A stretch of DNA of 63,615 nt, counting the filler, from Reclinomonas americana ATCC 50394 (Eukaryota), in the NCBI GenBank assembly GCA_048213135.1. It is 20 parts of 20 records of this genome, joined end to end, with 100 filler letters (N's around TTAATTAATTAA, not from the genome) between each part and the next. Parts side by side here need not be neighbours in the genome. Positions count along the whole stretch, not along the records: positions 1 to 3,884 come from AFZH01020555.1; positions 3,985 to 5,726 come from AFZH01020556.1; positions 5,827 to 7,311 come from AFZH01020557.1; positions 7,412 to 8,877 come from AFZH01020558.1; positions 8,978 to 10,858 come from AFZH01020559.1; positions 10,959 to 17,861 come from AFZH01020560.1; positions 17,962 to 19,935 come from AFZH01020562.1; positions 20,036 to 23,354 come from AFZH01020564.1; 12 more parts are not named here. The stretch is one strand, 5' to 3'. Shown piece by piece: positions 1-63,615 of this stretch (its first letter is position 1; each line of letters starts with the position of its first letter). A model generated the notes under the pieces. The model was not told the origin of the DNA, did no database searches, and was given only the letters and a program-made list of their open reading frames with translations. Both the position numbers and the translations under genes were made by a program.

Positions 1-9
1 CTTTCACAG

Positions 10-3000
10 GTGTGCGTCTCTCTCACGTGTGCAAGTCTCCACTGTTTGCGATCTGACTGTCTCTCTCTTCACACACACGCAGCATGTGCTTTCAGGAGCT
101 GCCTGCAGGCAACGATGTTGCGCCGCCATTGTGCACACACACACAGTCATCTCTCTGTCTCTTGTGTGACTCTGTGCTTGCACAGGTCCGCGATCTCTAC
201 GTGGGCGCCCTGCGTTGTCTGTACAAGTGCGGGTCAATGACTGGCTTCACGCCACCACCACGAGCACCCGACGACTCGGAAAGTTGCGAGTGCAGTCATC
301 GTCCTTGACTGATTGCTCTCTCTCTCTCTCTGACTCTCTGCACAGCTCCTGCATCGCAGCAACTGCAGGCGCACATTGTGTCCAAGTACGCCGATGAGGT
401 GCTGCTGAATCAGTTTGCGCTGCTCATCGAGCTGCGACTGGTGATGATCATGCTGTTGAGTCTCGTCAACTCTTGGAGCTCCTTCCACTGCTGCTTGATT
501 GATTTATTTCTTCCCCCTGCAGGTATCGCGACTTGCGCTTGTCGCGTGGTGCAGTCGACTATGCAGAGATGGTCCGGCGACTGCAAAGTGTGCGCACCGA
601 TTACGTTCTGAAGCTCACGCATCCGCACATGAAGCCGTTCGGTGACAACATCGAGTTGCGTGCTGTAGCACGCGTTGGCGCACGTGTGTGTGTGCACGTA
701 GTGACCGTGTCTCTCGTGTGCACAGATGGGAGGTCGCTTTCCTGTCGGCGTTCGCCAAGTACGAGGAGTCCATTGCCACGTACTGCTTTACCGATTCCAC
801 GCTGCAGCTGTGGAAGATGAAGCACGCGCTTGCCATGTGGCGCACCACGCACGCCACCAATTTTGCGTTGGCGTACGCACGCGTTCCGTCTCCCGCCGCA
901 TCGCCAGTCGCTCCACGCAAGAGCAAAGGAGCGGTTCGACGATCGGTGCGTCCTCCACATTGTTTCATGCGCGCCTCGTCCGCACCTCACTCTCCTCCCT
1001 CACCTGCAGCTTGGTTCCGCCGATCCACCCAACGACCCCATGCTCAACAATCCGACGCCGGCCGGCTCCAAACTACCCATGCTGCCGCCACCTTCACCTC
1101 GCGCTCCGATACCCACACGCCCACCGGCCCTCGATCACGGCGACGCGCAAGTGACGCTCCCATTGTTGACGTCGGCCATGGACAGCGAGGAAGTTGGAGT
1201 GCACAGCGGTGTCGGCGGCGATGGTGGCGGCGGCATTATCGTGGCTCCGCAGGCGATCCGCGCCGAGTCTATACACATTCCCGAAGGTTCACTTGCGTTT
1301 CCTGCCACATGCTGTGTTGGGTGGGTCATCTCATCAGCCGCTGCAGATCTGGAGGAGGCCGACCACTCACCGGCTCATCTCACATCACTCGATACGTGCC
1401 TGCTGACTCCGGACCAAGCGGGACCCACCAGCCCACCGGCTCGTGTCCGTGCTGCTGCAGCTCGCGCTCAAATCTTGAGTGCAGGGCGTGACGACGAGGT
1501 ACCATCGACTGCGATTCGTGTGTTTTGTCTGCATGCCACATGCTCACTAGTTTCGGTGGCAGGATGTCGAGTCGGACGATGCCGGGTGCAGCAGCGAGGC
1601 GTCGGGACTCAGCTCGGCATCCCGCCCGCTGGTGTCGGTGCTGAAAACATCGCACTCGACCGATGGACTGGCAAACATCGGTGCAGTCGGGGCGCAGGTG
1701 TTGACACCGGCCACTCCCACGAGCGCAGGCGGCAGTGGTGTCGGTTCGAAGCGTCATTCTCTTCTCCCTCTCGAGGTTTGTCCGTGCGCTGATTCGTTGC
1801 ACCGCTGTCTGGTCCCCCCTTCCCCCCCTGCGCAGCTCGACGACGTGTGATGTTCCAGTTGCCGAGTCAAACACCGCCGGCGTCGCCAGGCCGTGGAAGC
1901 GACTCGGTGCCGTCGTCGGCGGTGATGGGAGCTGCTGAACTGGCAAATCGTCGCACGGGATCTCCGGCAGCGTCGGCCGCCGCCGCCGCCATCTCGTCAT
2001 CCATTGTCGGTGCGAGTGATGCGAGTCATGCACGCGCAGAATTGCGGCAATCTCACTGTTTCCATCGCACGCGCGCAGGAAGTACTGCGTCGGCAGCCAG
2101 CAGTGCTGCCGCCATGGTGGCTGCCGCGTCCGCGGACAGCGCCGCCCGTATGATTCGTGGCACACACGCATCCCCTCCTGCGACAAGCAAGAAGTGAGTC
2201 CCTCGGTTGTGGGAATTCACGTAATTTTTGTTGACTGATTGGTTGTTTGCAGCGCCCCACGCGCATCATCGGCACCGCCCATCGATGTGTCGTCCACTGG
2301 ACCCGTTACCTTTGTCGATCGGTGGACGCCCCTCCCGCTGGCGCGCTGGATGTCCACCATGTTCATGTTTGCGCAGAGCAAGTGCACTCTGCTGTACTCG
2401 CGTCTCATCCGACCATTCGAGGGCTCCTTCGACAAGGAACTCGAGTTGGAGAGTGCACGGCCGGGCATTCAGTATCTTGTGTGGTGCGTGTCACACATCA
2501 CACTGGCTTGTGCTATCTCTTCCCTTCTCATTCGTGTTCTCTCCCTCCCTCCCGCAGGGTCGAGTGGTTCTTCCGCACCACCGAGGCGGCACACTTTCTT
2601 CTGATCATGGACTGCCAGGGCTTGTCACGCGTGTCACTGGACGGCTACTTGTGCACACTGCCCAGATACAGCGACGATGCAGAGGACGCCGACGACTATG
2701 GCGACATGCCGCTTACCGGCTTGCGCGCATGGCCAGCAGTGTTTCAGCTGCCCACGGTTTGCTTGCAGACTCTCTCTCGCTCTCTCCCTCTCTCTCTCTC
2801 CTTTTTGTATTCATTCTCCCGCACGCAGGACGTCGCCGTGTCGCCCGCCCATTGGCCCAACATTGTCAGCTTGCTCACGTACCACGCACCGGCACTCGCT
2901 GCTCGCCCGACACCCATCCGGCACGTGGAGGTCTGACAAATCGTCCCCACCCCTCTTTCTTTCCCTCCCACCGCTGTTCTTACCCGAGATGCACCTGAGC

Positions 3001-3236
3001 AGGAACGACCCAAAAACACCTACTTTCTCTCCAAACTCGGCCCCCGTCTCTACGCCGTGTGCGTCTACGACCCGGCTCCGAAAAAGGGCTCGGAGAAAAT
3101 CGTGCACGAATTCCTCACCAACTTCACGTACTGCATGTCGAACACCAAGGGCTTCAGCCTGCTGACCAAGACAGCAGCGGCGGCCACCGCTGCGGCCACT
3201 GCAGTGGCCACACACGAGAAGGGCTCCAAGTCATAG
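10..3236 (+). CDS. KICS2: KICSTOR subunit 2 (C12orf66 family) homologue; multi-exon, 5'-partial, with a long low-complexity insertion (~890-2330)
   Basis: Spliced exons give VRDLYVGALRCL, LLNQFALLIELRLVMIMLYRDL, KLTHPHMKPFGDNIEWEVAFL, LARWMSTMFMFAQSKCTLLY, EWFFRTTEAAHFLLIMD, WPAVFQLP, HWPNIVSLL and TYFLSKLGPRLYAVCVY..EFLTNFTYCMSNTKGF, with stop TAG ending at 3236. These blocks are colinear with human C12orf66 as I recall it (HHPILSPL..FQLEVDVL, YPAVVSLP, HWPNVIMIM, TYFLTRPEPHF). Confidence 0.75.
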
Positions 3237-3302
3237 CAATGAACGTCGCCAGCAAATTGAAGTTGTCCTCTTGTCTCTCTCTCTTTCCCCATCATACGTA
3301 TC

Positions 3303-3751
3303 ATGAGCGACGTGGACTCGCTTCTGCGGCAAGAGTTTGCCACTCGTGCCCGCGTCGATTGGCTCAACTGGTGGAAGGCACAGTCGGGTCGCCGAGTGGT
3401 TCTGCGACTGTACGAAGAGTTGAGTCTGCGCGTCTCTCTCACACACGCACACACTCTGATCTGCATCTCACTCTCTGTGTGTGCATGTGTGTGTGTGCGT
3501 GTGACCATGACAGCATCACTGCAGAGGGAGTGTTCGAGGCCTGCGATGCACCTCTCACAGTGCTGCTCATTTCGCAGCTGCAGACGACGCTGGGCACGTA
3601 TCCGTGGGCCACAATTCGTGTCGCCGATGTGATGGCCTTGGAGTTCATGCCCGCCATCAGTGAGGAAGAAGGGGAGGGAAGGGAGGGCCCTGCAGCAGCA
3701 GCAGCAGCACCCAAGGAAGAGGAGGAGAGAGAAGAGGAAGCGCCCAGATAG
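3303..3751 (+). CDS. GEMIN7: Gemin7-like Sm-fold protein (SMN complex); exons 3303-3418 and 3514-3751
   Basis: Spliced product MSDVDSLLRQEFATRARVDWLNWWKAQSGRRVVLRLYEDITAEGVFEACDAPLTVLLISQLQTTLGTYPWATIRVADVMALEF plus an acidic tail. It matches the Gemin7 pattern (G..V...L.E...V...F.A.D......VS.LQTP.G....A..R..D). Confidence 0.72.
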
Positions 3752-3760
3752 ATTGTAATG

Positions 3761-3884
3761 CTAGTTGTGTTGTTTATTGTTGTTCTTGTTGGTCACCTCA
3801 GGTCGCCGGGGCTGCAGAGACACGAGAGAGTGAGTGCCTTGTCTTTCTCGTTTGATGACAGGCCGTACGCAACATGCCACGTGG
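3761..3884 (-). CDS. Possible 3' end of an unidentified minus-strand gene whose body lies in the gap
   Basis: The minus strand shows CTCAC, a pyrimidine tract and a CAG acceptor near 3812, followed by a short coding-like tail. No family can be assigned. Confidence 0.2.
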
Positions 3885-3984
3885 NNNNNNNNNNNNNNNN
3901 NNNNNNNNNNNNNNNNNNNNNNNNNNNNTTAATTAATTAANNNNNNNNNNNNNNNNNNNNNNNNNNNNNNNNNNNNNNNNNNNN
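3885..3984. other. Assembly gap spacer (N-run, TTAATTAATTAA, N-run). First of 19; others start at about 5727, 7312, 8878, 10859, 17862, 19936, 23355, 26187, 28305, 29814, 35695, 37213, 40920, 45415, 47874, 49449, 51141 and 52764
   Basis: Identical 100-nt cassettes with stops in all six frames. Thiolase coding sequence continues without loss across two of them, so contig order is real there. Other gaps hide exons (MFP Rossmann motif, TBC N-terminal half). Confidence 0.97.
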
Positions 3985-4015
3985 GAGAGAGAGAGAGAAA
4001 GAGAGAGATAGAGCA

Positions 4016-4435
4016 TGTCAGGTTGCAGCTCGAATCTTGGGCTTTCTTGAGCAAGAGGGAGAGAGTGAGAGAAGAGAGAGACAGAGTGAGAGAGAGTGAG
4101 AGAGAAAGAGAGAGCGAGGCATGTGCTTTTGTCAGGTTGCAGCTTGAATCTTGGGCTTTCTTGAGCAAGAGGAGGGAGGAAAGGGGGAGGAGAAGGGAAG
4201 GGAGTGAGGGAGAACAGATGAGTGAGGCAGGGAGCCAGAAAGAGATGAACAGAGCGAGACATGGGCTTCTGTCAGGATGCAGTTGGAGAGTGGGCTTTCT
4301 TTGAGAGAGGATTTGAGGAGAGGAGCTTTTGTTGCAGCTTGAGGGTTGGGTTTGTTAGTGAGAGGGAGTGAGAGCGAGACTCGGGCTTTTGTCAGGTTGC
4401 AGCTTGAATCTTGGGCTTTCCTGAGCAAGAGGGAA
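4016..4435. repeat. Interspersed ~42-bp direct repeat (GTCAGGTTGCAGCTTGAATCTTGGGCTTTCTTGAGCAAGAGG) separated by GA-rich spacers
   Basis: Near-identical copies at ~4017, ~4131 and ~4391; degenerate copies at ~4271 and ~4331. Confidence 0.8.
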
Positions 4436-4954
4436 TGGTGCAGTGCGAGGCTTGGGCTTCTTGAGAGGGGAGCAGCCATGATGCAGCTTGAGAGAGAGAG
4501 AGAAAGGAGACTTCGGCATGGTTGAGAGGGTAGATGTCACGGTGCAGCGAGAGAGAGAGAAAGAAAGAGAGAATCGAAAGCGACTGCCCCAAGCTGCATT
4601 CTGAATGCTTCTCTCTCTGTCTCTGTCTCTCTCTGTCTCTCAACCTGTCTGCAATGCTCTAGTCTTGCAGAGGGATTGGGCGTCTTTGGGCATTCTTTTG
4701 AGAAAGAGAGAGGAAGAGAAGGAAGCTGCGTTTTATTTGATCATTCTTGTGAGAAAAGCGTTCATTTTGCAGCTGAGTATTTTTCAGAGAGATAGAGAGA
4801 AAGATAAAGAAGAACCTCGAGACTTGGGCGTTCTGGAATTAGAAGGAGTTCCTTGAGTTTGCAGTGGGGCGAGTGAGACGCTCTCTCTCCTTTTCTCACT
4901 GCTCGCTTTTCTGTCCGTGTCTCGATCGCTCACTGCCCTTCCCCTTCTTTGTAG

Positions 4955-7524
4955 CTTCTCCACTGGATCATCACCTCCCGCCACCACCACCGCCAGTGGC
5001 GCCTTGGTGACAGCCTCCGCAACTGCCGCCATGATGTGCCTGGCTTCGGAGGGACAGGAGAGACCTGCCACCGCCATGGTGTGGGTGCTGGGAGATGATG
5101 GTGGGTCGTCATATCTCTCTCGTTACGACGTCATGACTGGCTTCGCTCATGCGCTGGGGGTGACTGCAGGCTCGCTGAGAACGCTGAGGGAGTGTGCGGA
5201 TGGATTGCTGGAGCCGGTGAGTGCATTTAGAGAAAGGAAGAGAGGATGAATGGAGTGATGGCCTTCTCTCGCTGCTCGCCCCTGCTCTCGCTGCTCGTTA
5301 TTTTCTCTCGCTGCTCGCTGTTCCTCTCGCTGCTCGCTGTTCCTCTCGCTGCTCGCTGTTCCTCTCGCTGCTCGCTGTTCCTCTCGCTGCTCGCTGTTCC
5401 TCTCGCTGCTCGCTGTTCCTCTCGCTGCTCGCTGTTCCTCTCGCTGCTCGCTGTTCCTCTCGCTGCTCGCTGTTCCTCTCGGCGCTCGCCTTTCTCTCTC
5501 GCTGCTCGCCTTTCTCTCTCGCTGCTCGCCTTTCTCTCTCGCTGCTCGCCTTTTCACTCGCTGCTCGCCTTTTCTCTCGTTGCTCGCCATTTCTCTCGCT
5601 GCTCGCCATTTCTCTCGCTGCTCGCCTTTTCTCTCGCTGCTCGCCTTTTCTCTCGCTGCTCGCCTTTTCTCTCGCTGCTCGCCTTTTCTCTCGCTGCTCG
5701 CCTTTTCCCTCGCTGCTCGCCTTTTCNNNNNNNNNNNNNNNNNNNNNNNNNNNNNNNNNNNNNNNNNNNNTTAATTAATTAANNNNNNNNNNNNNNNNNN
5801 NNNNNNNNNNNNNNNNNNNNNNNNNNGCTCGCCTTTTCTCTCGTTGCTCGCCCTTTCTCTCGCTGCTCGCCATTTCTCTCGCTGCTCGCCTTTTCTCTCG
5901 CTGCTCCCCTTCTCTCTCGCTGCTCGCCCTTCTCTCTCGCTGCTCGCCTTTTCTCTCTCGCTGCTCGCCTTTTCTCTCTCGCTGCTCGCCTTTTCTCTCT
6001 CGCTGCTCGCCTTTTCTCTCTCGCTGCTCGCCTTTTCTCTCCTTCCCCCTTCTCCTTCCCCCTTTCATCTTCCCCCTTCTCCTTCCCCCTTCCCCCTTCC
6101 CCCTTTCCCCTTCCCCCCTTCCCCCTCACACCTCCTCCTTCCCCTAATAGGGCGTGGAACTGATGCCCCCCGCCCCCGACACCACCACCCCACACATCAC
6201 CGCCTTCCGCCCCACCAGTGGCTTCTCCTCCACCGACGGCGAGTACGTGTGCGGTCTCAGCACCGGCCTCGTGGAGATCCGCACGCCGACGGTGACGGAG
6301 CTGAGCGCGTATGCCAGTCCCACTTTCTGGGGCTCACCGACCACGCTGCTGGCCACCACACACGAGCAGCGAGTGCCGTTCACCAGCCGCATGGTGGGCA
6401 TGCACCGAGCGACCGTGACGGCGGTGCTGGACGACGATGCGTGCGTGTACTCGTGCGCGCAGGATGGCACGGTGTCGCGGTGGATGAAGAGGGTGCGTTT
6501 TGGGAGAAGAGGATTGGGTGTCTTTGGATTCTCTCTCCTTATTCTGAAGTTTGTGTTGGTGCAGGGCGACGCCCACTCGGCGCCCGACTGGTCTGCCTCG
6601 CTAAACTCGGCCGTTAACGACATGATCATGGTGACGAGTAGCGGGTCGGCCGAGTTGTGGATTGCGTGCGCGTCGGGCGAGGTGGTGGTGTTGTGCGCCG
6701 CGAATGGGCAGGTGCTGATGCGGGAGAAGTTGCACTCGGGAGCGGTGCATTGTTTGGTGGAGTCGTGCTGCTGCGAGGATGCCTCAGGTGACTTGCGGGG
6801 AAAGGATGACTTGTGGGGAAAAGGGTGACTTGTTGGGAAAGGGTGACTTGTTGGGAAAGGGTGATTTGTTTGGGAAAGGGTGACTTGTGGGGAAAGGGTG
6901 ACTTGTGGGGAAAGGGTGACTTGTGGGGAAAGGGTGACTTGTTGTGAGAGAGTGACTTGTGGGGAGAGAGTGACTTGTTGGGAAAGGGTGACTCGACTCA
7001 TCATCCTCCTCTTTCCTATCTCTCTCTCACACATTTATCGTCCCTCTGTGTTCGTCTCCATCTATCCACTCATTGTCTCCGTGTTTGTATGTCGTCTCTA
7101 CGGATGTCTTCATTTCTTTTGTCACCGCTGATATCTTTGCTATGTTCTTCTGCGTCGCCGCTTGCTGTATCGATTCCGTATGCCGAGGATTTGTTTTGCT
7201 CACGTACATCAAGTCGTCAGCGAGATTTGCTCCCAGTTGTCATTCTACTTTCTCTTCGCCAACTTTTTCTGTCCCGTCTCATCGTCGTCGTCCTTTCTCT
7301 CTCTCTCTCTCNNNNNNNNNNNNNNNNNNNNNNNNNNNNNNNNNNNNNNNNNNNNTTAATTAATTAANNNNNNNNNNNNNNNNNNNNNNNNNNNNNNNNN
7401 NNNNNNNNNNNGTTTCGTCTACGTACTACTACTACGTACGTCGTACGTCGACGTAGTTAGTCTCCTACGTCGTCGTCTCTACTTCTTCTTCTCTACTTTA
7501 CTTCGTTCCGTCTCTCTCTCGTCG

Positions 7525-7578
<54 letters not shown>

Positions 7579-10500
7579 TTTTCATATTTGTTCGTCTCCA
7601 TCTTTCCACTCACAGTCTCATTCGGCAGTTCTTCTCATCCAGCTGCTCTCCTTTCTTTTTATCACTTGTATCTTTACTTGCATTTCGCTGCTTCTCGATA
7701 CACCACCTCCTCTCTCTCTCTATATATATCTCTCTCTCGCGTTATTCTGCTTGTTCTTCTTCACCATTCCACTCTTTCACGTCTTCGTCAGATCTTTCTC
7801 TTGGACTGCATCTCTTCTCCTCCTTTCACCCTTCACCTTTGCTGTCCCGCTCCCTCCACCCTCCCTTCTCTTCTCCAGCCCTCACCTTTCCCCCTCCCCC
7901 TTTCTCACCCTTCCCCCTTCTCCCTTGTTGCAGACCAACAACAACAACCCGTGGTATGGACTGGCGGCGACAATGCCGAGATTTTTGTGTGGAGCGTGCA
8001 CTCGAAGGAGCTGATGCACCAGCTGGAGCCACCGGCGCACGGCTCCATCCCCGCCGGCGGGGCGCTGACGCCGGGGAGCGGGCGGTCGGCGATTCGCGCG
8101 CTGGCTGCCTACCGCACCGACGGGACCGACTCGTCGGAGCAATACATTGTGTACAGTATGGATGAGCGCTCGGTGCTGGTGTCGTGGAATGCGAGGGTGC
8201 GTGTAAGGGGAGGAGGGGGAATTGTGCTTGGCTGCTGACTTGCGTTGTGGCGCAGATTTTGCAAGTGAACACGGTGGACATGCGTATGCATCGGCGCGAG
8301 TCGACAATGGCCACACTCGCCGCCACGCAGCATCACGTGTTTTTGGGAATGGACACGCTCACCTGTCGAACGACGGAGGTGAGCAAGCGTGCAGAGGGGG
8401 TAGGGAGGCGTGTACGTTTCTCATTTTCTTTGCGCAGTCTGGTATCCGGTCGCTGGCATTCGCAGTGACAGCCTCCAAGCGGTACATCAACACGCTGCAG
8501 GAGGAGAGTCGCGCGCTGAAGGACGACAACAAGCTGCTGCGCACGGAGCCGATTGTGAGTTGACGAGCCCTTGTCTTCGCTCCCTTTCTCTCCCCCCTTC
8601 ACTTTACATCCCCCCTTTCGTCTTCCCCCTTCGTCTTCCCCCCTTGTCCTCCCCCTCTTTCCCCCTCGTTCCCCCTCGTTCCCCCCTTGTCTTCCCCCCT
8701 TGTCTCCCCCCTTGTCTTCCCCCTCTGTCTTCCCCGTTGTCTTCCCCCTTGCACTTCCCCCTTGCACTTCCCCCATCTCTTCCCCCGTTGTCTTCCCCCT
8801 CTGTCTTCCCCTCTGTCTTCCCCCTCTGTCTTCCCCTCTGTCTTCCCCTCTGTCTTCCCCTCTTTCCCCCTCTTTCCNNNNNNNNNNNNNNNNNNNNNNN
8901 NNNNNNNNNNNNNNNNNNNNNTTAATTAATTAANNNNNNNNNNNNNNNNNNNNNNNNNNNNNNNNNNNNNNNNNNNNATTGAAGAGAGAGTATGGACATC
9001 TCCGACAGCTGACCAGGCTTGCGCACAGCTTCTCGCAACAAGTGATGGAGACGATGATTGAGCAACTGCCGAGTGCTGTCGAGGGGCATGGCGTCGATAT
9101 TGACATGGGGGGCGTAGATTACGTGGTGAGTGATCGTTCGTCTGGTGACAAGGGCCTTCGCTGGCTCATATTTCATCGCAGCATGGCGTTGATGACGACG
9201 TGCAAACGTCGCATGCTCGCGCTGACTCGACGGATTACCTGATGATGGTGTCGGAGCTGCAGCGGGATGACAAGTTTGTGGATTTTGTGATGGAGTTGGT
9301 AAGTGGCGTGGGGGAAAGGTGGAAGGATGGAAAGGGAGGGAGGGGCATGAAGAGAAGGAGAGTGAGTGAATCAGGAAGCCACGAGAGAAACACTCGTTCA
9401 TCTGTTCTTGCACTCTCCTTCTCTCTCTGCATCTTTCTCTTCGTTCCTCTTTTCGATCTTTCCCTTCGTTCCTCTTTTCGATTTTTTCCCTTCGTTCCTA
9501 TTTTCGATCTTTCCCTTCGTTCCTCACTGCGTTCCTCTCTTTGTTCCTCTCTCCGTTCCTCTCTCTTCAGTCTCTCTCTCCGTTCCTCTCTCCGTTCCTC
9601 TCTCCGTTCCTCTCTCCGTTCCTCTCTTCGTTCCTCTCTCCGTTCCTCTCTTTGTTCCTCACTGCGTTCCTCTCTTCGTTCCTCTATTCGTTCCTCTCTT
9701 CGTTCCTCTATTCGTTCCTCTCTTCGTTCCTCTCTTTGTTCCTCTCTTCGTTCCTCTCTTCGTTCCTCTCTTTGTTCCTCTCTTCGTTCCTCTCTTCGTT
9801 CCTCTCTTCGTTCCTCTCTTCGTTCCTCTCTTCGTTCCTCTCTTTGTTCCTCACTGCGTTCCTCTCTCCGTTCCTCACTGCGTTCCTCTCTCCGTTCCTC
9901 ACTGCGTTCCTCTCTCCGTTCCTCACTGCGTTCCTCTCTTTGTTCCTCACTGCGTTCCTCTCTCCGTTCCTCACTGCGTTCCTCTCTTCGTTCCTCACTG
10001 CGTTCCTCTCTTCGTTCCTCACTGCGTTCCTCTCTTCGTTCCTCACTGCGTTCCTCTCTTCGTTCCTCACTGCGTTCCTCTCTTCGTTCCTCTCTCTCTC
10101 TCTCGCGTTCTTTATCTCACTCTCTCTCGCTCTCTTGCTCTTTCTCGCTCTCGCTCTCTTGCTCTTTCTCGCTCTCGCTCTCTCTCGCTCTCGCTCTCTC
10201 TCGCTCTCGCTCTCTCTCGCTCTCGCTCTCTCTCGCTCTCGCTCTCTCTCCATATGTGTCTCCTTCTGTGATTCTCCTGTTCCCTCAAGCCACCGACCAT
10301 TTCGAGTGAGATCGAGGAAAGCAAAAGTACATGGGAGTTCAGGAATCGAGCTTGATGACATCAGCGTTTCTCTCACTCCTGTCCCATCGATCTTTCTCGT
10401 CTCTCGTCACTCACCGACGCTTGCCACAGAAACAATGCGTCCCTGAGGCCGAGCGTCCCGAATACCTCGATGCTTGCACACAGCTGCTTCGCTCGGACGA

Positions 10501-12598
10501 AGTGCTGTGTCGTGTGCAAGATTTCCTCGAGATGCTGGTTCGTCTTCACCTACGCTTCCCCCGTCCAAAGCGTGATCGCTGACTGCTTTCATCACACAGG
10601 GTGACTCGCAAGTCGACATGGCCACGATATTACCGTTCCTGCGCAACCTGACTGCCGAGGAAGTGGAATTGCATTCGCGCGTCGTTGCGTCCTCTCCTCC
10701 GATCTTCCCCTTCTTCCCTTTCTCCCCCTTTCTCTCTCTCCTTTCTCCCCCTTTCTCCCTCTCCTTTCTCCCCCCTTTCTCCCTCTCCTATCTCCCCCCT
10801 TTCTCCCTCTCCTATCTCCCCCCTTTCTCCCCCCTTTTCTCCCCCCTTTTCTCCCCCCNNNNNNNNNNNNNNNNNNNNNNNNNNNNNNNNNNNNNNNNNN
10901 NNTTAATTAATTAANNNNNNNNNNNNNNNNNNNNNNNNNNNNNNNNNNNNNNNNNNNNTCTCCCCCTTTCTCCCCCTTTCTCCCCCCTTTCTCCCCCCTT
11001 TCTCCCCCCTTTCTCTCCCGCTATTCTCCCCGTTTCTCCCCCTCACCCTTTGCGCCCCCAGGAGCAAGTCTGCGCCGACCCCGCAACCCGCCTCGGCGTG
11101 CTGGAGGTGCTAGCCAAGATACAGCGCGGCGAGCACCACTCGTTCATGCAATCGCTGCTCGACAACAATGCGGACGAAATGGAGGCGGAGTTGGCGTTTT
11201 TGAGGCGAATGGTGAGTTATCCATCTGCGGAGAGTGTTATGGTAATTATCTCATTTTGGTGTTGCGCAGCGTGAGGCTGGGCCGGGCGATGAGCGCCGCC
11301 GGGATGACCGACTGCAACTGCTGCGCCACCTCACGAAACTCGTGCACTTTGGGCAGTCGTTCCTGTCGTTTGCGAGAGAAATGGTTTGCTGGCAACCTCG
11401 CCATAAAATGAGCTTCTCTCTTACTTTGTGCCCTTTCCGCAGTCACAAGCATTCCCCGACGCCGGCGGCGAGGAAGCGCGTCGTGGAGCGATGGCGACCC
11501 TCACGGCGATGGCTGACTTGCTGCACGGTGCGGCGCGTGCGCCGGATCCGGTCGAGCATGTGCGATTGCGTGCGCAGGCGAATCCGTCGGATGCGGCGGC
11601 GGTGGAGAAACTGAGCAAGAGGTGAATGCTGGGAAAGGGAGGCTTTATCTTTCCCTCTTTCTCTCACTCTCTTTCCCTCTTCGCAGACTGTTCTCCATGA
11701 CCTGTGACCTCCGACGACTGCAACGACGTGACAAGTGGGCCATGGATGGCCTCAAGTGGCCTCCCGGCGTCGACGAGTGGATGCACGCTGATGCGGTTTG
11801 TGAAACCAGAGAGCTTTCGGTCTGTGATAAGCATCTCACACATCTCGCTCTACTCAATAGTCCCACAACATCGACCTCGTCACCCGCTTCACTCCATTCT
11901 CCGCGATTAACTCGACCACTGGCATGCAAGCCTCGTCGCCATATTCGGTGCTCCCGCCGCCCTCCTCCTCCACAACTGGTGGGGATGACAACGCCATCAA
12001 ATCTCTGTCGACCACGGAAAAAGTGCTCGAATCGCTGCTGGCCGAGTGGCAGGCGGTGGAGTCGCCACCATCCACAGAGCGCGTACGTCTGCCGCTGGAC
12101 CGTCTGTTGTGGTACGCCCTGGGCATGCGGGAACGCTGCGTGCAAGAAATCAAACGCGGCCGCTCCACCGAACACGGCGTCGGTGCGGCGGTGCAAGAGT
12201 GCAAGGACGACGTGACGTTTGTGGCGGAGGAATTCAGTGCCATGTGCGACGAGCTCGGCTACGCCGTCACCAACGACATGCAGCGCACGTCGTCGGTGTC
12301 GTTGCACTTGTTCCGCATGCTCAGCGAGCGACCACAAGCGTGGTGGGAGCAGTTGAGTTTGCGGAGCAAGTGCGAGACGGCGATTCTGGAGTTGGTGAGC
12401 GAGTGCATCTCGCTGCACATGCAGTTGTATGAGGAGCGGGCGTTTCAGCGGCTAGGCGATGAGGATGAGGAGGGGGAGGGGGTGGATGGGGAGGGTGGAG
12501 GAGGTGCGGGTGGTGGTGGTGGGGGTGTGTCGGGGTCGTCGTCATCGTATGAGGCGATGTTGTTGGCGGCGGCGGCGGATGCGGTGTGGGGGGATTGA
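4955..12598 (+). CDS. Large multi-exon protein: N-terminal WD40/beta-propeller repeats, coiled coil, helical C-terminal region; family unknown, probably 5'-partial
   Basis: GT-AG-bounded exons at ~4955-5216, 6151-6492, 6565-6787, 7934-8196, 8256-8378, 8437-8554, ~8979-9298, ~10430-10683, ~11062-11795 and ~11861-12598. WD-like motifs: MHRATVTAV..VYSCAQDGTVSRW, LHSGAVHCL..VWTGGDNAEIFVW. Gaps interrupt it, so a single gene is inferred. Confidence 0.55.
5266..6040. repeat. Intronic ~19-21-bp minisatellite (CTCTCGCTGCTCGCCTTTT / CTCTCGCTGCTCGCTGTTC)
   Basis: Dozens of tandem copies on both sides of a gap. Confidence 0.95.
6790..6993. repeat. Intronic ~18-19-bp minisatellite (GGGAAAGGGTGACTTGTG/T)
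   Basis: About 10 tandem copies right after a splice donor. Confidence 0.9.
9440..10250. repeat. Intronic 12-bp minisatellite (TTCCTCTCTTCG / TTCCTCACTGCG) followed by CTCTCG repeats
   Basis: Long tandem array; source of the spurious SSLR/VPLF ORFs. Confidence 0.95.
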
Positions 12599-13311
12599 GG
12601 GGGAGGGTAAGGGAGAAGGGGGAAGGAGGAAAGGGTGAATGTATGGTGTGATTTTTGTTTGCAATTGATGAGGGGGAATAAGGGTGGAAGGGAGGGTTTC
12701 TTCGCAGGCAGAGCAGAGTGGTGCCCCTTTCATGTGCAAGAGAGGCCAGTGTGATGTTGGAATGATGAATGGACAAGCTCTCCTCTATTCTCCAACAATG
12801 ATGGTGGGTCAACTGAGACCATTTCTTCGCAAGCAGAGCAGACGATGCCTTTCTCTGAGAGCCCAGTGTGATGTCGTGAACGATCAGTGATCCTGCTCCT
12901 CTGAGAACTTCTTGACGGTCTCTCGACGTTTCATCTTGTTCGCCAATGTTTCAACACGCTCATGTCTCAGTGTACATGCGAGCACATGCCTCTCTTCGTG
13001 CGACACTTTATTCTGTCTTGTGAGCCTGCATGCACACCGACGAAGTCATGTCCCACGACTGTCTGACAGAGTGTGATGGGACCTGTGATTTGCTGCTGCT
13101 GTTGAGCAGAAGTGAGCTTGTGTTCCCTGTTCTGCTCTGTGTCACTGTCATTCCCACTGCGTGTGCTTGCAAAGAGAGAGAAAGGAAGGAGAGAGAGTTG
13201 CTGAATTTCTCCGCCATCTTATTGTGACAGAGAGAGAGAGAGAGAGCGTGTTATTCCCCTGTGCATCTGTCAGTGCTGTTGTTGTTGTTCTTCTTGTTGT
13301 GACGCATCATC

Positions 13312-16300
13312 ATGGCGAGCGGGAGTGGAGTGCCGCGTGAGTTGCGTGTCTCTCTTTGTGTTGTTGTCAGATGCATCATCATCATTACTCACATTGTGTG
13401 TGATTCGTTCCTTGTCACTCTCCCCCCCTCCTCTCCTATCGTGCAGTCATCATCACGATGCTGGCGATGAGGAATGCATGATTCGCCTTGCCAAGGCCCT
13501 GTCTCGTCCATGCACCCGCGCTCTGCAGTCCAAACTCGAGCAAGTGCTGCCGGTGTTTCTCGATTCGTATCCCGGTGTGAATCATGTGGCCGAGTGGTGC
13601 AAGGCGCCGAGTGAGCGTGATGTGCGGTGAGTGTGTGTGGGGAAGGATGTGGAGCACACGATGGCAAGATGGAGATGGGAGATGTGAATGTGAGAGAGAA
13701 GAGAACGATTGCCACGAGCAAGCGGCAGCTGGTGACGCACTTGTCATCCCTTTCTCCCCATTCTCGCACTCTTCATTGTCTCACACACAACTCCGCATTC
13801 TATCCCTGATGAATGCCTCCACTTTCTTGTCACACACATCTCCCTCACTCACCAGCATCCTCTCATTCTTTGTGCCCTTCCCCACATGCAGCACTATGCC
13901 GGACGGAGTGGACATGTGTGTTCAGTTGAGCGAGACGGAGCAGCAGACGGTGCGCGAGTGGCGTCAGGGAGGCCAGCTGCACGACTGCAGCTCGTTTGAC
14001 GCGATGCTGTGCTGCTCGATCTTGCTGCTGGCGGGTCATCGAGAGCATCCGAGAGACGAGCCGGATCGTCTGATTCCAGCTGGCGATGTGGTACGTGTGT
14101 GTGAATGAGATGGAAGGAGGAGGAGTGTGATCTCTGTCTTTGTGTGATTGTGTCTCTCACTCCCTCATTGTTCACAGCGCAATTCAATTGAGCGACTGAG
14201 GGTGGTGTTTGAGCAGGCGAGTCCTGCCCGAGCTCGTGCACTCTTTGTGCCTCTGCTCGGTGCCGGAGGAGGAGAGGGCGAGTTACATCGGCTTGTGCGG
14301 CAACTGCAGATTGGCAGGGATGTGGAGGAGGAATTGGCGGTGCAGCTGAACGAGGCTCGTGATGGTGAGTGGAGGGAGAGAGATGGCTTGCGTTTGCGTG
14401 AATGATATGATCGAAGGTGGAAGCTGATGCTGTATTGGTTGTGTGAGAATATAGGTGCACTGAGTCAAGCAGACCTGGCATCGATGGCGGCCAATGTGGA
14501 GCAAGTTGAGTGGATCTGCGAGAATGCGGTGGCTTGCAGATATTGTTGTTTCTCACTTGCTTGTGGCTGGTCAGATGCGAATGGAGATTCAGGCAACGAT
14601 TCGTGCGGAGATGGAAAGTGTGCATCAGCGGCTTGACACAATGAGCATCTCTGCGTCATCTCCCTCAGTCGCTGGTGTGTTCCATGATGGACATGCAATG
14701 CATGTGCATATCTAAGCTCACACCCACTCCTCTCCGTACCACACAGCACCAGTCAGCAGTCTCCCATGCACGACACCGCTCGTTGCCCGCACCGTCAATC
14801 CAGTGACCACATTTCGCTTCCCAAGTCGGCGTGCACTGGCCGCCTCACTTGCCACGCGCGTTGTGGATGCTGTGGAAGGTTGGGTGCTCCTTCTCTTTCT
14901 CCCTTCCTTCCTTCTCCACATTCGTGTGTCTCATCATGTTGCCGGTGGCGGATGATTCCTGCGCAGCACATCAGCCAATCATGGTGGTGCTGACGGGCGA
15001 TGGTGGCACTGGCAAGTCGTTCCTGGCCGAGCTGCTGGTGACCGAGTTGCAGGCCACTCGTCGATGGAAGGGGTCGGCCGTGTCGGTGGAGATGCGCGGT
15101 CATGTGGGTGATGCGAGGGAGCATGTGACGGTGTGTGCTGAGTAACATGCATTTTGTCTTTCATGCTGCGTTATCTCTTCTGCTTTCATGCTGACTCTCT
15201 CTCTCTCTGTTGCCACATTCTGCAGGCGCAGAGTGCTCTGGGCGAGTGTCTGCGTGCCTTTGTGACGGCACAGATGCGAGTGGATGAAGTGGAAGGACGG
15301 AGGATGGCCAGCCAGGTGGATGCGCTGCTGGCGAGTGGCGAGGTGGAGCCAGCACGTCGTCTCCTGCGACAGTTGATGCATGCATCGAGTGGAGTGATCG
15401 TGCTGGACAATGTGGGATCGGCGGAGCAAGTGAGGAGGGTTGTTCAATGTGCTGATGAGGGTTCGTTTCAGGAGAGAGAATTCTCATTCTTGCTCGTATG
15501 TTGGATCCTGACATTGATGTGTAACATCTATGTGTGCCTGCTCAGGTGGAATGGTGGCACCGATTGTGGTGGTGACGAGTCGATATGGACAAGTGGCGGA
15601 TGAGATTCGTGACTTGATAATGCACGAAGCGGAGGTGGAGTGTGTGCGAGTGGAGAATGTGGAGAGCGAGGACATTGTGCAACTGGTCGAGGAGCGACTG
15701 GTTCACAAGGCATCGGAAGATGTGCGACGACGGATTGTGGAGGCACTGGAGAGTGGACAGCAGGAGAAGAGTGCACTGCGAGTGAGTGCTTGTGTTGGGT
15801 GAGTGCTTTGAGTGAGTATGAGTTGCGGATGAGAAGACTCACTCTCTTTTCTCCCTCTCTTCTTGATCATACAGCTGGTTGCTGTCACAGCCAGCAGTTG
15901 AGCTGGCGGGAGCGCGACTGGAAGAGGTGCTAAGTGGCATTGGTGGCGATGCACTGTCACAGCTGCTGGAACGCAATGTGATGTCACAGACAGCAGCAGC
16001 ACGTCGTCTGTTGGTGCTGATCACGGCGTGCAAGGAACTTGGCTTGCCAGTGACAGTGGCACTTGCGCGAGTGGCTCTGGGTGTGTTGCGAGTGATTCCT
16101 GATATGACCACCTCGGGGAGTGTGGATGAAGATGAAGAGGCGGCAAGTCGGCTGGTGGAGTTGGGTCAGTGTGTGCGCCGATTACGACTGCATGGGCTGG
16201 CATGGGAAAGGCGACGGCGTGCACCCGAGGTGGTGGGTGAGCGACTGCAGTTCGACGAGATGAGTCAGGAGGAGGAGCGACGTGTGAATGCAAGGCGTGA

Positions 16301-17708
16301 TGAGTTGGTGGGTGGTGGTGCAAATGGAGTGGAGGATGTGCTGGAGGGTCTGTGTTTGTCGAATCTGGTGACGGTGGGTGTCAGTGGCAGCGTGGACAGT
16401 GTGGCTCGTGTGCTGTGTGGTAAGCAACTGAGAGAGAGTGATGTGGCGATGGAGTATCGAGTGCACGACGAGATTGCTGGGTGGATTGTGAGACGGTGTG
16501 AAGATGCAGTGTCACGGGCGCAGCGACTGATTGTGCGACTGGTGTATTGTGTGCTGAATGGCATCGACTTGCAGAATGACAGTGACGGTGTGTTGTTGGT
16601 GTCGCGTGACGTGCTCGGTGTTCTGCACACAGTGTGGCGACGGTTGGGTGAGGATGACGGCATGTGGGCGAGTGATGTGGTTGGTATGAATGGGCTGCTA
16701 GTGCAGTTTGAAGCAGTCGAGTGGATTGGTGAGCAGTGTGTTTATCAAAAACTGCCGACAGTTGGATTCGATACGGCTGCTGCCTCGTCGCTTGTGCGAC
16801 GTGTGACGGAGTGTAGAGATCGTGGAGGTAGTGATGTTGAATTGAGTCCTGTGCGACGACGGTTTGCGATTGCGGTGGCAAAGTGTCAAGCTTGGTTGCT
16901 TGACTTTCTTTGTTGTCAGTGGGATGAACGTGAAGCTGCGTGGCAACAGGCGTGGCGTTTGTGCGAGGAGTGGGAGAGGGATGACAGTGGCGAGATGACT
17001 GTGCTTGATACGGTGGACGCACTGCGATGCTTGATGTGGTTTGCTTATCATTCAGGCAACTTGCCACTGCTGGTGCAGTGTCATGTGCGGCAGTGTGCGA
17101 CACTGGGTGAGCATCATCCGGACTCTCTGACGACTCTGCATTATCAAGCATTTCATCACTTCTATCGACCGGATTATGCTGATGCGGAGGCGCTCTGGCG
17201 ACGGTGCTGGGAGATGCGACGACTTGGTCTTGGATCTGAGCATCCTGACACATTGGCCTCCATGGGCGGTGTTGCTGCATGTATCCTTGATGGTAGTCGT
17301 CTTGAGGAGAGAATTCAACTTGTACGAGAATGCTTGCAGCTGAAGCGAGCATCGCTGGGAGATCGACATCCGAGCACTCTCACGTCGATGAATAATCTTG
17401 CTTATTCTCTCGCGCAACAAAAAACGTCAGAATCACTGGCAGAAGCTGTTGATTTGTTCCGTCAGTGTTTGGCGGGACGACGTGAGGTACTGGGTGACAG
17501 GCACGAAAGCACATTGTTGACAATGTACAACTACGGTTACCTGCTCATGGAGCAACGACGATGGGACGAGGCTGAGGCACTGCTGGTGGAGTGTGTGGAT
17601 GGCATGCGAGCGGTGCTTGGTGAAGATTATCCGAAGACAGTGCAGGCTATTAAGTGGTTGGAGGAGTGTCGACGACGTGCAAAAAAGGGAAAATGTGTGT
17701 TGCTGTGA
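13312..17708 (+). CDS. NLR-like STAND protein, copy A: N-terminal domain, NB-ARC-type P-loop NTPase, TPR repeats, C-terminal CaaX
   Basis: Walker A VVLTGDGGTGKS (~14984-15020), Walker B VIVLDNV..AEQVR (~15394-15435), sensor-1-like VVVTSR (~15566). Kinesin-light-chain-type TPR units LGEHHPDSLTTL, LGSEHPDTLASM, LGDRHPSTLTSMNNLA, LGDRHESTLLTMYNYG and LGEDYPKT lie in a ~1.8-kb terminal exon ending RRRAKKGKCVLL*. ATG 13312 and the exon structure are shared with copy B. Confidence 0.82.
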
Positions 17709-18195
17709 ACATTGTGAATGAACCTGCTCCCCCTCCCCTTGTTCCCATTGCCAAGAAGCATCCGAGTCGACTTCACCGGAATCCCGGAACTGGCATTCCG
17801 CGTCCTGCAGAGATTATCGCAACAATCCGTCGCTGCACGACCGCGCGCATACTCTCTCTCCNNNNNNNNNNNNNNNNNNNNNNNNNNNNNNNNNNNNNNN
17901 NNNNNTTAATTAATTAANNNNNNNNNNNNNNNNNNNNNNNNNNNNNNNNNNNNNNNNNNNNGCGTTTTCAATCTCAGTTTGCCTTATTTAGTTGTCAGTT
18001 GTCTCTGTTCTTCCCTCTCGCTCTCTTTCTCTTGCTCTCGATTGTTTCTCTCCACTCTCTCCGTTCTCGTCTCTGTTTCTTTCTCTTTCCCATATTCTCT
18101 CTCGCTTTCTTTCTCTTTTTTGCTCTCTCTCCTCTCATCTGTCACTCTCTCTCATCCCTCTCCATTTACCTCACTCACCCTCCTTCGCATCCCAG

Positions 18196-21100
18196 GCGCC
18201 GACTTTGAGCCCTTCATCAGCGAGACGAACGCCGCCCTCAACGCCATCGAGAGCGCCTCGAAGCCGACCGTCGCCGCTCTGGAGACCATGGCCTTCGGTT
18301 CGTGTGCTCGCTCCCTCCGTCATTTCCCCTGCACGATTCTCACCTTTCCCTCCAACAGGTGGTGGCCTCGAGCTCGCCATGTCGTGCCACGCCCGCATCG
18401 CCACTCCGAACACGAACGTCGGCTTGCCGGAGCTGCAGCTGGGCCTGATCCCCGGTTCGTCCCCCTTATGTCCTCTCCCCACTACCGTACTTTTCTGTCC
18501 CTCCTCCGTCTCCTTATTCTCACCTCCCCTCCTCCTCTTCTCACCTCCCCTTCTCCTCATTCCTCCTCCTCCCCCCACTGCCGTACTTCTTCGTCCCTCA
18601 TTCCCCAACCTCACACCCCCTTCTCATTATTTTCACCTCCCCTACTCCTTTTCTCACCTCCTGTTCTCCTTTTTCTCACCTCCCCTTCTCCTTTCGTCAC
18701 CTCCCTTTCTCCTTTTTTTCACCTCCTCTTCTCCTAATTCTCACATCCCCTCCTCCTTATTCTCACCTCCCCTTCTCCTTCTCCTCCCCTCACCTCCCTT
18801 TCTCCTTTTACTCCCCTTCTCTCCTTCCCCTCACTCCCCCCCTTTCCCTTTATAGGCTTCGGCGGCACACAACGCCTCCCCCGCCTGGTGGGCGTGCAAA
18901 AGGCGCTGGAGATGATGCTGTTGTCGCAGCACGTCAAGGCCGCCGACGCGCACAAGATTGGCCTGGTCGACGCCATCACCCGCGACTCGGCCTCCCTGGT
19001 CGCCGACGCCGCCAAGCTGGCGCTCGACATTGCCGCCGGCCGTGTGGCCCGCCGCGAGTCGCTGACGTACACGCGCAAGCTGGAGGCCGCCGGAGTGGTG
19101 TCCATGATTTGCACGGAGGGTGAGTGGGGGGAAAGGGGAAGGGAGGGAGGAAGGGGATGGAAGGGAGAAGGGGATGCTGACGTGAGCTTGCAGCGCGTCG
19201 TCGTGCGGAGAAGGAGAACCCGAATGTGACGCACACGGTCGAGTGCATCAATGTGACGGAGGCGGGAGCCACGCGCGGATCCAAGGCTGGATTGCAAGCT
19301 GTTGCGTAAAAGTACAAGGGATTGTGTTATCCTCTCTCGCTTCCCCTCCGTGTCTCTGTGCCTCCCTCCATGATACTGCATCTCCCTCAGTATCTCTGCT
19401 CCTTTTTCCGTGTCCCTGCGCCTCCCTCCGTGTCGCTGCGCCTCCCTCCGTGTCGCTGCGCCGCCCTCCGTGTCGCTGCGCCTCCCCCCGTGTCGCTGCG
19501 CCTCCCTCTGTGTCCCCGCGCCTCCCTCTGTGTCCCTGCGCCTCCCTCTGTGTCCCTGCGCCTCCCTCCGTGTCCCTGCGCCTCCCTCCGTGTCGCTGCG
19601 CCTCCCCTGTTGTCGCTGCGCCTCCCTAGTTTTCGCTGCGCCTCCCTCCGTGTCGCTGCGCCTCTTTCCGTGTCGCTGCGCCTCTTTCCGTGTCGCTGCG
19701 CCTCTTTCCGTGTCGCTGCGCCTCTTTCCGTGTCGCTGCGCCTCTTTCCGTGTCGCTGCGCCTCTTTCCGTGTCGCTGCGCCTCCCTCTCGTGTCGCTGC
19801 GCCTCTTTCCGTGTCGCTGCGCCTCCCTCTCGTGTCGCTGCGCCTCCCTCTCGTGTCGCTGCGCCTCCCTCTCGTGTCGCTGCGCCTCCCTCTCGTGTCG
19901 CTGCGCCTCCCTCTCGTGTCGCTGCGCCTCCCTCTNNNNNNNNNNNNNNNNNNNNNNNNNNNNNNNNNNNNNNNNNNNNTTAATTAATTAANNNNNNNNN
20001 NNNNNNNNNNNNNNNNNNNNNNNNNNNNNNNNNNNCTCTCCTCCTCTCTCTCTCTCTCTCTCTCCTCTCTCTCTCCTCTCTCTCCTCTCTCTCTCTCTCC
20101 TCCTCTCTCTCTCTCCTCCTCTCTCTCTCCTTCCCTCCTCTCTCTCTCTCACGATTCGTGCGAGCTTATCAACTAATATTCTTCGTTCGTGCAGGCCGTG
20201 CTCGAGAAGCCGACGCTGAAGCAGGACGTGTTTGTGGAGCTGGAGCGCCTGTGCTCGCCGACGTGCGTGCTGGCCTCCAACACCAGCACCATCAGTCTGG
20301 ATGTGATTGCCGCCAAGACGCGCTCGGCGGATCGCATTGTGGGTCTCCACTTCTTCAGGTGAGAGGGGAAAGGGGTGTATAGGGGAGGAATAGGGGAAGG
20401 GGTGTAAAGGGGAAGGGAATAGGAAAGGGAAAGGGAAGAGGGACAGCGATAAGAGGAAGAATGACTGTGAGGGAAGCATTGGCAGCGAGAGCGAGAGGAT
20501 GGATAGCAAGAAAACAGATAGACTGCGATCAGAAGGATGGGCAGGGAAGAGAAAGGTTGGGCTGCGAAGAGAGAGGTGGATCGCGAGGAAAGGGGCTATC
20601 TGCACAGCAGAGAATTGTCAGCGAAGAGAAAATGCTCTGCGAAGAGAGAGGGATAGAATTCGAGGGTAGCAGGTTGGACAAAAGATGTCTTCTGCTCCTG
20701 CACTCACCCTTTTCCCTTTCCCCCGTTTCCCTTTCCCCTCTTCGCGCAGCCCCGCCCACGTCATGCCCCTGCTGGAGATTGTCCGCTCGGACCACACCTC
20801 CGCGCAGGTGCTGGTCGACTCGATCGCCTTTGCCAAGACCATTGGCAAGACGCCGGTGGTGGTCGGCAACTGCGCCGGTTTTGCCGTCAACCGCATCTTC
20901 TTCCCGTACTCGAGGTTTGTCGAAAGGGGGAAGGGAGGGGAAGGGAAGGGGAAGAGTGGGACAAGGAGAGACAGAGAGCGAGAGAATGAGTGTGGAGTGA
21001 GTGAGAGTGTAAGCGGGTGAGGGTTGTTGAGGGAGGGGATGAGTGAGGAAGAAAGAGTGACACAGAGGAAAAGAGAAGGAAAGGAAGGGAGAACGAGAGA

Positions 21101-24100
21101 AAGAAGGACAATGTGTGAGAGTGCGAGAATGAGGGGGTATTATAAATTGAGAGCAAGACGCTAAGAGTGAGAGAGCGAGTGTGCGAGAGAGTGAGAGAGA
21201 GACAGAGCGAGCGACAGTTTGAGAGAAAGAGTGCAAGCATGAGTGTAATTGAGAGAGTGAGAGATAGGATTAGCTTGAAAGAGAGAGTTGGAGAGAGAGT
21301 CTGTGTTTGCGTGTGTGCGAGTTGTTAGCGAAGTGAGCGTGTGAGAGCTTTGCAGTAAGTGCTTGCTGGAATGTGGATTCTGTGTGTGTTTGCTATTGCG
21401 TGTTGGAAGAGTGTATGAGTGTGTGAGTGAGTGTGATTGAGTGCGAAACAGAGGTCAATGCACATTCTACGAATGACTCCTCTCTTGCTCACTTTGTGTC
21501 GCAGCTCGTGCGCCTTCCTCACCGACCGCGGAGTGGAGCCGTACCGCATTGATGCCATTGTGAATGCTTTCGGCATGCCGCAGGGAGTTGCGTTGTTCAT
21601 GGAGACTTTAGTTGTGAGCAGTGCTGACTACCTTGCGCTGCAGCCGTACCGCATGGGCGACATGGCTGGCATTGACATTTTGTACCACGCTCATTGCTTG
21701 ATGGTGAGATGTGAAGCAAATCAAGCATGGTTGATGGTTGCACTCACATTTGTGCACAGGCTGAGGCGTACGGTGCTCGTGCTTACCCGATCCACGCGTC
21801 GGCGCTGATGGTCAAGGACAATCGTCTCGGTTTGTGGTACTCAATGCCAGATGTCTCTGTCCCGTGTCCTCACTCTTCTCTGTTCCCAGGCCAAAAGTCG
21901 GGCGCCGGCTATTACAAGCACGAGAAGGGTGTGCGCGAGGCACCGGCGGATGCGCAGGGCGTGGCGCGCTTCTTGCAGGAGGCTCGTCGTCTGTCGGGCA
22001 ACCCGGAGGTTCGTCTCAAGAGAAGGGGTTGCAATGGCTATTTCCTTACACTCTCCTGTTCGCAGCCGGTGAACTTCACCGACCAGGACATTCTGGAGAT
22101 GGTGTGGTTCAGCGTCATCAACGAGGCCTGCCGTGTGCTGGATGAAGGCATTTGCGTGCGCTCGAGTGACATTGATGTGGCGTCGGTGAGGAGAATAAGG
22201 GAAAGGGAGATCAAGGAAAGAGAGATTGAGTGAAAGGAAAGCAAGGAGGGAATAGGAATGAGAGTGGAAGCAGAGGGCACATGCGGAGTCAGAGAAGACG
22301 CAAAAGATTGGGGAGGGCGAGACGAAGAGGAGAATCAGATGTGAAGTGTTTGTAGGAACGCAATTTGCCCGATGTATTTTGTGTCGCATCACGCACTCAC
22401 GCTCTCTGTTCACTGCAGGTCATGGGCATGGGCTTCCCGTCGTGGCGGTACGTTTGATTATCGATTTGGGTTGTATGTCGTCGTTGTGTGTCTGCCTCTC
22501 CTTGCTCTGTTTGATGGACTGTCGTCTTTGTTTCGATTGTAGTCCTTTTTCCTCTGCTCATACTTGTGCAGCTTGCGTTATCACCGCTCTTGTTTCACGT
22601 CGCCTTGCGCTCAATCCCTGAATTTGTCCTTGTACTTCTTCGCATTGCCCTCTTCCCTTGAATATCCACTTGCTTGTGCTTCTTGCAAACGAAGTTCAAT
22701 ATGCACGGTGACCTTGAACCCTCTCATTTCGGCTCACTCCTTTTTGTTGCCTCGTCTTCTCTGTCCCTCTATTGCCCTTTCCTTCTCGTTATCCCCCTTC
22801 TCCTTCTCTCCCTTTCTTCTCCTTCCCTTCTCCTCACTCCCCCTTTCCCGTGTTGCAGCGGCGGCCTCATCAAGTACGCCGACTCCATCGGCGCCCGCTA
22901 CATCCGCCAGAAGCTCGACGAGTGGCACAACCGCTTCGGCGTCGAGCTCTTCCGCCCGTCGCCCTACCTGGCGCAGCACGCCGACAAGAACGTGCCGCTC
23001 AGCGTCATCCACCCGGGCGACGACGACTCCGACGTTGTGATTGTGGCCTCGTGCCGCACGGCCGTGTGCCGTGCCTTCCGCGGTGGATTCAAGGTTTTGT
23101 GGGGGGCGAAGGGGTTAAGGGGGTTTGGGGAAGGTTCGCTGACGATGAATTGGCAGGACACCGCGCCGGACGTCATGCTCCGTCACGTGTTCGAGGACCT
23201 GCTGCGTCGTGCGCCGCAGGTGAAGCCGGCTGACATTGGTGATATTACTGTTGGTTGTGTGCTGCCGCCGCAGGTGAGAATTATTTCACAAAGGCCATCT
23301 CTCTCTTTCTTGCTCCCCCTTTCGCTCTCCCCCACTCGCTCTCCCCCACTCGCTNNNNNNNNNNNNNNNNNNNNNNNNNNNNNNNNNNNNNNNNNNNNTT
23401 AATTAATTAANNNNNNNNNNNNNNNNNNNNNNNNNNNNNNNNNNNNNNNNNNNNCCCCTCTCCTTCCTTCTCTCGCTCCCCCCTCTCCTTCCTTCTCTCC
23501 TTCCCCCTCTCCTTCCCCCTCTCGCTCCTCCTCTCCCTTGTCGCTTCCCCCTCACCTCTCCCTTTTCCCCCCTTTTCCCTTCTCACACTTTCCCCTTCCC
23601 CCTCTGCAGGGTGGCGTGATCGACGTCCGTGTGGCCGGCCTCATGGCGGGCATCCCGGAGACCGTGCCCGTGCGCACCATCAACCGCTTCTGCTCGTCGG
23701 GCCTGCAGGCCATTGCCGATGTGGCATCGGCGATTCAGGCGGGGTACTACGATATTGGCATTGCGGCGGGAATGGAGAGCATGTCCAGGGTGAGTGAAGG
23801 GAAAGGGGAAGGGAGAAAGAGGAGAATTGTAGAAGGGAAGGGGAAGAAAAGGAGAAGTAGAGTGAGGGAAAAGAGATGGAGAGAGAGAAGGAGGAGAGAA
23901 GGAGAAGCAGAGTGAGCGATAGAGTTGGAGAGAGAAGTGGCGGGTGATACGATAATGCTCTCAATGCGAGAAGGAAAATTTCGATCAAGACCGAGCAAGG
24001 AAGGAAGAGTGAGTAAGAGGAAGGAAGATCGGGAGGGGAAGGGGGAGAGAGAAAGAGCGCGCTGTGGCAAATTTAGGGAGAGTGGCAAAGAAAGTGACTG

Positions 24101-27100
24101 AGAGAGAGAGGCAGAGAATGTTAGACCGTGGAGAGTTGGGCTTCGGAAACGAATGCGAAACGAAAGAGATCGAGAATGAGTTGAGTGACGGAAGTTGTAA
24201 GATGAGAGTGTGAGGGACACAATTCCTTGTAACTTGCTTGGTGCTCATCCCTTCCCCCTTGCCCTTCCCCTTTTTACAGGACCCGATGGAGTTCAAGCTC
24301 AAGCCGAACCCGCAGGCCACTGGCGCCGCGGCGGACAGCTACCTGTTGCGTCCCGCTGTCGTCTGCTCTGATTCCGTGAAATCGCTCACCATCACTGCAG
24401 CGCCATGGGCATCACTGCCGAGAACGTTGCCGAGCGCTTCAACATGCCTCGCTCGCGTCTCGATGAGGCTGCTGCGGAGAGCCACCGCAAGGCGGCGGCG
24501 GCGCAGGCTGCTGGCAAGTTTGTCGGTGAGTTGATTGGCAAAGTATTCCTGTCTTCCCCTCCCCCTCACTTCTCTGTCTTCACAGACGAGATCACGCCGG
24601 TGAGCACGGTGCTCATCAACGACCAGACCAAGGAGACGAAGCAGGTGGTCATCAAGGCCGACGATGGCCTGCGTGGTGACACCACGGCGGAGGTGCTGGG
24701 CAAGCTGCGCCCGGTGTTCAAGAAGACTGGCGTGGTGACGGCCGGCAACTCGTCGCAGGTGTGTCTTGACAAGAGAAGTGATTGTCCGTACTCCGTCACT
24801 TATCACGCTCGCAGATGTCGGACGGCGCCTCTGCGCTGCTGCTGATGTCGCGGGCCACGGCTCGCCGACTGGGATGCCAGGTGCAGGCCACGCTGCGCTC
24901 GTTTGCGGTGGTTGGTGTGCCCCCGGCAATCATGGTGCGAAAGGGGAAGGGGGAAGAGAGGGGAAGGGGGTGAAGGGGAAGGATGAGGGTGGAGGAAGGG
25001 GAAGAGAGGGGAAGGGGAAGGATGAGGGTGGAGGAAGGGGAAGAGAGGGGAAGGGGAAGGGAGAAGGGAGAAGGAGAAGGGAGAGATAGAGAGAAGGTGG
25101 AGAGATGAGGGTGGGGAGATGAGGGTGGAGAGATTGGAAAAGAGACAAGGAGTGAGTGTTTCCTCTTTGTTTCACTTGAATGTTTGCAATCTGTGGAGTG
25201 AGTAGCCGACAATGCAGTATTGTCTCGTTGATCTTTCGTTCTTTCCTTGTTTGAGAGCAAAGTTGCGCTTGTGCGAGTGAGAGAGATAAATCTTACTTGG
25301 TGCCTATTATTCGTGTTTGCGACGCTGTGTTCCTTGTTGCGTTTGAGTGTTTGCCGTTCTTATATGATCTATTCCTTTTCTCTACCGCTGCTCTGCATTT
25401 TGCATTCTCTGTTCTTCGCTTGAGTGTGTGTTTCTGTGAAGTGAGAGTCGACAGTTCACGGTATTTGTCTATTCCTTTTGCTTGTTTTAGAGCTAAGTTG
25501 TACTTGTGTGAGTGAGAGAACATCGTGTTATCTGTTGCTGCTTGTCATTCGTGCTTGTTTTCGAGTGTTTGCTTTTCCAATGTGATCATTTTCTTTCTCG
25601 CTCCACTGCATTGGCTTCTATGTTCAATCTCAGTGTGCATGCTTTCTTGGCTCCGTTGCTGGTGATTCTCTGTGAACGCCAAGTTGACACTGTTGTGCGT
25701 GTGTGTTTTCTCCTTTCATGTTGTAAGCCCTCTTGGCAATCTGTCAATCCCTCTCGCTGTCTGATTTTTGTTCTCGTTGCCGATATGTCTCTGATTCTGG
25801 CTTCCGCGAGTCCTTTGACTCGTTGAGATTCCTGATGTGTCGCTTTCTCTCCTTCAGTCGTCCCTCTCTCCATTCCCCCTCTCCGTTCCTCACTGCGTTC
25901 CTATCTTTGTTCCTCTCTTCATTCCTCACTGCGTTCCTCTCTCCGTTCCTCGCTGCGTTCCTCTCTTTGTTCCTCACTGCGTTCCTCTCTCCGTTCCTCA
26001 CTGCGTTCCTCTCTCTCCGTTCCTCACTGCGTTCCTCTCTCTCCGTTCCTCTCTCCGTTCCTCATTGCTTCCTCACTTTGTTCCTCTCTTCGTTCCTCAC
26101 TGCGTTCCTCTCTTCGTTCCTCTCTTCGTTCCTCACTGCGTTCCTCTCTTCGTTCCTCACGGCGTTCCTCTCTTCGTTCCTCACTGNNNNNNNNNNNNNN
26201 NNNNNNNNNNNNNNNNNNNNNNNNNNNNNNTTAATTAATTAANNNNNNNNNNNNNNNNNNNNNNNNNNNNNNNNNNNNNNNNNNNNTTCGTTCCTCTCTT
26301 CGTTCCTCTCTTCGTTCCTCACGGCGTTCCTCTCTTCGTTCCTCACTGCGTTCCTCTCTTCGTTCCACTCTTCGTTCCTCTCTTCATTCCTCTCTCCGTT
26401 CCCCTCTCCGTTCCCCTCTTTGTTCCCCTCTCCGTTTCGCTTTCTCCGTTCCCCAATCTGTTCCCCTCGAAATTCCCGTCTCCATTCCTCTCTCCCTCCC
26501 TCACTCCGTCCCTCTCCCTCTCCACCTTCTTCCTCTCTGTGATCCTCACTTTCCCTCCCTTCCCCCCAATAGGGCGTCGGCCCCGCCTACGCCATCCCCC
26601 GCGCCCTGGAGATGGCCGGCGTCTCGCAGGACCAGATCGATCTGTGGGAGGTCAACGAGGCGTTCGCCACGCAGTTCCTGTACTGCGGTGACAAGCTCGG
26701 ACTGCCGATGGACAAGGTCAACGTCAATGGTGGTGCGATGGCTCTCGGCCACCCGCTGGGGTGCACCGGTGCCAAGCTGACGACTCAGATCATTCACGAA
26801 GGTTTGTAGGGGAAGGGTGGAGAGGGAGGGACTGGGGAAAAGAGGGGAAGAAGGGAGGAAGGGGCGAAGAGGGGAGTGAGATTATGACAACGCTGAAAGC
26901 AAAAAAAAAAGAGCGGCAGAGAGTGAGAAGGAATGAGAGAATGCGAGTCGCGCTGTGAGAGTGGATGGATATGTTTGCAAGTCGGCAAGGAGGGCAAGTG
27001 AGAGAATGAGAGGGGGTGAGAGAGCAGCCGTTGTGCAGAGACATTAAGGCAATGCTTAAAGCAGAAGAGAGCGACGGAGAGTGAGGAGGAATGAGAGAAT

Positions 27101-27657
27101 GCTATATGTTCGCAAGTCTACAAGGAGGGGAAGTGAGAGTGAAATCAGAGCATGTGAGGGGATGAGAGAGCAACCGTTGTACTCTGAGACTATGACAACG
27201 CTGAATTCAGAAAAGAGCGACGTAGAGTGAGGAGGAGTCGAGATTGCGAGACATACCGTGAGAGTGGATGGATATGCTTTCAAGGGAAAATGAGAGTGAA
27301 CTCAGAGAATGAGAGAGGGGGTGAGAGAGCAGCCGTTGTGCAGTGAGACTATGACTACGCTGAAAGCAGAAGAGAGCGACGGAGAGTGGGGAGGAATGAG
27401 AGAATGCTGTGCAAGTCGGCAAGGAGGGGAATTGAGAGAATGAGAGGGGGTGAGGCCGTGTCTCCGTCTCGTGGCGTTTGCTCATCCCTTTCCCCATCTC
27501 ACAGCTCGTCGCCGCCATGCCAAGTACGGTGTGGTCTCCATGTGCATCGGCTCGGTGAGTGCTTCCATCCCTTGTCCTCTTCATTCACCCTTCCCCTCAC
27601 TTCCACCACCTGCAGGGCATGGGCGCCGCCGCCGTGTTCGAGTTCCCGCAGCATTAG
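18196..27657 (+). CDS. Fused beta-oxidation enzyme: enoyl-CoA hydratase, 3-hydroxyacyl-CoA dehydrogenase (AIM1/MFP2-type) and 3-ketoacyl-CoA thiolase; 5'-partial
   Basis: Hydratase: [39 protein letters not shown]. Dehydrogenase: [58 protein letters not shown]. Thiolase: [83 protein letters not shown]. The MFP/thiolase junction lies inside one exon (22859-23093). Confidence 0.92.
19400..19935. repeat. Intronic 20-21-bp minisatellite (GTGTCGCTGCGCCTCCCTCC)
   Basis: More than 20 tandem copies running into a gap. Confidence 0.95.
25880..26420. repeat. Intronic 12-bp minisatellite with the same unit as 9440-10090
   Basis: TTCCTCACTGCG / TTCCTCTCTTCG tandem array. Confidence 0.9.
26878..27450. 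repeat. Degenerate intronic tandem repeat, unit ~140-170 bp
   Basis: Recurring GAGACTATGACAACGCTGAAAGCAGAAGAGAGCGACGGAGAGTGAGGAGGAATGAGAGAATGC and GAGAGCAGCCGTTGTGC blocks at ~26880, ~27050, ~27190 and ~27345. Confidence 0.75.
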
Positions 27658-27730
27658 ACGCGCGACAGCGCTTTGCTCTTGTGATTCGTGATTGTACTCT
27701 CGCTTTTTTCTTTGGGAATCCGTTCATTGT

Positions 27731-48662
<20,932 letters not shown>

Positions 48663-49357
48663 TACACTCTCTCCCAACTCTCTTCGCTCACACTACTCAG
48701 TGTAAATTCACGCAACAGATACCCTCCGCCTATTTAGTTCCCCCCTCCCAACGCCACCTTCCAAACACGTCGACAAACCGGTCGATTCGAACACGACAAA
48801 AATTGTCAACGCCGCGAGAGAGAGAAAAGAGAGAAAGGGAGGAGAGAGACAAGGAGAAGGGCAGAGCAACAGAGGGAGAGATAGAAGCGAAGGAGGTGGG
48901 CAGAGAACAAAAGAAAAAAGAGTCAAAGCTGCCCATCCAGTCGTCGCACTTCGTCGCCACTCGCCGAAGATGGAGAGCGAAGATAAATGAGAATGAAATG
49001 ACACACGGTGCCCCATTCCCATGCACTTTCTCACTGAAAAGAGAGACAAAAGAAGAGCAGAACGACAATGTTCAAATAGGAGTGAAGGTACAGGAAGGGC
49101 AGAGATTAAAAAAGGAGCGAAACAGAGGCAGAATAACAGCGTGGATACACCCATTTCAGAACAGGCACACATCCTTTCTCTTTGCAAAGAGAGAACAAGA
49201 GAAGGGCACCACAACAGAGGCAGAGATAGGAGAGAAGAAACAGGAAGGTGACAGAGATTTCAAGAGAAGGAGAGCAGAAGAGAGTGACAAGGGCAAACAG
49301 CAATGACAGCGTTGGTTCACCACCGCCCTCGCACGCCCTCATCCTTTCTCACTGCAT

Positions 49358-49406
<49 letters not shown>

Positions 49407-49548
49407 AGAGAGACATAACAACGAGGAGGAGAGAGAGGAGAGAAGAGANNNNNNNNNNNNNNNNNNNNNNNNNNNNNNNNNNNNNNNNNNNNTTAATTAA
49501 TTAANNNNNNNNNNNNNNNNNNNNNNNNNNNNNNNNNNNNNNNNNNNN

Positions 49549-50143
49549 TCTCCTCAACTCGGCCACGAGCGCGTCACGCTCCCTCACCTGCCGCGTCAAG
49601 TCCTCCACCGTCGGCTCCGCCGCCGCCGCCTGTGCCCCCACCACCACCACCCGCTCCAGGGCCTCCACCATGGCCGCCAATCCCCGCTGCCGCGCCATCT
49701 CCACCGCCGTCTTGCCGTCGCGCCCGCGCATCGCCAGCAGGTCGGGAATGGCGGTGGCCAGCAGCACGGCCACCTCCTGCTGGTTCCAGAACACGGCATT
49801 GTGCAGCGCCGTCCACCCCTCCTCGTCAATCATGCGCGCCGCCTCGGGCGAGCAGCGACGCGGGTCGGCCAGCAGCCAGCGCACGGCCTCCACCTGTCCG
49901 TTGCCGGCGGCGCCCATTAGCGGTGTCCACCCGTTGTAGGTCACGTGCTGCGCCAGCTCCGTGCCGCACTCGGTGTGCCAGAGGAGCTCGAGGATGGGCA
50001 CGTGGCCGGAGGCGGCGGCGTAGTAAAAGGCCGAGCCGCCGCTGGCGTCCATCTCCTCGGGTTGGAGGAGGGTGCGGGCGGAGGAGGTGAGTTGGCGGAG
50101 GGTGGTGAGGTCGTTGAGTTGGGCGAGTTCCCAGGCGGGGGCT
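49549..50143 (-). CDS. Ankyrin-repeat exon (~4 repeats) followed by coiled coil; partial gene
   Basis: GGSAFYYAAASGHVPILELL, GWTPLMGAAGNGQVEAVRWLL, GWTALHNAVFWNQQEVAVLL, DGKTAVEMARQRG; polypyrimidine tract and TAG acceptor directly upstream. Confidence 0.9.
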
Positions 50144-51053
50144 CTACAGAGAGGCAAAGGGAATAAGGGGAAGGGTGGAGAGGGGGAAGGGTGGGGAAGG
50201 GGAAGGGAGATTAGGGAAAGGGGAGATGGGAAAGGGGAGAAGGGAAGGGGGAAAGGGGGAAGGTCTTTCTTTCTTGTCTTCTTTGAGATGTGAGTAAGTG
50301 TGTGTGAGAGAGAGACAGACAGACAGAGAAAGAGAAAGAGAGAAAGAGAGAAAGAGCGAGAGAGAGATAGAGAGAGAAAGAAAGAAAGGAATGTGAGTCG
50401 TGAGGAGGATGAAGGGAGAGGAATGGAGGTTCTTTCTTGTCTTCTTCTTTGAAATGAGAAGTGGAGTGAGTGAGTGAGTGAGAGCGAGAGAGAAAGGAAT
50501 TGGGGTGGAGAAAAGGATGGAGGAAGGGAAATTGAGTTTCTTTCTTGTCCTTCCTTCTGTGAAATGTGAACGGGAGTGAATGAGTGAGTGAGAGAGAAGG
50601 GGAATCGAGTTTCTTTCTTTCCTTCCTTCATTGGAGTGAGAGAGAGATAGAGAGTCAGAGGCTGTGAGAACGACTACAAGGAGGATGCCAAGAGCGGAAG
50701 CTTGAGGACGGGACTGGCGACAATAAGAAAGAGAGGGATGCGGCAATTCCGGTTGTCGCATTCTTGAATAAACGAAGAGTGGACAGCAGAGAGGGAGAGG
50801 CGATCTTTCTGTTTCTGGTTATTCGAGAGAAATAGAAAAGGAATGATAATGTGGGCAGAGGGAAGGCGAGAGGGAGCACGATAACCTTTCCAATGCCTTC
50901 CACGCACAGCAGTATGAAGACGTGAAGTGATTGAGCTCAAGAGTGTGTGAGAGAGAGGGAAAGAGAGAGAGAAAGAAAGCAAGAGGAATGAGGGCGGAGA
51001 CGAGGGTGCAGTGGTGTATCTTTCAGGCCATACTCTTCTGCAACGTTAGGAGA

Positions 51054-51131
<78 letters not shown>

Positions 51132-51306
51132 GAGACGAGANNNNNNNNNNNNNNNNNNNNNNNNNNNNNNNNNNNNNNNNNNNNTTAATTAATTAANNNN
51201 NNNNNNNNNNNNNNNNNNNNNNNNNNNNNNNNNNNNNNNNCCCTCCTCCTCTCTCTCTCTCTCTCTCTCCTCCTCTCTCTCTCTCTCTCTCTCCCTGCAA
51301 CGCAAC

Positions 51307-51544
51307 AACCACTCGATCGGGGTACGACGCACTCGGCGCAAAATAAAACCCCGCAGCAGCCAGTGTCTCCGGCGTGGCAAGCCGATACTCAGGATAAGGC
51401 CATCGCGCGTTTCTTACAAAGAGACACAAAGAGAAAGAGAGAGTGAGAGAGTGAGTGAGAGAAGAACGTCGGACAACAACACTGTCCGCTCAACTTGTTG
51501 AACGTCCGCAAACGCACAGACTCAGAGAACATCTGTGTGTTCAT
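51307..51544 (-). CDS. N-terminal half of a BIR (IAP/survivin-type) domain; two exons, 3' part in the gap
   Basis: Spliced MNTQMFSESVRLRTFNKNARWPYPEYRLATPETLAAAGFYFAPSASYPDRVV matches BIR RL.TF..WP....TPE.LA.AGFYF.P....D.V.C. The Zn ligands would be in the missing exon. Confidence 0.82.
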
Positions 51545-51604
51545 TGTTGCAGGCAAGTGTGTGTGTCTGCGTGTGTGTGTGTCTCGCGATCGGGGTTGGT
51601 TTTT

Positions 51605-52515
51605 GTCAGATGTCCTGCGTGACATTTTCCGCGACGCTCCGCGTTCTCCAGTGCGCAGGAAGCTCGCTGCCTCAGAGATCAGCTACGTGACAAATGTGTC
51701 TCTCTTCCCTTTCTCTCTCTGCGCCTCTCACAGTTCTCCATTCGTTGCTGTTCAATGTCCTGCAGGAAATATTCAGCAACTTTTTTCTCGAGCTCACTCT
51801 CCTGTGCGGAGTGCTGCCTTAGAAGACCTCTGCGTGGCATGTATATCCTTCTTTTCGCATCTCGCAACCAGCCACACCGTCCCTCTGTGGCTCTGTGTTC
51901 GATGTCCTGCAAAAACATTCCACGACGTTTTTCACTCTCCTGTGCGGAGAAAACCGTGCAGCCTAAGAGCGCCTCTGCGTCATGCTCATGTATTTCTTTC
52001 CCTCTCTCGCAGCCGGTCTCTGTCGCTCTCTTCGTAGCTTGTGAAAGATGTCATGCATGCCAGTTTCTGCAATTATCTCGCTCTCCCGTGCGGATAAACG
52101 CGCCACCTTGAGGCTACCTGTGTAGCGAGCATATCTCTCTCTTCCTCCCCCACCCAGTCTCCCTGCGCGTCTCTCTGTCTCTCTATGGATCTTTGTCCTG
52201 CATGACTGTTTCTAAAACGACGTCGTTCTCTCGCTCTCCTGTGCGGATAAACGAGCTGCCATTGAGAACACTCGTGTAACGTGCATGTTTCTCTCTTTTC
52301 CTCTCGCTAGTGGCCTCCACGTCTCACTCTTTCTTGCTGTATGATCGATGTCCTGCATGTTTTCGCGACGTTTCTCAGTCTCCTGTGCGGATAAACGCGC
52401 CACCTTGGGAGCACCTATGCAACGAGCATATCTATCTATTCCTCCCCCACCCAGTCTCCCTGCGCATCTCTCTGTCTCTCTCTAGGTCTTTGTCCTGCAT
52501 GCTGTTTCTGCGACG
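51605..52515. repeat. Degenerate tandem repeat, ~147-bp unit, ~6.5 copies, filling the region between divergent BIR and TBC start codons
   Basis: Anchor (GA)TGTCCTGCA..CTCTCCTGTGCGGA(TAAACG) at ~51609, 51755, 51901, 52048, 52194, 52348 and 52491. Confidence 0.85.
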
Positions 52516-52554
52516 TTCATATCTTTCTTTTCTTTTTTTGTGTTTGAGAGGGCA

Positions 52555-52694
52555 ATGATTGACACACTGGGCTTTTCTGTGGATGAGGAGGATTCGCCGA
52601 CGTATCGACCGCCGGTGGATACAACGGCGACGTGGAATACGTATTTGAGTTGAGTGTGTGTGAAGTTGAGGGAGGGAGGGAGAGAGAAGAGAGA

Positions 52695-52729
<35 letters not shown>

Positions 52730-55435
52730 GGGAAGGAGAGAGAGAGTAGTAGAGAGAGAGAGGNNNNNNNNNNNNNNNNNNNNNNNNNNNNNNNNNNNNN
52801 NNNNNNNTTAATTAATTAANNNNNNNNNNNNNNNNNNNNNNNNNNNNNNNNNNNNNNNNNNNNAGAGAGAGAGAGAGAGAGAAGAAGGGTGGAGGGGGAA
52901 GGGGCGAGAGATGCGGTACATCTGCCCTCGCGTTCCATAGTCCCTTTGTTCTGCTTTCGTTGCACTGTCCCTTTGTTCTGCTTCCCTTTGTTCTGCTTCT
53001 CTCGTTCCGCTGTCCCTTTGTTCTGCTACTCTGGTTCTCCTGTTTGCTGCGATGCGCCGCATTCTTTCCCCCTCTTTTTCTTGCAGCTGCCCTCACTCTT
53101 GTCCTTTCTCTCGTTTCTCTTTCTCATTCTTCCGTCTCCTTATCAATTCCTTTCTCGAGACCGCTGCACTTCTGCTCTTCTCGCGTTCCCTTCCACCCAC
53201 TGCGTCTTTCCCTTCATTGTACCCGTGTGCCCTTCATCGCCTCTATCCGTCCTCCTCTGCCCTTCTTCCACTCTGTATATTCTTCCACCTTCTTTCTCAC
53301 TTCGGCTCACTTCTTTCTGCCGTCATTTTCTGACAAGTGACATTCTCCTCTCCTCCTTTCTCACTTCTGACTCCGTCACCCTCCCGTTTCTCCTTTTTCC
53401 TTCCCCGTTGTCAGTCGTGCCGTTCTCCGTTTCTCTCTGCTTCTTACTTCTGCCGTCCACTCTGCCCAACACCTCATATGTGCCCATTTCCTGCTCCCTC
53501 ACTTCTCGTCTCTTTCCTCACCTCTGTCGTTTCTCGATGCCGTTCTTTTCTCTTCCTTCCGATTCTTACGTCCGCTGTTTTGCTTCCTCCATTCTGCAGC
53601 TCTCCTCCACTGACGCTTTCTGGATTCTGTCCTTCTTCGTCACAGCTGCACTTTACTTTCCTCTCATGTCTGTTCTTCTCCTTCTCTTCTTCTCACAACT
53701 GTTATCACTTGTGCCTTTTTTCTTCCTCCTCCTTTCTCACACTTCTCTTTCCCTCCGTCTCCTCGCCTCTGCCGTTCTCTTTCTCCTCTTCTCTCACTGC
53801 TTCTCTTCTCTTTCCCTCCTTCCTTCTCCCACTTCCGCTTTCTCCTGCTACCCTTCTTTTTACATCTGTCTGTCGCCTCCCATTGTCACCTGTGCCGTTC
53901 TCGCTCATCCTCGAGTTCGCGTTTTCATTCCTTGTCCATGTCCTCCATTTTTTTCTCTTGCGTGCTGTCCTTCTCTCTCGTTTTCTCATTCCTCTGTACC
54001 TCTTATTTCTCACTTCTTCTTCCTCTTCTTTCCTCTTCTTCTTCTCCCTCTCATGGCACTTCTCCTCATTCTCGTGCGCGTCTCATCGCCCCCATCTCAT
54101 CTCGTGCCCTCACCCTTCTCTTGTCACTTCTCCTCTTCCCTCCCCTTCCGCCCTCCTCCCCTTTTCCTTCTCCCTTTCCCTTCTTTCCCCTCTCCCCCTC
54201 TGCAGGTCGACCTGGCCGTCCTGGACGACCTGCTGGCCCGCTTCCACCCTGAACTGCATCGCCACTTGACGCACCACAACGTGCAAATGCCGATTTTCTC
54301 CATGCCCTGGTTCATCACCCTCTTTTGCACGTCGCTGCCCGCCGAGACGACGGCGAGAATATGGGTTCGTCGTTGATTTCCTCTCGTTTTTAGAGGACAG
54401 TGCTCATTCGGCATCACAGGACTTGCTGTTCCTGCACGGCTCACGAATCATATTCAAGTTGCATCGCCACCTTCCGATTTACATCTCCCTTCCCCTCTTA
54501 CCTTCTCCTCTTCGCAGGTGCTCGCTCGCACTCCTCGCCCGCCACCAAGCCGACCTGCTGAAGCTGAGGAACCTCCAGGAACTCGGACCGGCCATCAAGA
54601 TCGCGTGCGTGCGAGTGCGCGATGCCGATGGCCTGGCGCGAGAGATTGTGCGCATGAACAATGTGGAGTGGAATCTCATCCAGCAGCTGCGCGAGCAGCA
54701 CTTGGAGGCGCTGCGGCAGAGTGCACAACGCATGTTGTCGATGCGGGAAGTGGTGGAGTTGGAGCGGAGTACTGGATGTTGCGATTTTGATGGAGTTGTC
54801 ATTCGTGGCGAAGGGACTCATTTTGTGACTGTGGGCAGTCACGGCGGCTGAACTGCGGCGATTGCGGGAGGAGTTTGTCGCGATGAGTGCCGATGGTGTG
54901 GGTATTCACGAGGGGCAGTTCAAGCAGGTATTAGGGTCGATGAATTCGAGGTTTGTAACAGGAGAAGGAGGTGGTGAATGGAAAGAGAGAGGGGGAGAGG
55001 AGAGAGAGAGAGAGGAGGGAGGGAGGAGGGAGGAGGGGAGAAAGTGAGAGTGAATCGCATTGCGAAGATAGAAGATGTTGATTTCACACACGCACACATA
55101 CTGCGCATGTGCAAGCTTGGGTAGGGAGACAGTAATAGAAACAGACCCGGCAGTCCAATCGACGATGCGTTTTATTGTCACCCTGTCAGCACACACGGAC
55201 AACCGCAGGCACAGAGAGAGTGAGAGAGAGAAGATGGTGATTTCACACACGTGCAAGCTTGGGAAGGGAGATAGCAACAGAAACTGACTCATACGTCCTA
55301 TCGAGGAGCTTGTTTGTTTCACCTGAAGGCACACGCACTGCCAAGAGGAAGAGTGTGCGTGTGAATGCTAACGTTTCTCTGTTGAGCTCGGCGCCTTTGT
55401 TGTCACTAGAGGCCATGTATCCTCGCTCAGGGGAG

Positions 55436-55472
<37 letters not shown>

Positions 55473-58361
55473 TTGTCATATTGACAGGTTAGGCGCCATT
55501 GCTGACACCCGAGCACACGTACGCACATACTTGCTTGCGCTGGTGATACAGAGACGCAACAGTTTCATTGCATGGAATACAAGAGATTTCGAGAGTGCGC
55601 AAGGTCTCAGGGTTGAGTTCGACGCCGTTGTTTTCGCCTGAGGAGACTCCTACGTACACGCATAAGGAGAGACAGAGATAAAGAGAGTCTCATGGACATA
55701 GAAGAACCCCACAATGTCACCTGCGCACACGCATGTATGCATAGTGAGTGAGAAAGAGAGCGCGCGACACGAGTGGAGATCGCTGAGTTGATGGATATTG
55801 GCACAGAGATGACAGAGTGAGTGGGACATCGCGTGAGGCCACGCTACACTCGTGCGCGCGCGGGGAGCCACAGACTGCCAGAGAGATTAGAAGCTTCACC
55901 GGCGAGATCTGCGCACTCGGAAACAAAGAGTGAGATAGATAGACAGAGTCAGAAACGTCTCGACTGTGAGGCTCCTTTTTGTGACCTGAATGCACGCGCA
56001 CAATCGCACGCAACAGGTGAGAGAGAGAGAGAAATCGACATGCTATGCACCGAATAAATCACTTGAGGGGCGCGCACGCAAGAGTGGAAAGGGAGAAAGT
56101 TATAGACAAAGACACTGAGCAGCTGACATCTCTCAGGCGAACAAGGCTCTTCCGTCGACTGAGCTCACAGCTTTGCCTTTTCCTTTCCCCCCGTCCCCCT
56201 TCCCATTCACCTCGCAGCTGGGAGCGGCACCCGGGAGAGGCCACTTCGCTCTTCAACTTGTTCGACCAGAATCGCGATGGTGTGCTGACATTCCGCGAGC
56301 TCATGACCGCGCTGGCGTTGCTGTTGGACGGGTCGTTCACCGACAAGCTGCAAGGTTTCTCATCTCTTGTTTCACTTCCCCCTGCTCCTTTTTTGAAGCT
56401 TTTTTTCTTTCGCAGTCGTTTTCCAGGCCTACGACCGTGACAAGAGCGGGTTCATCGATAAGGCGGAGTTGGCAGCGCTGGTGCAGACGGTGAACAGTGT
56501 CGGTGTGCGGTCGTCGATGGCGTCGGACACAGATAGTGTGTTTGAGGTGAGCGGGGAGGTGAAGGGTGAGGGGAAGAAGACGAATCCAAGATGGGTTGGC
56601 GGGAGGAGAGTGGACAAGTAAGGCTGAACGGAGAGACTTCGATTGCTGAGGATCACGAACAGATTGAATAGAATTCGTAGTGAGGCAAGAGATGAGCATC
56701 CTTGCAGCTTGTCGGTGAACGACCCGTCAGTTTAGAGTCTGCTGGTGTCTTCAGTGCATCTCACCCGCGATATGTCGCAGAACATTGATATCAACAACGA
56801 CGGCAAGATCAGGTGAGGCGCAAGATTCGCCAGCAGTGGCTTCTCGTGTCTGACCTGCTTGCCGCAGCTACGACGAACTCGTGCAGTGGGCGTACCTGGA
56901 GCCGGCCATCATCGAGGCCTTTTCCATCCACAAGAAGGTGCAGCGCACCAAGGCGGCGTCGGCGCGGCGAAATGTTAACAAGCGCGCGTCGGCGGCAGCT
57001 GCGGCGTCGGTGTGTACGAGCACCGCGACAGAAAGACAGCTGGTCCATGATAGTTTTCCTCGTCCTCCTCACTCGCTTGATTCACTTATCTTAGTCTGTC
57101 ACTCTCTCTCACTCTCTGTCTCTCTGTCTCTTCTCTCGTTTTCTCAACTTGTCTTTATCGTTGCGTCCTCTTCGTCTTTCTCTTTTTGTTCCTCTTTTCT
57201 CTCTCTATTTTCATCTTCCTGTTCCTCTTTCTTCCCTCTGCTTAATTTTTCTCTCTCGCACCATCTTTCTCCTGCCTCCTTATCGTCCTCTCCTTCTCTC
57301 TCTCCTCCCTCTCCTCCATCTCTCATGTTTCAGTTCCGCTTCCTGCTGCCCACCTCACCGAGGTGCTATTTTTCCTCTCCCTCTCCCTCTCCCTCTTCCT
57401 CTTCCACTTCCTCGTCCTCTTCCTCTTCTTCTGTCCCTCTGCTTGTTCGTGTTCCTGTTCTTCTCCTGCTTCGTCCTGTTCCTGTCTTCGCTGCCTCCTC
57501 CTGTACCTTTCCTACTCCTATTTTCCTTCCTGTCCCTGTTCATGTTTCTGTTGCTCCTACTCTTCCTCTTCGTTTCTCGTCCTCTTCTCTTCCCTCTTCT
57601 CTTTCACTTCCGTTCCGGGTTCTCTTCCTCCTCTCCATCTGTTCTTCTTTGCTTTCCCCATCCTATTCCAGTTCCTGTTCCATTTGCTCCTCCTCTCCAG
57701 CTTATGTTCTTCCTCTTCTTGTTCCTCTTTGTCTTTCACTTTCTTGTGTCTTCTCCTTTTATCCTCATCCTTTCCTCTTGCTCTCTCTCTCTCTTTCCTT
57801 TCCTGTTCCTCTCTTCCTATTCCTCGCTTCTCCCCCTCCTCCTGCTCCTCTTCGTTTCTCGTCCTATCCTTCCTACCTCTTCCCTTTCGCTTTCTCTATC
57901 TCCTCCTCTTCCCGTTCGCTTTCCCTTTCTCTTCTATTCCTCTTCCTCTCTTTACACTTCCCCCTTCCCCTCTTCCCACAGAATTCACAGCCAACAGCCA
58001 CGGCCGCCGCTCCTGTTGCTGCTACAACTGCCGGTGCCATGGTGGTGTCGGCAGACGACGTGCACCTGCAGGCGCCGGCTGGCGATTTCGACGACGAGGA
58101 TGCAAGTGCGTTCTCTTCTCCTCTACTTCCTGCTCGCCGTCTCACCTTCTCCCCTTTGCAGTCGACTCGGCCAACTACCCCACGCTGCACCTGTTTGACC
58201 CGCAGTCGGCGCCGCAGAGTGCAAAGAGCCGCGCCACGGCGACGTCGACCTCGCGCAGTGCTGGCGCGGCGGCGGGAGCAGGTGGCAAGGCCACGAGCGA
58301 GCGGACACCGCTGCAGGCGAGCGGGCAGACGGCGGATGCGCGGTGCTGTGTGGTTCTGTGA
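52555..58361 (+). CDS. TBC (Rab-GAP) domain protein fused to an NCS/calcineurin-B-like EF-hand module, C-terminal CCVVL prenylation motif
   Basis: Probable first exon MIDTLGF (52555-52640). TBC C-half from 54206: LLARFHPELHRHL..FSMPWFITLFCTSLPAETTARIWDLLFLHGSRIIFKCSLALL. Then STGFTAAELRRLREEF, LFNLFDQNRDGVLTFRELMTAL..GSFTDKLQ..FQAYDRDKSGFIDKAEL and IDINNDGKISYDE; ends ARCCVVL*. The catalytic TBC fingers are not visible (gap). Confidence 0.85.
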
Positions 58362-58842
58362 TAGGAAAGGGAAGTGGAATGAAGGGGAGCATAGTTGGTG
58401 TGATGTCTTGGGTCGATGATGGATGGTGAGAAGACAAACAAGCTTGCTGGTGTTTGTATCAGCGAGTTTTTTCGCAATGACAACGCTCGTCACGGGAGTG
58501 CAGTTTCGTGTTGCGACTTCCCCCTTTGCCGCGCAGACTAAAGGATGGCAAGTACATCTCCTCGGTGACGAAGCACGTAAGAATTCGTGTCCCACGATTG
58601 CCTTATGTGACGGGCCGTGACGGATTTGCTGCTGCTGCTTTGAGCAGAAGTGAGCTTGTGTGTTCTCTGCTGCTCTCTGTCAGCGTCATTCCTCGCTTCG
58701 TGTGTGTGCAAGGGAGAAAGGAGATAAGGAGGAAGAAGGAGAGAGAGTTGTTGAATTTCTCCGCTTCTTATTGTGCCAGAGAGAGCGTGTCATTCTATCT
58801 GTCAGTGTGCTTTTGTTGTTCTTCTTGTTGTGCCGCATCATC

Positions 58843-61800
58843 ATGGCGAGTGGGAGTGGAGTGCCGCGTGAGTTGCGTGTCTCTCTCTCATTGTGTTGTT
58901 GTCAGATGCATCATCGTCATCATTCTCACATTGTGTGATTAGTTCTCTCTCTCCTTTCTCGCGCAGTCATCATCACGATGGTGTTCCTGGCGATGAAGAA
59001 TGCGCAATCCGTCTTGTCAAGGGACTGTCTCGTCCGTGCACCCGCGCTCTGCAATCCAAACTTGAGCAAGTGCTGCCGGCGTTTCTCGATTCGTATCCTG
59101 GTGTGAATTATGTCGATGAGTGGTGCAAGCCGCCGAGTGAGCGTGATGTGCGGTGAGTGTATGTGGGGAAAGGGGAAGCACGCGATGGCAAGATGCAGAT
59201 GGAAGAGAAGAGAAAAGATTGCCACAAGCAGTGGCAGCTGGTGATGCACAGGTTATCCCTGTCTCCCCATTCTCACCCTCTTCTTTGTCTCACCACACGA
59301 TTCCAAATTTTATCCCAATGAACTCCTCTCTTTCTTGTCACACACATTCCCTCACTCACCACCATCCTCATTTCTTTGTCGCCCTTCCCCACATGCAGCA
59401 CCATGCCAGTCGGATTGGACATGTGTGCCCAGTTGAACGAGAAGGAGCGGCAGACGGTGCGCGAATGGCGTCAGCGAGGCCAGCTGCATGACTGCAGTTC
59501 GTTTGATGCGATGCTGTGCTGTTCGATCTTGCTGCTGGCGGGTCATCGAGAGCACCCGAGAGACGAGCCGGATCGTCTGATTCCCGCGGGCGATGTGGTG
59601 CGTGTGTGGGAATGAGAAGGGGATGGGAAGAAGGAAGAGTGGGATCTCTCTCTCTCTCTCTCTCTGCGTGATTGTGTCTCTCACTCTTTGATTGTCACAG
59701 CGCAATGCAATTGAGCGACTGCGGGAGGTGTTTGAGCAAGCGAGTCCCGCACGAGCTCGTGCACTCTTTGTGCCTCTGCTTGGTGACGGAGGAGGAGGAG
59801 AGGGCGAACTGCATCAGCTTGTGCGACGACTGCAGATTGGCAGGGATGTGGAGGAGGAATTGGTGGTGCAGCTGAACGAGGCTCGTGATGGTGAGTGGGA
59901 TGAGAGAGATGGCTGGTGCTTGTGTGTCTGGATGATTTGGTTGAATGTGGAAGCTGATGCTGTCTTGATTGTGTGTGAATGCAGGTGCACTGAGTGAAGC
60001 AGACCACGCATCGATAGCGGCCAATGTGGAGCAAGTTGTGTGGATTTGCATGAGGGGGCGGGCAATTGAAGATGGCTCATTGTTTCTCACTTTCTTGTGA
60101 TGGATCAGATGCGGATGGAAATGCACCATCGTCTTGACGCAGTGACCATCTCGCCCTCTTCTCCCTCAGCTGCTGGTGTGTTCCATGATAGACCTGCATT
60201 CGAATGTGCATTGCTGTGCTCACTCCTCTCTGTGCCACACAGCACCAGACAGCAGTCGCCCACCCAAGACACCTCTCATCACCCGCACCGTCAATCCAGT
60301 GACCACATTCCGCTTCCCGAGTCGACGTGCACTGGCTTCGTCACTCGCCGGGCGCATTGTGGATGCTTTGGAAGGTTGGATGTTCCTTCTCTTCCTCCCT
60401 TCCTTCTTCCACATTCATGTGTCTCATCGTGTTGTCTGGTGCTGATGATTCTTGCGCAGCACACCGTCCAATCATGGTGGTGCTGACGGGCGATGGTGGC
60501 ACTGGCAAGTCGTTCCTTGCTGAGCTGCTGGTGACTGAGTTGCTGGCGACTCGTCGATGGAAGGGATCAGCCATGTCGGTGGAGATGCGTGGTCATGTGG
60601 GTGATGCGAGGGAGCATGTGAAGGTGTGTTGAGGAACATGCATGTTTTCTTTCATGATGCTGTCATTCCGACTCTTTCTCCATGCCAAATGCTGCAGGCG
60701 GAGAGTGCTCTGGGTGAGTGTCTGCGTGCCTTTGTGACGGCGCAGATGCGAGTGGATGAAGTGGAGGGACGAATGATGGCGGGCCAGGTGGATGCTCTGC
60801 TGGCGAGTGGCGAGGTGGAGCCAGCACGTCGTCTTCTGCGACAGTTGATGCATGCATCGAGTGGAGTGATGGTGCTGGACAATGTGGGATCATCGGAGCA
60901 AGTGAGGAGTGTTGTTCAGTGTGCTGATGAGGGTGCGTGTGTCGTGAGTGAGAATTCTCATACTTGCTTGGATGTTGGATCCTGACTTGATGTGCATCAT
61001 GTGCGTGCCTTTGTGCAGGTGGCCTGGTGGCACCGATTGTTGTGGTGACCAGTCGATATGAACGAGTGGCAGATGAGATTCGGGACTCGATGATGCACGA
61101 GGCGGAGGTGGAGTGTGTGCGATTGGAGAATGTGGAGAACGAGGACATTGTGCAGCTGGTGGAGGAGCGACTACGCCACAAGGTGTCAGGAGATGTGCGA
61201 CGACGAATTGTGGAGGCGCTGGAGAGTGGACAGCAGGAGAAGAGTGCACTGCGAGTGAGTGCTTGTGTTGGGTGAGTGATTGTGATCGTGTGAGTGGCGC
61301 GGATTAGAAGACTCACTCTTCTCTCTTTCTCTTCTTCATCATGCAGCTGGTTGCTGTCACGGTCAGCAGCACAGCTGGTGGGCGCGCGACTGGAGGAAGT
61401 GCTGAGTGGCATTGGTGGCGATGCGCTGTCGCAGCTGCTGGAACGGAATGTGATGTCGCAGACAGCAGCAGCGCGTCGTCTGTTGGTGCTGATCACGGCG
61501 TGCAAGGAGCTCGGCGTGCCGGTGACAGTGGCACTTGCGCGAGTAGCTCTGGGTGTGTTGCGAGTGATACCCGATGTGGCGGTGGTTGTGGATGGTGATG
61601 GTGATGCAGATGAGGAGGCGGCAAGTCGACTGGTGGAGTTGGGTCAATGTGCGCGTCGACTGCGACTGCATGAGCTGGCGCAGGAGAGGCGATGGCGTGC
61701 ACCCGAGGTGGTGGGTGAGCGACTGCAGTGTGACGAGATGAGTGTGGTAGAGGAGCAGCGAATGCGTGCGCGGCGTGATGAGTTGGTGGGTGTTGGTGGT

Positions 61801-63153
61801 AACGAAGTGGAGGATGTGCTAGAGGGTCTGTGTATGTCGAATCTGGTGACGGTCGGTGCCAGTGGCTGCATGGACAGTGTTGCGCGTGTGTTGTGCGGTG
61901 AGCAAGTGAGGGAGAGCAACGTGGCGTTGGAGTATCGAGTGCACGATGAGATTGCTGCGTGGATTGTGGGACGGTGTGGGGATGCTGTGTCACGGACGCA
62001 GCAACTGATCGTGCGACTGGTGTGTTGTGTACTGAGTGGCATCGATCGAAATGACAGTGACGGTGCGCTGCTGGTGTCGCGTGACTTGCTTGGTGTGCTA
62101 CACTCGGTGTGGCGACGGTTGGGTGACGATGATGGTATGTGGACGAGAGATGGTGTTGGTGTGAATGGACTGCTGGTGCAGTGTCGGGCTGTGGAGTGGA
62201 TTGGTGAGCAGTGTGTCGCAGGAAGGCTGCCGTCGGTCGGTTTCGACGACGCAAAGGCCTCCTCACTCGTGCGACGCGTTACGGAGTGTGTACAACATGC
62301 AGATGGTGATGTTGAAATGGGTTCAGTGCGACGACGGATTGCCGTTGTGGTGGCAAAGAGTCAAGCGTGGTTCTTTGAGCTGCTTCGTCAGGCTGGTGAT
62401 TGCAGTGCTGCGTGGCGGCAGGCATGGCGCTTGATGGAGCGGGAGAGAGATGGCAGTGGCGAGATGACTGTGTTGGATGGGATGGACGCATTCCGTTGCT
62501 TGATGTGGTTTGCTTACGACTCAAGCAACTTGCCTCTGCTGGTGCATTGTCATAAGCGGCAGTGTGCAGCGTTGGGTGAGAGTCATCCAGACTCGCTGGC
62601 GACTCTGCATTGGCAGGGCATGCACCTAAACGCTGAGGCACTCTTCCGACAGTGCTGGGAGATGCGCCGACGGGTTCTTGGAGCTGAGCATCCAGACACG
62701 TTGGCGTCACTGAGTAATGTCGCCCATTGCATTGATGATGACAGTCGTCTGGAGGAGGTGATTCAACTGAACAGCGAATGCTTGCAGCTGACAAGAGCAT
62801 CACTGGGTGATCGGCATCCAGACACTCTCGCTTCGATGAACAATCTCGCTGGTTCTCTCACCAATCGAGGCACACCAGAATCACTAGCCGAAGCTGCTGA
62901 TATGTACCGTCAGTGCTTGGCGGGAGAACGAGAATTGTTGGGTGACAGACATGAGTACACTCTGAAGACGATGTACAACCACGGCATTGTGCTCACGAAG
63001 CAGCAGCAATGGGCCGAGGCAGAGGCGCTGCTGATGGAGTGTGCGGATAGTCGGCGAGCGGTGTTGGGTGAAGATGATCCGAAGACTGTGAGTGCCATCA
63101 AGTGTTTGGAGGAGTGTCGACGACGTGCAAGACTGGCCGACGCGTTGTTGTGA
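58843..63153 (+). CDS. NLR-like STAND protein, copy B (paralogue of 13312-17708), no CaaX
   Basis: Same exon structure, identical Walker A (GDGGTGKS), Walker B VMVLDNV, VVVTSR and TPR repeats; ends RRRARLADALL*. Nucleotide similarity to copy A includes introns and ~220 bp upstream (58620 vs 13085). Confidence 0.82.
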
Positions 63154-63615
63154 AAAAATAGAGCTGCTCATTCATTCCTCGACCTGGATAGATGGTCAAA
63201 GCATGCACCTGAGTAAAAGACAAGAAAGGAAGAATGCTCAGCAGTGCAGCAAATCAGGAGCTGGGTACCGGTGCACATGAGAAACACGTCGCAGCAAGTG
63301 GAATACAGGGCCTAGAACAGAGACAAGAATGACAGAGGAATACAGCGAACAGCACAGAGAATACACAGCAAAAGCGCAAGTCGCCGGCTGTCACACAAAA
63401 CGTCGCGCATGCTGTGCATGCAATCAATCCGTGTTCGGGACATGAACAGGACTTCAGCACTTTCCGTCTTGCACGCACGCAAGCACACTCACTCCCTCAG
63501 CAACAGCACTCATGGCAGCAGGATCAGGCTCAGCACCAGTGGACGAAGTGAGCGCGGCTTTCCAAGAGGACGGAGAAGATGATGGGTGAGTGGAGAGAGA
63601 GAGAGAGAGAGAGAG

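What the first reader, a model, noticed from the sequence alone, without database searches (positions are those of the whole stretch)
455..60041. Abundant class of one-base-shifted 5' splice sites, H|GTTG(C/A)GT
Seen: besides ordinary donors (GTGAGT, GTGCGT, GTTCGT, GTTTGT), many introns begin GTTGCGT, GTTGAGT or a close variant, i.e. the usual hexamer displaced one base by an extra T. G is lost at +5 and usually sits at +6. Donors supported by phase continuity with the next exon: plus strand 455, 655, 3419, 14505, 21587, 24345, 54458, 54778, 60035; minus strand 31443, 31606, 31805, 32803, 33978, 34146, 37573, 38947, 47557, 51494. Likely but unverifiable: 283, 19301, 51306. In every listed case the last exon base is not G (mostly A or T). 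Several are pinned by conserved motifs (GMPQG|PYR, DSYL|AMGIT, STGF|TAAEL). Established: rare mammalian GUUAAGU-type donors pair with U1 in a +1 shifted register (Roca and Krainer 2009). Inference: here that mode, or a variant U1/U6, serves a substantial minority of the roughly 100 introns I could trace (rough hand count), across nearly all genes.
Basis: partly seen in the sequence, partly recalled or inferred. Interest (0 to 1): 0.85.

Follow-up and report, generated by a model that had tools for sequence, protein, structure and literature searches.

The report
One-base-shifted splice donor class
In this unidentified intron-rich eukaryote, roughly one intron in five to ten starts with GTTGCGT or GTTGAGT, the usual start signal pushed one base downstream by an extra T, a way of marking intron starts known so far only as a rarity in human genes.

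Summary
The motif is at all 22 listed positions, though 51306 lies on the minus strand, not the plus. GTTGMGT occurs 35 times against 17.4 expected.

Support for the listed donors:
- 4 are pinned by spliced alignment to foreign homologues: 21587, 24345, 54458, 54778.
- 6 are pinned by three homologous modules inside one gene: 31443, 31606, 31805, 32803, 33978, 34146.
- 5 more are chosen by a gene finder blind to donor sequence, and a sixth (283) in its first pass only.
- 2 have partial support, 1 is unresolved, and 3 have no support.

In 27 homology-, module- or paralogue-supported ordinary donors, +5 is always G and -1 is G in 24. In 11 supported GTTG donors, -1 is never G (p = 3e-7). In the 22 listed donors, G sits at +6 in 21. 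An independent-position model of ordinary donors gives this heptamer about 1e-5 per donor.

One intron position carries T|GTGCGT in two module copies and T|GTTGCGT in the third, with the same junction.

Most likely these are ordinary GT-AG introns read by U1, and possibly U6, in a one-base shifted or U-bulged register. A variant snRNA is not excluded. No snRNA gene, whole genome or RNA data could be reached, so the mechanism is inferred.

I rate it a new variant of a known kind, interest about 0.65.

The parts
21587..21643 (+). 57-nt intron with donor A|GTTGCGT in the MFP part of the MFP-thiolase fusion gene
   Evidence: Spliced alignment chose it with 25/26 homologues. It was still chosen with 20/20 when GC donors were allowed.
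24345..24400 (+). 56-nt intron with donor T|GTTGCGT in the thiolase part
   Evidence: 29/40 homologues. It is the only GT in the phase needed between the exon fixed by intron 23790-24279 and the conserved MGIT frame. A GC site 3 nt downstream cannot be excluded by length alone.
54458..54517 (+). 60-nt intron with donor A|GTTGCAT in the RabGAP-TBC gene (variant with no G at +5 or +6)
   Evidence: 67/80 TBC homologues, and 26/40 with GC donors allowed. The junction IIFK|CSLALL is gapless against homologues.
54778..54838 (+). 61-nt intron with donor T|GTTGCGA in the TBC gene
   Evidence: 5/80 homologues. These include the best-scoring ones, which carry the C-terminal EF-hand part (P0338, P0385, P0361, P0375).
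31749..31805 (-). 57-nt intron with donor T|GTTGCGT, module 2, intron position A
   Evidence: Module homology. Copies 0 and 1 have T|GTGCGT at the same position (34343, 33169) with the same junction TVT|Y.
31552..31606 (-). 55-nt intron with donor C|GTTGCGT, module 2, intron position B
   Evidence: Module homology. Copy 1 has T|GTTCGT at 32970.
34093..34146 (-). 54-nt intron with donor T|GTTGCGC, module 0, intron position B
   Evidence: Only this donor and acceptor give the stretch starting MSGQ that matches copy 1.
33421..33978 (-). 558-nt intron with donor A|GTTGCGT, module 0, intron position C
   Evidence: The junction before QFPSPPTF is repeated in the modules.
32051..32803 (-). 753-nt intron with donor A|GTTGCGT, module 1, intron position C
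   Evidence: Same junction as 33978 by module homology. With it the module reads open. My finder's 700-nt limit missed it.
31437..31443 (-). Donor heptamer T|GTTGCGT, module 2, intron position C; 3' end not determined
   Evidence: The exon end is homologous to 33978 and 32803.
13341..13446 (+).
   Evidence: Chosen by the donor-blind finder. Frames and third-position mismatches against the paralogue need a phase-2 donor. By my reading of the sequence shown, not a computed result, the overlapping GTGAGT at 13337 would run into a stop.
58872..58966 (+). Paralogous intron in TPR gene B with the same GTTGCGT donor
   Evidence: 81%-identical segmental duplicate. Chosen in the two-register run.
14505..14511 (+). 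Donor heptamer A|GTTGAGT in TPR gene A; 3' end unresolved
   Evidence: Indels against the paralogue begin right after it. The exon chain is unresolved.
60035..60041 (+). Paralogous donor A|GTTGTGT in TPR gene B
117..185 (+).
   Evidence: Donor-blind finder.
283..345 (+). 63-nt intron with donor A|GTTGCGA
455..522 (+). 68-nt intron with donor T|GTTGAGT
   Evidence: Donor-blind finder.
655..725 (+). 71-nt intron with donor A|GTTGCGT
   Evidence: Donor-blind finder.
19301..19390 (+). 90-nt intron with donor T|GTTGCGT in the MFP part
   Evidence: Donor-blind finder. Homologue alignments stop here, so it is not pinned by homology.
37519..37573 (-). 55-nt intron with donor A|GTTGCGT
   Evidence: Donor-blind finder. 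Open frames of 133 and 68 codons flank it.
38896..38947 (-). 52-nt intron with donor T|GTTGCGT
   Evidence: Donor-blind finder.
3419..3513 (+). Candidate 95-nt intron with donor A|GTTGAGT in the Gemin7-like gene; unresolved
   Evidence: Phase fits acceptor 3513, and exon 2 from 3515 matches Gemin7 profile positions 34-76. The in-phase G|GTACGA at 3410 competes.
23094..23156 (+). 63-nt intron with donor G|GTTTTGT: related variant with G at +6 and T at +7, but -1 G
   Evidence: 31/40 thiolase homologues.
47551..47557 (-). Listed donor A|GTTGCGG; no support obtained
   Evidence: Only long, weak acceptor options.
51488..51494 (-). Listed donor A|GTTGAGC; no support obtained
   Evidence: No acceptor passed the filter.
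51300..51306 (-).

Best explanation
These are ordinary spliceosomal GT-AG introns. They have the usual CTSAC-like branch motif, pyrimidine tract and CAG end. Their 5' splice signal is the organism's normal one, G|GT(G/T)(A/C/T)GT, displaced one base downstream by an extra T: H|GT-T-G(C/A)GT.

Cleavage still happens before the first GT (shown). The downstream GMGT block is most likely read by the same U1 5' end in one of two ways (inferred):
- a +1 shifted register, in which G+1 takes the place of the missing -1 G opposite U1 C9 and U+2 is mismatched; or
- a register with one of the two U's bulged.

U6 would then have to tolerate the same one-base offset, or pair less (inferred).

The form goes with exons that do not end in G. 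It can arise from an ordinary H|GTGCGT donor by a single T insertion inside the intron, which leaves the reading frame untouched.
For: Shown:
- Junctions are fixed by homology at 21587, 24345, 54458 and 54778.
- Junctions are fixed by three diverged modules of one gene at six more sites.
- The same intron position carries T|GTGCGT in modules 0 and 1 and T|GTTGCGT in module 2, with an identical junction.
- At position C all three modules keep GTTGCGT, while the exon DNA before it and the intron after +7 differ.
- 27 supported ordinary donors have +5 G in 27/27 and -1 G in 24/27. 11 supported GTTG donors have -1 G in 0/11; Fisher p = 3e-7.
- The class slid by one base reproduces the ordinary profile.
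- A model that only adds the ordinary matrix slid by one base, never trained on GTTG sites, assigns 21/150 introns to the slid register. It raises the total parse score from 2855.3 to 2917.8 and recovers 13 rather than 12 of 17 verified introns.
- A donor-blind finder still picks 8 GTTG[AC]G among 67 short introns, against 1.5% background.
- GTTG[AC]GT sites are followed by a branch motif plus YAG at 45-130 nt in 12/33 cases. Ordinary G|GTKHGT sites score 23/70 and all GT sites 1085/6598.

From the literature: shifted and +2/+3-bulged U1 registers are experimentally established in human (Tan et al. 2016, PMC4856993, passages read).
Against: - No U1 or U6 sequence, no RNA-seq and no whole genome were available, so the pairing mode is untested.
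- By my own count of standard U1 pairs, H|GUUGCGU pairs no better than H|GUGCGU, so U1 pairing alone does not explain why the extra U dominates after a non-G exon end (11 against 3).
- The class prefers C over A at the unpaired position (17:4), opposite to ordinary GTG donors (10 A: 3 C); p = 0.0014, with counts partly non-independent.
- Shifted versions of the common GTT(C/T)GT donors are almost absent. One GTTTTGT was found, and it follows a G.
- 54458 (GTTGCAT) lacks G at +6.
- Counts are inflated by duplication: three modules and one paralogue pair.
- For 24345, when GC donors and 30-nt introns were allowed at no cost, only 5/20 homologues chose it. 10/20 chose a 36-nt GC-AG at 24365 with no donor consensus; I judge this spurious, because reaching it needs a different upstream frame (my reading, not computed). 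3/20 chose the GC site 3 nt downstream.
Confidence: 0.6

Rival explanations
1. A dedicated variant snRNA serves this class: a second U1, and perhaps a U6 variant, whose 5' end pairs continuously with GUUGCGU. The class would then be a separate recognition channel rather than a slipped register of the standard U1.
For: - The heptamer is sharply defined: +4 G in 22/22 (partly by how the sites were chosen) and +6 G in 21/22.
- C is preferred over A at +5 (17:4), unlike ordinary donors. This would fit real pairing of GCG to a complementary snRNA stretch.
- All three modules conserve the full GTTGCGT at position C.
Against: - GTTGAGT, GTTGTGT, GTTGCGA, GTTGCGC and GTTGCAT are also used, mirroring the ordinary spectrum.
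- GTGCGT and GTTGCGT are interchangeable at one intron position.
- No snRNA gene was seen, but only 64 kb could be searched.
Confidence: 0.2
2. Duplication alone explains the abundance. A few ancestral GTTGCGT introns were copied with their genes, modules or a mobile intron family, and the motif has no special function.
For: - Six of the supported sites lie in three tandem modules of one gene.
- Two pairs lie in an 81%-identical segmental duplicate.
Against: - The class occurs in about 8 unrelated genes.
- The introns share nothing beyond +7 and have no inverted complement of the 5' end. 0 of 18 introns have a match of 6 nt or more; one has a 5-nt match.
- At position C the heptamer is kept while neighbouring exon and intron DNA diverged, which points to constraint.
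- Position A shows a change from GTGCGT to GTTGCGT after duplication.
Confidence: 0.08
3. The junctions are mis-called. The real donors are other nearby sites, such as a GC-AG donor three bases downstream (GTT|GCGT) or another GT, and GTTGCGT is just exon or intron sequence.
For: - In GTTGCGT an in-phase GC lies at +4.
- For 24345 the homologue spacing varies (24-28 residues by my count), so one extra residue cannot be excluded.
- 3419 has an in-phase ordinary donor 9 nt upstream.
Against: - With GC donors allowed at no cost, 21587 kept 20/20 votes and 54458 kept 26/40, and no GC alternative there reached 3 votes.
- At module positions A and B a GC donor would add a residue absent from the sister modules (my reading).
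- GTTGAGT and GTTGTGT have no GC at +4.
Confidence: 0.05
4. There is no separate class. The donor consensus is simply loose, and GTTGMGT is one of many tolerated strings.
For: +3 T is common in ordinary donors here (9/24), and some verified donors are weak (GTGAGA, GTGCGA, GTTGCAT).
Against: - +5 G is invariant in 27/27 supported ordinary donors.
- An independent-position model gives 1.4e-5 per donor for the heptamer.
- Of the 29 blind-predicted donors lacking G+5, 8 are GTTG[AC]G, against 2.1% of such GT sites; p = 1.2e-7.
- There is strong coupling with -1 non-G (p = 3e-7).
Confidence: 0.03

Closest known systems
Human 5' splice sites recognised by U1 in the +1 shifted register (Roca and Krainer 2009, as described and cited in Tan et al. 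2016, PMC4856993)
   Same: - The GU at the cleavage site is followed by a block that matches the consensus only if slid by one base.
- Cleavage stays at the GU.
- The last exon base is not G in the sites here (0/22), so G+1 could take the -1 place opposite U1 C9.
   Different: - The human cases are rare curiosities. Here the class is roughly 10-20% of introns in the window.
- The consensus is GUUG(C/A)GU, with C preferred.
- Pairing to U1 was not tested here, and the U1 sequence is unknown.
Human bulge +2/+3 register (Roca et al. 2012, cited in Tan et al. 2016; Fig. 1C and Table 3 of PMC4856993)
   Same: Two U's follow G+1, one of which can bulge so that +4 to +7 pair like +3 to +6. GTTTTGT after a G (23094) fits this better than a shift.
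   Different: - In human, 68 sites were predicted and 54 kept after curation, out of 201,541 5' splice sites.
- Here 8/67 to 21/150 of predicted introns belong to the class.
- Shift and bulge cannot be told apart from sequence alone.
Other minority donor classes (GC-AG introns, U12-type introns)
   Same: A distinct, recurrent, conserved non-standard donor string used by a minority of introns.
   Different: - The dinucleotides are canonical GT-AG.
- The donor does not resemble the U12 donor consensus, which I name from memory and did not test with a tool.
- Branch and acceptor signals look like those of the other introns.

Membership tests
U2-type GT-AG spliceosomal intron | GT at the 5' end and AG at the 3' end, at junctions that restore the reading frame | tested here: met
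   Homology-pinned junctions at 21587, 24345, 54458 and 54778. Module-pinned junctions in the minus-strand gene give open, homologous modules.
U2-type GT-AG spliceosomal intron | Branch-point-like motif and pyrimidine tract before the acceptor | tested here: met
   CTCAC, CTGAC or CTTAC lies 10-25 nt before CAG in the class introns printed, as in verified ordinary introns. The branch motif plus YAG follows 12/33 GTTG[AC]GT sites against 16.4% background.
Shifted-register 5' splice site (Roca and Krainer 2009) | The sequence matches the consensus better when slid by one base, while cleavage stays at the first GU | tested here: met
   The profile slid by one base equals the ordinary profile. Junctions are fixed by homology. 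The comparison is with the organism's own donor consensus, not with its U1.
Shifted-register 5' splice site (Roca and Krainer 2009) | Base pairing to U1 in the shifted register, shown by mutation and compensatory U1 | not testable with these tools
   No U1 gene in the window, no genome, no experiment possible.
Bulge +2/+3 register (Roca 2012; Tan 2016) | One of two U's at +2/+3 is bulged, with G+1 still paired to U1 C8 | tested here: inconclusive
   The sequence is compatible. But -1 is never G in the GTTG class (0/22), which the bulge model does not require and the shift model uses. GTTTTGT after G (23094) fits the bulge model.
GC-AG intron (donor three bases downstream) | GC at +1/+2 of the true junction | tested here: not met
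   With GC allowed at no penalty, 21587 kept 20/20 and 54458 kept 26/40, with no GC rival reaching 3 votes there. Only 24345 stays open to it, at 3/20. Sister modules lack the extra residue.
Mobile intron family (introner-like elements) | Introns alignable along their length, with shared ends beyond the splice signals | tested here: not met
   The 18 class introns printed share only the first 7 bases. Their lengths (52-106 nt plus two long ones) are as in ordinary introns.
U12-type intron | Extended conserved donor and branch boxes of the minor spliceosome | not tested
   No tool comparison was run. By eye the donors do not resemble the minor-class donor box as I recall it.

The most novel reading that the evidence does not exclude
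This lineage runs two parallel 5' splice-site codes in its major spliceosome. Exons ending in G use G|GUKHGU. Exons not ending in G use H|GUUGCGU, read either by a second U1 (and possibly U6) variant complementary to GUUGCG, or by a U1 that is obligatorily anchored at C9. Cleavage position would then be uncoupled from the U1 register at a tenth or more of all introns.
Probability: 0.2. Interest if true: 0.85.

Novelty: new variant of a known kind. Interest (0 to 1): 0.65.

Why it matters
Shifted and bulged U1 registers are known from a few dozen to a few thousand human sites. All validated non-canonical registers together make up 1.5% of human 5' splice sites, and the +2/+3 bulge about 0.03% (Tan et al. 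2016).

An organism in which such a donor serves roughly 10-20% of introns, and is conserved through gene duplication, would be a natural system for three questions:
- How the cleavage site is fixed independently of U1 pairing.
- Whether U6 tolerates a one-base offset.
- How donor codes co-evolve with the last exon base.

It also matters in practice. Gene finders trained on a single donor matrix will mis-splice these introns in this genome. My ordinary-donor-only run recovered 12 of 17 verified introns against 13 with the second register, and scored lower.

Tried and rejected
- RNA evidence: no RNA holder was listed for 29914-35694, so no reads could be laid.
- No whole genome is held and no Rfam family is in the window, so U1 and U6 could not be inspected.
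- Earlier scan notes: nothing found.
- Fully unsupervised gene finding with a flat donor drifted to antisense GA-rich pseudo-introns and was dropped.
- A strict acceptor matrix built from 19 sites had too little power: GTGAGT sites scored only 14/85.
- Enumerating all GT-AG chains between 14178 and 14969 that stay open in both paralogues gave 10,537 solutions. It did not resolve 14505/60035.
- A search for TBC homologues of near length found none. The exon after 54517 alone found no TBC structure.
- Gemin7 exon 1 alone matched neither Pfam nor solved structures, so 3419 against 3410 stays open.
- The metagenome scan for a relative of the MFP-thiolase exon returned one unrelated locus of 38% G+C, L001. 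No cross-species comparison of intron positions was possible.
- The idea that the 5' end pairs with a complement inside the intron was rejected. By eye the intron at 31443 carries one, but that intron was not among the 18 tested; of those 18, none has a match of 6 nt or more.
- Organism identity was not found. The best fusion homologue is from Heterolobosea sp. BB2, but at 54% identity against 46-51% for green-plant homologues. The lineage stays unknown.
- Literature: word searches for the heptamers and for shifted or bulge registers (listings and abstracts only) showed no report of a lineage with an abundant class. Roca and Krainer 2009 and Roca et al. 2012 are not held and are cited only through Tan et al. 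2016.

Full report
**What the window is.** The 63,615 bases are about 20 contigs of 1.4-10.7 kb joined by N44-TTAATTAATTAA-N44 spacers. Genes continue across the spacers in order. G+C is about 0.54. The sequence is an intron-rich eukaryote. Most introns are 50-110 nt; a second class of 230-750 nt is often GA-rich. They carry CTSAC-like branch motifs and end in CAG. No whole genome is held, no Rfam family is in the window, no RNA run was listed, and earlier scan notes hold nothing. The organism's own proteins are not in the protein collection; the best thiolase and MFP hits are about 50-57% identical. The lineage stays unknown.

**The motif.** 21 of the 22 listed positions start GTTG on the stated strand. 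51306 is a minus-strand site. GTTGMGT occurs 35 times against 17.4 +/- 4.4 in shuffles. In the 22 listed sites, -1 is A12/T9/C1/G0, +5 is C17/A4/T1, +6 is G in 21 and +7 is T in 17.

**Are they donors? External homology.** I wrote a protein-to-DNA spliced aligner that knows only GT...AG and gives no score to the rest of the donor.
- With 26 MFP homologues and 40 thiolase homologues it recovers 19 introns of one long gene, a fusion of the beta-oxidation multifunctional protein and 3-ketoacyl-CoA thiolase.
- Sixteen of these donors are ordinary: GTGAGT/A/G, GTTCGT, GTTTGT, GTACGT, GTGTGT, GTGCGA. All sixteen have G at -1 and G at +5.
- The three that lack G+5 are 21587 GTTGCGT (25/26), 24345 GTTGCGT (29/40) and 23094 GTTTTGT (31/40). 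All three have G at +6 and T at +7.
- 24345 is the only GT in the phase required between the exon fixed by the strong intron 23790-24279 and the conserved MGIT frame.
- With 80 TBC homologues, 54365 (ordinary GTTCGT) got 74/80 and 54458 (GTTGCAT) got 67/80. 54778 (GTTGCGA) was chosen by only 5/80, but those include the best-scoring homologues that extend into the EF-hand part.
- Allowing GC donors at no cost left 21587 at 20/20 and 54458 at 26/40.
- For 24345 the picture is weaker. 5/20 homologues kept it, 3/20 took the GC site three bases downstream, and 10/20 took a 36-nt GC-AG at 24365 that has no donor consensus. I regard the last as spurious, because reaching it needs a different upstream frame (my reading).

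**Are they donors? Internal homology.** The minus-strand gene at 31083-35694 consists of three tandem modules with CHB_HEX_C_1/Fn3_assoc-like domains. Each module has three homologous intron positions.

| Position | Module 0 | Module 1 | Module 2 |
|---|---|---|---|
| A (junction TVT\|Y) | T\|GTGCGT (34343) | T\|GTGCGT (33169) | T\|GTTGCGT (31805) |
| B | T\|GTTGCGC (34146) | T\|GTTCGT (32970) | C\|GTTGCGT (31606) |
| C (before QFPSPPTF) | A\|GTTGCGT (33978) | A\|GTTGCGT (32803) | T\|GTTGCGT (31443) |

So all six listed sites in this gene are supported. Two observations bear directly on the mechanism:
- At position A the ordinary and the extra-T form occupy the same junction.
- At position C the heptamer is kept in all three copies, while the exon DNA before it and the intron after +7 have diverged.

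**Other support.** Two TPR genes are 81%-identical duplicates.
By my reading of the sequence, the overlapping GTGAGT at 13337 would run into a stop.
- For 14505/60035, indels start right after the motif, but I could not resolve the next exons.
- A gene finder with a flat donor score, seeded only with verified exons, acceptors and intron composition, predicts 67 short introns: 38 with G+5, 8 with GTTG[AC]G and 21 others, which are probably mostly errors. It recovered 8-10 of 17 verified introns.
- GTTG[AC]G makes up 1.5% of all 6,683 GT sites, so 8/67 has p = 8e-6.
- 3419 remains open because an ordinary in-phase donor lies 9 nt upstream.
- 47557, 51494 and 51306 gained no support.

**Is it a class?**
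- In 27 supported ordinary donors, +5 is G in 27 and -1 is G in 24. The three exceptions are in the module gene.
- In 11 supported GTTG donors, -1 is never G (p = 3e-7).
- An independent-position model from the ordinary donors gives the heptamer 1.4e-5 per donor.
- Slid by one base, the class reproduces the ordinary profile. Its variants mirror ordinary ones: GTTGAGT/GTGAGT, GTTGCGT/GTGCGT, GTTGTGT/GTGTGT, GTTGCGA/GTGCGA.
- Adding the ordinary matrix slid by one base as a second register, without training on the class, assigns 21 of 150 predicted introns to it and improves the parse. Three of the 21 look doubtful: GTTGCTG, GTTATGT and GTTTTTT.
- The class introns share nothing beyond +7 and have ordinary lengths and 3' signals, so they are not a mobile family.

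**How it most likely works.**
- Shown: these are GT-AG introns cleaved before the first GT. The conserved GMGT block sits one base further from the cleavage site than usual. The form goes with exons that do not end in G and is interchangeable with the ordinary form at one junction.
- Inferred: the standard U1 5' end pairs in a +1 shifted register (G+1 opposite C9, U+2 mismatched, U+3 to U+7 as +2 to +6) or with one U bulged. Both registers are experimentally established in human (Tan et al. 2016, PMC4856993, passages read; Roca and Krainer 2009 known to me only through that paper). U6, U5 and Prp8 then fix the cleavage site (named from general knowledge).
- Evolutionary route: a single T insertion after GT in an H|GTGMGT donor does not touch the frame.

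**What the simple model leaves unexplained.**
- By my count of pairs with a standard U1, the extra U gives no gain. Yet after a non-G exon end it dominates, 11 to 3.
- C is preferred over A (17:4) where ordinary GTG donors prefer A (10:3); p = 0.0014, with counts partly non-independent.
- Shifted versions of GTT(C/T)GT are nearly absent.
- 54458 has no G at +6.

These points keep a variant U1 or U6 in play, at about 0.2.

**Comparison and novelty.** The closest known things are the human shifted register and the +2/+3 bulge register. In human the +2/+3 bulge has 68 predicted and 54 curated sites out of 201,541, and all validated non-canonical registers together make up 1.5%. Here the class is roughly 10-20% of introns in one 64-kb window: 8/67 in the blind run, 21/150 in the two-register run, and 11/38 among homology-, module- or paralogue-supported introns, the last figure inflated by the module gene. 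Word searches found no report of a lineage with such a class (listings and abstracts only), but the organism is unidentified and its genome paper, if any, could describe it. I rate it a new variant of a known kind.

**Verdict.** Interest is 0.65.

Noticed in passing
window 17962-27700 (+): The beta-oxidation multifunctional protein (ECH + 3HCDH) and 3-ketoacyl-CoA thiolase are fused in one reading frame; the exon 22859-23093 runs from the MFP C-terminus straight into the thiolase N-terminus. The same fusion exists in transcripts of Heterolobosea sp. BB2 (P0125, P0241), at 54% identity.
   Followed up: partly
window 3885-3984 and 18 further places: Contigs are joined by N44-TTAATTAATTAA-N44 spacers. 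Genes continue across them in order, so this is an ordered scaffold with an artificial all-frame stop linker.
   Followed up: partly
window 13042-17682 and 58581-63130 (+): A 4.6-kb segmental duplication, 81% identical including introns, carries two TPR_10/TPR_12 genes with a long last exon.
   Followed up: partly
window 31083-35694 (-): A gene of three tandem modules with CHB_HEX_C_1/Fn3_assoc-like domains, a domain type mostly annotated in bacteria, each module split by three homologous introns. All nine of these donors follow a non-G base.
   Followed up: partly
window 23790-24279, 20359-20749, 26802-27504 (+): The long introns are GA-rich on the sense strand (runs of GGGAAGG/GAGAGA), unlike the CT-rich short introns. 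They misled the unsupervised gene finder.
   Followed up: no
window 13337-13347 (+) and 58868-58878 (+): Overlapping GTGAGT and GTTGCGT donors (GTGAGTTGCGT), conserved in both paralogues. Only the second fits the downstream frame if the first ATG is the start.
   Followed up: partly
window 31396-31443 (-): By eye, the intron starting at 31443 carries a perfect inverted complement of its own first 8 bases about 37 nt downstream. This intron was not among the 18 tested; none of those had a match of 6 nt or more.
   Followed up: partly
window 3303-3748 (+): A small Gemin7-like gene (Pfam PF11095, profile positions 34-76 in exon 2), an SMN-complex component, lies next to the first gene.
   Followed up: partly

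Follow-up and report, generated by a model that had tools for sequence, protein, structure and literature searches.

We analyzed a 63.6-kb stretch of DNA (the window) that carries two related genes on the same strand. Both copies share one layout, in which an N-terminal domain is followed by a P-loop NTPase and TPRs, in agreement with the architecture described in an earlier note on this DNA. The genes, their exons and the conserved regions upstream of them are located as follows.

13042..13311, + strand: conserved region upstream of copy 1, candidate promoter or 5'UTR, counterpart of 58581-58842
13312..17708, + strand: copy 1 gene, 10 exons, predicted product of 1076 aa
13312-13340, 13447-13626, 13892-14090, 14178-14364, 14455-14504: copy 1 exons 1-5
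14575-14674, 14967-15130, 15226-15460, 15546-15798, 15875-17708: copy 1 exons 6-10
58581..58842, + strand: conserved region upstream of copy 2, counterpart of 13042-13311
58843..63153, + strand: copy 2 gene, 10 exons, predicted product of 1059 aa
58843-58871, 58967-59152, 59399-59597, 59701-59890, 59985-60034: copy 2 exons 1-5
60109-60175, 60460-60623, 60698-60932, 61019-61271, 61347-63153: copy 2 exons 6-10

Exon boundaries in copy 2 were those of copy 1, transferred through the pairwise alignment. In both copies the frame is open across every exon join, all nine introns are GT-AG and lie at homologous positions, and the exons that differ in length between the copies (4 of 10) always do so by multiples of three. 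The least certain part of the copy 1 model is exon 1, inferred like the start codon, with its weak donor GTTGCG. A single blastn alignment of 4716 columns joins 13042-17682 to 58581-63130 with 81.1% identity, and the predicted proteins are 80.9% identical. The two full-length, same-strand paralogues of the earlier note are thus borne out by intact 10-exon frames and 81% DNA identity over 4.7 kb. All 14 tblastn matches of copy 1 fell within these two loci, revealing no third copy in the window.

The similarity runs through all nine introns, as previously claimed (82.3% identity, compared with 84.7% in exons), and begins 270 bp before the ATG rather than the approximately 220 bp given earlier (80.0% identity over 250 aligned and 32 gap columns). 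Further upstream, identity between the copies drops to 45.7%; at the other end the similarity stops at the stop codon, and the next 52 columns are only 34.6% identical. Because the copies have in common both their introns and 270 bp of promoter-proximal sequence, the duplication occurred at the DNA level, as had been proposed. Neither inverted repeats of at least 25 nt nor direct repeats of at least 30 nt were found flanking either copy, leaving a transposon-borne duplication without support. Overall dN/dS between the copies is 0.30, and the values for four separate domains range from 0.22 to 0.36, none above 1. Both copies have therefore been under purifying selection, the ratio of 0.30 reflecting constraint since the split.

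As a scaffold, the window contains 19 placeholder gaps, each of the form N44-TTAATTAATTAA-N44. Fourteen of these lie between the two copies, so that the 45-kb spacing reported earlier is only nominal. The order of the pieces across gaps is probably real, since a thiolase gene runs on in register over the gap at 23355-23454. We also considered that the spacers might join unrelated contigs end to end, and dropped this idea because collinearity of the MFP-thiolase region holds over two gaps; a word-index search with an MFP/thiolase piece from the window gave no match. The two genes contain 34% G and 25% T, the flanks 27-40% C, and the G+C content of the genes is similar to that of the remainder of the window. 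The contrast between GT-rich genes and C-rich neighbors noted earlier is therefore present, and it stems from comparing the coding strand with CT-rich flanks of low complexity rather than from a foreign origin. No Rfam families were found in the window.

We located the NTPase motifs in both copies, including every one listed in the earlier note (Walker A, an LDNV Walker B and VVTSR, together with C-terminal TPRs).

14996..15019, + strand: copy 1 Walker A (P-loop) GDGGTGKS, exon 7
15400..15414, + strand: copy 1 Walker B VLDNV (hhhhDN), exon 8, aligning to NB-ARC VLDdA..QVr
15569..15583, + strand: copy 1 sensor-1 VVTSR, exon 9, aligning to NB-ARC reference VTSR
16455..16469, + strand: copy 1 YRVHD, invariant in both copies, candidate MHD-type histidine motif ending a winged-helix domain
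60489-60512, 60872-60886, 61042-61056 and 61933-61947, + strand: copy 2 Walker A, Walker B, VVTSR and YRVHD

These motifs were compared with the defining features of STAND NTPases, reportedly set out by Leipe et al. in 2004. The Walker A pattern GxxxxGK[ST] is present as GDGGTGKS in both copies. Walker B reads VIVLDN or VMVLDN, with the aspartate kept and the second acidic residue replaced by asparagine. The sensor-1 arginine (hhhTSR or TTR) is found in IVVVTSR, 28 residues past Walker B in both copies. The GxP region is non-canonical, with CVGW..PAVELAGARL aligned to lCG.LPLAiRIagaRL rather than carrying GLPL. Residues 610-700 of the protein aligned to reference positions 271-320 (LE.L..a.Ll ... 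RYR.HDL) with an E-value of 0.0059, and YRVHDEI aligned to the reference RYR.HDL. Overall, the NB-ARC motif order is kept: P-loop, VEMRGH, VLDNV..EQVR, VVTSR, CVGW..PAVELAGARL and LEGL..NLV...YRVHDEI.

The NTPase domain is spread over exons 7-10, and Pfam was scanned on single exons. Scanned one by one, these exons gave no match to NB-ARC (PF00931, cut-off 23.5 bits) at E≤0.1, and the Walker A exon matched AAA_16 (21.2 bits), nSTAND3 (16.6) and NPHP3_N (17.0) weakly, all below cut-off. No STAND model of Pfam, NCBIfam or PADLOC reached its cut-off on any single exon; the Walker A exon had generic P-loop matches only, and NCBIfam and PADLOC otherwise matched just the TPRs. The spliced NTPase regions were scored on home-made profiles, for which four actinobacterial genomes supplied the references (21 NB-ARC, 14 NACHT, 22 AAA_16 and 7 AAA sequences). 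The two copies scored 19.9 and 24.5 bits on the NB-ARC profile and 20.6 and 22.0 on NACHT, compared with 0.3 and 2.6 on AAA_16, 3.8 and 5.1 on AAA and at most 5.6 among 300 shuffles; scores of 20-24.5 bits fall within the range of cross-family scores of unrelated P-loop families, which reach 23.8-25.0 bits.

With hhalign, the two-copy alignment matched NB-ARC at 97.0% (E 1.1e-10, score 83.4, 360 columns), NACHT at 95.5% (E 1.6e-8, score 67.6), AAA_16 at 76.9% (score 46.1) and AAA at 70.5% (score 42.4). At 83.4, the NB-ARC score is higher than that of any of the 10 NACHT singles (64.3 at most) or the 7 AAA singles (57.8 at most), although AAA_16 singles score up to 99.7 on the same profile; on the NB-ARC and NACHT profiles, the AAA singles peak at 57.8-60.0. 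In a first comparison with small reference sets, NACHT/NPHP3 had been ahead (48%, E 1.8e-4, versus 28%, E 6.1e-4). Similarity to STAND profiles (83.4 for NB-ARC, 67.6 for NACHT) is thus greater than to other P-loop ATPases (42.4 for AAA) in these home-made actinobacterial profiles, which support placing the NTPase within STAND rather than outside it, the point on which the earlier note had suggested an HMM check. Its NB-ARC label is favored rather than proven: NB-ARC is the best profile, at 24% identity, with NACHT scoring only slightly lower and no Pfam NTPase model at its cut-off on single exons.

The N-terminal domain is 87% identical between the copies, with a dN/dS of 0.22.

13312..14674, + strand: copy 1 N-terminal domain, exons 1-6, approximately residues 1-245

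Its three largest exons gave nothing meaningful in Pfam, NCBIfam or PADLOC; the sole rows for them were two Pfam DUFs (E 0.026-0.034) and one NCBIfam model (E 0.22). An Atlas search with exon 3 returned no usable match.

The C-terminal ends carry repeats.

16998..17705, + strand: copy 1 TPR array, approximately 5-6 units of 42 aa
from ~62467, + strand: copy 2 TPRs

Superstructure-forming repeats at the C-terminus are a further STAND feature, and in the two copies both TPR_10 (E 2.9e-18 and 1.4e-24) and TPR_12 (E 4.1e-21 and 9.1e-20) matched above cut-off. The bacterial NCBIfam model FxSxx_TPR also matched (E 1.4e-21), limited to the model's TPR positions 542-726 of 830. We utilized AlphaFold to model the long exon, for which the mean pLDDT was 56.5, with 335 of 610 residues below 50 and only the TPR part usable. 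That part was modelled confidently and is most like kinesin light chain, and a fold search with the model returned TPR proteins only. The region from sensor 1 to the TPRs has a low-confidence fold, so that its winged helix is only a candidate; past the NTPase, the top named Atlas clusters were WHD_MalT (score 0.90, a weak lead only). PDB sequences searched with exons 8 and 9 yielded no meaningful match.

Relatives were sought in sequence databases. With the long exon as query, a word-index search against longer proteins gave 29 matches, all explained by the TPRs, the best with 34% identity over 32% of the query; the named ones among them were mostly bacterial. The same kind of search with long-exon residues 1-430 against proteins of near length gave none. 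A full HMMER search of 1.84 billion representatives, using the 427 aa before the TPRs, recovered no non-TPR relative: in all 15 matches at E≤0.001, the best stretch lay in residues 375-426, the first TPR. A metagenome scan with residues 1-380 produced 438 pattern matches, none of which was confirmed, and phmmer with spliced residues 1-860 against 44 fetched proteins found no significant match.

Divergence is not uniform along the pair but rises in a 3' block comprising the linker and the TPRs.

16575..17708, + strand: copy 1, more diverged 3' block (linker and TPRs) by fourfold-degenerate-site divergence
~62050 to 63153, + strand: copy 2 counterpart of the diverged 3' block

At fourfold-degenerate sites, 54 of 134 positions differ in the 3' block (40.3%), compared with 63 of 333 in codons 1-690 (18.9%; Fisher p 3.2e-6), so that divergence in the 5' 3.5 kb is half that in the 3' 1.1 kb. 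Because the 3' third is twice as diverged at these sites as the 5' two-thirds, the duplicated pair has a mosaic history.

Taken together, we consider it likely that the window holds two functional paralogous genes, as predicted here, for a tripartite STAND protein. Such a protein would comprise an N-terminal domain of approximately 245 aa with no detectable relatives; a nucleotide-binding oligomerisation module, most NB-ARC-like, with P-loop, hhhhDN, TSR, a degenerate GxP and a winged helix with YRVHD; and a helical linker followed by 5-6 kinesin-light-chain-type TPRs. Intracellular immune sensors of fungi, algae and bacteria have this layout of a STAND ATPase with TPRs. By analogy of architecture only, an immune role may be proposed, and a putative non-self sensor is the likeliest reading. 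As in STAND/NLR proteins, the TPR arm would keep the ADP-bound NTPase closed; a ligand on the TPRs would allow nucleotide exchange and oligomerisation, gathering the N-terminal domains for signalling or cell killing. The earlier note's expanded lineage-specific defence family is a possible reading only, two copies being seen in the window and three database searches having found no relative of the non-TPR parts. More tentatively, the pair may represent a lineage-restricted NLR-like family, from a protist group not yet sampled, with a new effector or signalling class of N-domain (245 aa), evolving by block exchange between paralogues. The exchange could be gene conversion of the part that comprises the promoter, the N-domain and the NOD, or swapping of the linker-TPR sensor part, and would account for the sharp twofold step in neutral divergence near codon 700.

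An NTPase of the NACHT/nephrocystin-3 kind would instead suggest a scaffold or regulatory protein, such as an NPHP3-like cilia or trafficking protein, rather than a non-self sensor. NACHT is indeed near NB-ARC (95.5% versus 97.0% with hhalign, 20.6-22.0 versus 19.9-24.5 bits by HMM) and was ahead in the first test with its small NACHT/NPHP3 set, dN/dS is below 1 throughout, and the Pfam rows include NPHP3_N (17.0 bits) and TPR_NPHP3 (25.8 bits), neither of which reaches its cut-off (24.8 and 100 bits). We regard this reading as unlikely: fish nephrocystin-3 was absent from the phmmer list at E≤10 (spliced residues 1-860), the DN..EQVR Walker B, the LPLA...GARL stretch and YRVHD fit the NB-ARC reference consensus, and recent duplicates diverging in their sensor part are less expected of a conserved scaffold. 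Acquisition of the family from bacteria, with introns gained later and its orphan look due to fast divergence after transfer, appears quite improbable. NB-ARC-TPR proteins are abundant in bacteria, the named proteins among the 29 TPR-level matches are mostly bacterial, the TPRs match bacterial FxSxx_TPR within its TPR positions only, and the best NTPase profile is actinobacterial NB-ARC, in a one-sided comparison whose references are all actinobacterial. Nine spliceosomal introns, G+C content like the remainder of the window and only 24% identity to the bacterial profile argue against transfer, as does the lack of a close bacterial relative of the non-TPR parts among 1.84 billion representatives.

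It is also scarcely credible that the loci are not two working genes, one copy being an untranscribed relic or the pair an assembly artefact of diverged haplotypes placed on one scaffold. Such an error would suit the fragmented assembly, with 19 gaps in 63.6 kb, the confinement of similarity exactly to the gene and 270 bp upstream, and gene models that are both predictions. Yet neither frame is broken over 3.2 kb of coding sequence and nine splice-site pairs, dN/dS of 0.30 indicates constraint since the split, 81% DNA identity is too low for usual allelic divergence, the flanks are unrelated (45.7% upstream, 34.6% downstream) and the thiolase gene order holds across a gap.

To our knowledge, few descriptions exist of NLR-like STAND proteins beyond plants, animals and fungi, with none of tested function in a protist. 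For the predicted STAND pair, an intact recent duplication, an N-domain without detected relatives and a sensor part of different history together offer a concrete gene model for experiments. Like animal nephrocystin-3 (NPHP3), these proteins have a P-loop NTPase followed by kinesin-light-chain-type TPRs. Unlike it, they match NPHP3_N and TPR_NPHP3 only weakly and below cut-off, with NPHP3_hel absent on the long exon (exons scanned singly); the fish protein P0015 shows NPHP3 and NPHP3_hel domains, neither matched here, and pairwise similarity of the NTPase to fish NPHP3 was not found. An actinobacterial TIR-NB-ARC-TPR "FxSxx-COOH system" protein from Streptosporangium (P0013; NCBIfam NF040586) is closer in its NTPase, the best profile match, and shares motif order, TPR_10 and TPR_12. 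The present proteins differ from it in an insertion of approximately 75 aa between the GxP region and YRVHD, another N-terminal domain, nine introns and 24% identity, and the NF040586 match is restricted to the TPR part (76.7 bits, cut-off 300).

Fungal NLRs include NB-ARC-TPR proteins, and many fungal NLRs have repeats more than 85% identical to each other (Dyrka et al. 2014, PMC4986451), unlike the sole within-gene repeat-unit pair reported by our DNA repeat search, which is 70% identical (family D3); for the fungal repeats, the KLC-like TPR structure 4y6w from Podospora is a solved example. Acanthamoeba castellanii has a single NB-ARC-TPR gene with an InterPro disease-resistance signature, placed among candidate pattern-recognition receptors by Clarke et al. 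2013 (PMC4053784). Compared by description only, it resembles the present pair, whose NTPase is probably of the NB-ARC type, as an NB-ARC-TPR protein; its host is a free-living protist whose genes are compact and rich in introns. In the brown alga Ectocarpus, the genes for NB-ARC-TPR candidate pathogen receptors are intron-rich, half of the 24 loci lie in related-gene clusters, and it was from architecture and evolution alone that a role as immune receptors was proposed (Zambounis et al. 2012, PMC3341825). As in that family, a protist NTPase, in the present pair probably of the NB-ARC type, is joined to C-terminal TPRs of 42-aa period. In Ectocarpus, however, each TPR is its own 42-aa exon in 13 of 24 proteins and exons shuffle (PMC3341825), whereas the present genes carry the winged helix, linker and all TPRs in one 1.8 kb exon. 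Ectocarpus proteins also have a Pfam NB-ARC call, unlike exons 7-10 here when scanned singly, and for the present pair no database similarity was detected outside the TPRs. Since brown algae, Acanthamoeba, fungi and bacteria are all known to have NB-ARC-TPR proteins, this pair is, on present evidence, a further example of an architecture already known and not a new principle.

We analyzed two same-strand paralogues that the earlier note had described as NLR-like genes related by duplication at the DNA level:

13312-17708 (+), copy 1
58843-63153 (+), copy 2

A single blastn alignment joined 13042-17682 to 58581-63130 with 81.1% identity over 4716 columns. To model the genes, we began at the previously proposed ATGs (13312 and 58843), looked for GT-AG introns compatible with an open frame and mapped them onto copy 2 via the alignment. 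Both copies gave an identical model of 10 exons, with GT-AG at homologous positions in all nine introns (70-292 nt). Exon lengths differed between the copies in four exons, each time by a multiple of three, and the predicted products are intact (1076 aa for copy 1, 1059 aa for copy 2). Exon 1, of 29 nt with the donor GTTGCG, is the least secure element. The alignment, the models and the presence of GDGGTGKS (Walker A), VLDNV (Walker B) and VVTSR (sensor 1) in both copies confirm the pair, its open frames and its motifs as first observed.

Identity between the two copies was 84.7% for exons, 82.3% for introns and 80.0% over 270 bp upstream; similarity dropped to chance beyond that point and immediately past the stop codon. 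Their proteins were 80.9% identical, with a dN/dS of 0.30 overall (N-domain 0.22, NTPase module 0.26, linker 0.36, TPRs 0.30), and both genes have therefore been constrained since their split. The earlier note had proposed an expanded defence family and a check for shared termini. No third copy was detected in the window by tblastn, all 14 matches lying within the two loci, and the copies were flanked by neither inverted nor direct repeats.

Divergence along the pair was uneven. Fourfold-degenerate sites differed at 63 of 333 positions (18.9%) in codons 1-690, near the values for introns (17.7%) and the upstream region (20%), and at 54 of 134 (40.3%) in codons 691-1076 (Fisher p 3.2e-6). The step was sharp, at about codon 700 and right after the YRVHD motif, and dN was also higher after it (0.20-0.21 vs 0.06-0.07 before). 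The pair is a mosaic. Possibly an older duplication was followed by gene conversion that evened out the promoter, the N-domain and the nucleotide-binding oligomerisation module (NOD); possibly the sensor part was swapped with another family member; it is also possible that the two blocks differ in mutation rate or codon constraint. With two sequences to compare, these three explanations are indistinguishable.

The C-termini of both copies matched TPR_10 and TPR_12 (Pfam) well over the cut-offs, and the 42-aa period is visible as a 126-nt DNA repeat within copy 2. An AlphaFold model of the last exon was confident for the TPR part only. The NTPase domain is spread over four exons and database scans were made exon by exon; these single-exon scans (Pfam, NCBIfam, PADLOC) gave only sub-threshold generic P-loop matches, on the Walker A exon. 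We therefore assembled reference sets out of four actinobacterial genomes, found via a TIR-NB-ARC-TPR protein, comprising 21 NB-ARC, 14 NACHT, 22 AAA_16 and 7 classical AAA sequences, each trimmed from 25 residues ahead of the P-loop to 420 (AAA: 260) residues past its start.

Table. Scores of the pair against home-made profiles: HMM bits for copy 1 / copy 2, then hhalign values for the alignment of both copies.
NB-ARC: 19.9 / 24.5; 97.0%, E 1.1e-10, score 83.4, 360 columns
NACHT: 20.6 / 22.0; 95.5%, E 1.6e-8, score 67.6
AAA_16: 0.3 / 2.6; 76.9%, score 46.1
AAA: 3.8 / 5.1; 70.5%, score 42.4

The top HMM score of 300 shuffles was 5.6 bits. Cross-family scores between the reference sets reached 23.8-25.0 bits, so the HMM result alone points no further than to a P-loop NTPase that has a degree of STAND affinity. 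In the hhalign calibration, the NB-ARC profile scored NACHT singles up to 64.3, AAA sequences up to 57.8 and AAA_16 sequences at a median of 55.9 with a maximum of 99.7; the NACHT profile scored NB-ARC singles at a median of 71.0. The expected motif order, with the P-loop first, was preserved in the alignment to the NB-ARC profile.

Table. Segments of the pair aligned to the NB-ARC profile.
VEMRGH: vdL.G
VLDNVGSAEQVR: VLDdA...QVr
VVTSR: VTSR
CVGW..PAVELAGARL: lCG.LPLAiRIagaRL
EDVLEGLCLSNLV...YRVHDEI: LE.L..a.Ll...RYR.HDL, past a ~75-residue insertion (E 0.0059, piece alone)

Judged from these comparisons, the NTPase behaves like a divergent STAND NTPase leaning to NB-ARC. An initial comparison, which drew on just six and four reference proteins, had pointed instead to NACHT. 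The proposed NLR-like identity is thus partly supported: the home-made profiles support STAND membership and favour NB-ARC as the clade, with NACHT a less likely alternative near in score.

Two regions are sequence-orphan, namely the N-terminal 245 aa, encoded by six short exons, and the stretch of 390 aa that leads from sensor 1 to the TPRs. A word-index search for relatives of the non-TPR parts gave no match, the 15 matches from a complete HMMER search of 1.84 billion representatives were all restricted to the first TPR, and a metagenome scan with the pre-TPR region confirmed 0 of 438 candidates. Because the window's own proteins were likewise missing from the results of these searches, the lineage may simply be unsampled in those databases.

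The window (63,615 bases, G+C about 53%, eukaryotic) consists of 20 pieces of 1.4-10.8 kb separated by 19 gaps of 100 bp. Each gap has the format 44 N, TTAATTAATTAA, 44 N (for example 17862-17961), a spacer with stops in all six frames, and CT-rich or short-period low-complexity repeats occurred at several of the gaps inspected. Distances are nominal because of these gaps, 14 of which fall between copy 1 and copy 2. An arbitrary concatenation of contigs was our first suspicion; it was dropped given a peroxisomal thiolase gene that runs in register over the gap at 23355-23454 (residues ~21-89 before, ~95-151 after). Since the thiolase continues in this way and the preceding piece carries part of an enoyl-CoA hydratase, the order of the pieces is probably real. 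Other features of the window were as follows:

9150-10310 and 18734-19987, long short-period repeat arrays (SLRSS..., REAQRHE... type), open in several frames at once and adjoining assembly gaps; probably minisatellites, not genes
22860-23273 (+), an uninterrupted 138-aa frame matching the C-terminal end of a peroxisomal multifunctional enzyme (MFP; AtMFP2 residues 669-715 of 725) and then the N-terminal part (residues ~21-89) of peroxisomal 3-ketoacyl-CoA thiolase, which resumes past the gap at 23610-23786
31456-34457 (-), a gene in which CHB_HEX_C_1 / Fn3_assoc modules recur (E 1.9e-12 on one piece, 4.8e-6 on another) with proline- and serine-rich low-complexity stretches between them; the domain is mostly bacterial
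49504-50673 (-), an ankyrin-repeat gene (Ank_2, E 6.3e-28)
54190-54373 (+), a RabGAP-TBC exon (E 6.6e-14)
56327-56376 / 56679-56728, an inverted repeat ~2 kb upstream of copy 2, its 50-nt arms 92% complementary and 302 nt apart

The 138-aa frame may belong to a fused MFP-thiolase gene, which would unite every step of beta-oxidation that follows the oxidase in a single protein, or it may span two tightly abutting genes. The ankyrin-repeat and RabGAP-TBC neighbours are ordinary cellular genes with no relation to the pair.

A closed, ADP-bound state and ligand-triggered oligomerisation are established for studied STAND proteins. By analogy, the TPR arm would hold the ADP-bound module closed, a ligand on the TPRs would trigger nucleotide exchange and oligomerisation, and the N-terminal domains, once clustered, would drive signalling or cell killing. 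More speculatively, the Asn that replaces the second acidic residue of Walker B may point to slow hydrolysis.

NB-ARC-TPR proteins have also been described in bacteria, and the layout of the present pair is that of the bacterial, fungal, Acanthamoeba and Ectocarpus proteins. The Ectocarpus report gives 24 loci of candidate receptors, half of them clustered, with one TPR per exon in 13 of the 24 (PMC3341825). Two further reports describe one such protein in Acanthamoeba (PMC4053784) and, in fungi, a widespread architecture in which NB-ARC is preferentially paired with TPR and many of the N-domains lack annotation (PMC4986451). The present pair differs from these in exon structure, having all its TPRs within one exon; it also shows only moderate identity from repeat to repeat and has sequence-orphan N-terminal and middle regions. 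The architecture is already known, and the pair adds a further example of it.

What the first reader, a model, noticed from the sequence alone, without database searches (positions are those of the whole stretch)
22859..23093. Single-chain trifunctional beta-oxidation enzyme: MFP fused to thiolase within one exon
Seen: one exon reads [48 protein letters not shown] (MFP C-terminus), then VIHPGDDDS, then [21 protein letters not shown] (thiolase N-terminus). There is no stop, intron or gap at the junction. Catalytic motifs of hydratase (two Glu), dehydrogenase (His/Glu) and thiolase (Cys, His, Cys) are intact. Established: these activities are normally on separate chains (FadB/FadA, HADHA/HADHB, peroxisomal AIM1/MFP2 plus KAT/ACAA1). 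Both halves resemble the plant-type peroxisomal enzymes. Inference: covalent substrate channelling and a usable rare-fusion phylogenetic marker. I cannot exclude that the architecture is already recorded in other protists.
Basis: partly seen in the sequence, partly recalled or inferred. Interest (0 to 1): 0.8.

Follow-up and report, generated by a model that had tools for sequence, protein, structure and literature searches.

The report
Known-type fused fatty-acid oxidation gene
The window really encodes one protein chain joining three fatty-acid breakdown enzymes, but the same fusion is already published and is common in sequence databases, so this is another member of a known kind.

Summary
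Exon 22859-23093 reads from the C-terminus of a hydratase/dehydrogenase multifunctional protein (MFP), through a short linker, into the N-terminus of a 3-ketoacyl-CoA thiolase. It has no stop and no in-frame ATG, and it lies inside one contig.

A 22-exon GT-AG model at 18196-27657 aligns in one piece with full-length fused proteins: 61% identity over 711 residues to P0242 and 57% to Heterolobosea sp. BB2. All eight catalytic residues checked are present. Of 150 family-invariant columns, 129 are kept, 2 differ and 19 fall in assembly gaps.

The architecture is not new. Seventy of the 120 listed long relatives carry it, including red algae, Cyanophora, Andalucia, Balamuthia and Heterolobosea sp. 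BB2. Mori et al. 2016 described it for red algae. Pánek et al. 2025, as cited in PMC12328842, already used it as a rare-fusion marker for Pharyngomonada.

Three things are untested here: transcripts, because no sequencing run was listed; the N-terminus and the NAD-binding exons, which lie in assembly gaps; and subcellular targeting. Substrate channelling remains an inference.

Verdict: a real gene and a new member of a known kind. Interest is low.

The parts
18196..18297 (+). First recovered exon, in the ECH (hydratase) domain (..[20 protein letters not shown]). The exons for about 108 upstream residues are not in the window.
   Evidence: tblastn with P0242 residues 109-142; splice sites
18359..18454 (+). 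ECH exon carrying both hydratase Glu residues (GGGLELAM.., GLPELQLG).
   Evidence: Pfam ECH_1/ECH_2, below the curated cut-off on this piece alone
18856..19119 (+). ECH exon ([13 protein letters not shown]...).
   Evidence: Pfam ECH_1 E 1.5e-9
19194..19300 (+). Exon linking ECH to the dehydrogenase. It is followed by a 20-nt tandem repeat array and gap block 19936-20035, where the exons for P0242 residues ~298-425 (NAD-binding region) are missing.
20195..20358 (+). 3HCDH_N exon.
   Evidence: Pfam 3HCDH_N E 1.3e-16
20750..20914 (+). 3HCDH_N exon with the catalytic His and Glu ([12 protein letters not shown]).
   Evidence: Pfam 3HCDH_N E 7e-10
21505..21586 (+). 3HCDH C-terminal domain exon.
   Evidence: Pfam 3HCDH E 3.9e-4, just under the cut-off
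21644..21703 (+). 3HCDH C-domain exon.
21760..21829 (+). MFP exon.
21890..22008 (+). MFP exon.
22066..22185 (+). MFP exon (second 3HCDH_C-like repeat).
22419..22447 (+). 29-nt micro-exon encoding (V)MGMGFPSW(R). It restores the conserved MGMGFPxxRGG motif.
   Evidence: best-scoring two-intron path in the enumeration; alignment
22859..23093 (+). Junction exon: the last ~48 residues of MFP, a linker (VIHPGDDDS) and the first ~21 residues of thiolase.
   Evidence: phmmer hit P0250 spans query residues 1-77
23157..23273 (+). Thiolase_N exon. The following intron holds gap block 23355-23454.
23610..23789 (+). Thiolase_N exon with the nucleophilic Cys (NRFCSSGLQ).
   Evidence: Pfam Thiolase_N E 6.9e-18
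24280..24344 (+). Thiolase exon.
24401..24525 (+). Thiolase_N exon.
   Evidence: Pfam Thiolase_N E 8.8e-27 on ORF 24372-24842
24586..24758 (+). Thiolase_N exon.
24815..24934 (+). Thiolase exon. The following 1.6-kb intron holds gap block 26187-26286.
26573..26801 (+). Thiolase_C exon (NEAF, GHPLG).
   Evidence: Pfam Thiolase_C E 6.7e-31
27505..27554 (+). Thiolase_C exon with the second catalytic Cys (VVSMCIGS).
27616..27657 (+). Last exon, [13 protein letters not shown] followed by a TAG stop. There is no PTS1-like tripeptide.

Best explanation
This is a genuine nuclear gene of an intron-rich eukaryote, most likely a discobid protist. [quoted passage not shown] It belongs to an already known family of fused 'three-domain MFP' (MFP-ACAA1) proteins.

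Shown here: the continuous reading frame, the domain order, the catalytic residues, and one-piece alignment with fused homologues.

Inferred: the protein carries out steps 2, 3 and 4 of beta-oxidation. It probably assembles through the obligate thiolase dimer into an (alpha-beta)2 particle equivalent to the alpha2-beta2 FadBA/TFE complexes. That would fix a 1:1 ratio of the activities, allow import with one targeting signal, and possibly favour hand-over of intermediates.

The C-terminus (..FEFPQH) has no PTS1. Related discobid and amoebozoan fused proteins carry a PTS2-like nonapeptide at the N-terminus. A PTS2 on the missing N-terminal exons is therefore the likeliest targeting route, but this is untested.
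For: - Frame: exon 22859-23093 has no stop and no in-frame ATG.
- Gene model: 22 exons. Every exon boundary inside the model is a GT donor or an AG acceptor, and the model includes a 29-nt micro-exon that restores a conserved motif.
- Domains: Pfam finds ECH_1, 3HCDH_N, 3HCDH, Thiolase_N and Thiolase_C in order on the + strand.
- Homology: the 714-residue spliced C-terminal part aligns as a single HSP to fused proteins. It is 60.9% identical to P0242 (query 1-711) and 56.8% to Heterolobosea sp. BB2.
- Conservation: 129 of 150 columns invariant in 36 fused proteins are kept, 2 differ and 19 are not covered. All 8 catalytic residues checked are present.
- Spread of the architecture: 70 of the 120 listed relatives longer than 854 aa have MFP plus thiolase domains. 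All 76 session proteins that hit both halves are in the order MFP then thiolase, with 12-83 residues between the two matches.
- Single mRNA in relatives: transcriptome-derived records (a BB2 TSA entry, Gracilaria Trinity contigs, MMETSP Porphyridium) hold complete fused ORFs.
- Structure: the AF2 model of P0242 has mean pLDDT 88.6 and pTM 0.71, with a confidence dip to 66 in the linker block 741-750 and coil over 735-752.
- Phylogeny: the window groups with P0242 (97/97) and falls in a bipartition with BB2, Andalucia and P0178 (97/95).
- Literature: Mori 2016 and PMC12328842 citing Pánek 2025.
Against: - There is no transcript or protein evidence for this organism. No sequencing run was listed, and the junction exon found no identical or near-identical protein in the 5.8-billion-protein collection.
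- The gene is incomplete in the assembly. The N-terminus and the NAD-binding exons are absent, so an inactivating defect there cannot be excluded.
- No targeting signal was found. The C-terminus is not a PTS1.
- Mori et al. could not localise the C. merolae fused protein to peroxisomes, so the compartment is open even for the family.
- Channelling and the (alpha-beta)2 assembly are inferences. The AF2 output gives no interdomain geometry that I could compare with FadBA.
Confidence: 0.87

Rival explanations
1. The gene is translated as one precursor but is cut in the linker after import, as peroxisomal proteases do with SCPx or MFE-2 in animals. The working enzyme would then be an ordinary two-chain MFP plus thiolase complex, and the fusion would serve mainly co-import and stoichiometry.
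For: The linker is the least conserved and least confident part. It varies in length and sequence among homologues, and the AF2 pLDDT dips to 66 there. That peroxisomal proteases process multidomain beta-oxidation enzymes is recalled knowledge, not from a call.
Against: No conserved cleavage motif, and no conserved Cys, is visible in the linker alignment of the window and 14 fused homologues.
Confidence: 0.1
2. The locus is an assembly or scaffolding artefact, or a decaying pseudogene, and not a working fused gene.
For: The scaffold is fragmented: 17 gap blocks in 63.6 kb. Two stretches of the gene are missing. No reads could be laid on the locus, because no run was listed.
Against: - The junction lies within a single exon inside one contig.
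- The gaps flank tandem repeats in introns.
- The exon order across four contigs matches the homologues exactly.
- No stop or frameshift occurs in the 903 recovered codons.
- 129 of the 131 covered invariant positions are kept.
Confidence: 0.03

Closest known systems
Red-algal three-domain MFP (C. merolae CMR380C and the Porphyridium purpureum homologue; Mori et al. 2016, PMC4928187)
   Same: The same five Pfam domains in the same order in one chain. The window's product is 48-50% identical to red-algal members over ~710 residues in a single HSP. Catalytic residues are shared.
   Different: The named red-algal members listed end in PTS1-like tripeptides (SRL, AKL, ARL, CRM, GKL), and 49 of all 76 fused proteins match the strict PTS1 pattern. 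The window's protein ends in PQH. The window falls on the other side of a 97/95 bipartition from the red-algal clade.
MFP-ACAA1 fusion of Pharyngomonada (Pharyngomonas kirbyi, Heterolobosea sp. BB2; Pánek et al. 2025 as cited in PMC12328842)
   Same: BB2 (P0245) is the nearest named relative, at 56.8% identity, and lies in the same tree bipartition. The C-terminus likewise lacks a PTS1.
   Different: BB2 has an N-terminal PTS2-like RQTVLLGHV, whereas the window's N-terminus is missing. The window's organism is not identified. At 57-61% identity it is not the same species as BB2 or P0242.
Plant peroxisomal MFP2/AIM1 plus KAT2 (PDB 2wtb; 2c7y, 2wu9)
   Same: These are the best solved-structure matches for each half of the nearest full-length relative (E 1e-207 and 9e-152). 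The chemistry is the same.
   Different: In plants they are two separate genes and chains. MFP carries a C-terminal PTS1 and KAT2 an N-terminal PTS2 (recalled, not from a call). Here both internal signals are gone and a short linker joins the halves.
Bacterial FadBA and mitochondrial trifunctional enzyme (PDB 1wdk, 6dv2, 5zqz)
   Same: The same three activities are held in one particle. Both halves are homologous (1wdk_A E 4.5e-112, 1wdk_C E 8.1e-85).
   Different: Alpha and beta are separate chains that associate non-covalently. No chain in the Protein Data Bank copy matched both halves among the best 60 of 140 matches shown.

Membership tests
Fused three-domain MFP / MFP-ACAA1 fusion | ECH, 3HCDH_N, 3HCDH_C, Thiolase_N and Thiolase_C all present, in this order, on one strand | tested here: met
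   Pfam on stop-to-stop ORFs. Two pieces (ECH on 17992-18852 and 3HCDH on 21437-21805) fall just under the curated cut-off when scored alone.
Fused three-domain MFP / MFP-ACAA1 fusion | MFP C-terminus and thiolase N-terminus joined in one open reading frame, with no stop and no new start | tested here: met
   Exon 22859-23093 has no in-frame stop or ATG.
Fused three-domain MFP / MFP-ACAA1 fusion | One-piece alignment with established fused members across the junction | tested here: met
   Single HSP over query 1-711 against P0242, BB2, Cyanophora, Chondrus, Balamuthia and others; junction alignment; phmmer hit P0250 spans query 1-77.
Fused three-domain MFP / MFP-ACAA1 fusion | Catalytic residues of all three activities | tested here: met
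   E146, E166, H478, E490, C840, N1063, H1095 and C1125 (P0242 numbering) are all present.
Fused three-domain MFP / MFP-ACAA1 fusion | NAD-binding Rossmann motif (family-invariant G347, G348, G349, G352, G354) | not testable with these tools
   The exons for P0242 residues ~298-425 are absent from the window and fall at gap block 19936-20035.
Fused three-domain MFP / MFP-ACAA1 fusion | A single mRNA spans both halves in this organism | not testable with these tools
   No sequencing run was listed. Relatives have transcriptome-derived fused ORFs.
Peroxisomal matrix protein | C-terminal PTS1 tripeptide | tested here: not met
   The protein ends in PQH followed by TAG. The pattern [SAC][RKH][LM] is met by 49 of 76 fused homologues. 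The pattern itself is recalled.
Peroxisomal matrix protein | N-terminal PTS2 nonapeptide | not testable with these tools
   The N-terminal ~108 residues are missing. Five of 76 homologues have a PTS2-like motif at the N-terminus.
Stand-alone peroxisomal thiolase (KAT2/ACAA1) | Own start codon and an N-terminal PTS2 presequence | tested here: not met
   The thiolase begins inside an exon directly after the MFP residues. No in-frame ATG or PTS2-like motif occurs at the junction.
FadBA / mitochondrial TFE (two-chain complex) | Alpha and beta subunits encoded as separate polypeptides | tested here: not met
   One continuous frame.

The most novel reading that the evidence does not exclude
The fusion may be neither a red-algal feature nor an autapomorphy of Pharyngomonada.

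The window's copy groups with the discobid copies. The thiolase-half phylogeny does not reject a single origin of all fused forms (AU p = 0.068).

If the fusion is one ancient event, present before Discoba and Archaeplastida diverged, then the familiar separate MFP and thiolase genes of plants, fungi, animals and most protists would be secondary fissions. The targeting signal would also have been swapped between a PTS2 in front of the hydratase and a PTS1 behind the thiolase.
Probability: 0.25. Interest if true: 0.4.

Novelty: new member of a known kind. Interest (0 to 1): 0.15.

Why it matters
On its own the finding matters little. It adds one more, incompletely assembled, example of a published and widely annotated enzyme fusion.

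It has modest value in three ways:
- It is genomic, intron-level confirmation that the junction is coded inside a single exon in a lineage near the discobid fused forms.
- Together with the database survey, it shows that the fusion is spread over several eukaryotic supergroups. This weakens its use as a clean clade marker.
- It points to an unstudied switch in peroxisomal targeting among fused forms: a C-terminal PTS1 in red algae against an N-terminal PTS2-like signal in BB2, Andalucia and Balamuthia.

No solved structure of a covalently fused MFP-thiolase chain was found in the Protein Data Bank copy. A member of this family would therefore be a reasonable target for anyone studying channelling in beta-oxidation complexes.

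Tried and rejected
- Whole genome: none is held for this window, so separate MFP or thiolase paralogues could not be sought.
- Junction exon against the 5.8-billion-protein collection, 'longer' mode: 22 word-sharing candidates, none scored. The search is word-limited, so this is weak evidence. The fused relatives were reached instead through the Thiolase_C exon and then P0010.
- Sequencing runs: none was listed and no RNA holder was listed. Transcript support and raw-read checks could not be done, and read laying was not used.
- Earlier findings by place and by sequence: nothing.
- Missing exons: tblastn of the N-terminal and Rossmann segments of 7 fused proteins against the whole window, both strands, gave no credible hit outside the known exons. 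The best stray hits had E 0.085 or worse.
- Pánek et al. 2025: not held by DOI and not found by a library search. Its content is known to me only through PMC12328842.
- Other papers: passages from the peroxisome papers on Guillardia, alveolates, Nannochloropsis, diatoms and Euglenozoa did not mention a covalent MFP-thiolase fusion.
- Organism identity: not resolved. Pfam on 13 other ORFs gave only TPR, AAA_16, RabGAP-TBC, ankyrin and DUF668 matches.
- Single origin of the fusion: unresolved. The FastTree and quick trees of the thiolase half need 2 changes of the fused/unfused label, starred branches force only 1, and AU p = 0.068.
- AF2 model of P0242: the output gives no coordinates, so the docking of thiolase on MFP could not be compared with FadBA. 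No fold search was run.

Full report
**Observation.** In the frame that starts at 22860 it reads [48 protein letters not shown], then VIHPGDDDS, then [21 protein letters not shown]. It is preceded by an acceptor ..ttgcAG and followed by a donor GTtttg. A script found no in-frame stop and no in-frame ATG in the exon. The thiolase part therefore has no start of its own, and the MFP part has no end.

**Nature of the window.** It is a scaffold, not a continuous assembly. It holds 34 runs of 44 N that pair into 17 blocks of N44 + TTAATTAATTAA + N44. The junction exon lies well inside one contig, 20036-23354. The gaps within the gene abut tandem repeats in introns: a 20-nt unit repeated 29 times at 19344-19934, a CT run at 20036-20150, and 12-nt units on both sides of 26187-26286.

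**Anatomy.** Pfam on 13 stop-to-stop + strand ORFs gave the following, in order:
- ECH_1 (E 1.5e-9)
- 3HCDH_N (E 1.3e-16 and 7e-10)
- 3HCDH (E 3.9e-4, just under the cut-off)
- Thiolase_N (E 6.9e-18 and 8.8e-27)
- Thiolase_C (E 6.7e-31)

Five ORFs had no family, among them the junction ORF, which holds only domain edges.

**Gene model.** I used the full-length fused protein P0242 as a guide. tblastn plus an enumeration of GT/GC donors and AG acceptors gave 22 exons from 18196 to 27657. Every exon boundary inside the model is a GT donor or an AG acceptor. Eleven introns are 56-74 nt long, and the longer ones are full of low-complexity repeats. A 29-nt micro-exon (22419-22447) was the best-scoring path between 22185 and 22859. 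It restores the conserved [11 protein letters not shown] motif. The protein ends ..[13 protein letters not shown] followed by TAG.

**Missing parts.** Two parts of the guide protein have no counterpart anywhere in the window: residues 1-108, and about 298-425, which include the NAD-binding glycines. A dedicated tblastn with those segments from seven fused proteins found nothing credible. They fall at gap blocks 17862-17961 and 19936-20035.

**Conservation.** The recovered 903 codons (189 + 714) contain no stop. Of the 150 columns invariant in an alignment of 36 fused proteins, the window keeps 129, differs at 2 (Q916 to L, R1103 to K) and does not cover 19. All eight catalytic residues checked are present.

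**Related sequences.** The junction exon alone found nothing in the word-indexed collection. The Thiolase_C exon, however, brought up P0010. This is a 488-residue fragment that carries a 3HCDH C-domain in front of a thiolase and has the same junction. Its cluster holds the full-length P0242, 1139 aa.

Searching with P0010 among proteins of 855-2440 residues gave 161 hits. Seventy of the 120 listed have MFP and thiolase domains together and are mostly 1100-1200 aa long. Named ones:
- Red algae: Porphyridium purpureum (NCBI name 'AIM1'), P. aerugineum, Chondrus crispus, Galdieria phlegrea, Hildenbrandia rubra, Gracilaria changii, Agarophyton chilense and Pyropia yezoensis
- Glaucophyte: Cyanophora paradoxa
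- Jakobid: Andalucia godoyi
- Amoebozoan: Balamuthia mandrillaris
- Heterolobosea sp. BB2

Several of these are transcriptome ORFs, so in those organisms one mRNA spans the fusion. All 76 session proteins that match both halves of the window's product have the order MFP then thiolase, with 12-83 residues between the two matches.

The exhaustive phmmer search of 1.84 billion representatives with the 78-residue exon gave 21 hits at E up to 0.001. The best, P0250, spans query residues 1-77.

The window's 714-residue part aligns as one HSP to P0242 (60.9%), BB2 (56.8%), and the P0124-P0126 group (51%). Identity to red algae, Cyanophora and Balamuthia is 47-50%.

In a careful tree (LG+C20+F+G4, 19 rows) the window pairs with P0242 (97/97). 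It lies in a bipartition with BB2, Andalucia and P0178 against the other 14 rows (97/95). The quick tree agrees. The organism itself was not identified.

**What is in print.**
- Mori et al. [quoted passage not shown] They say Porphyridium has the same and that this is likely a feature of red algae. They could not localise the protein to peroxisomes.
- PMC12328842 (passages read) states that a rare fusion of MFP and ACAA1 was identified as an autapomorphy of Pharyngomonada (P. kirbyi and Heterolobosea sp. BB2) by Pánek et al. 2025, and that Multisulcus lacks it. I could not obtain Pánek et al..
- An earlier follow-up in this scan reached the same verdict for the C. merolae gene.
- Library searches with fusion-related terms found no other paper that describes the fusion.

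**How it most likely works.** Each half is closest to the plant peroxisomal enzymes. In P0242, residues 44-744 match Arabidopsis MFP2 (2wtb, E 1e-207) and residues 749-1137 match KAT2 (2c7y, E 9e-152). The FadB/FadA and mitochondrial TFE subunits are more distant, and no solved chain among those shown matches both halves.

The AF2 model of P0242 is confident (mean pLDDT 88.6, pTM 0.71). It has an unstructured first 34 residues and a coil with a confidence dip at the linker.

From established knowledge of thiolases as obligate dimers (recalled), the likely particle is a dimer of fused chains, equivalent to alpha2-beta2. Fixed stoichiometry and single-signal import follow directly from the fusion. 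Channelling is plausible but not shown.

**Targeting differs within the family.** Of the 76 fused proteins:
- 49 end in a strict PTS1.
- 5 carry an N-terminal PTS2-like nonapeptide: BB2, Andalucia, Balamuthia, P0178 and P0189.
- None has both signals.
- 22 have neither by these recalled patterns, including P0242 and Cyanophora.

The window's C-terminus is not a PTS1, and its N-terminus is missing.

**Origin of the fusion.** In thiolase-half trees with unfused eukaryotic and bacterial thiolases, the fused forms are not one clean clade. Well-supported branches do not force more than one origin, and constraining them together costs 5.3 log-likelihood units (AU p = 0.068). The question stays open. 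No unfused MFPs were available for the other half.

**Verdict.** The novelty is not. This is a new, partly assembled member of a known and published enzyme fusion.

Noticed in passing
whole window; e.g. 23355-23454: The window is a scaffold of 18 contigs joined by 17 identical blocks of 44 N + TTAATTAATTAA + 44 N. The 12-base insert puts a stop in all six frames. Within the gene, the gaps sit next to tandem repeats.
   Followed up: partly
14807-17705 (+) and 61294-63150 (+): Upstream of the MFP-thiolase gene lies a large gene with a weak AAA_16 P-loop match and strong TPR_10/TPR_12 repeats, a STAND-NTPase-like architecture. A paralogous TPR ORF sits at 61.3-63.15 kb.
   Followed up: partly
22419-22447: A 29-nt micro-exon encodes the conserved MGMGFPSW motif of the MFP C-terminal domain. 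It is flanked by introns of 233 and 411 nt and would be easy for gene callers to miss.
   Followed up: yes
19344-19934; 25859-26436; 27001-27408: The introns carry long tandem arrays: a 20-nt unit repeated 29 times, 12-nt units on both sides of a gap, and a 146-nt unit repeated 2.7 times. Pyrimidine-rich microsatellites are also frequent.
   Followed up: partly
homologues P0245, P0185, P0175, P0178, P0189 (N-termini): In the fused proteins of BB2, Andalucia, Balamuthia and two unnamed records, a thiolase-style PTS2-like nonapeptide (R-x-x-x-L-L/V-x-H-L/V) sits at the N-terminus of the whole protein, in front of the hydratase domain. Red-algal fused proteins instead end in a PTS1. No protein has both.
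   Followed up: partly
52865-54373 (+); 49552-50673 (-); 9149-10306 (+): Other coding pieces in the window: a RabGAP-TBC domain, ankyrin repeats, and a weak DUF668 match.
   Followed up: no
homologues P0183, P0194, P0195, P0153: Other long thiolase-containing records exist: ankyrin + thiolase in Cavenderia, DnaJ/HMA + thiolase in Thraustotheca, kinase + thiolase in Cannabis, and many fungal thiolases of 900-1000 aa. Some may be merged gene models.
   Followed up: no
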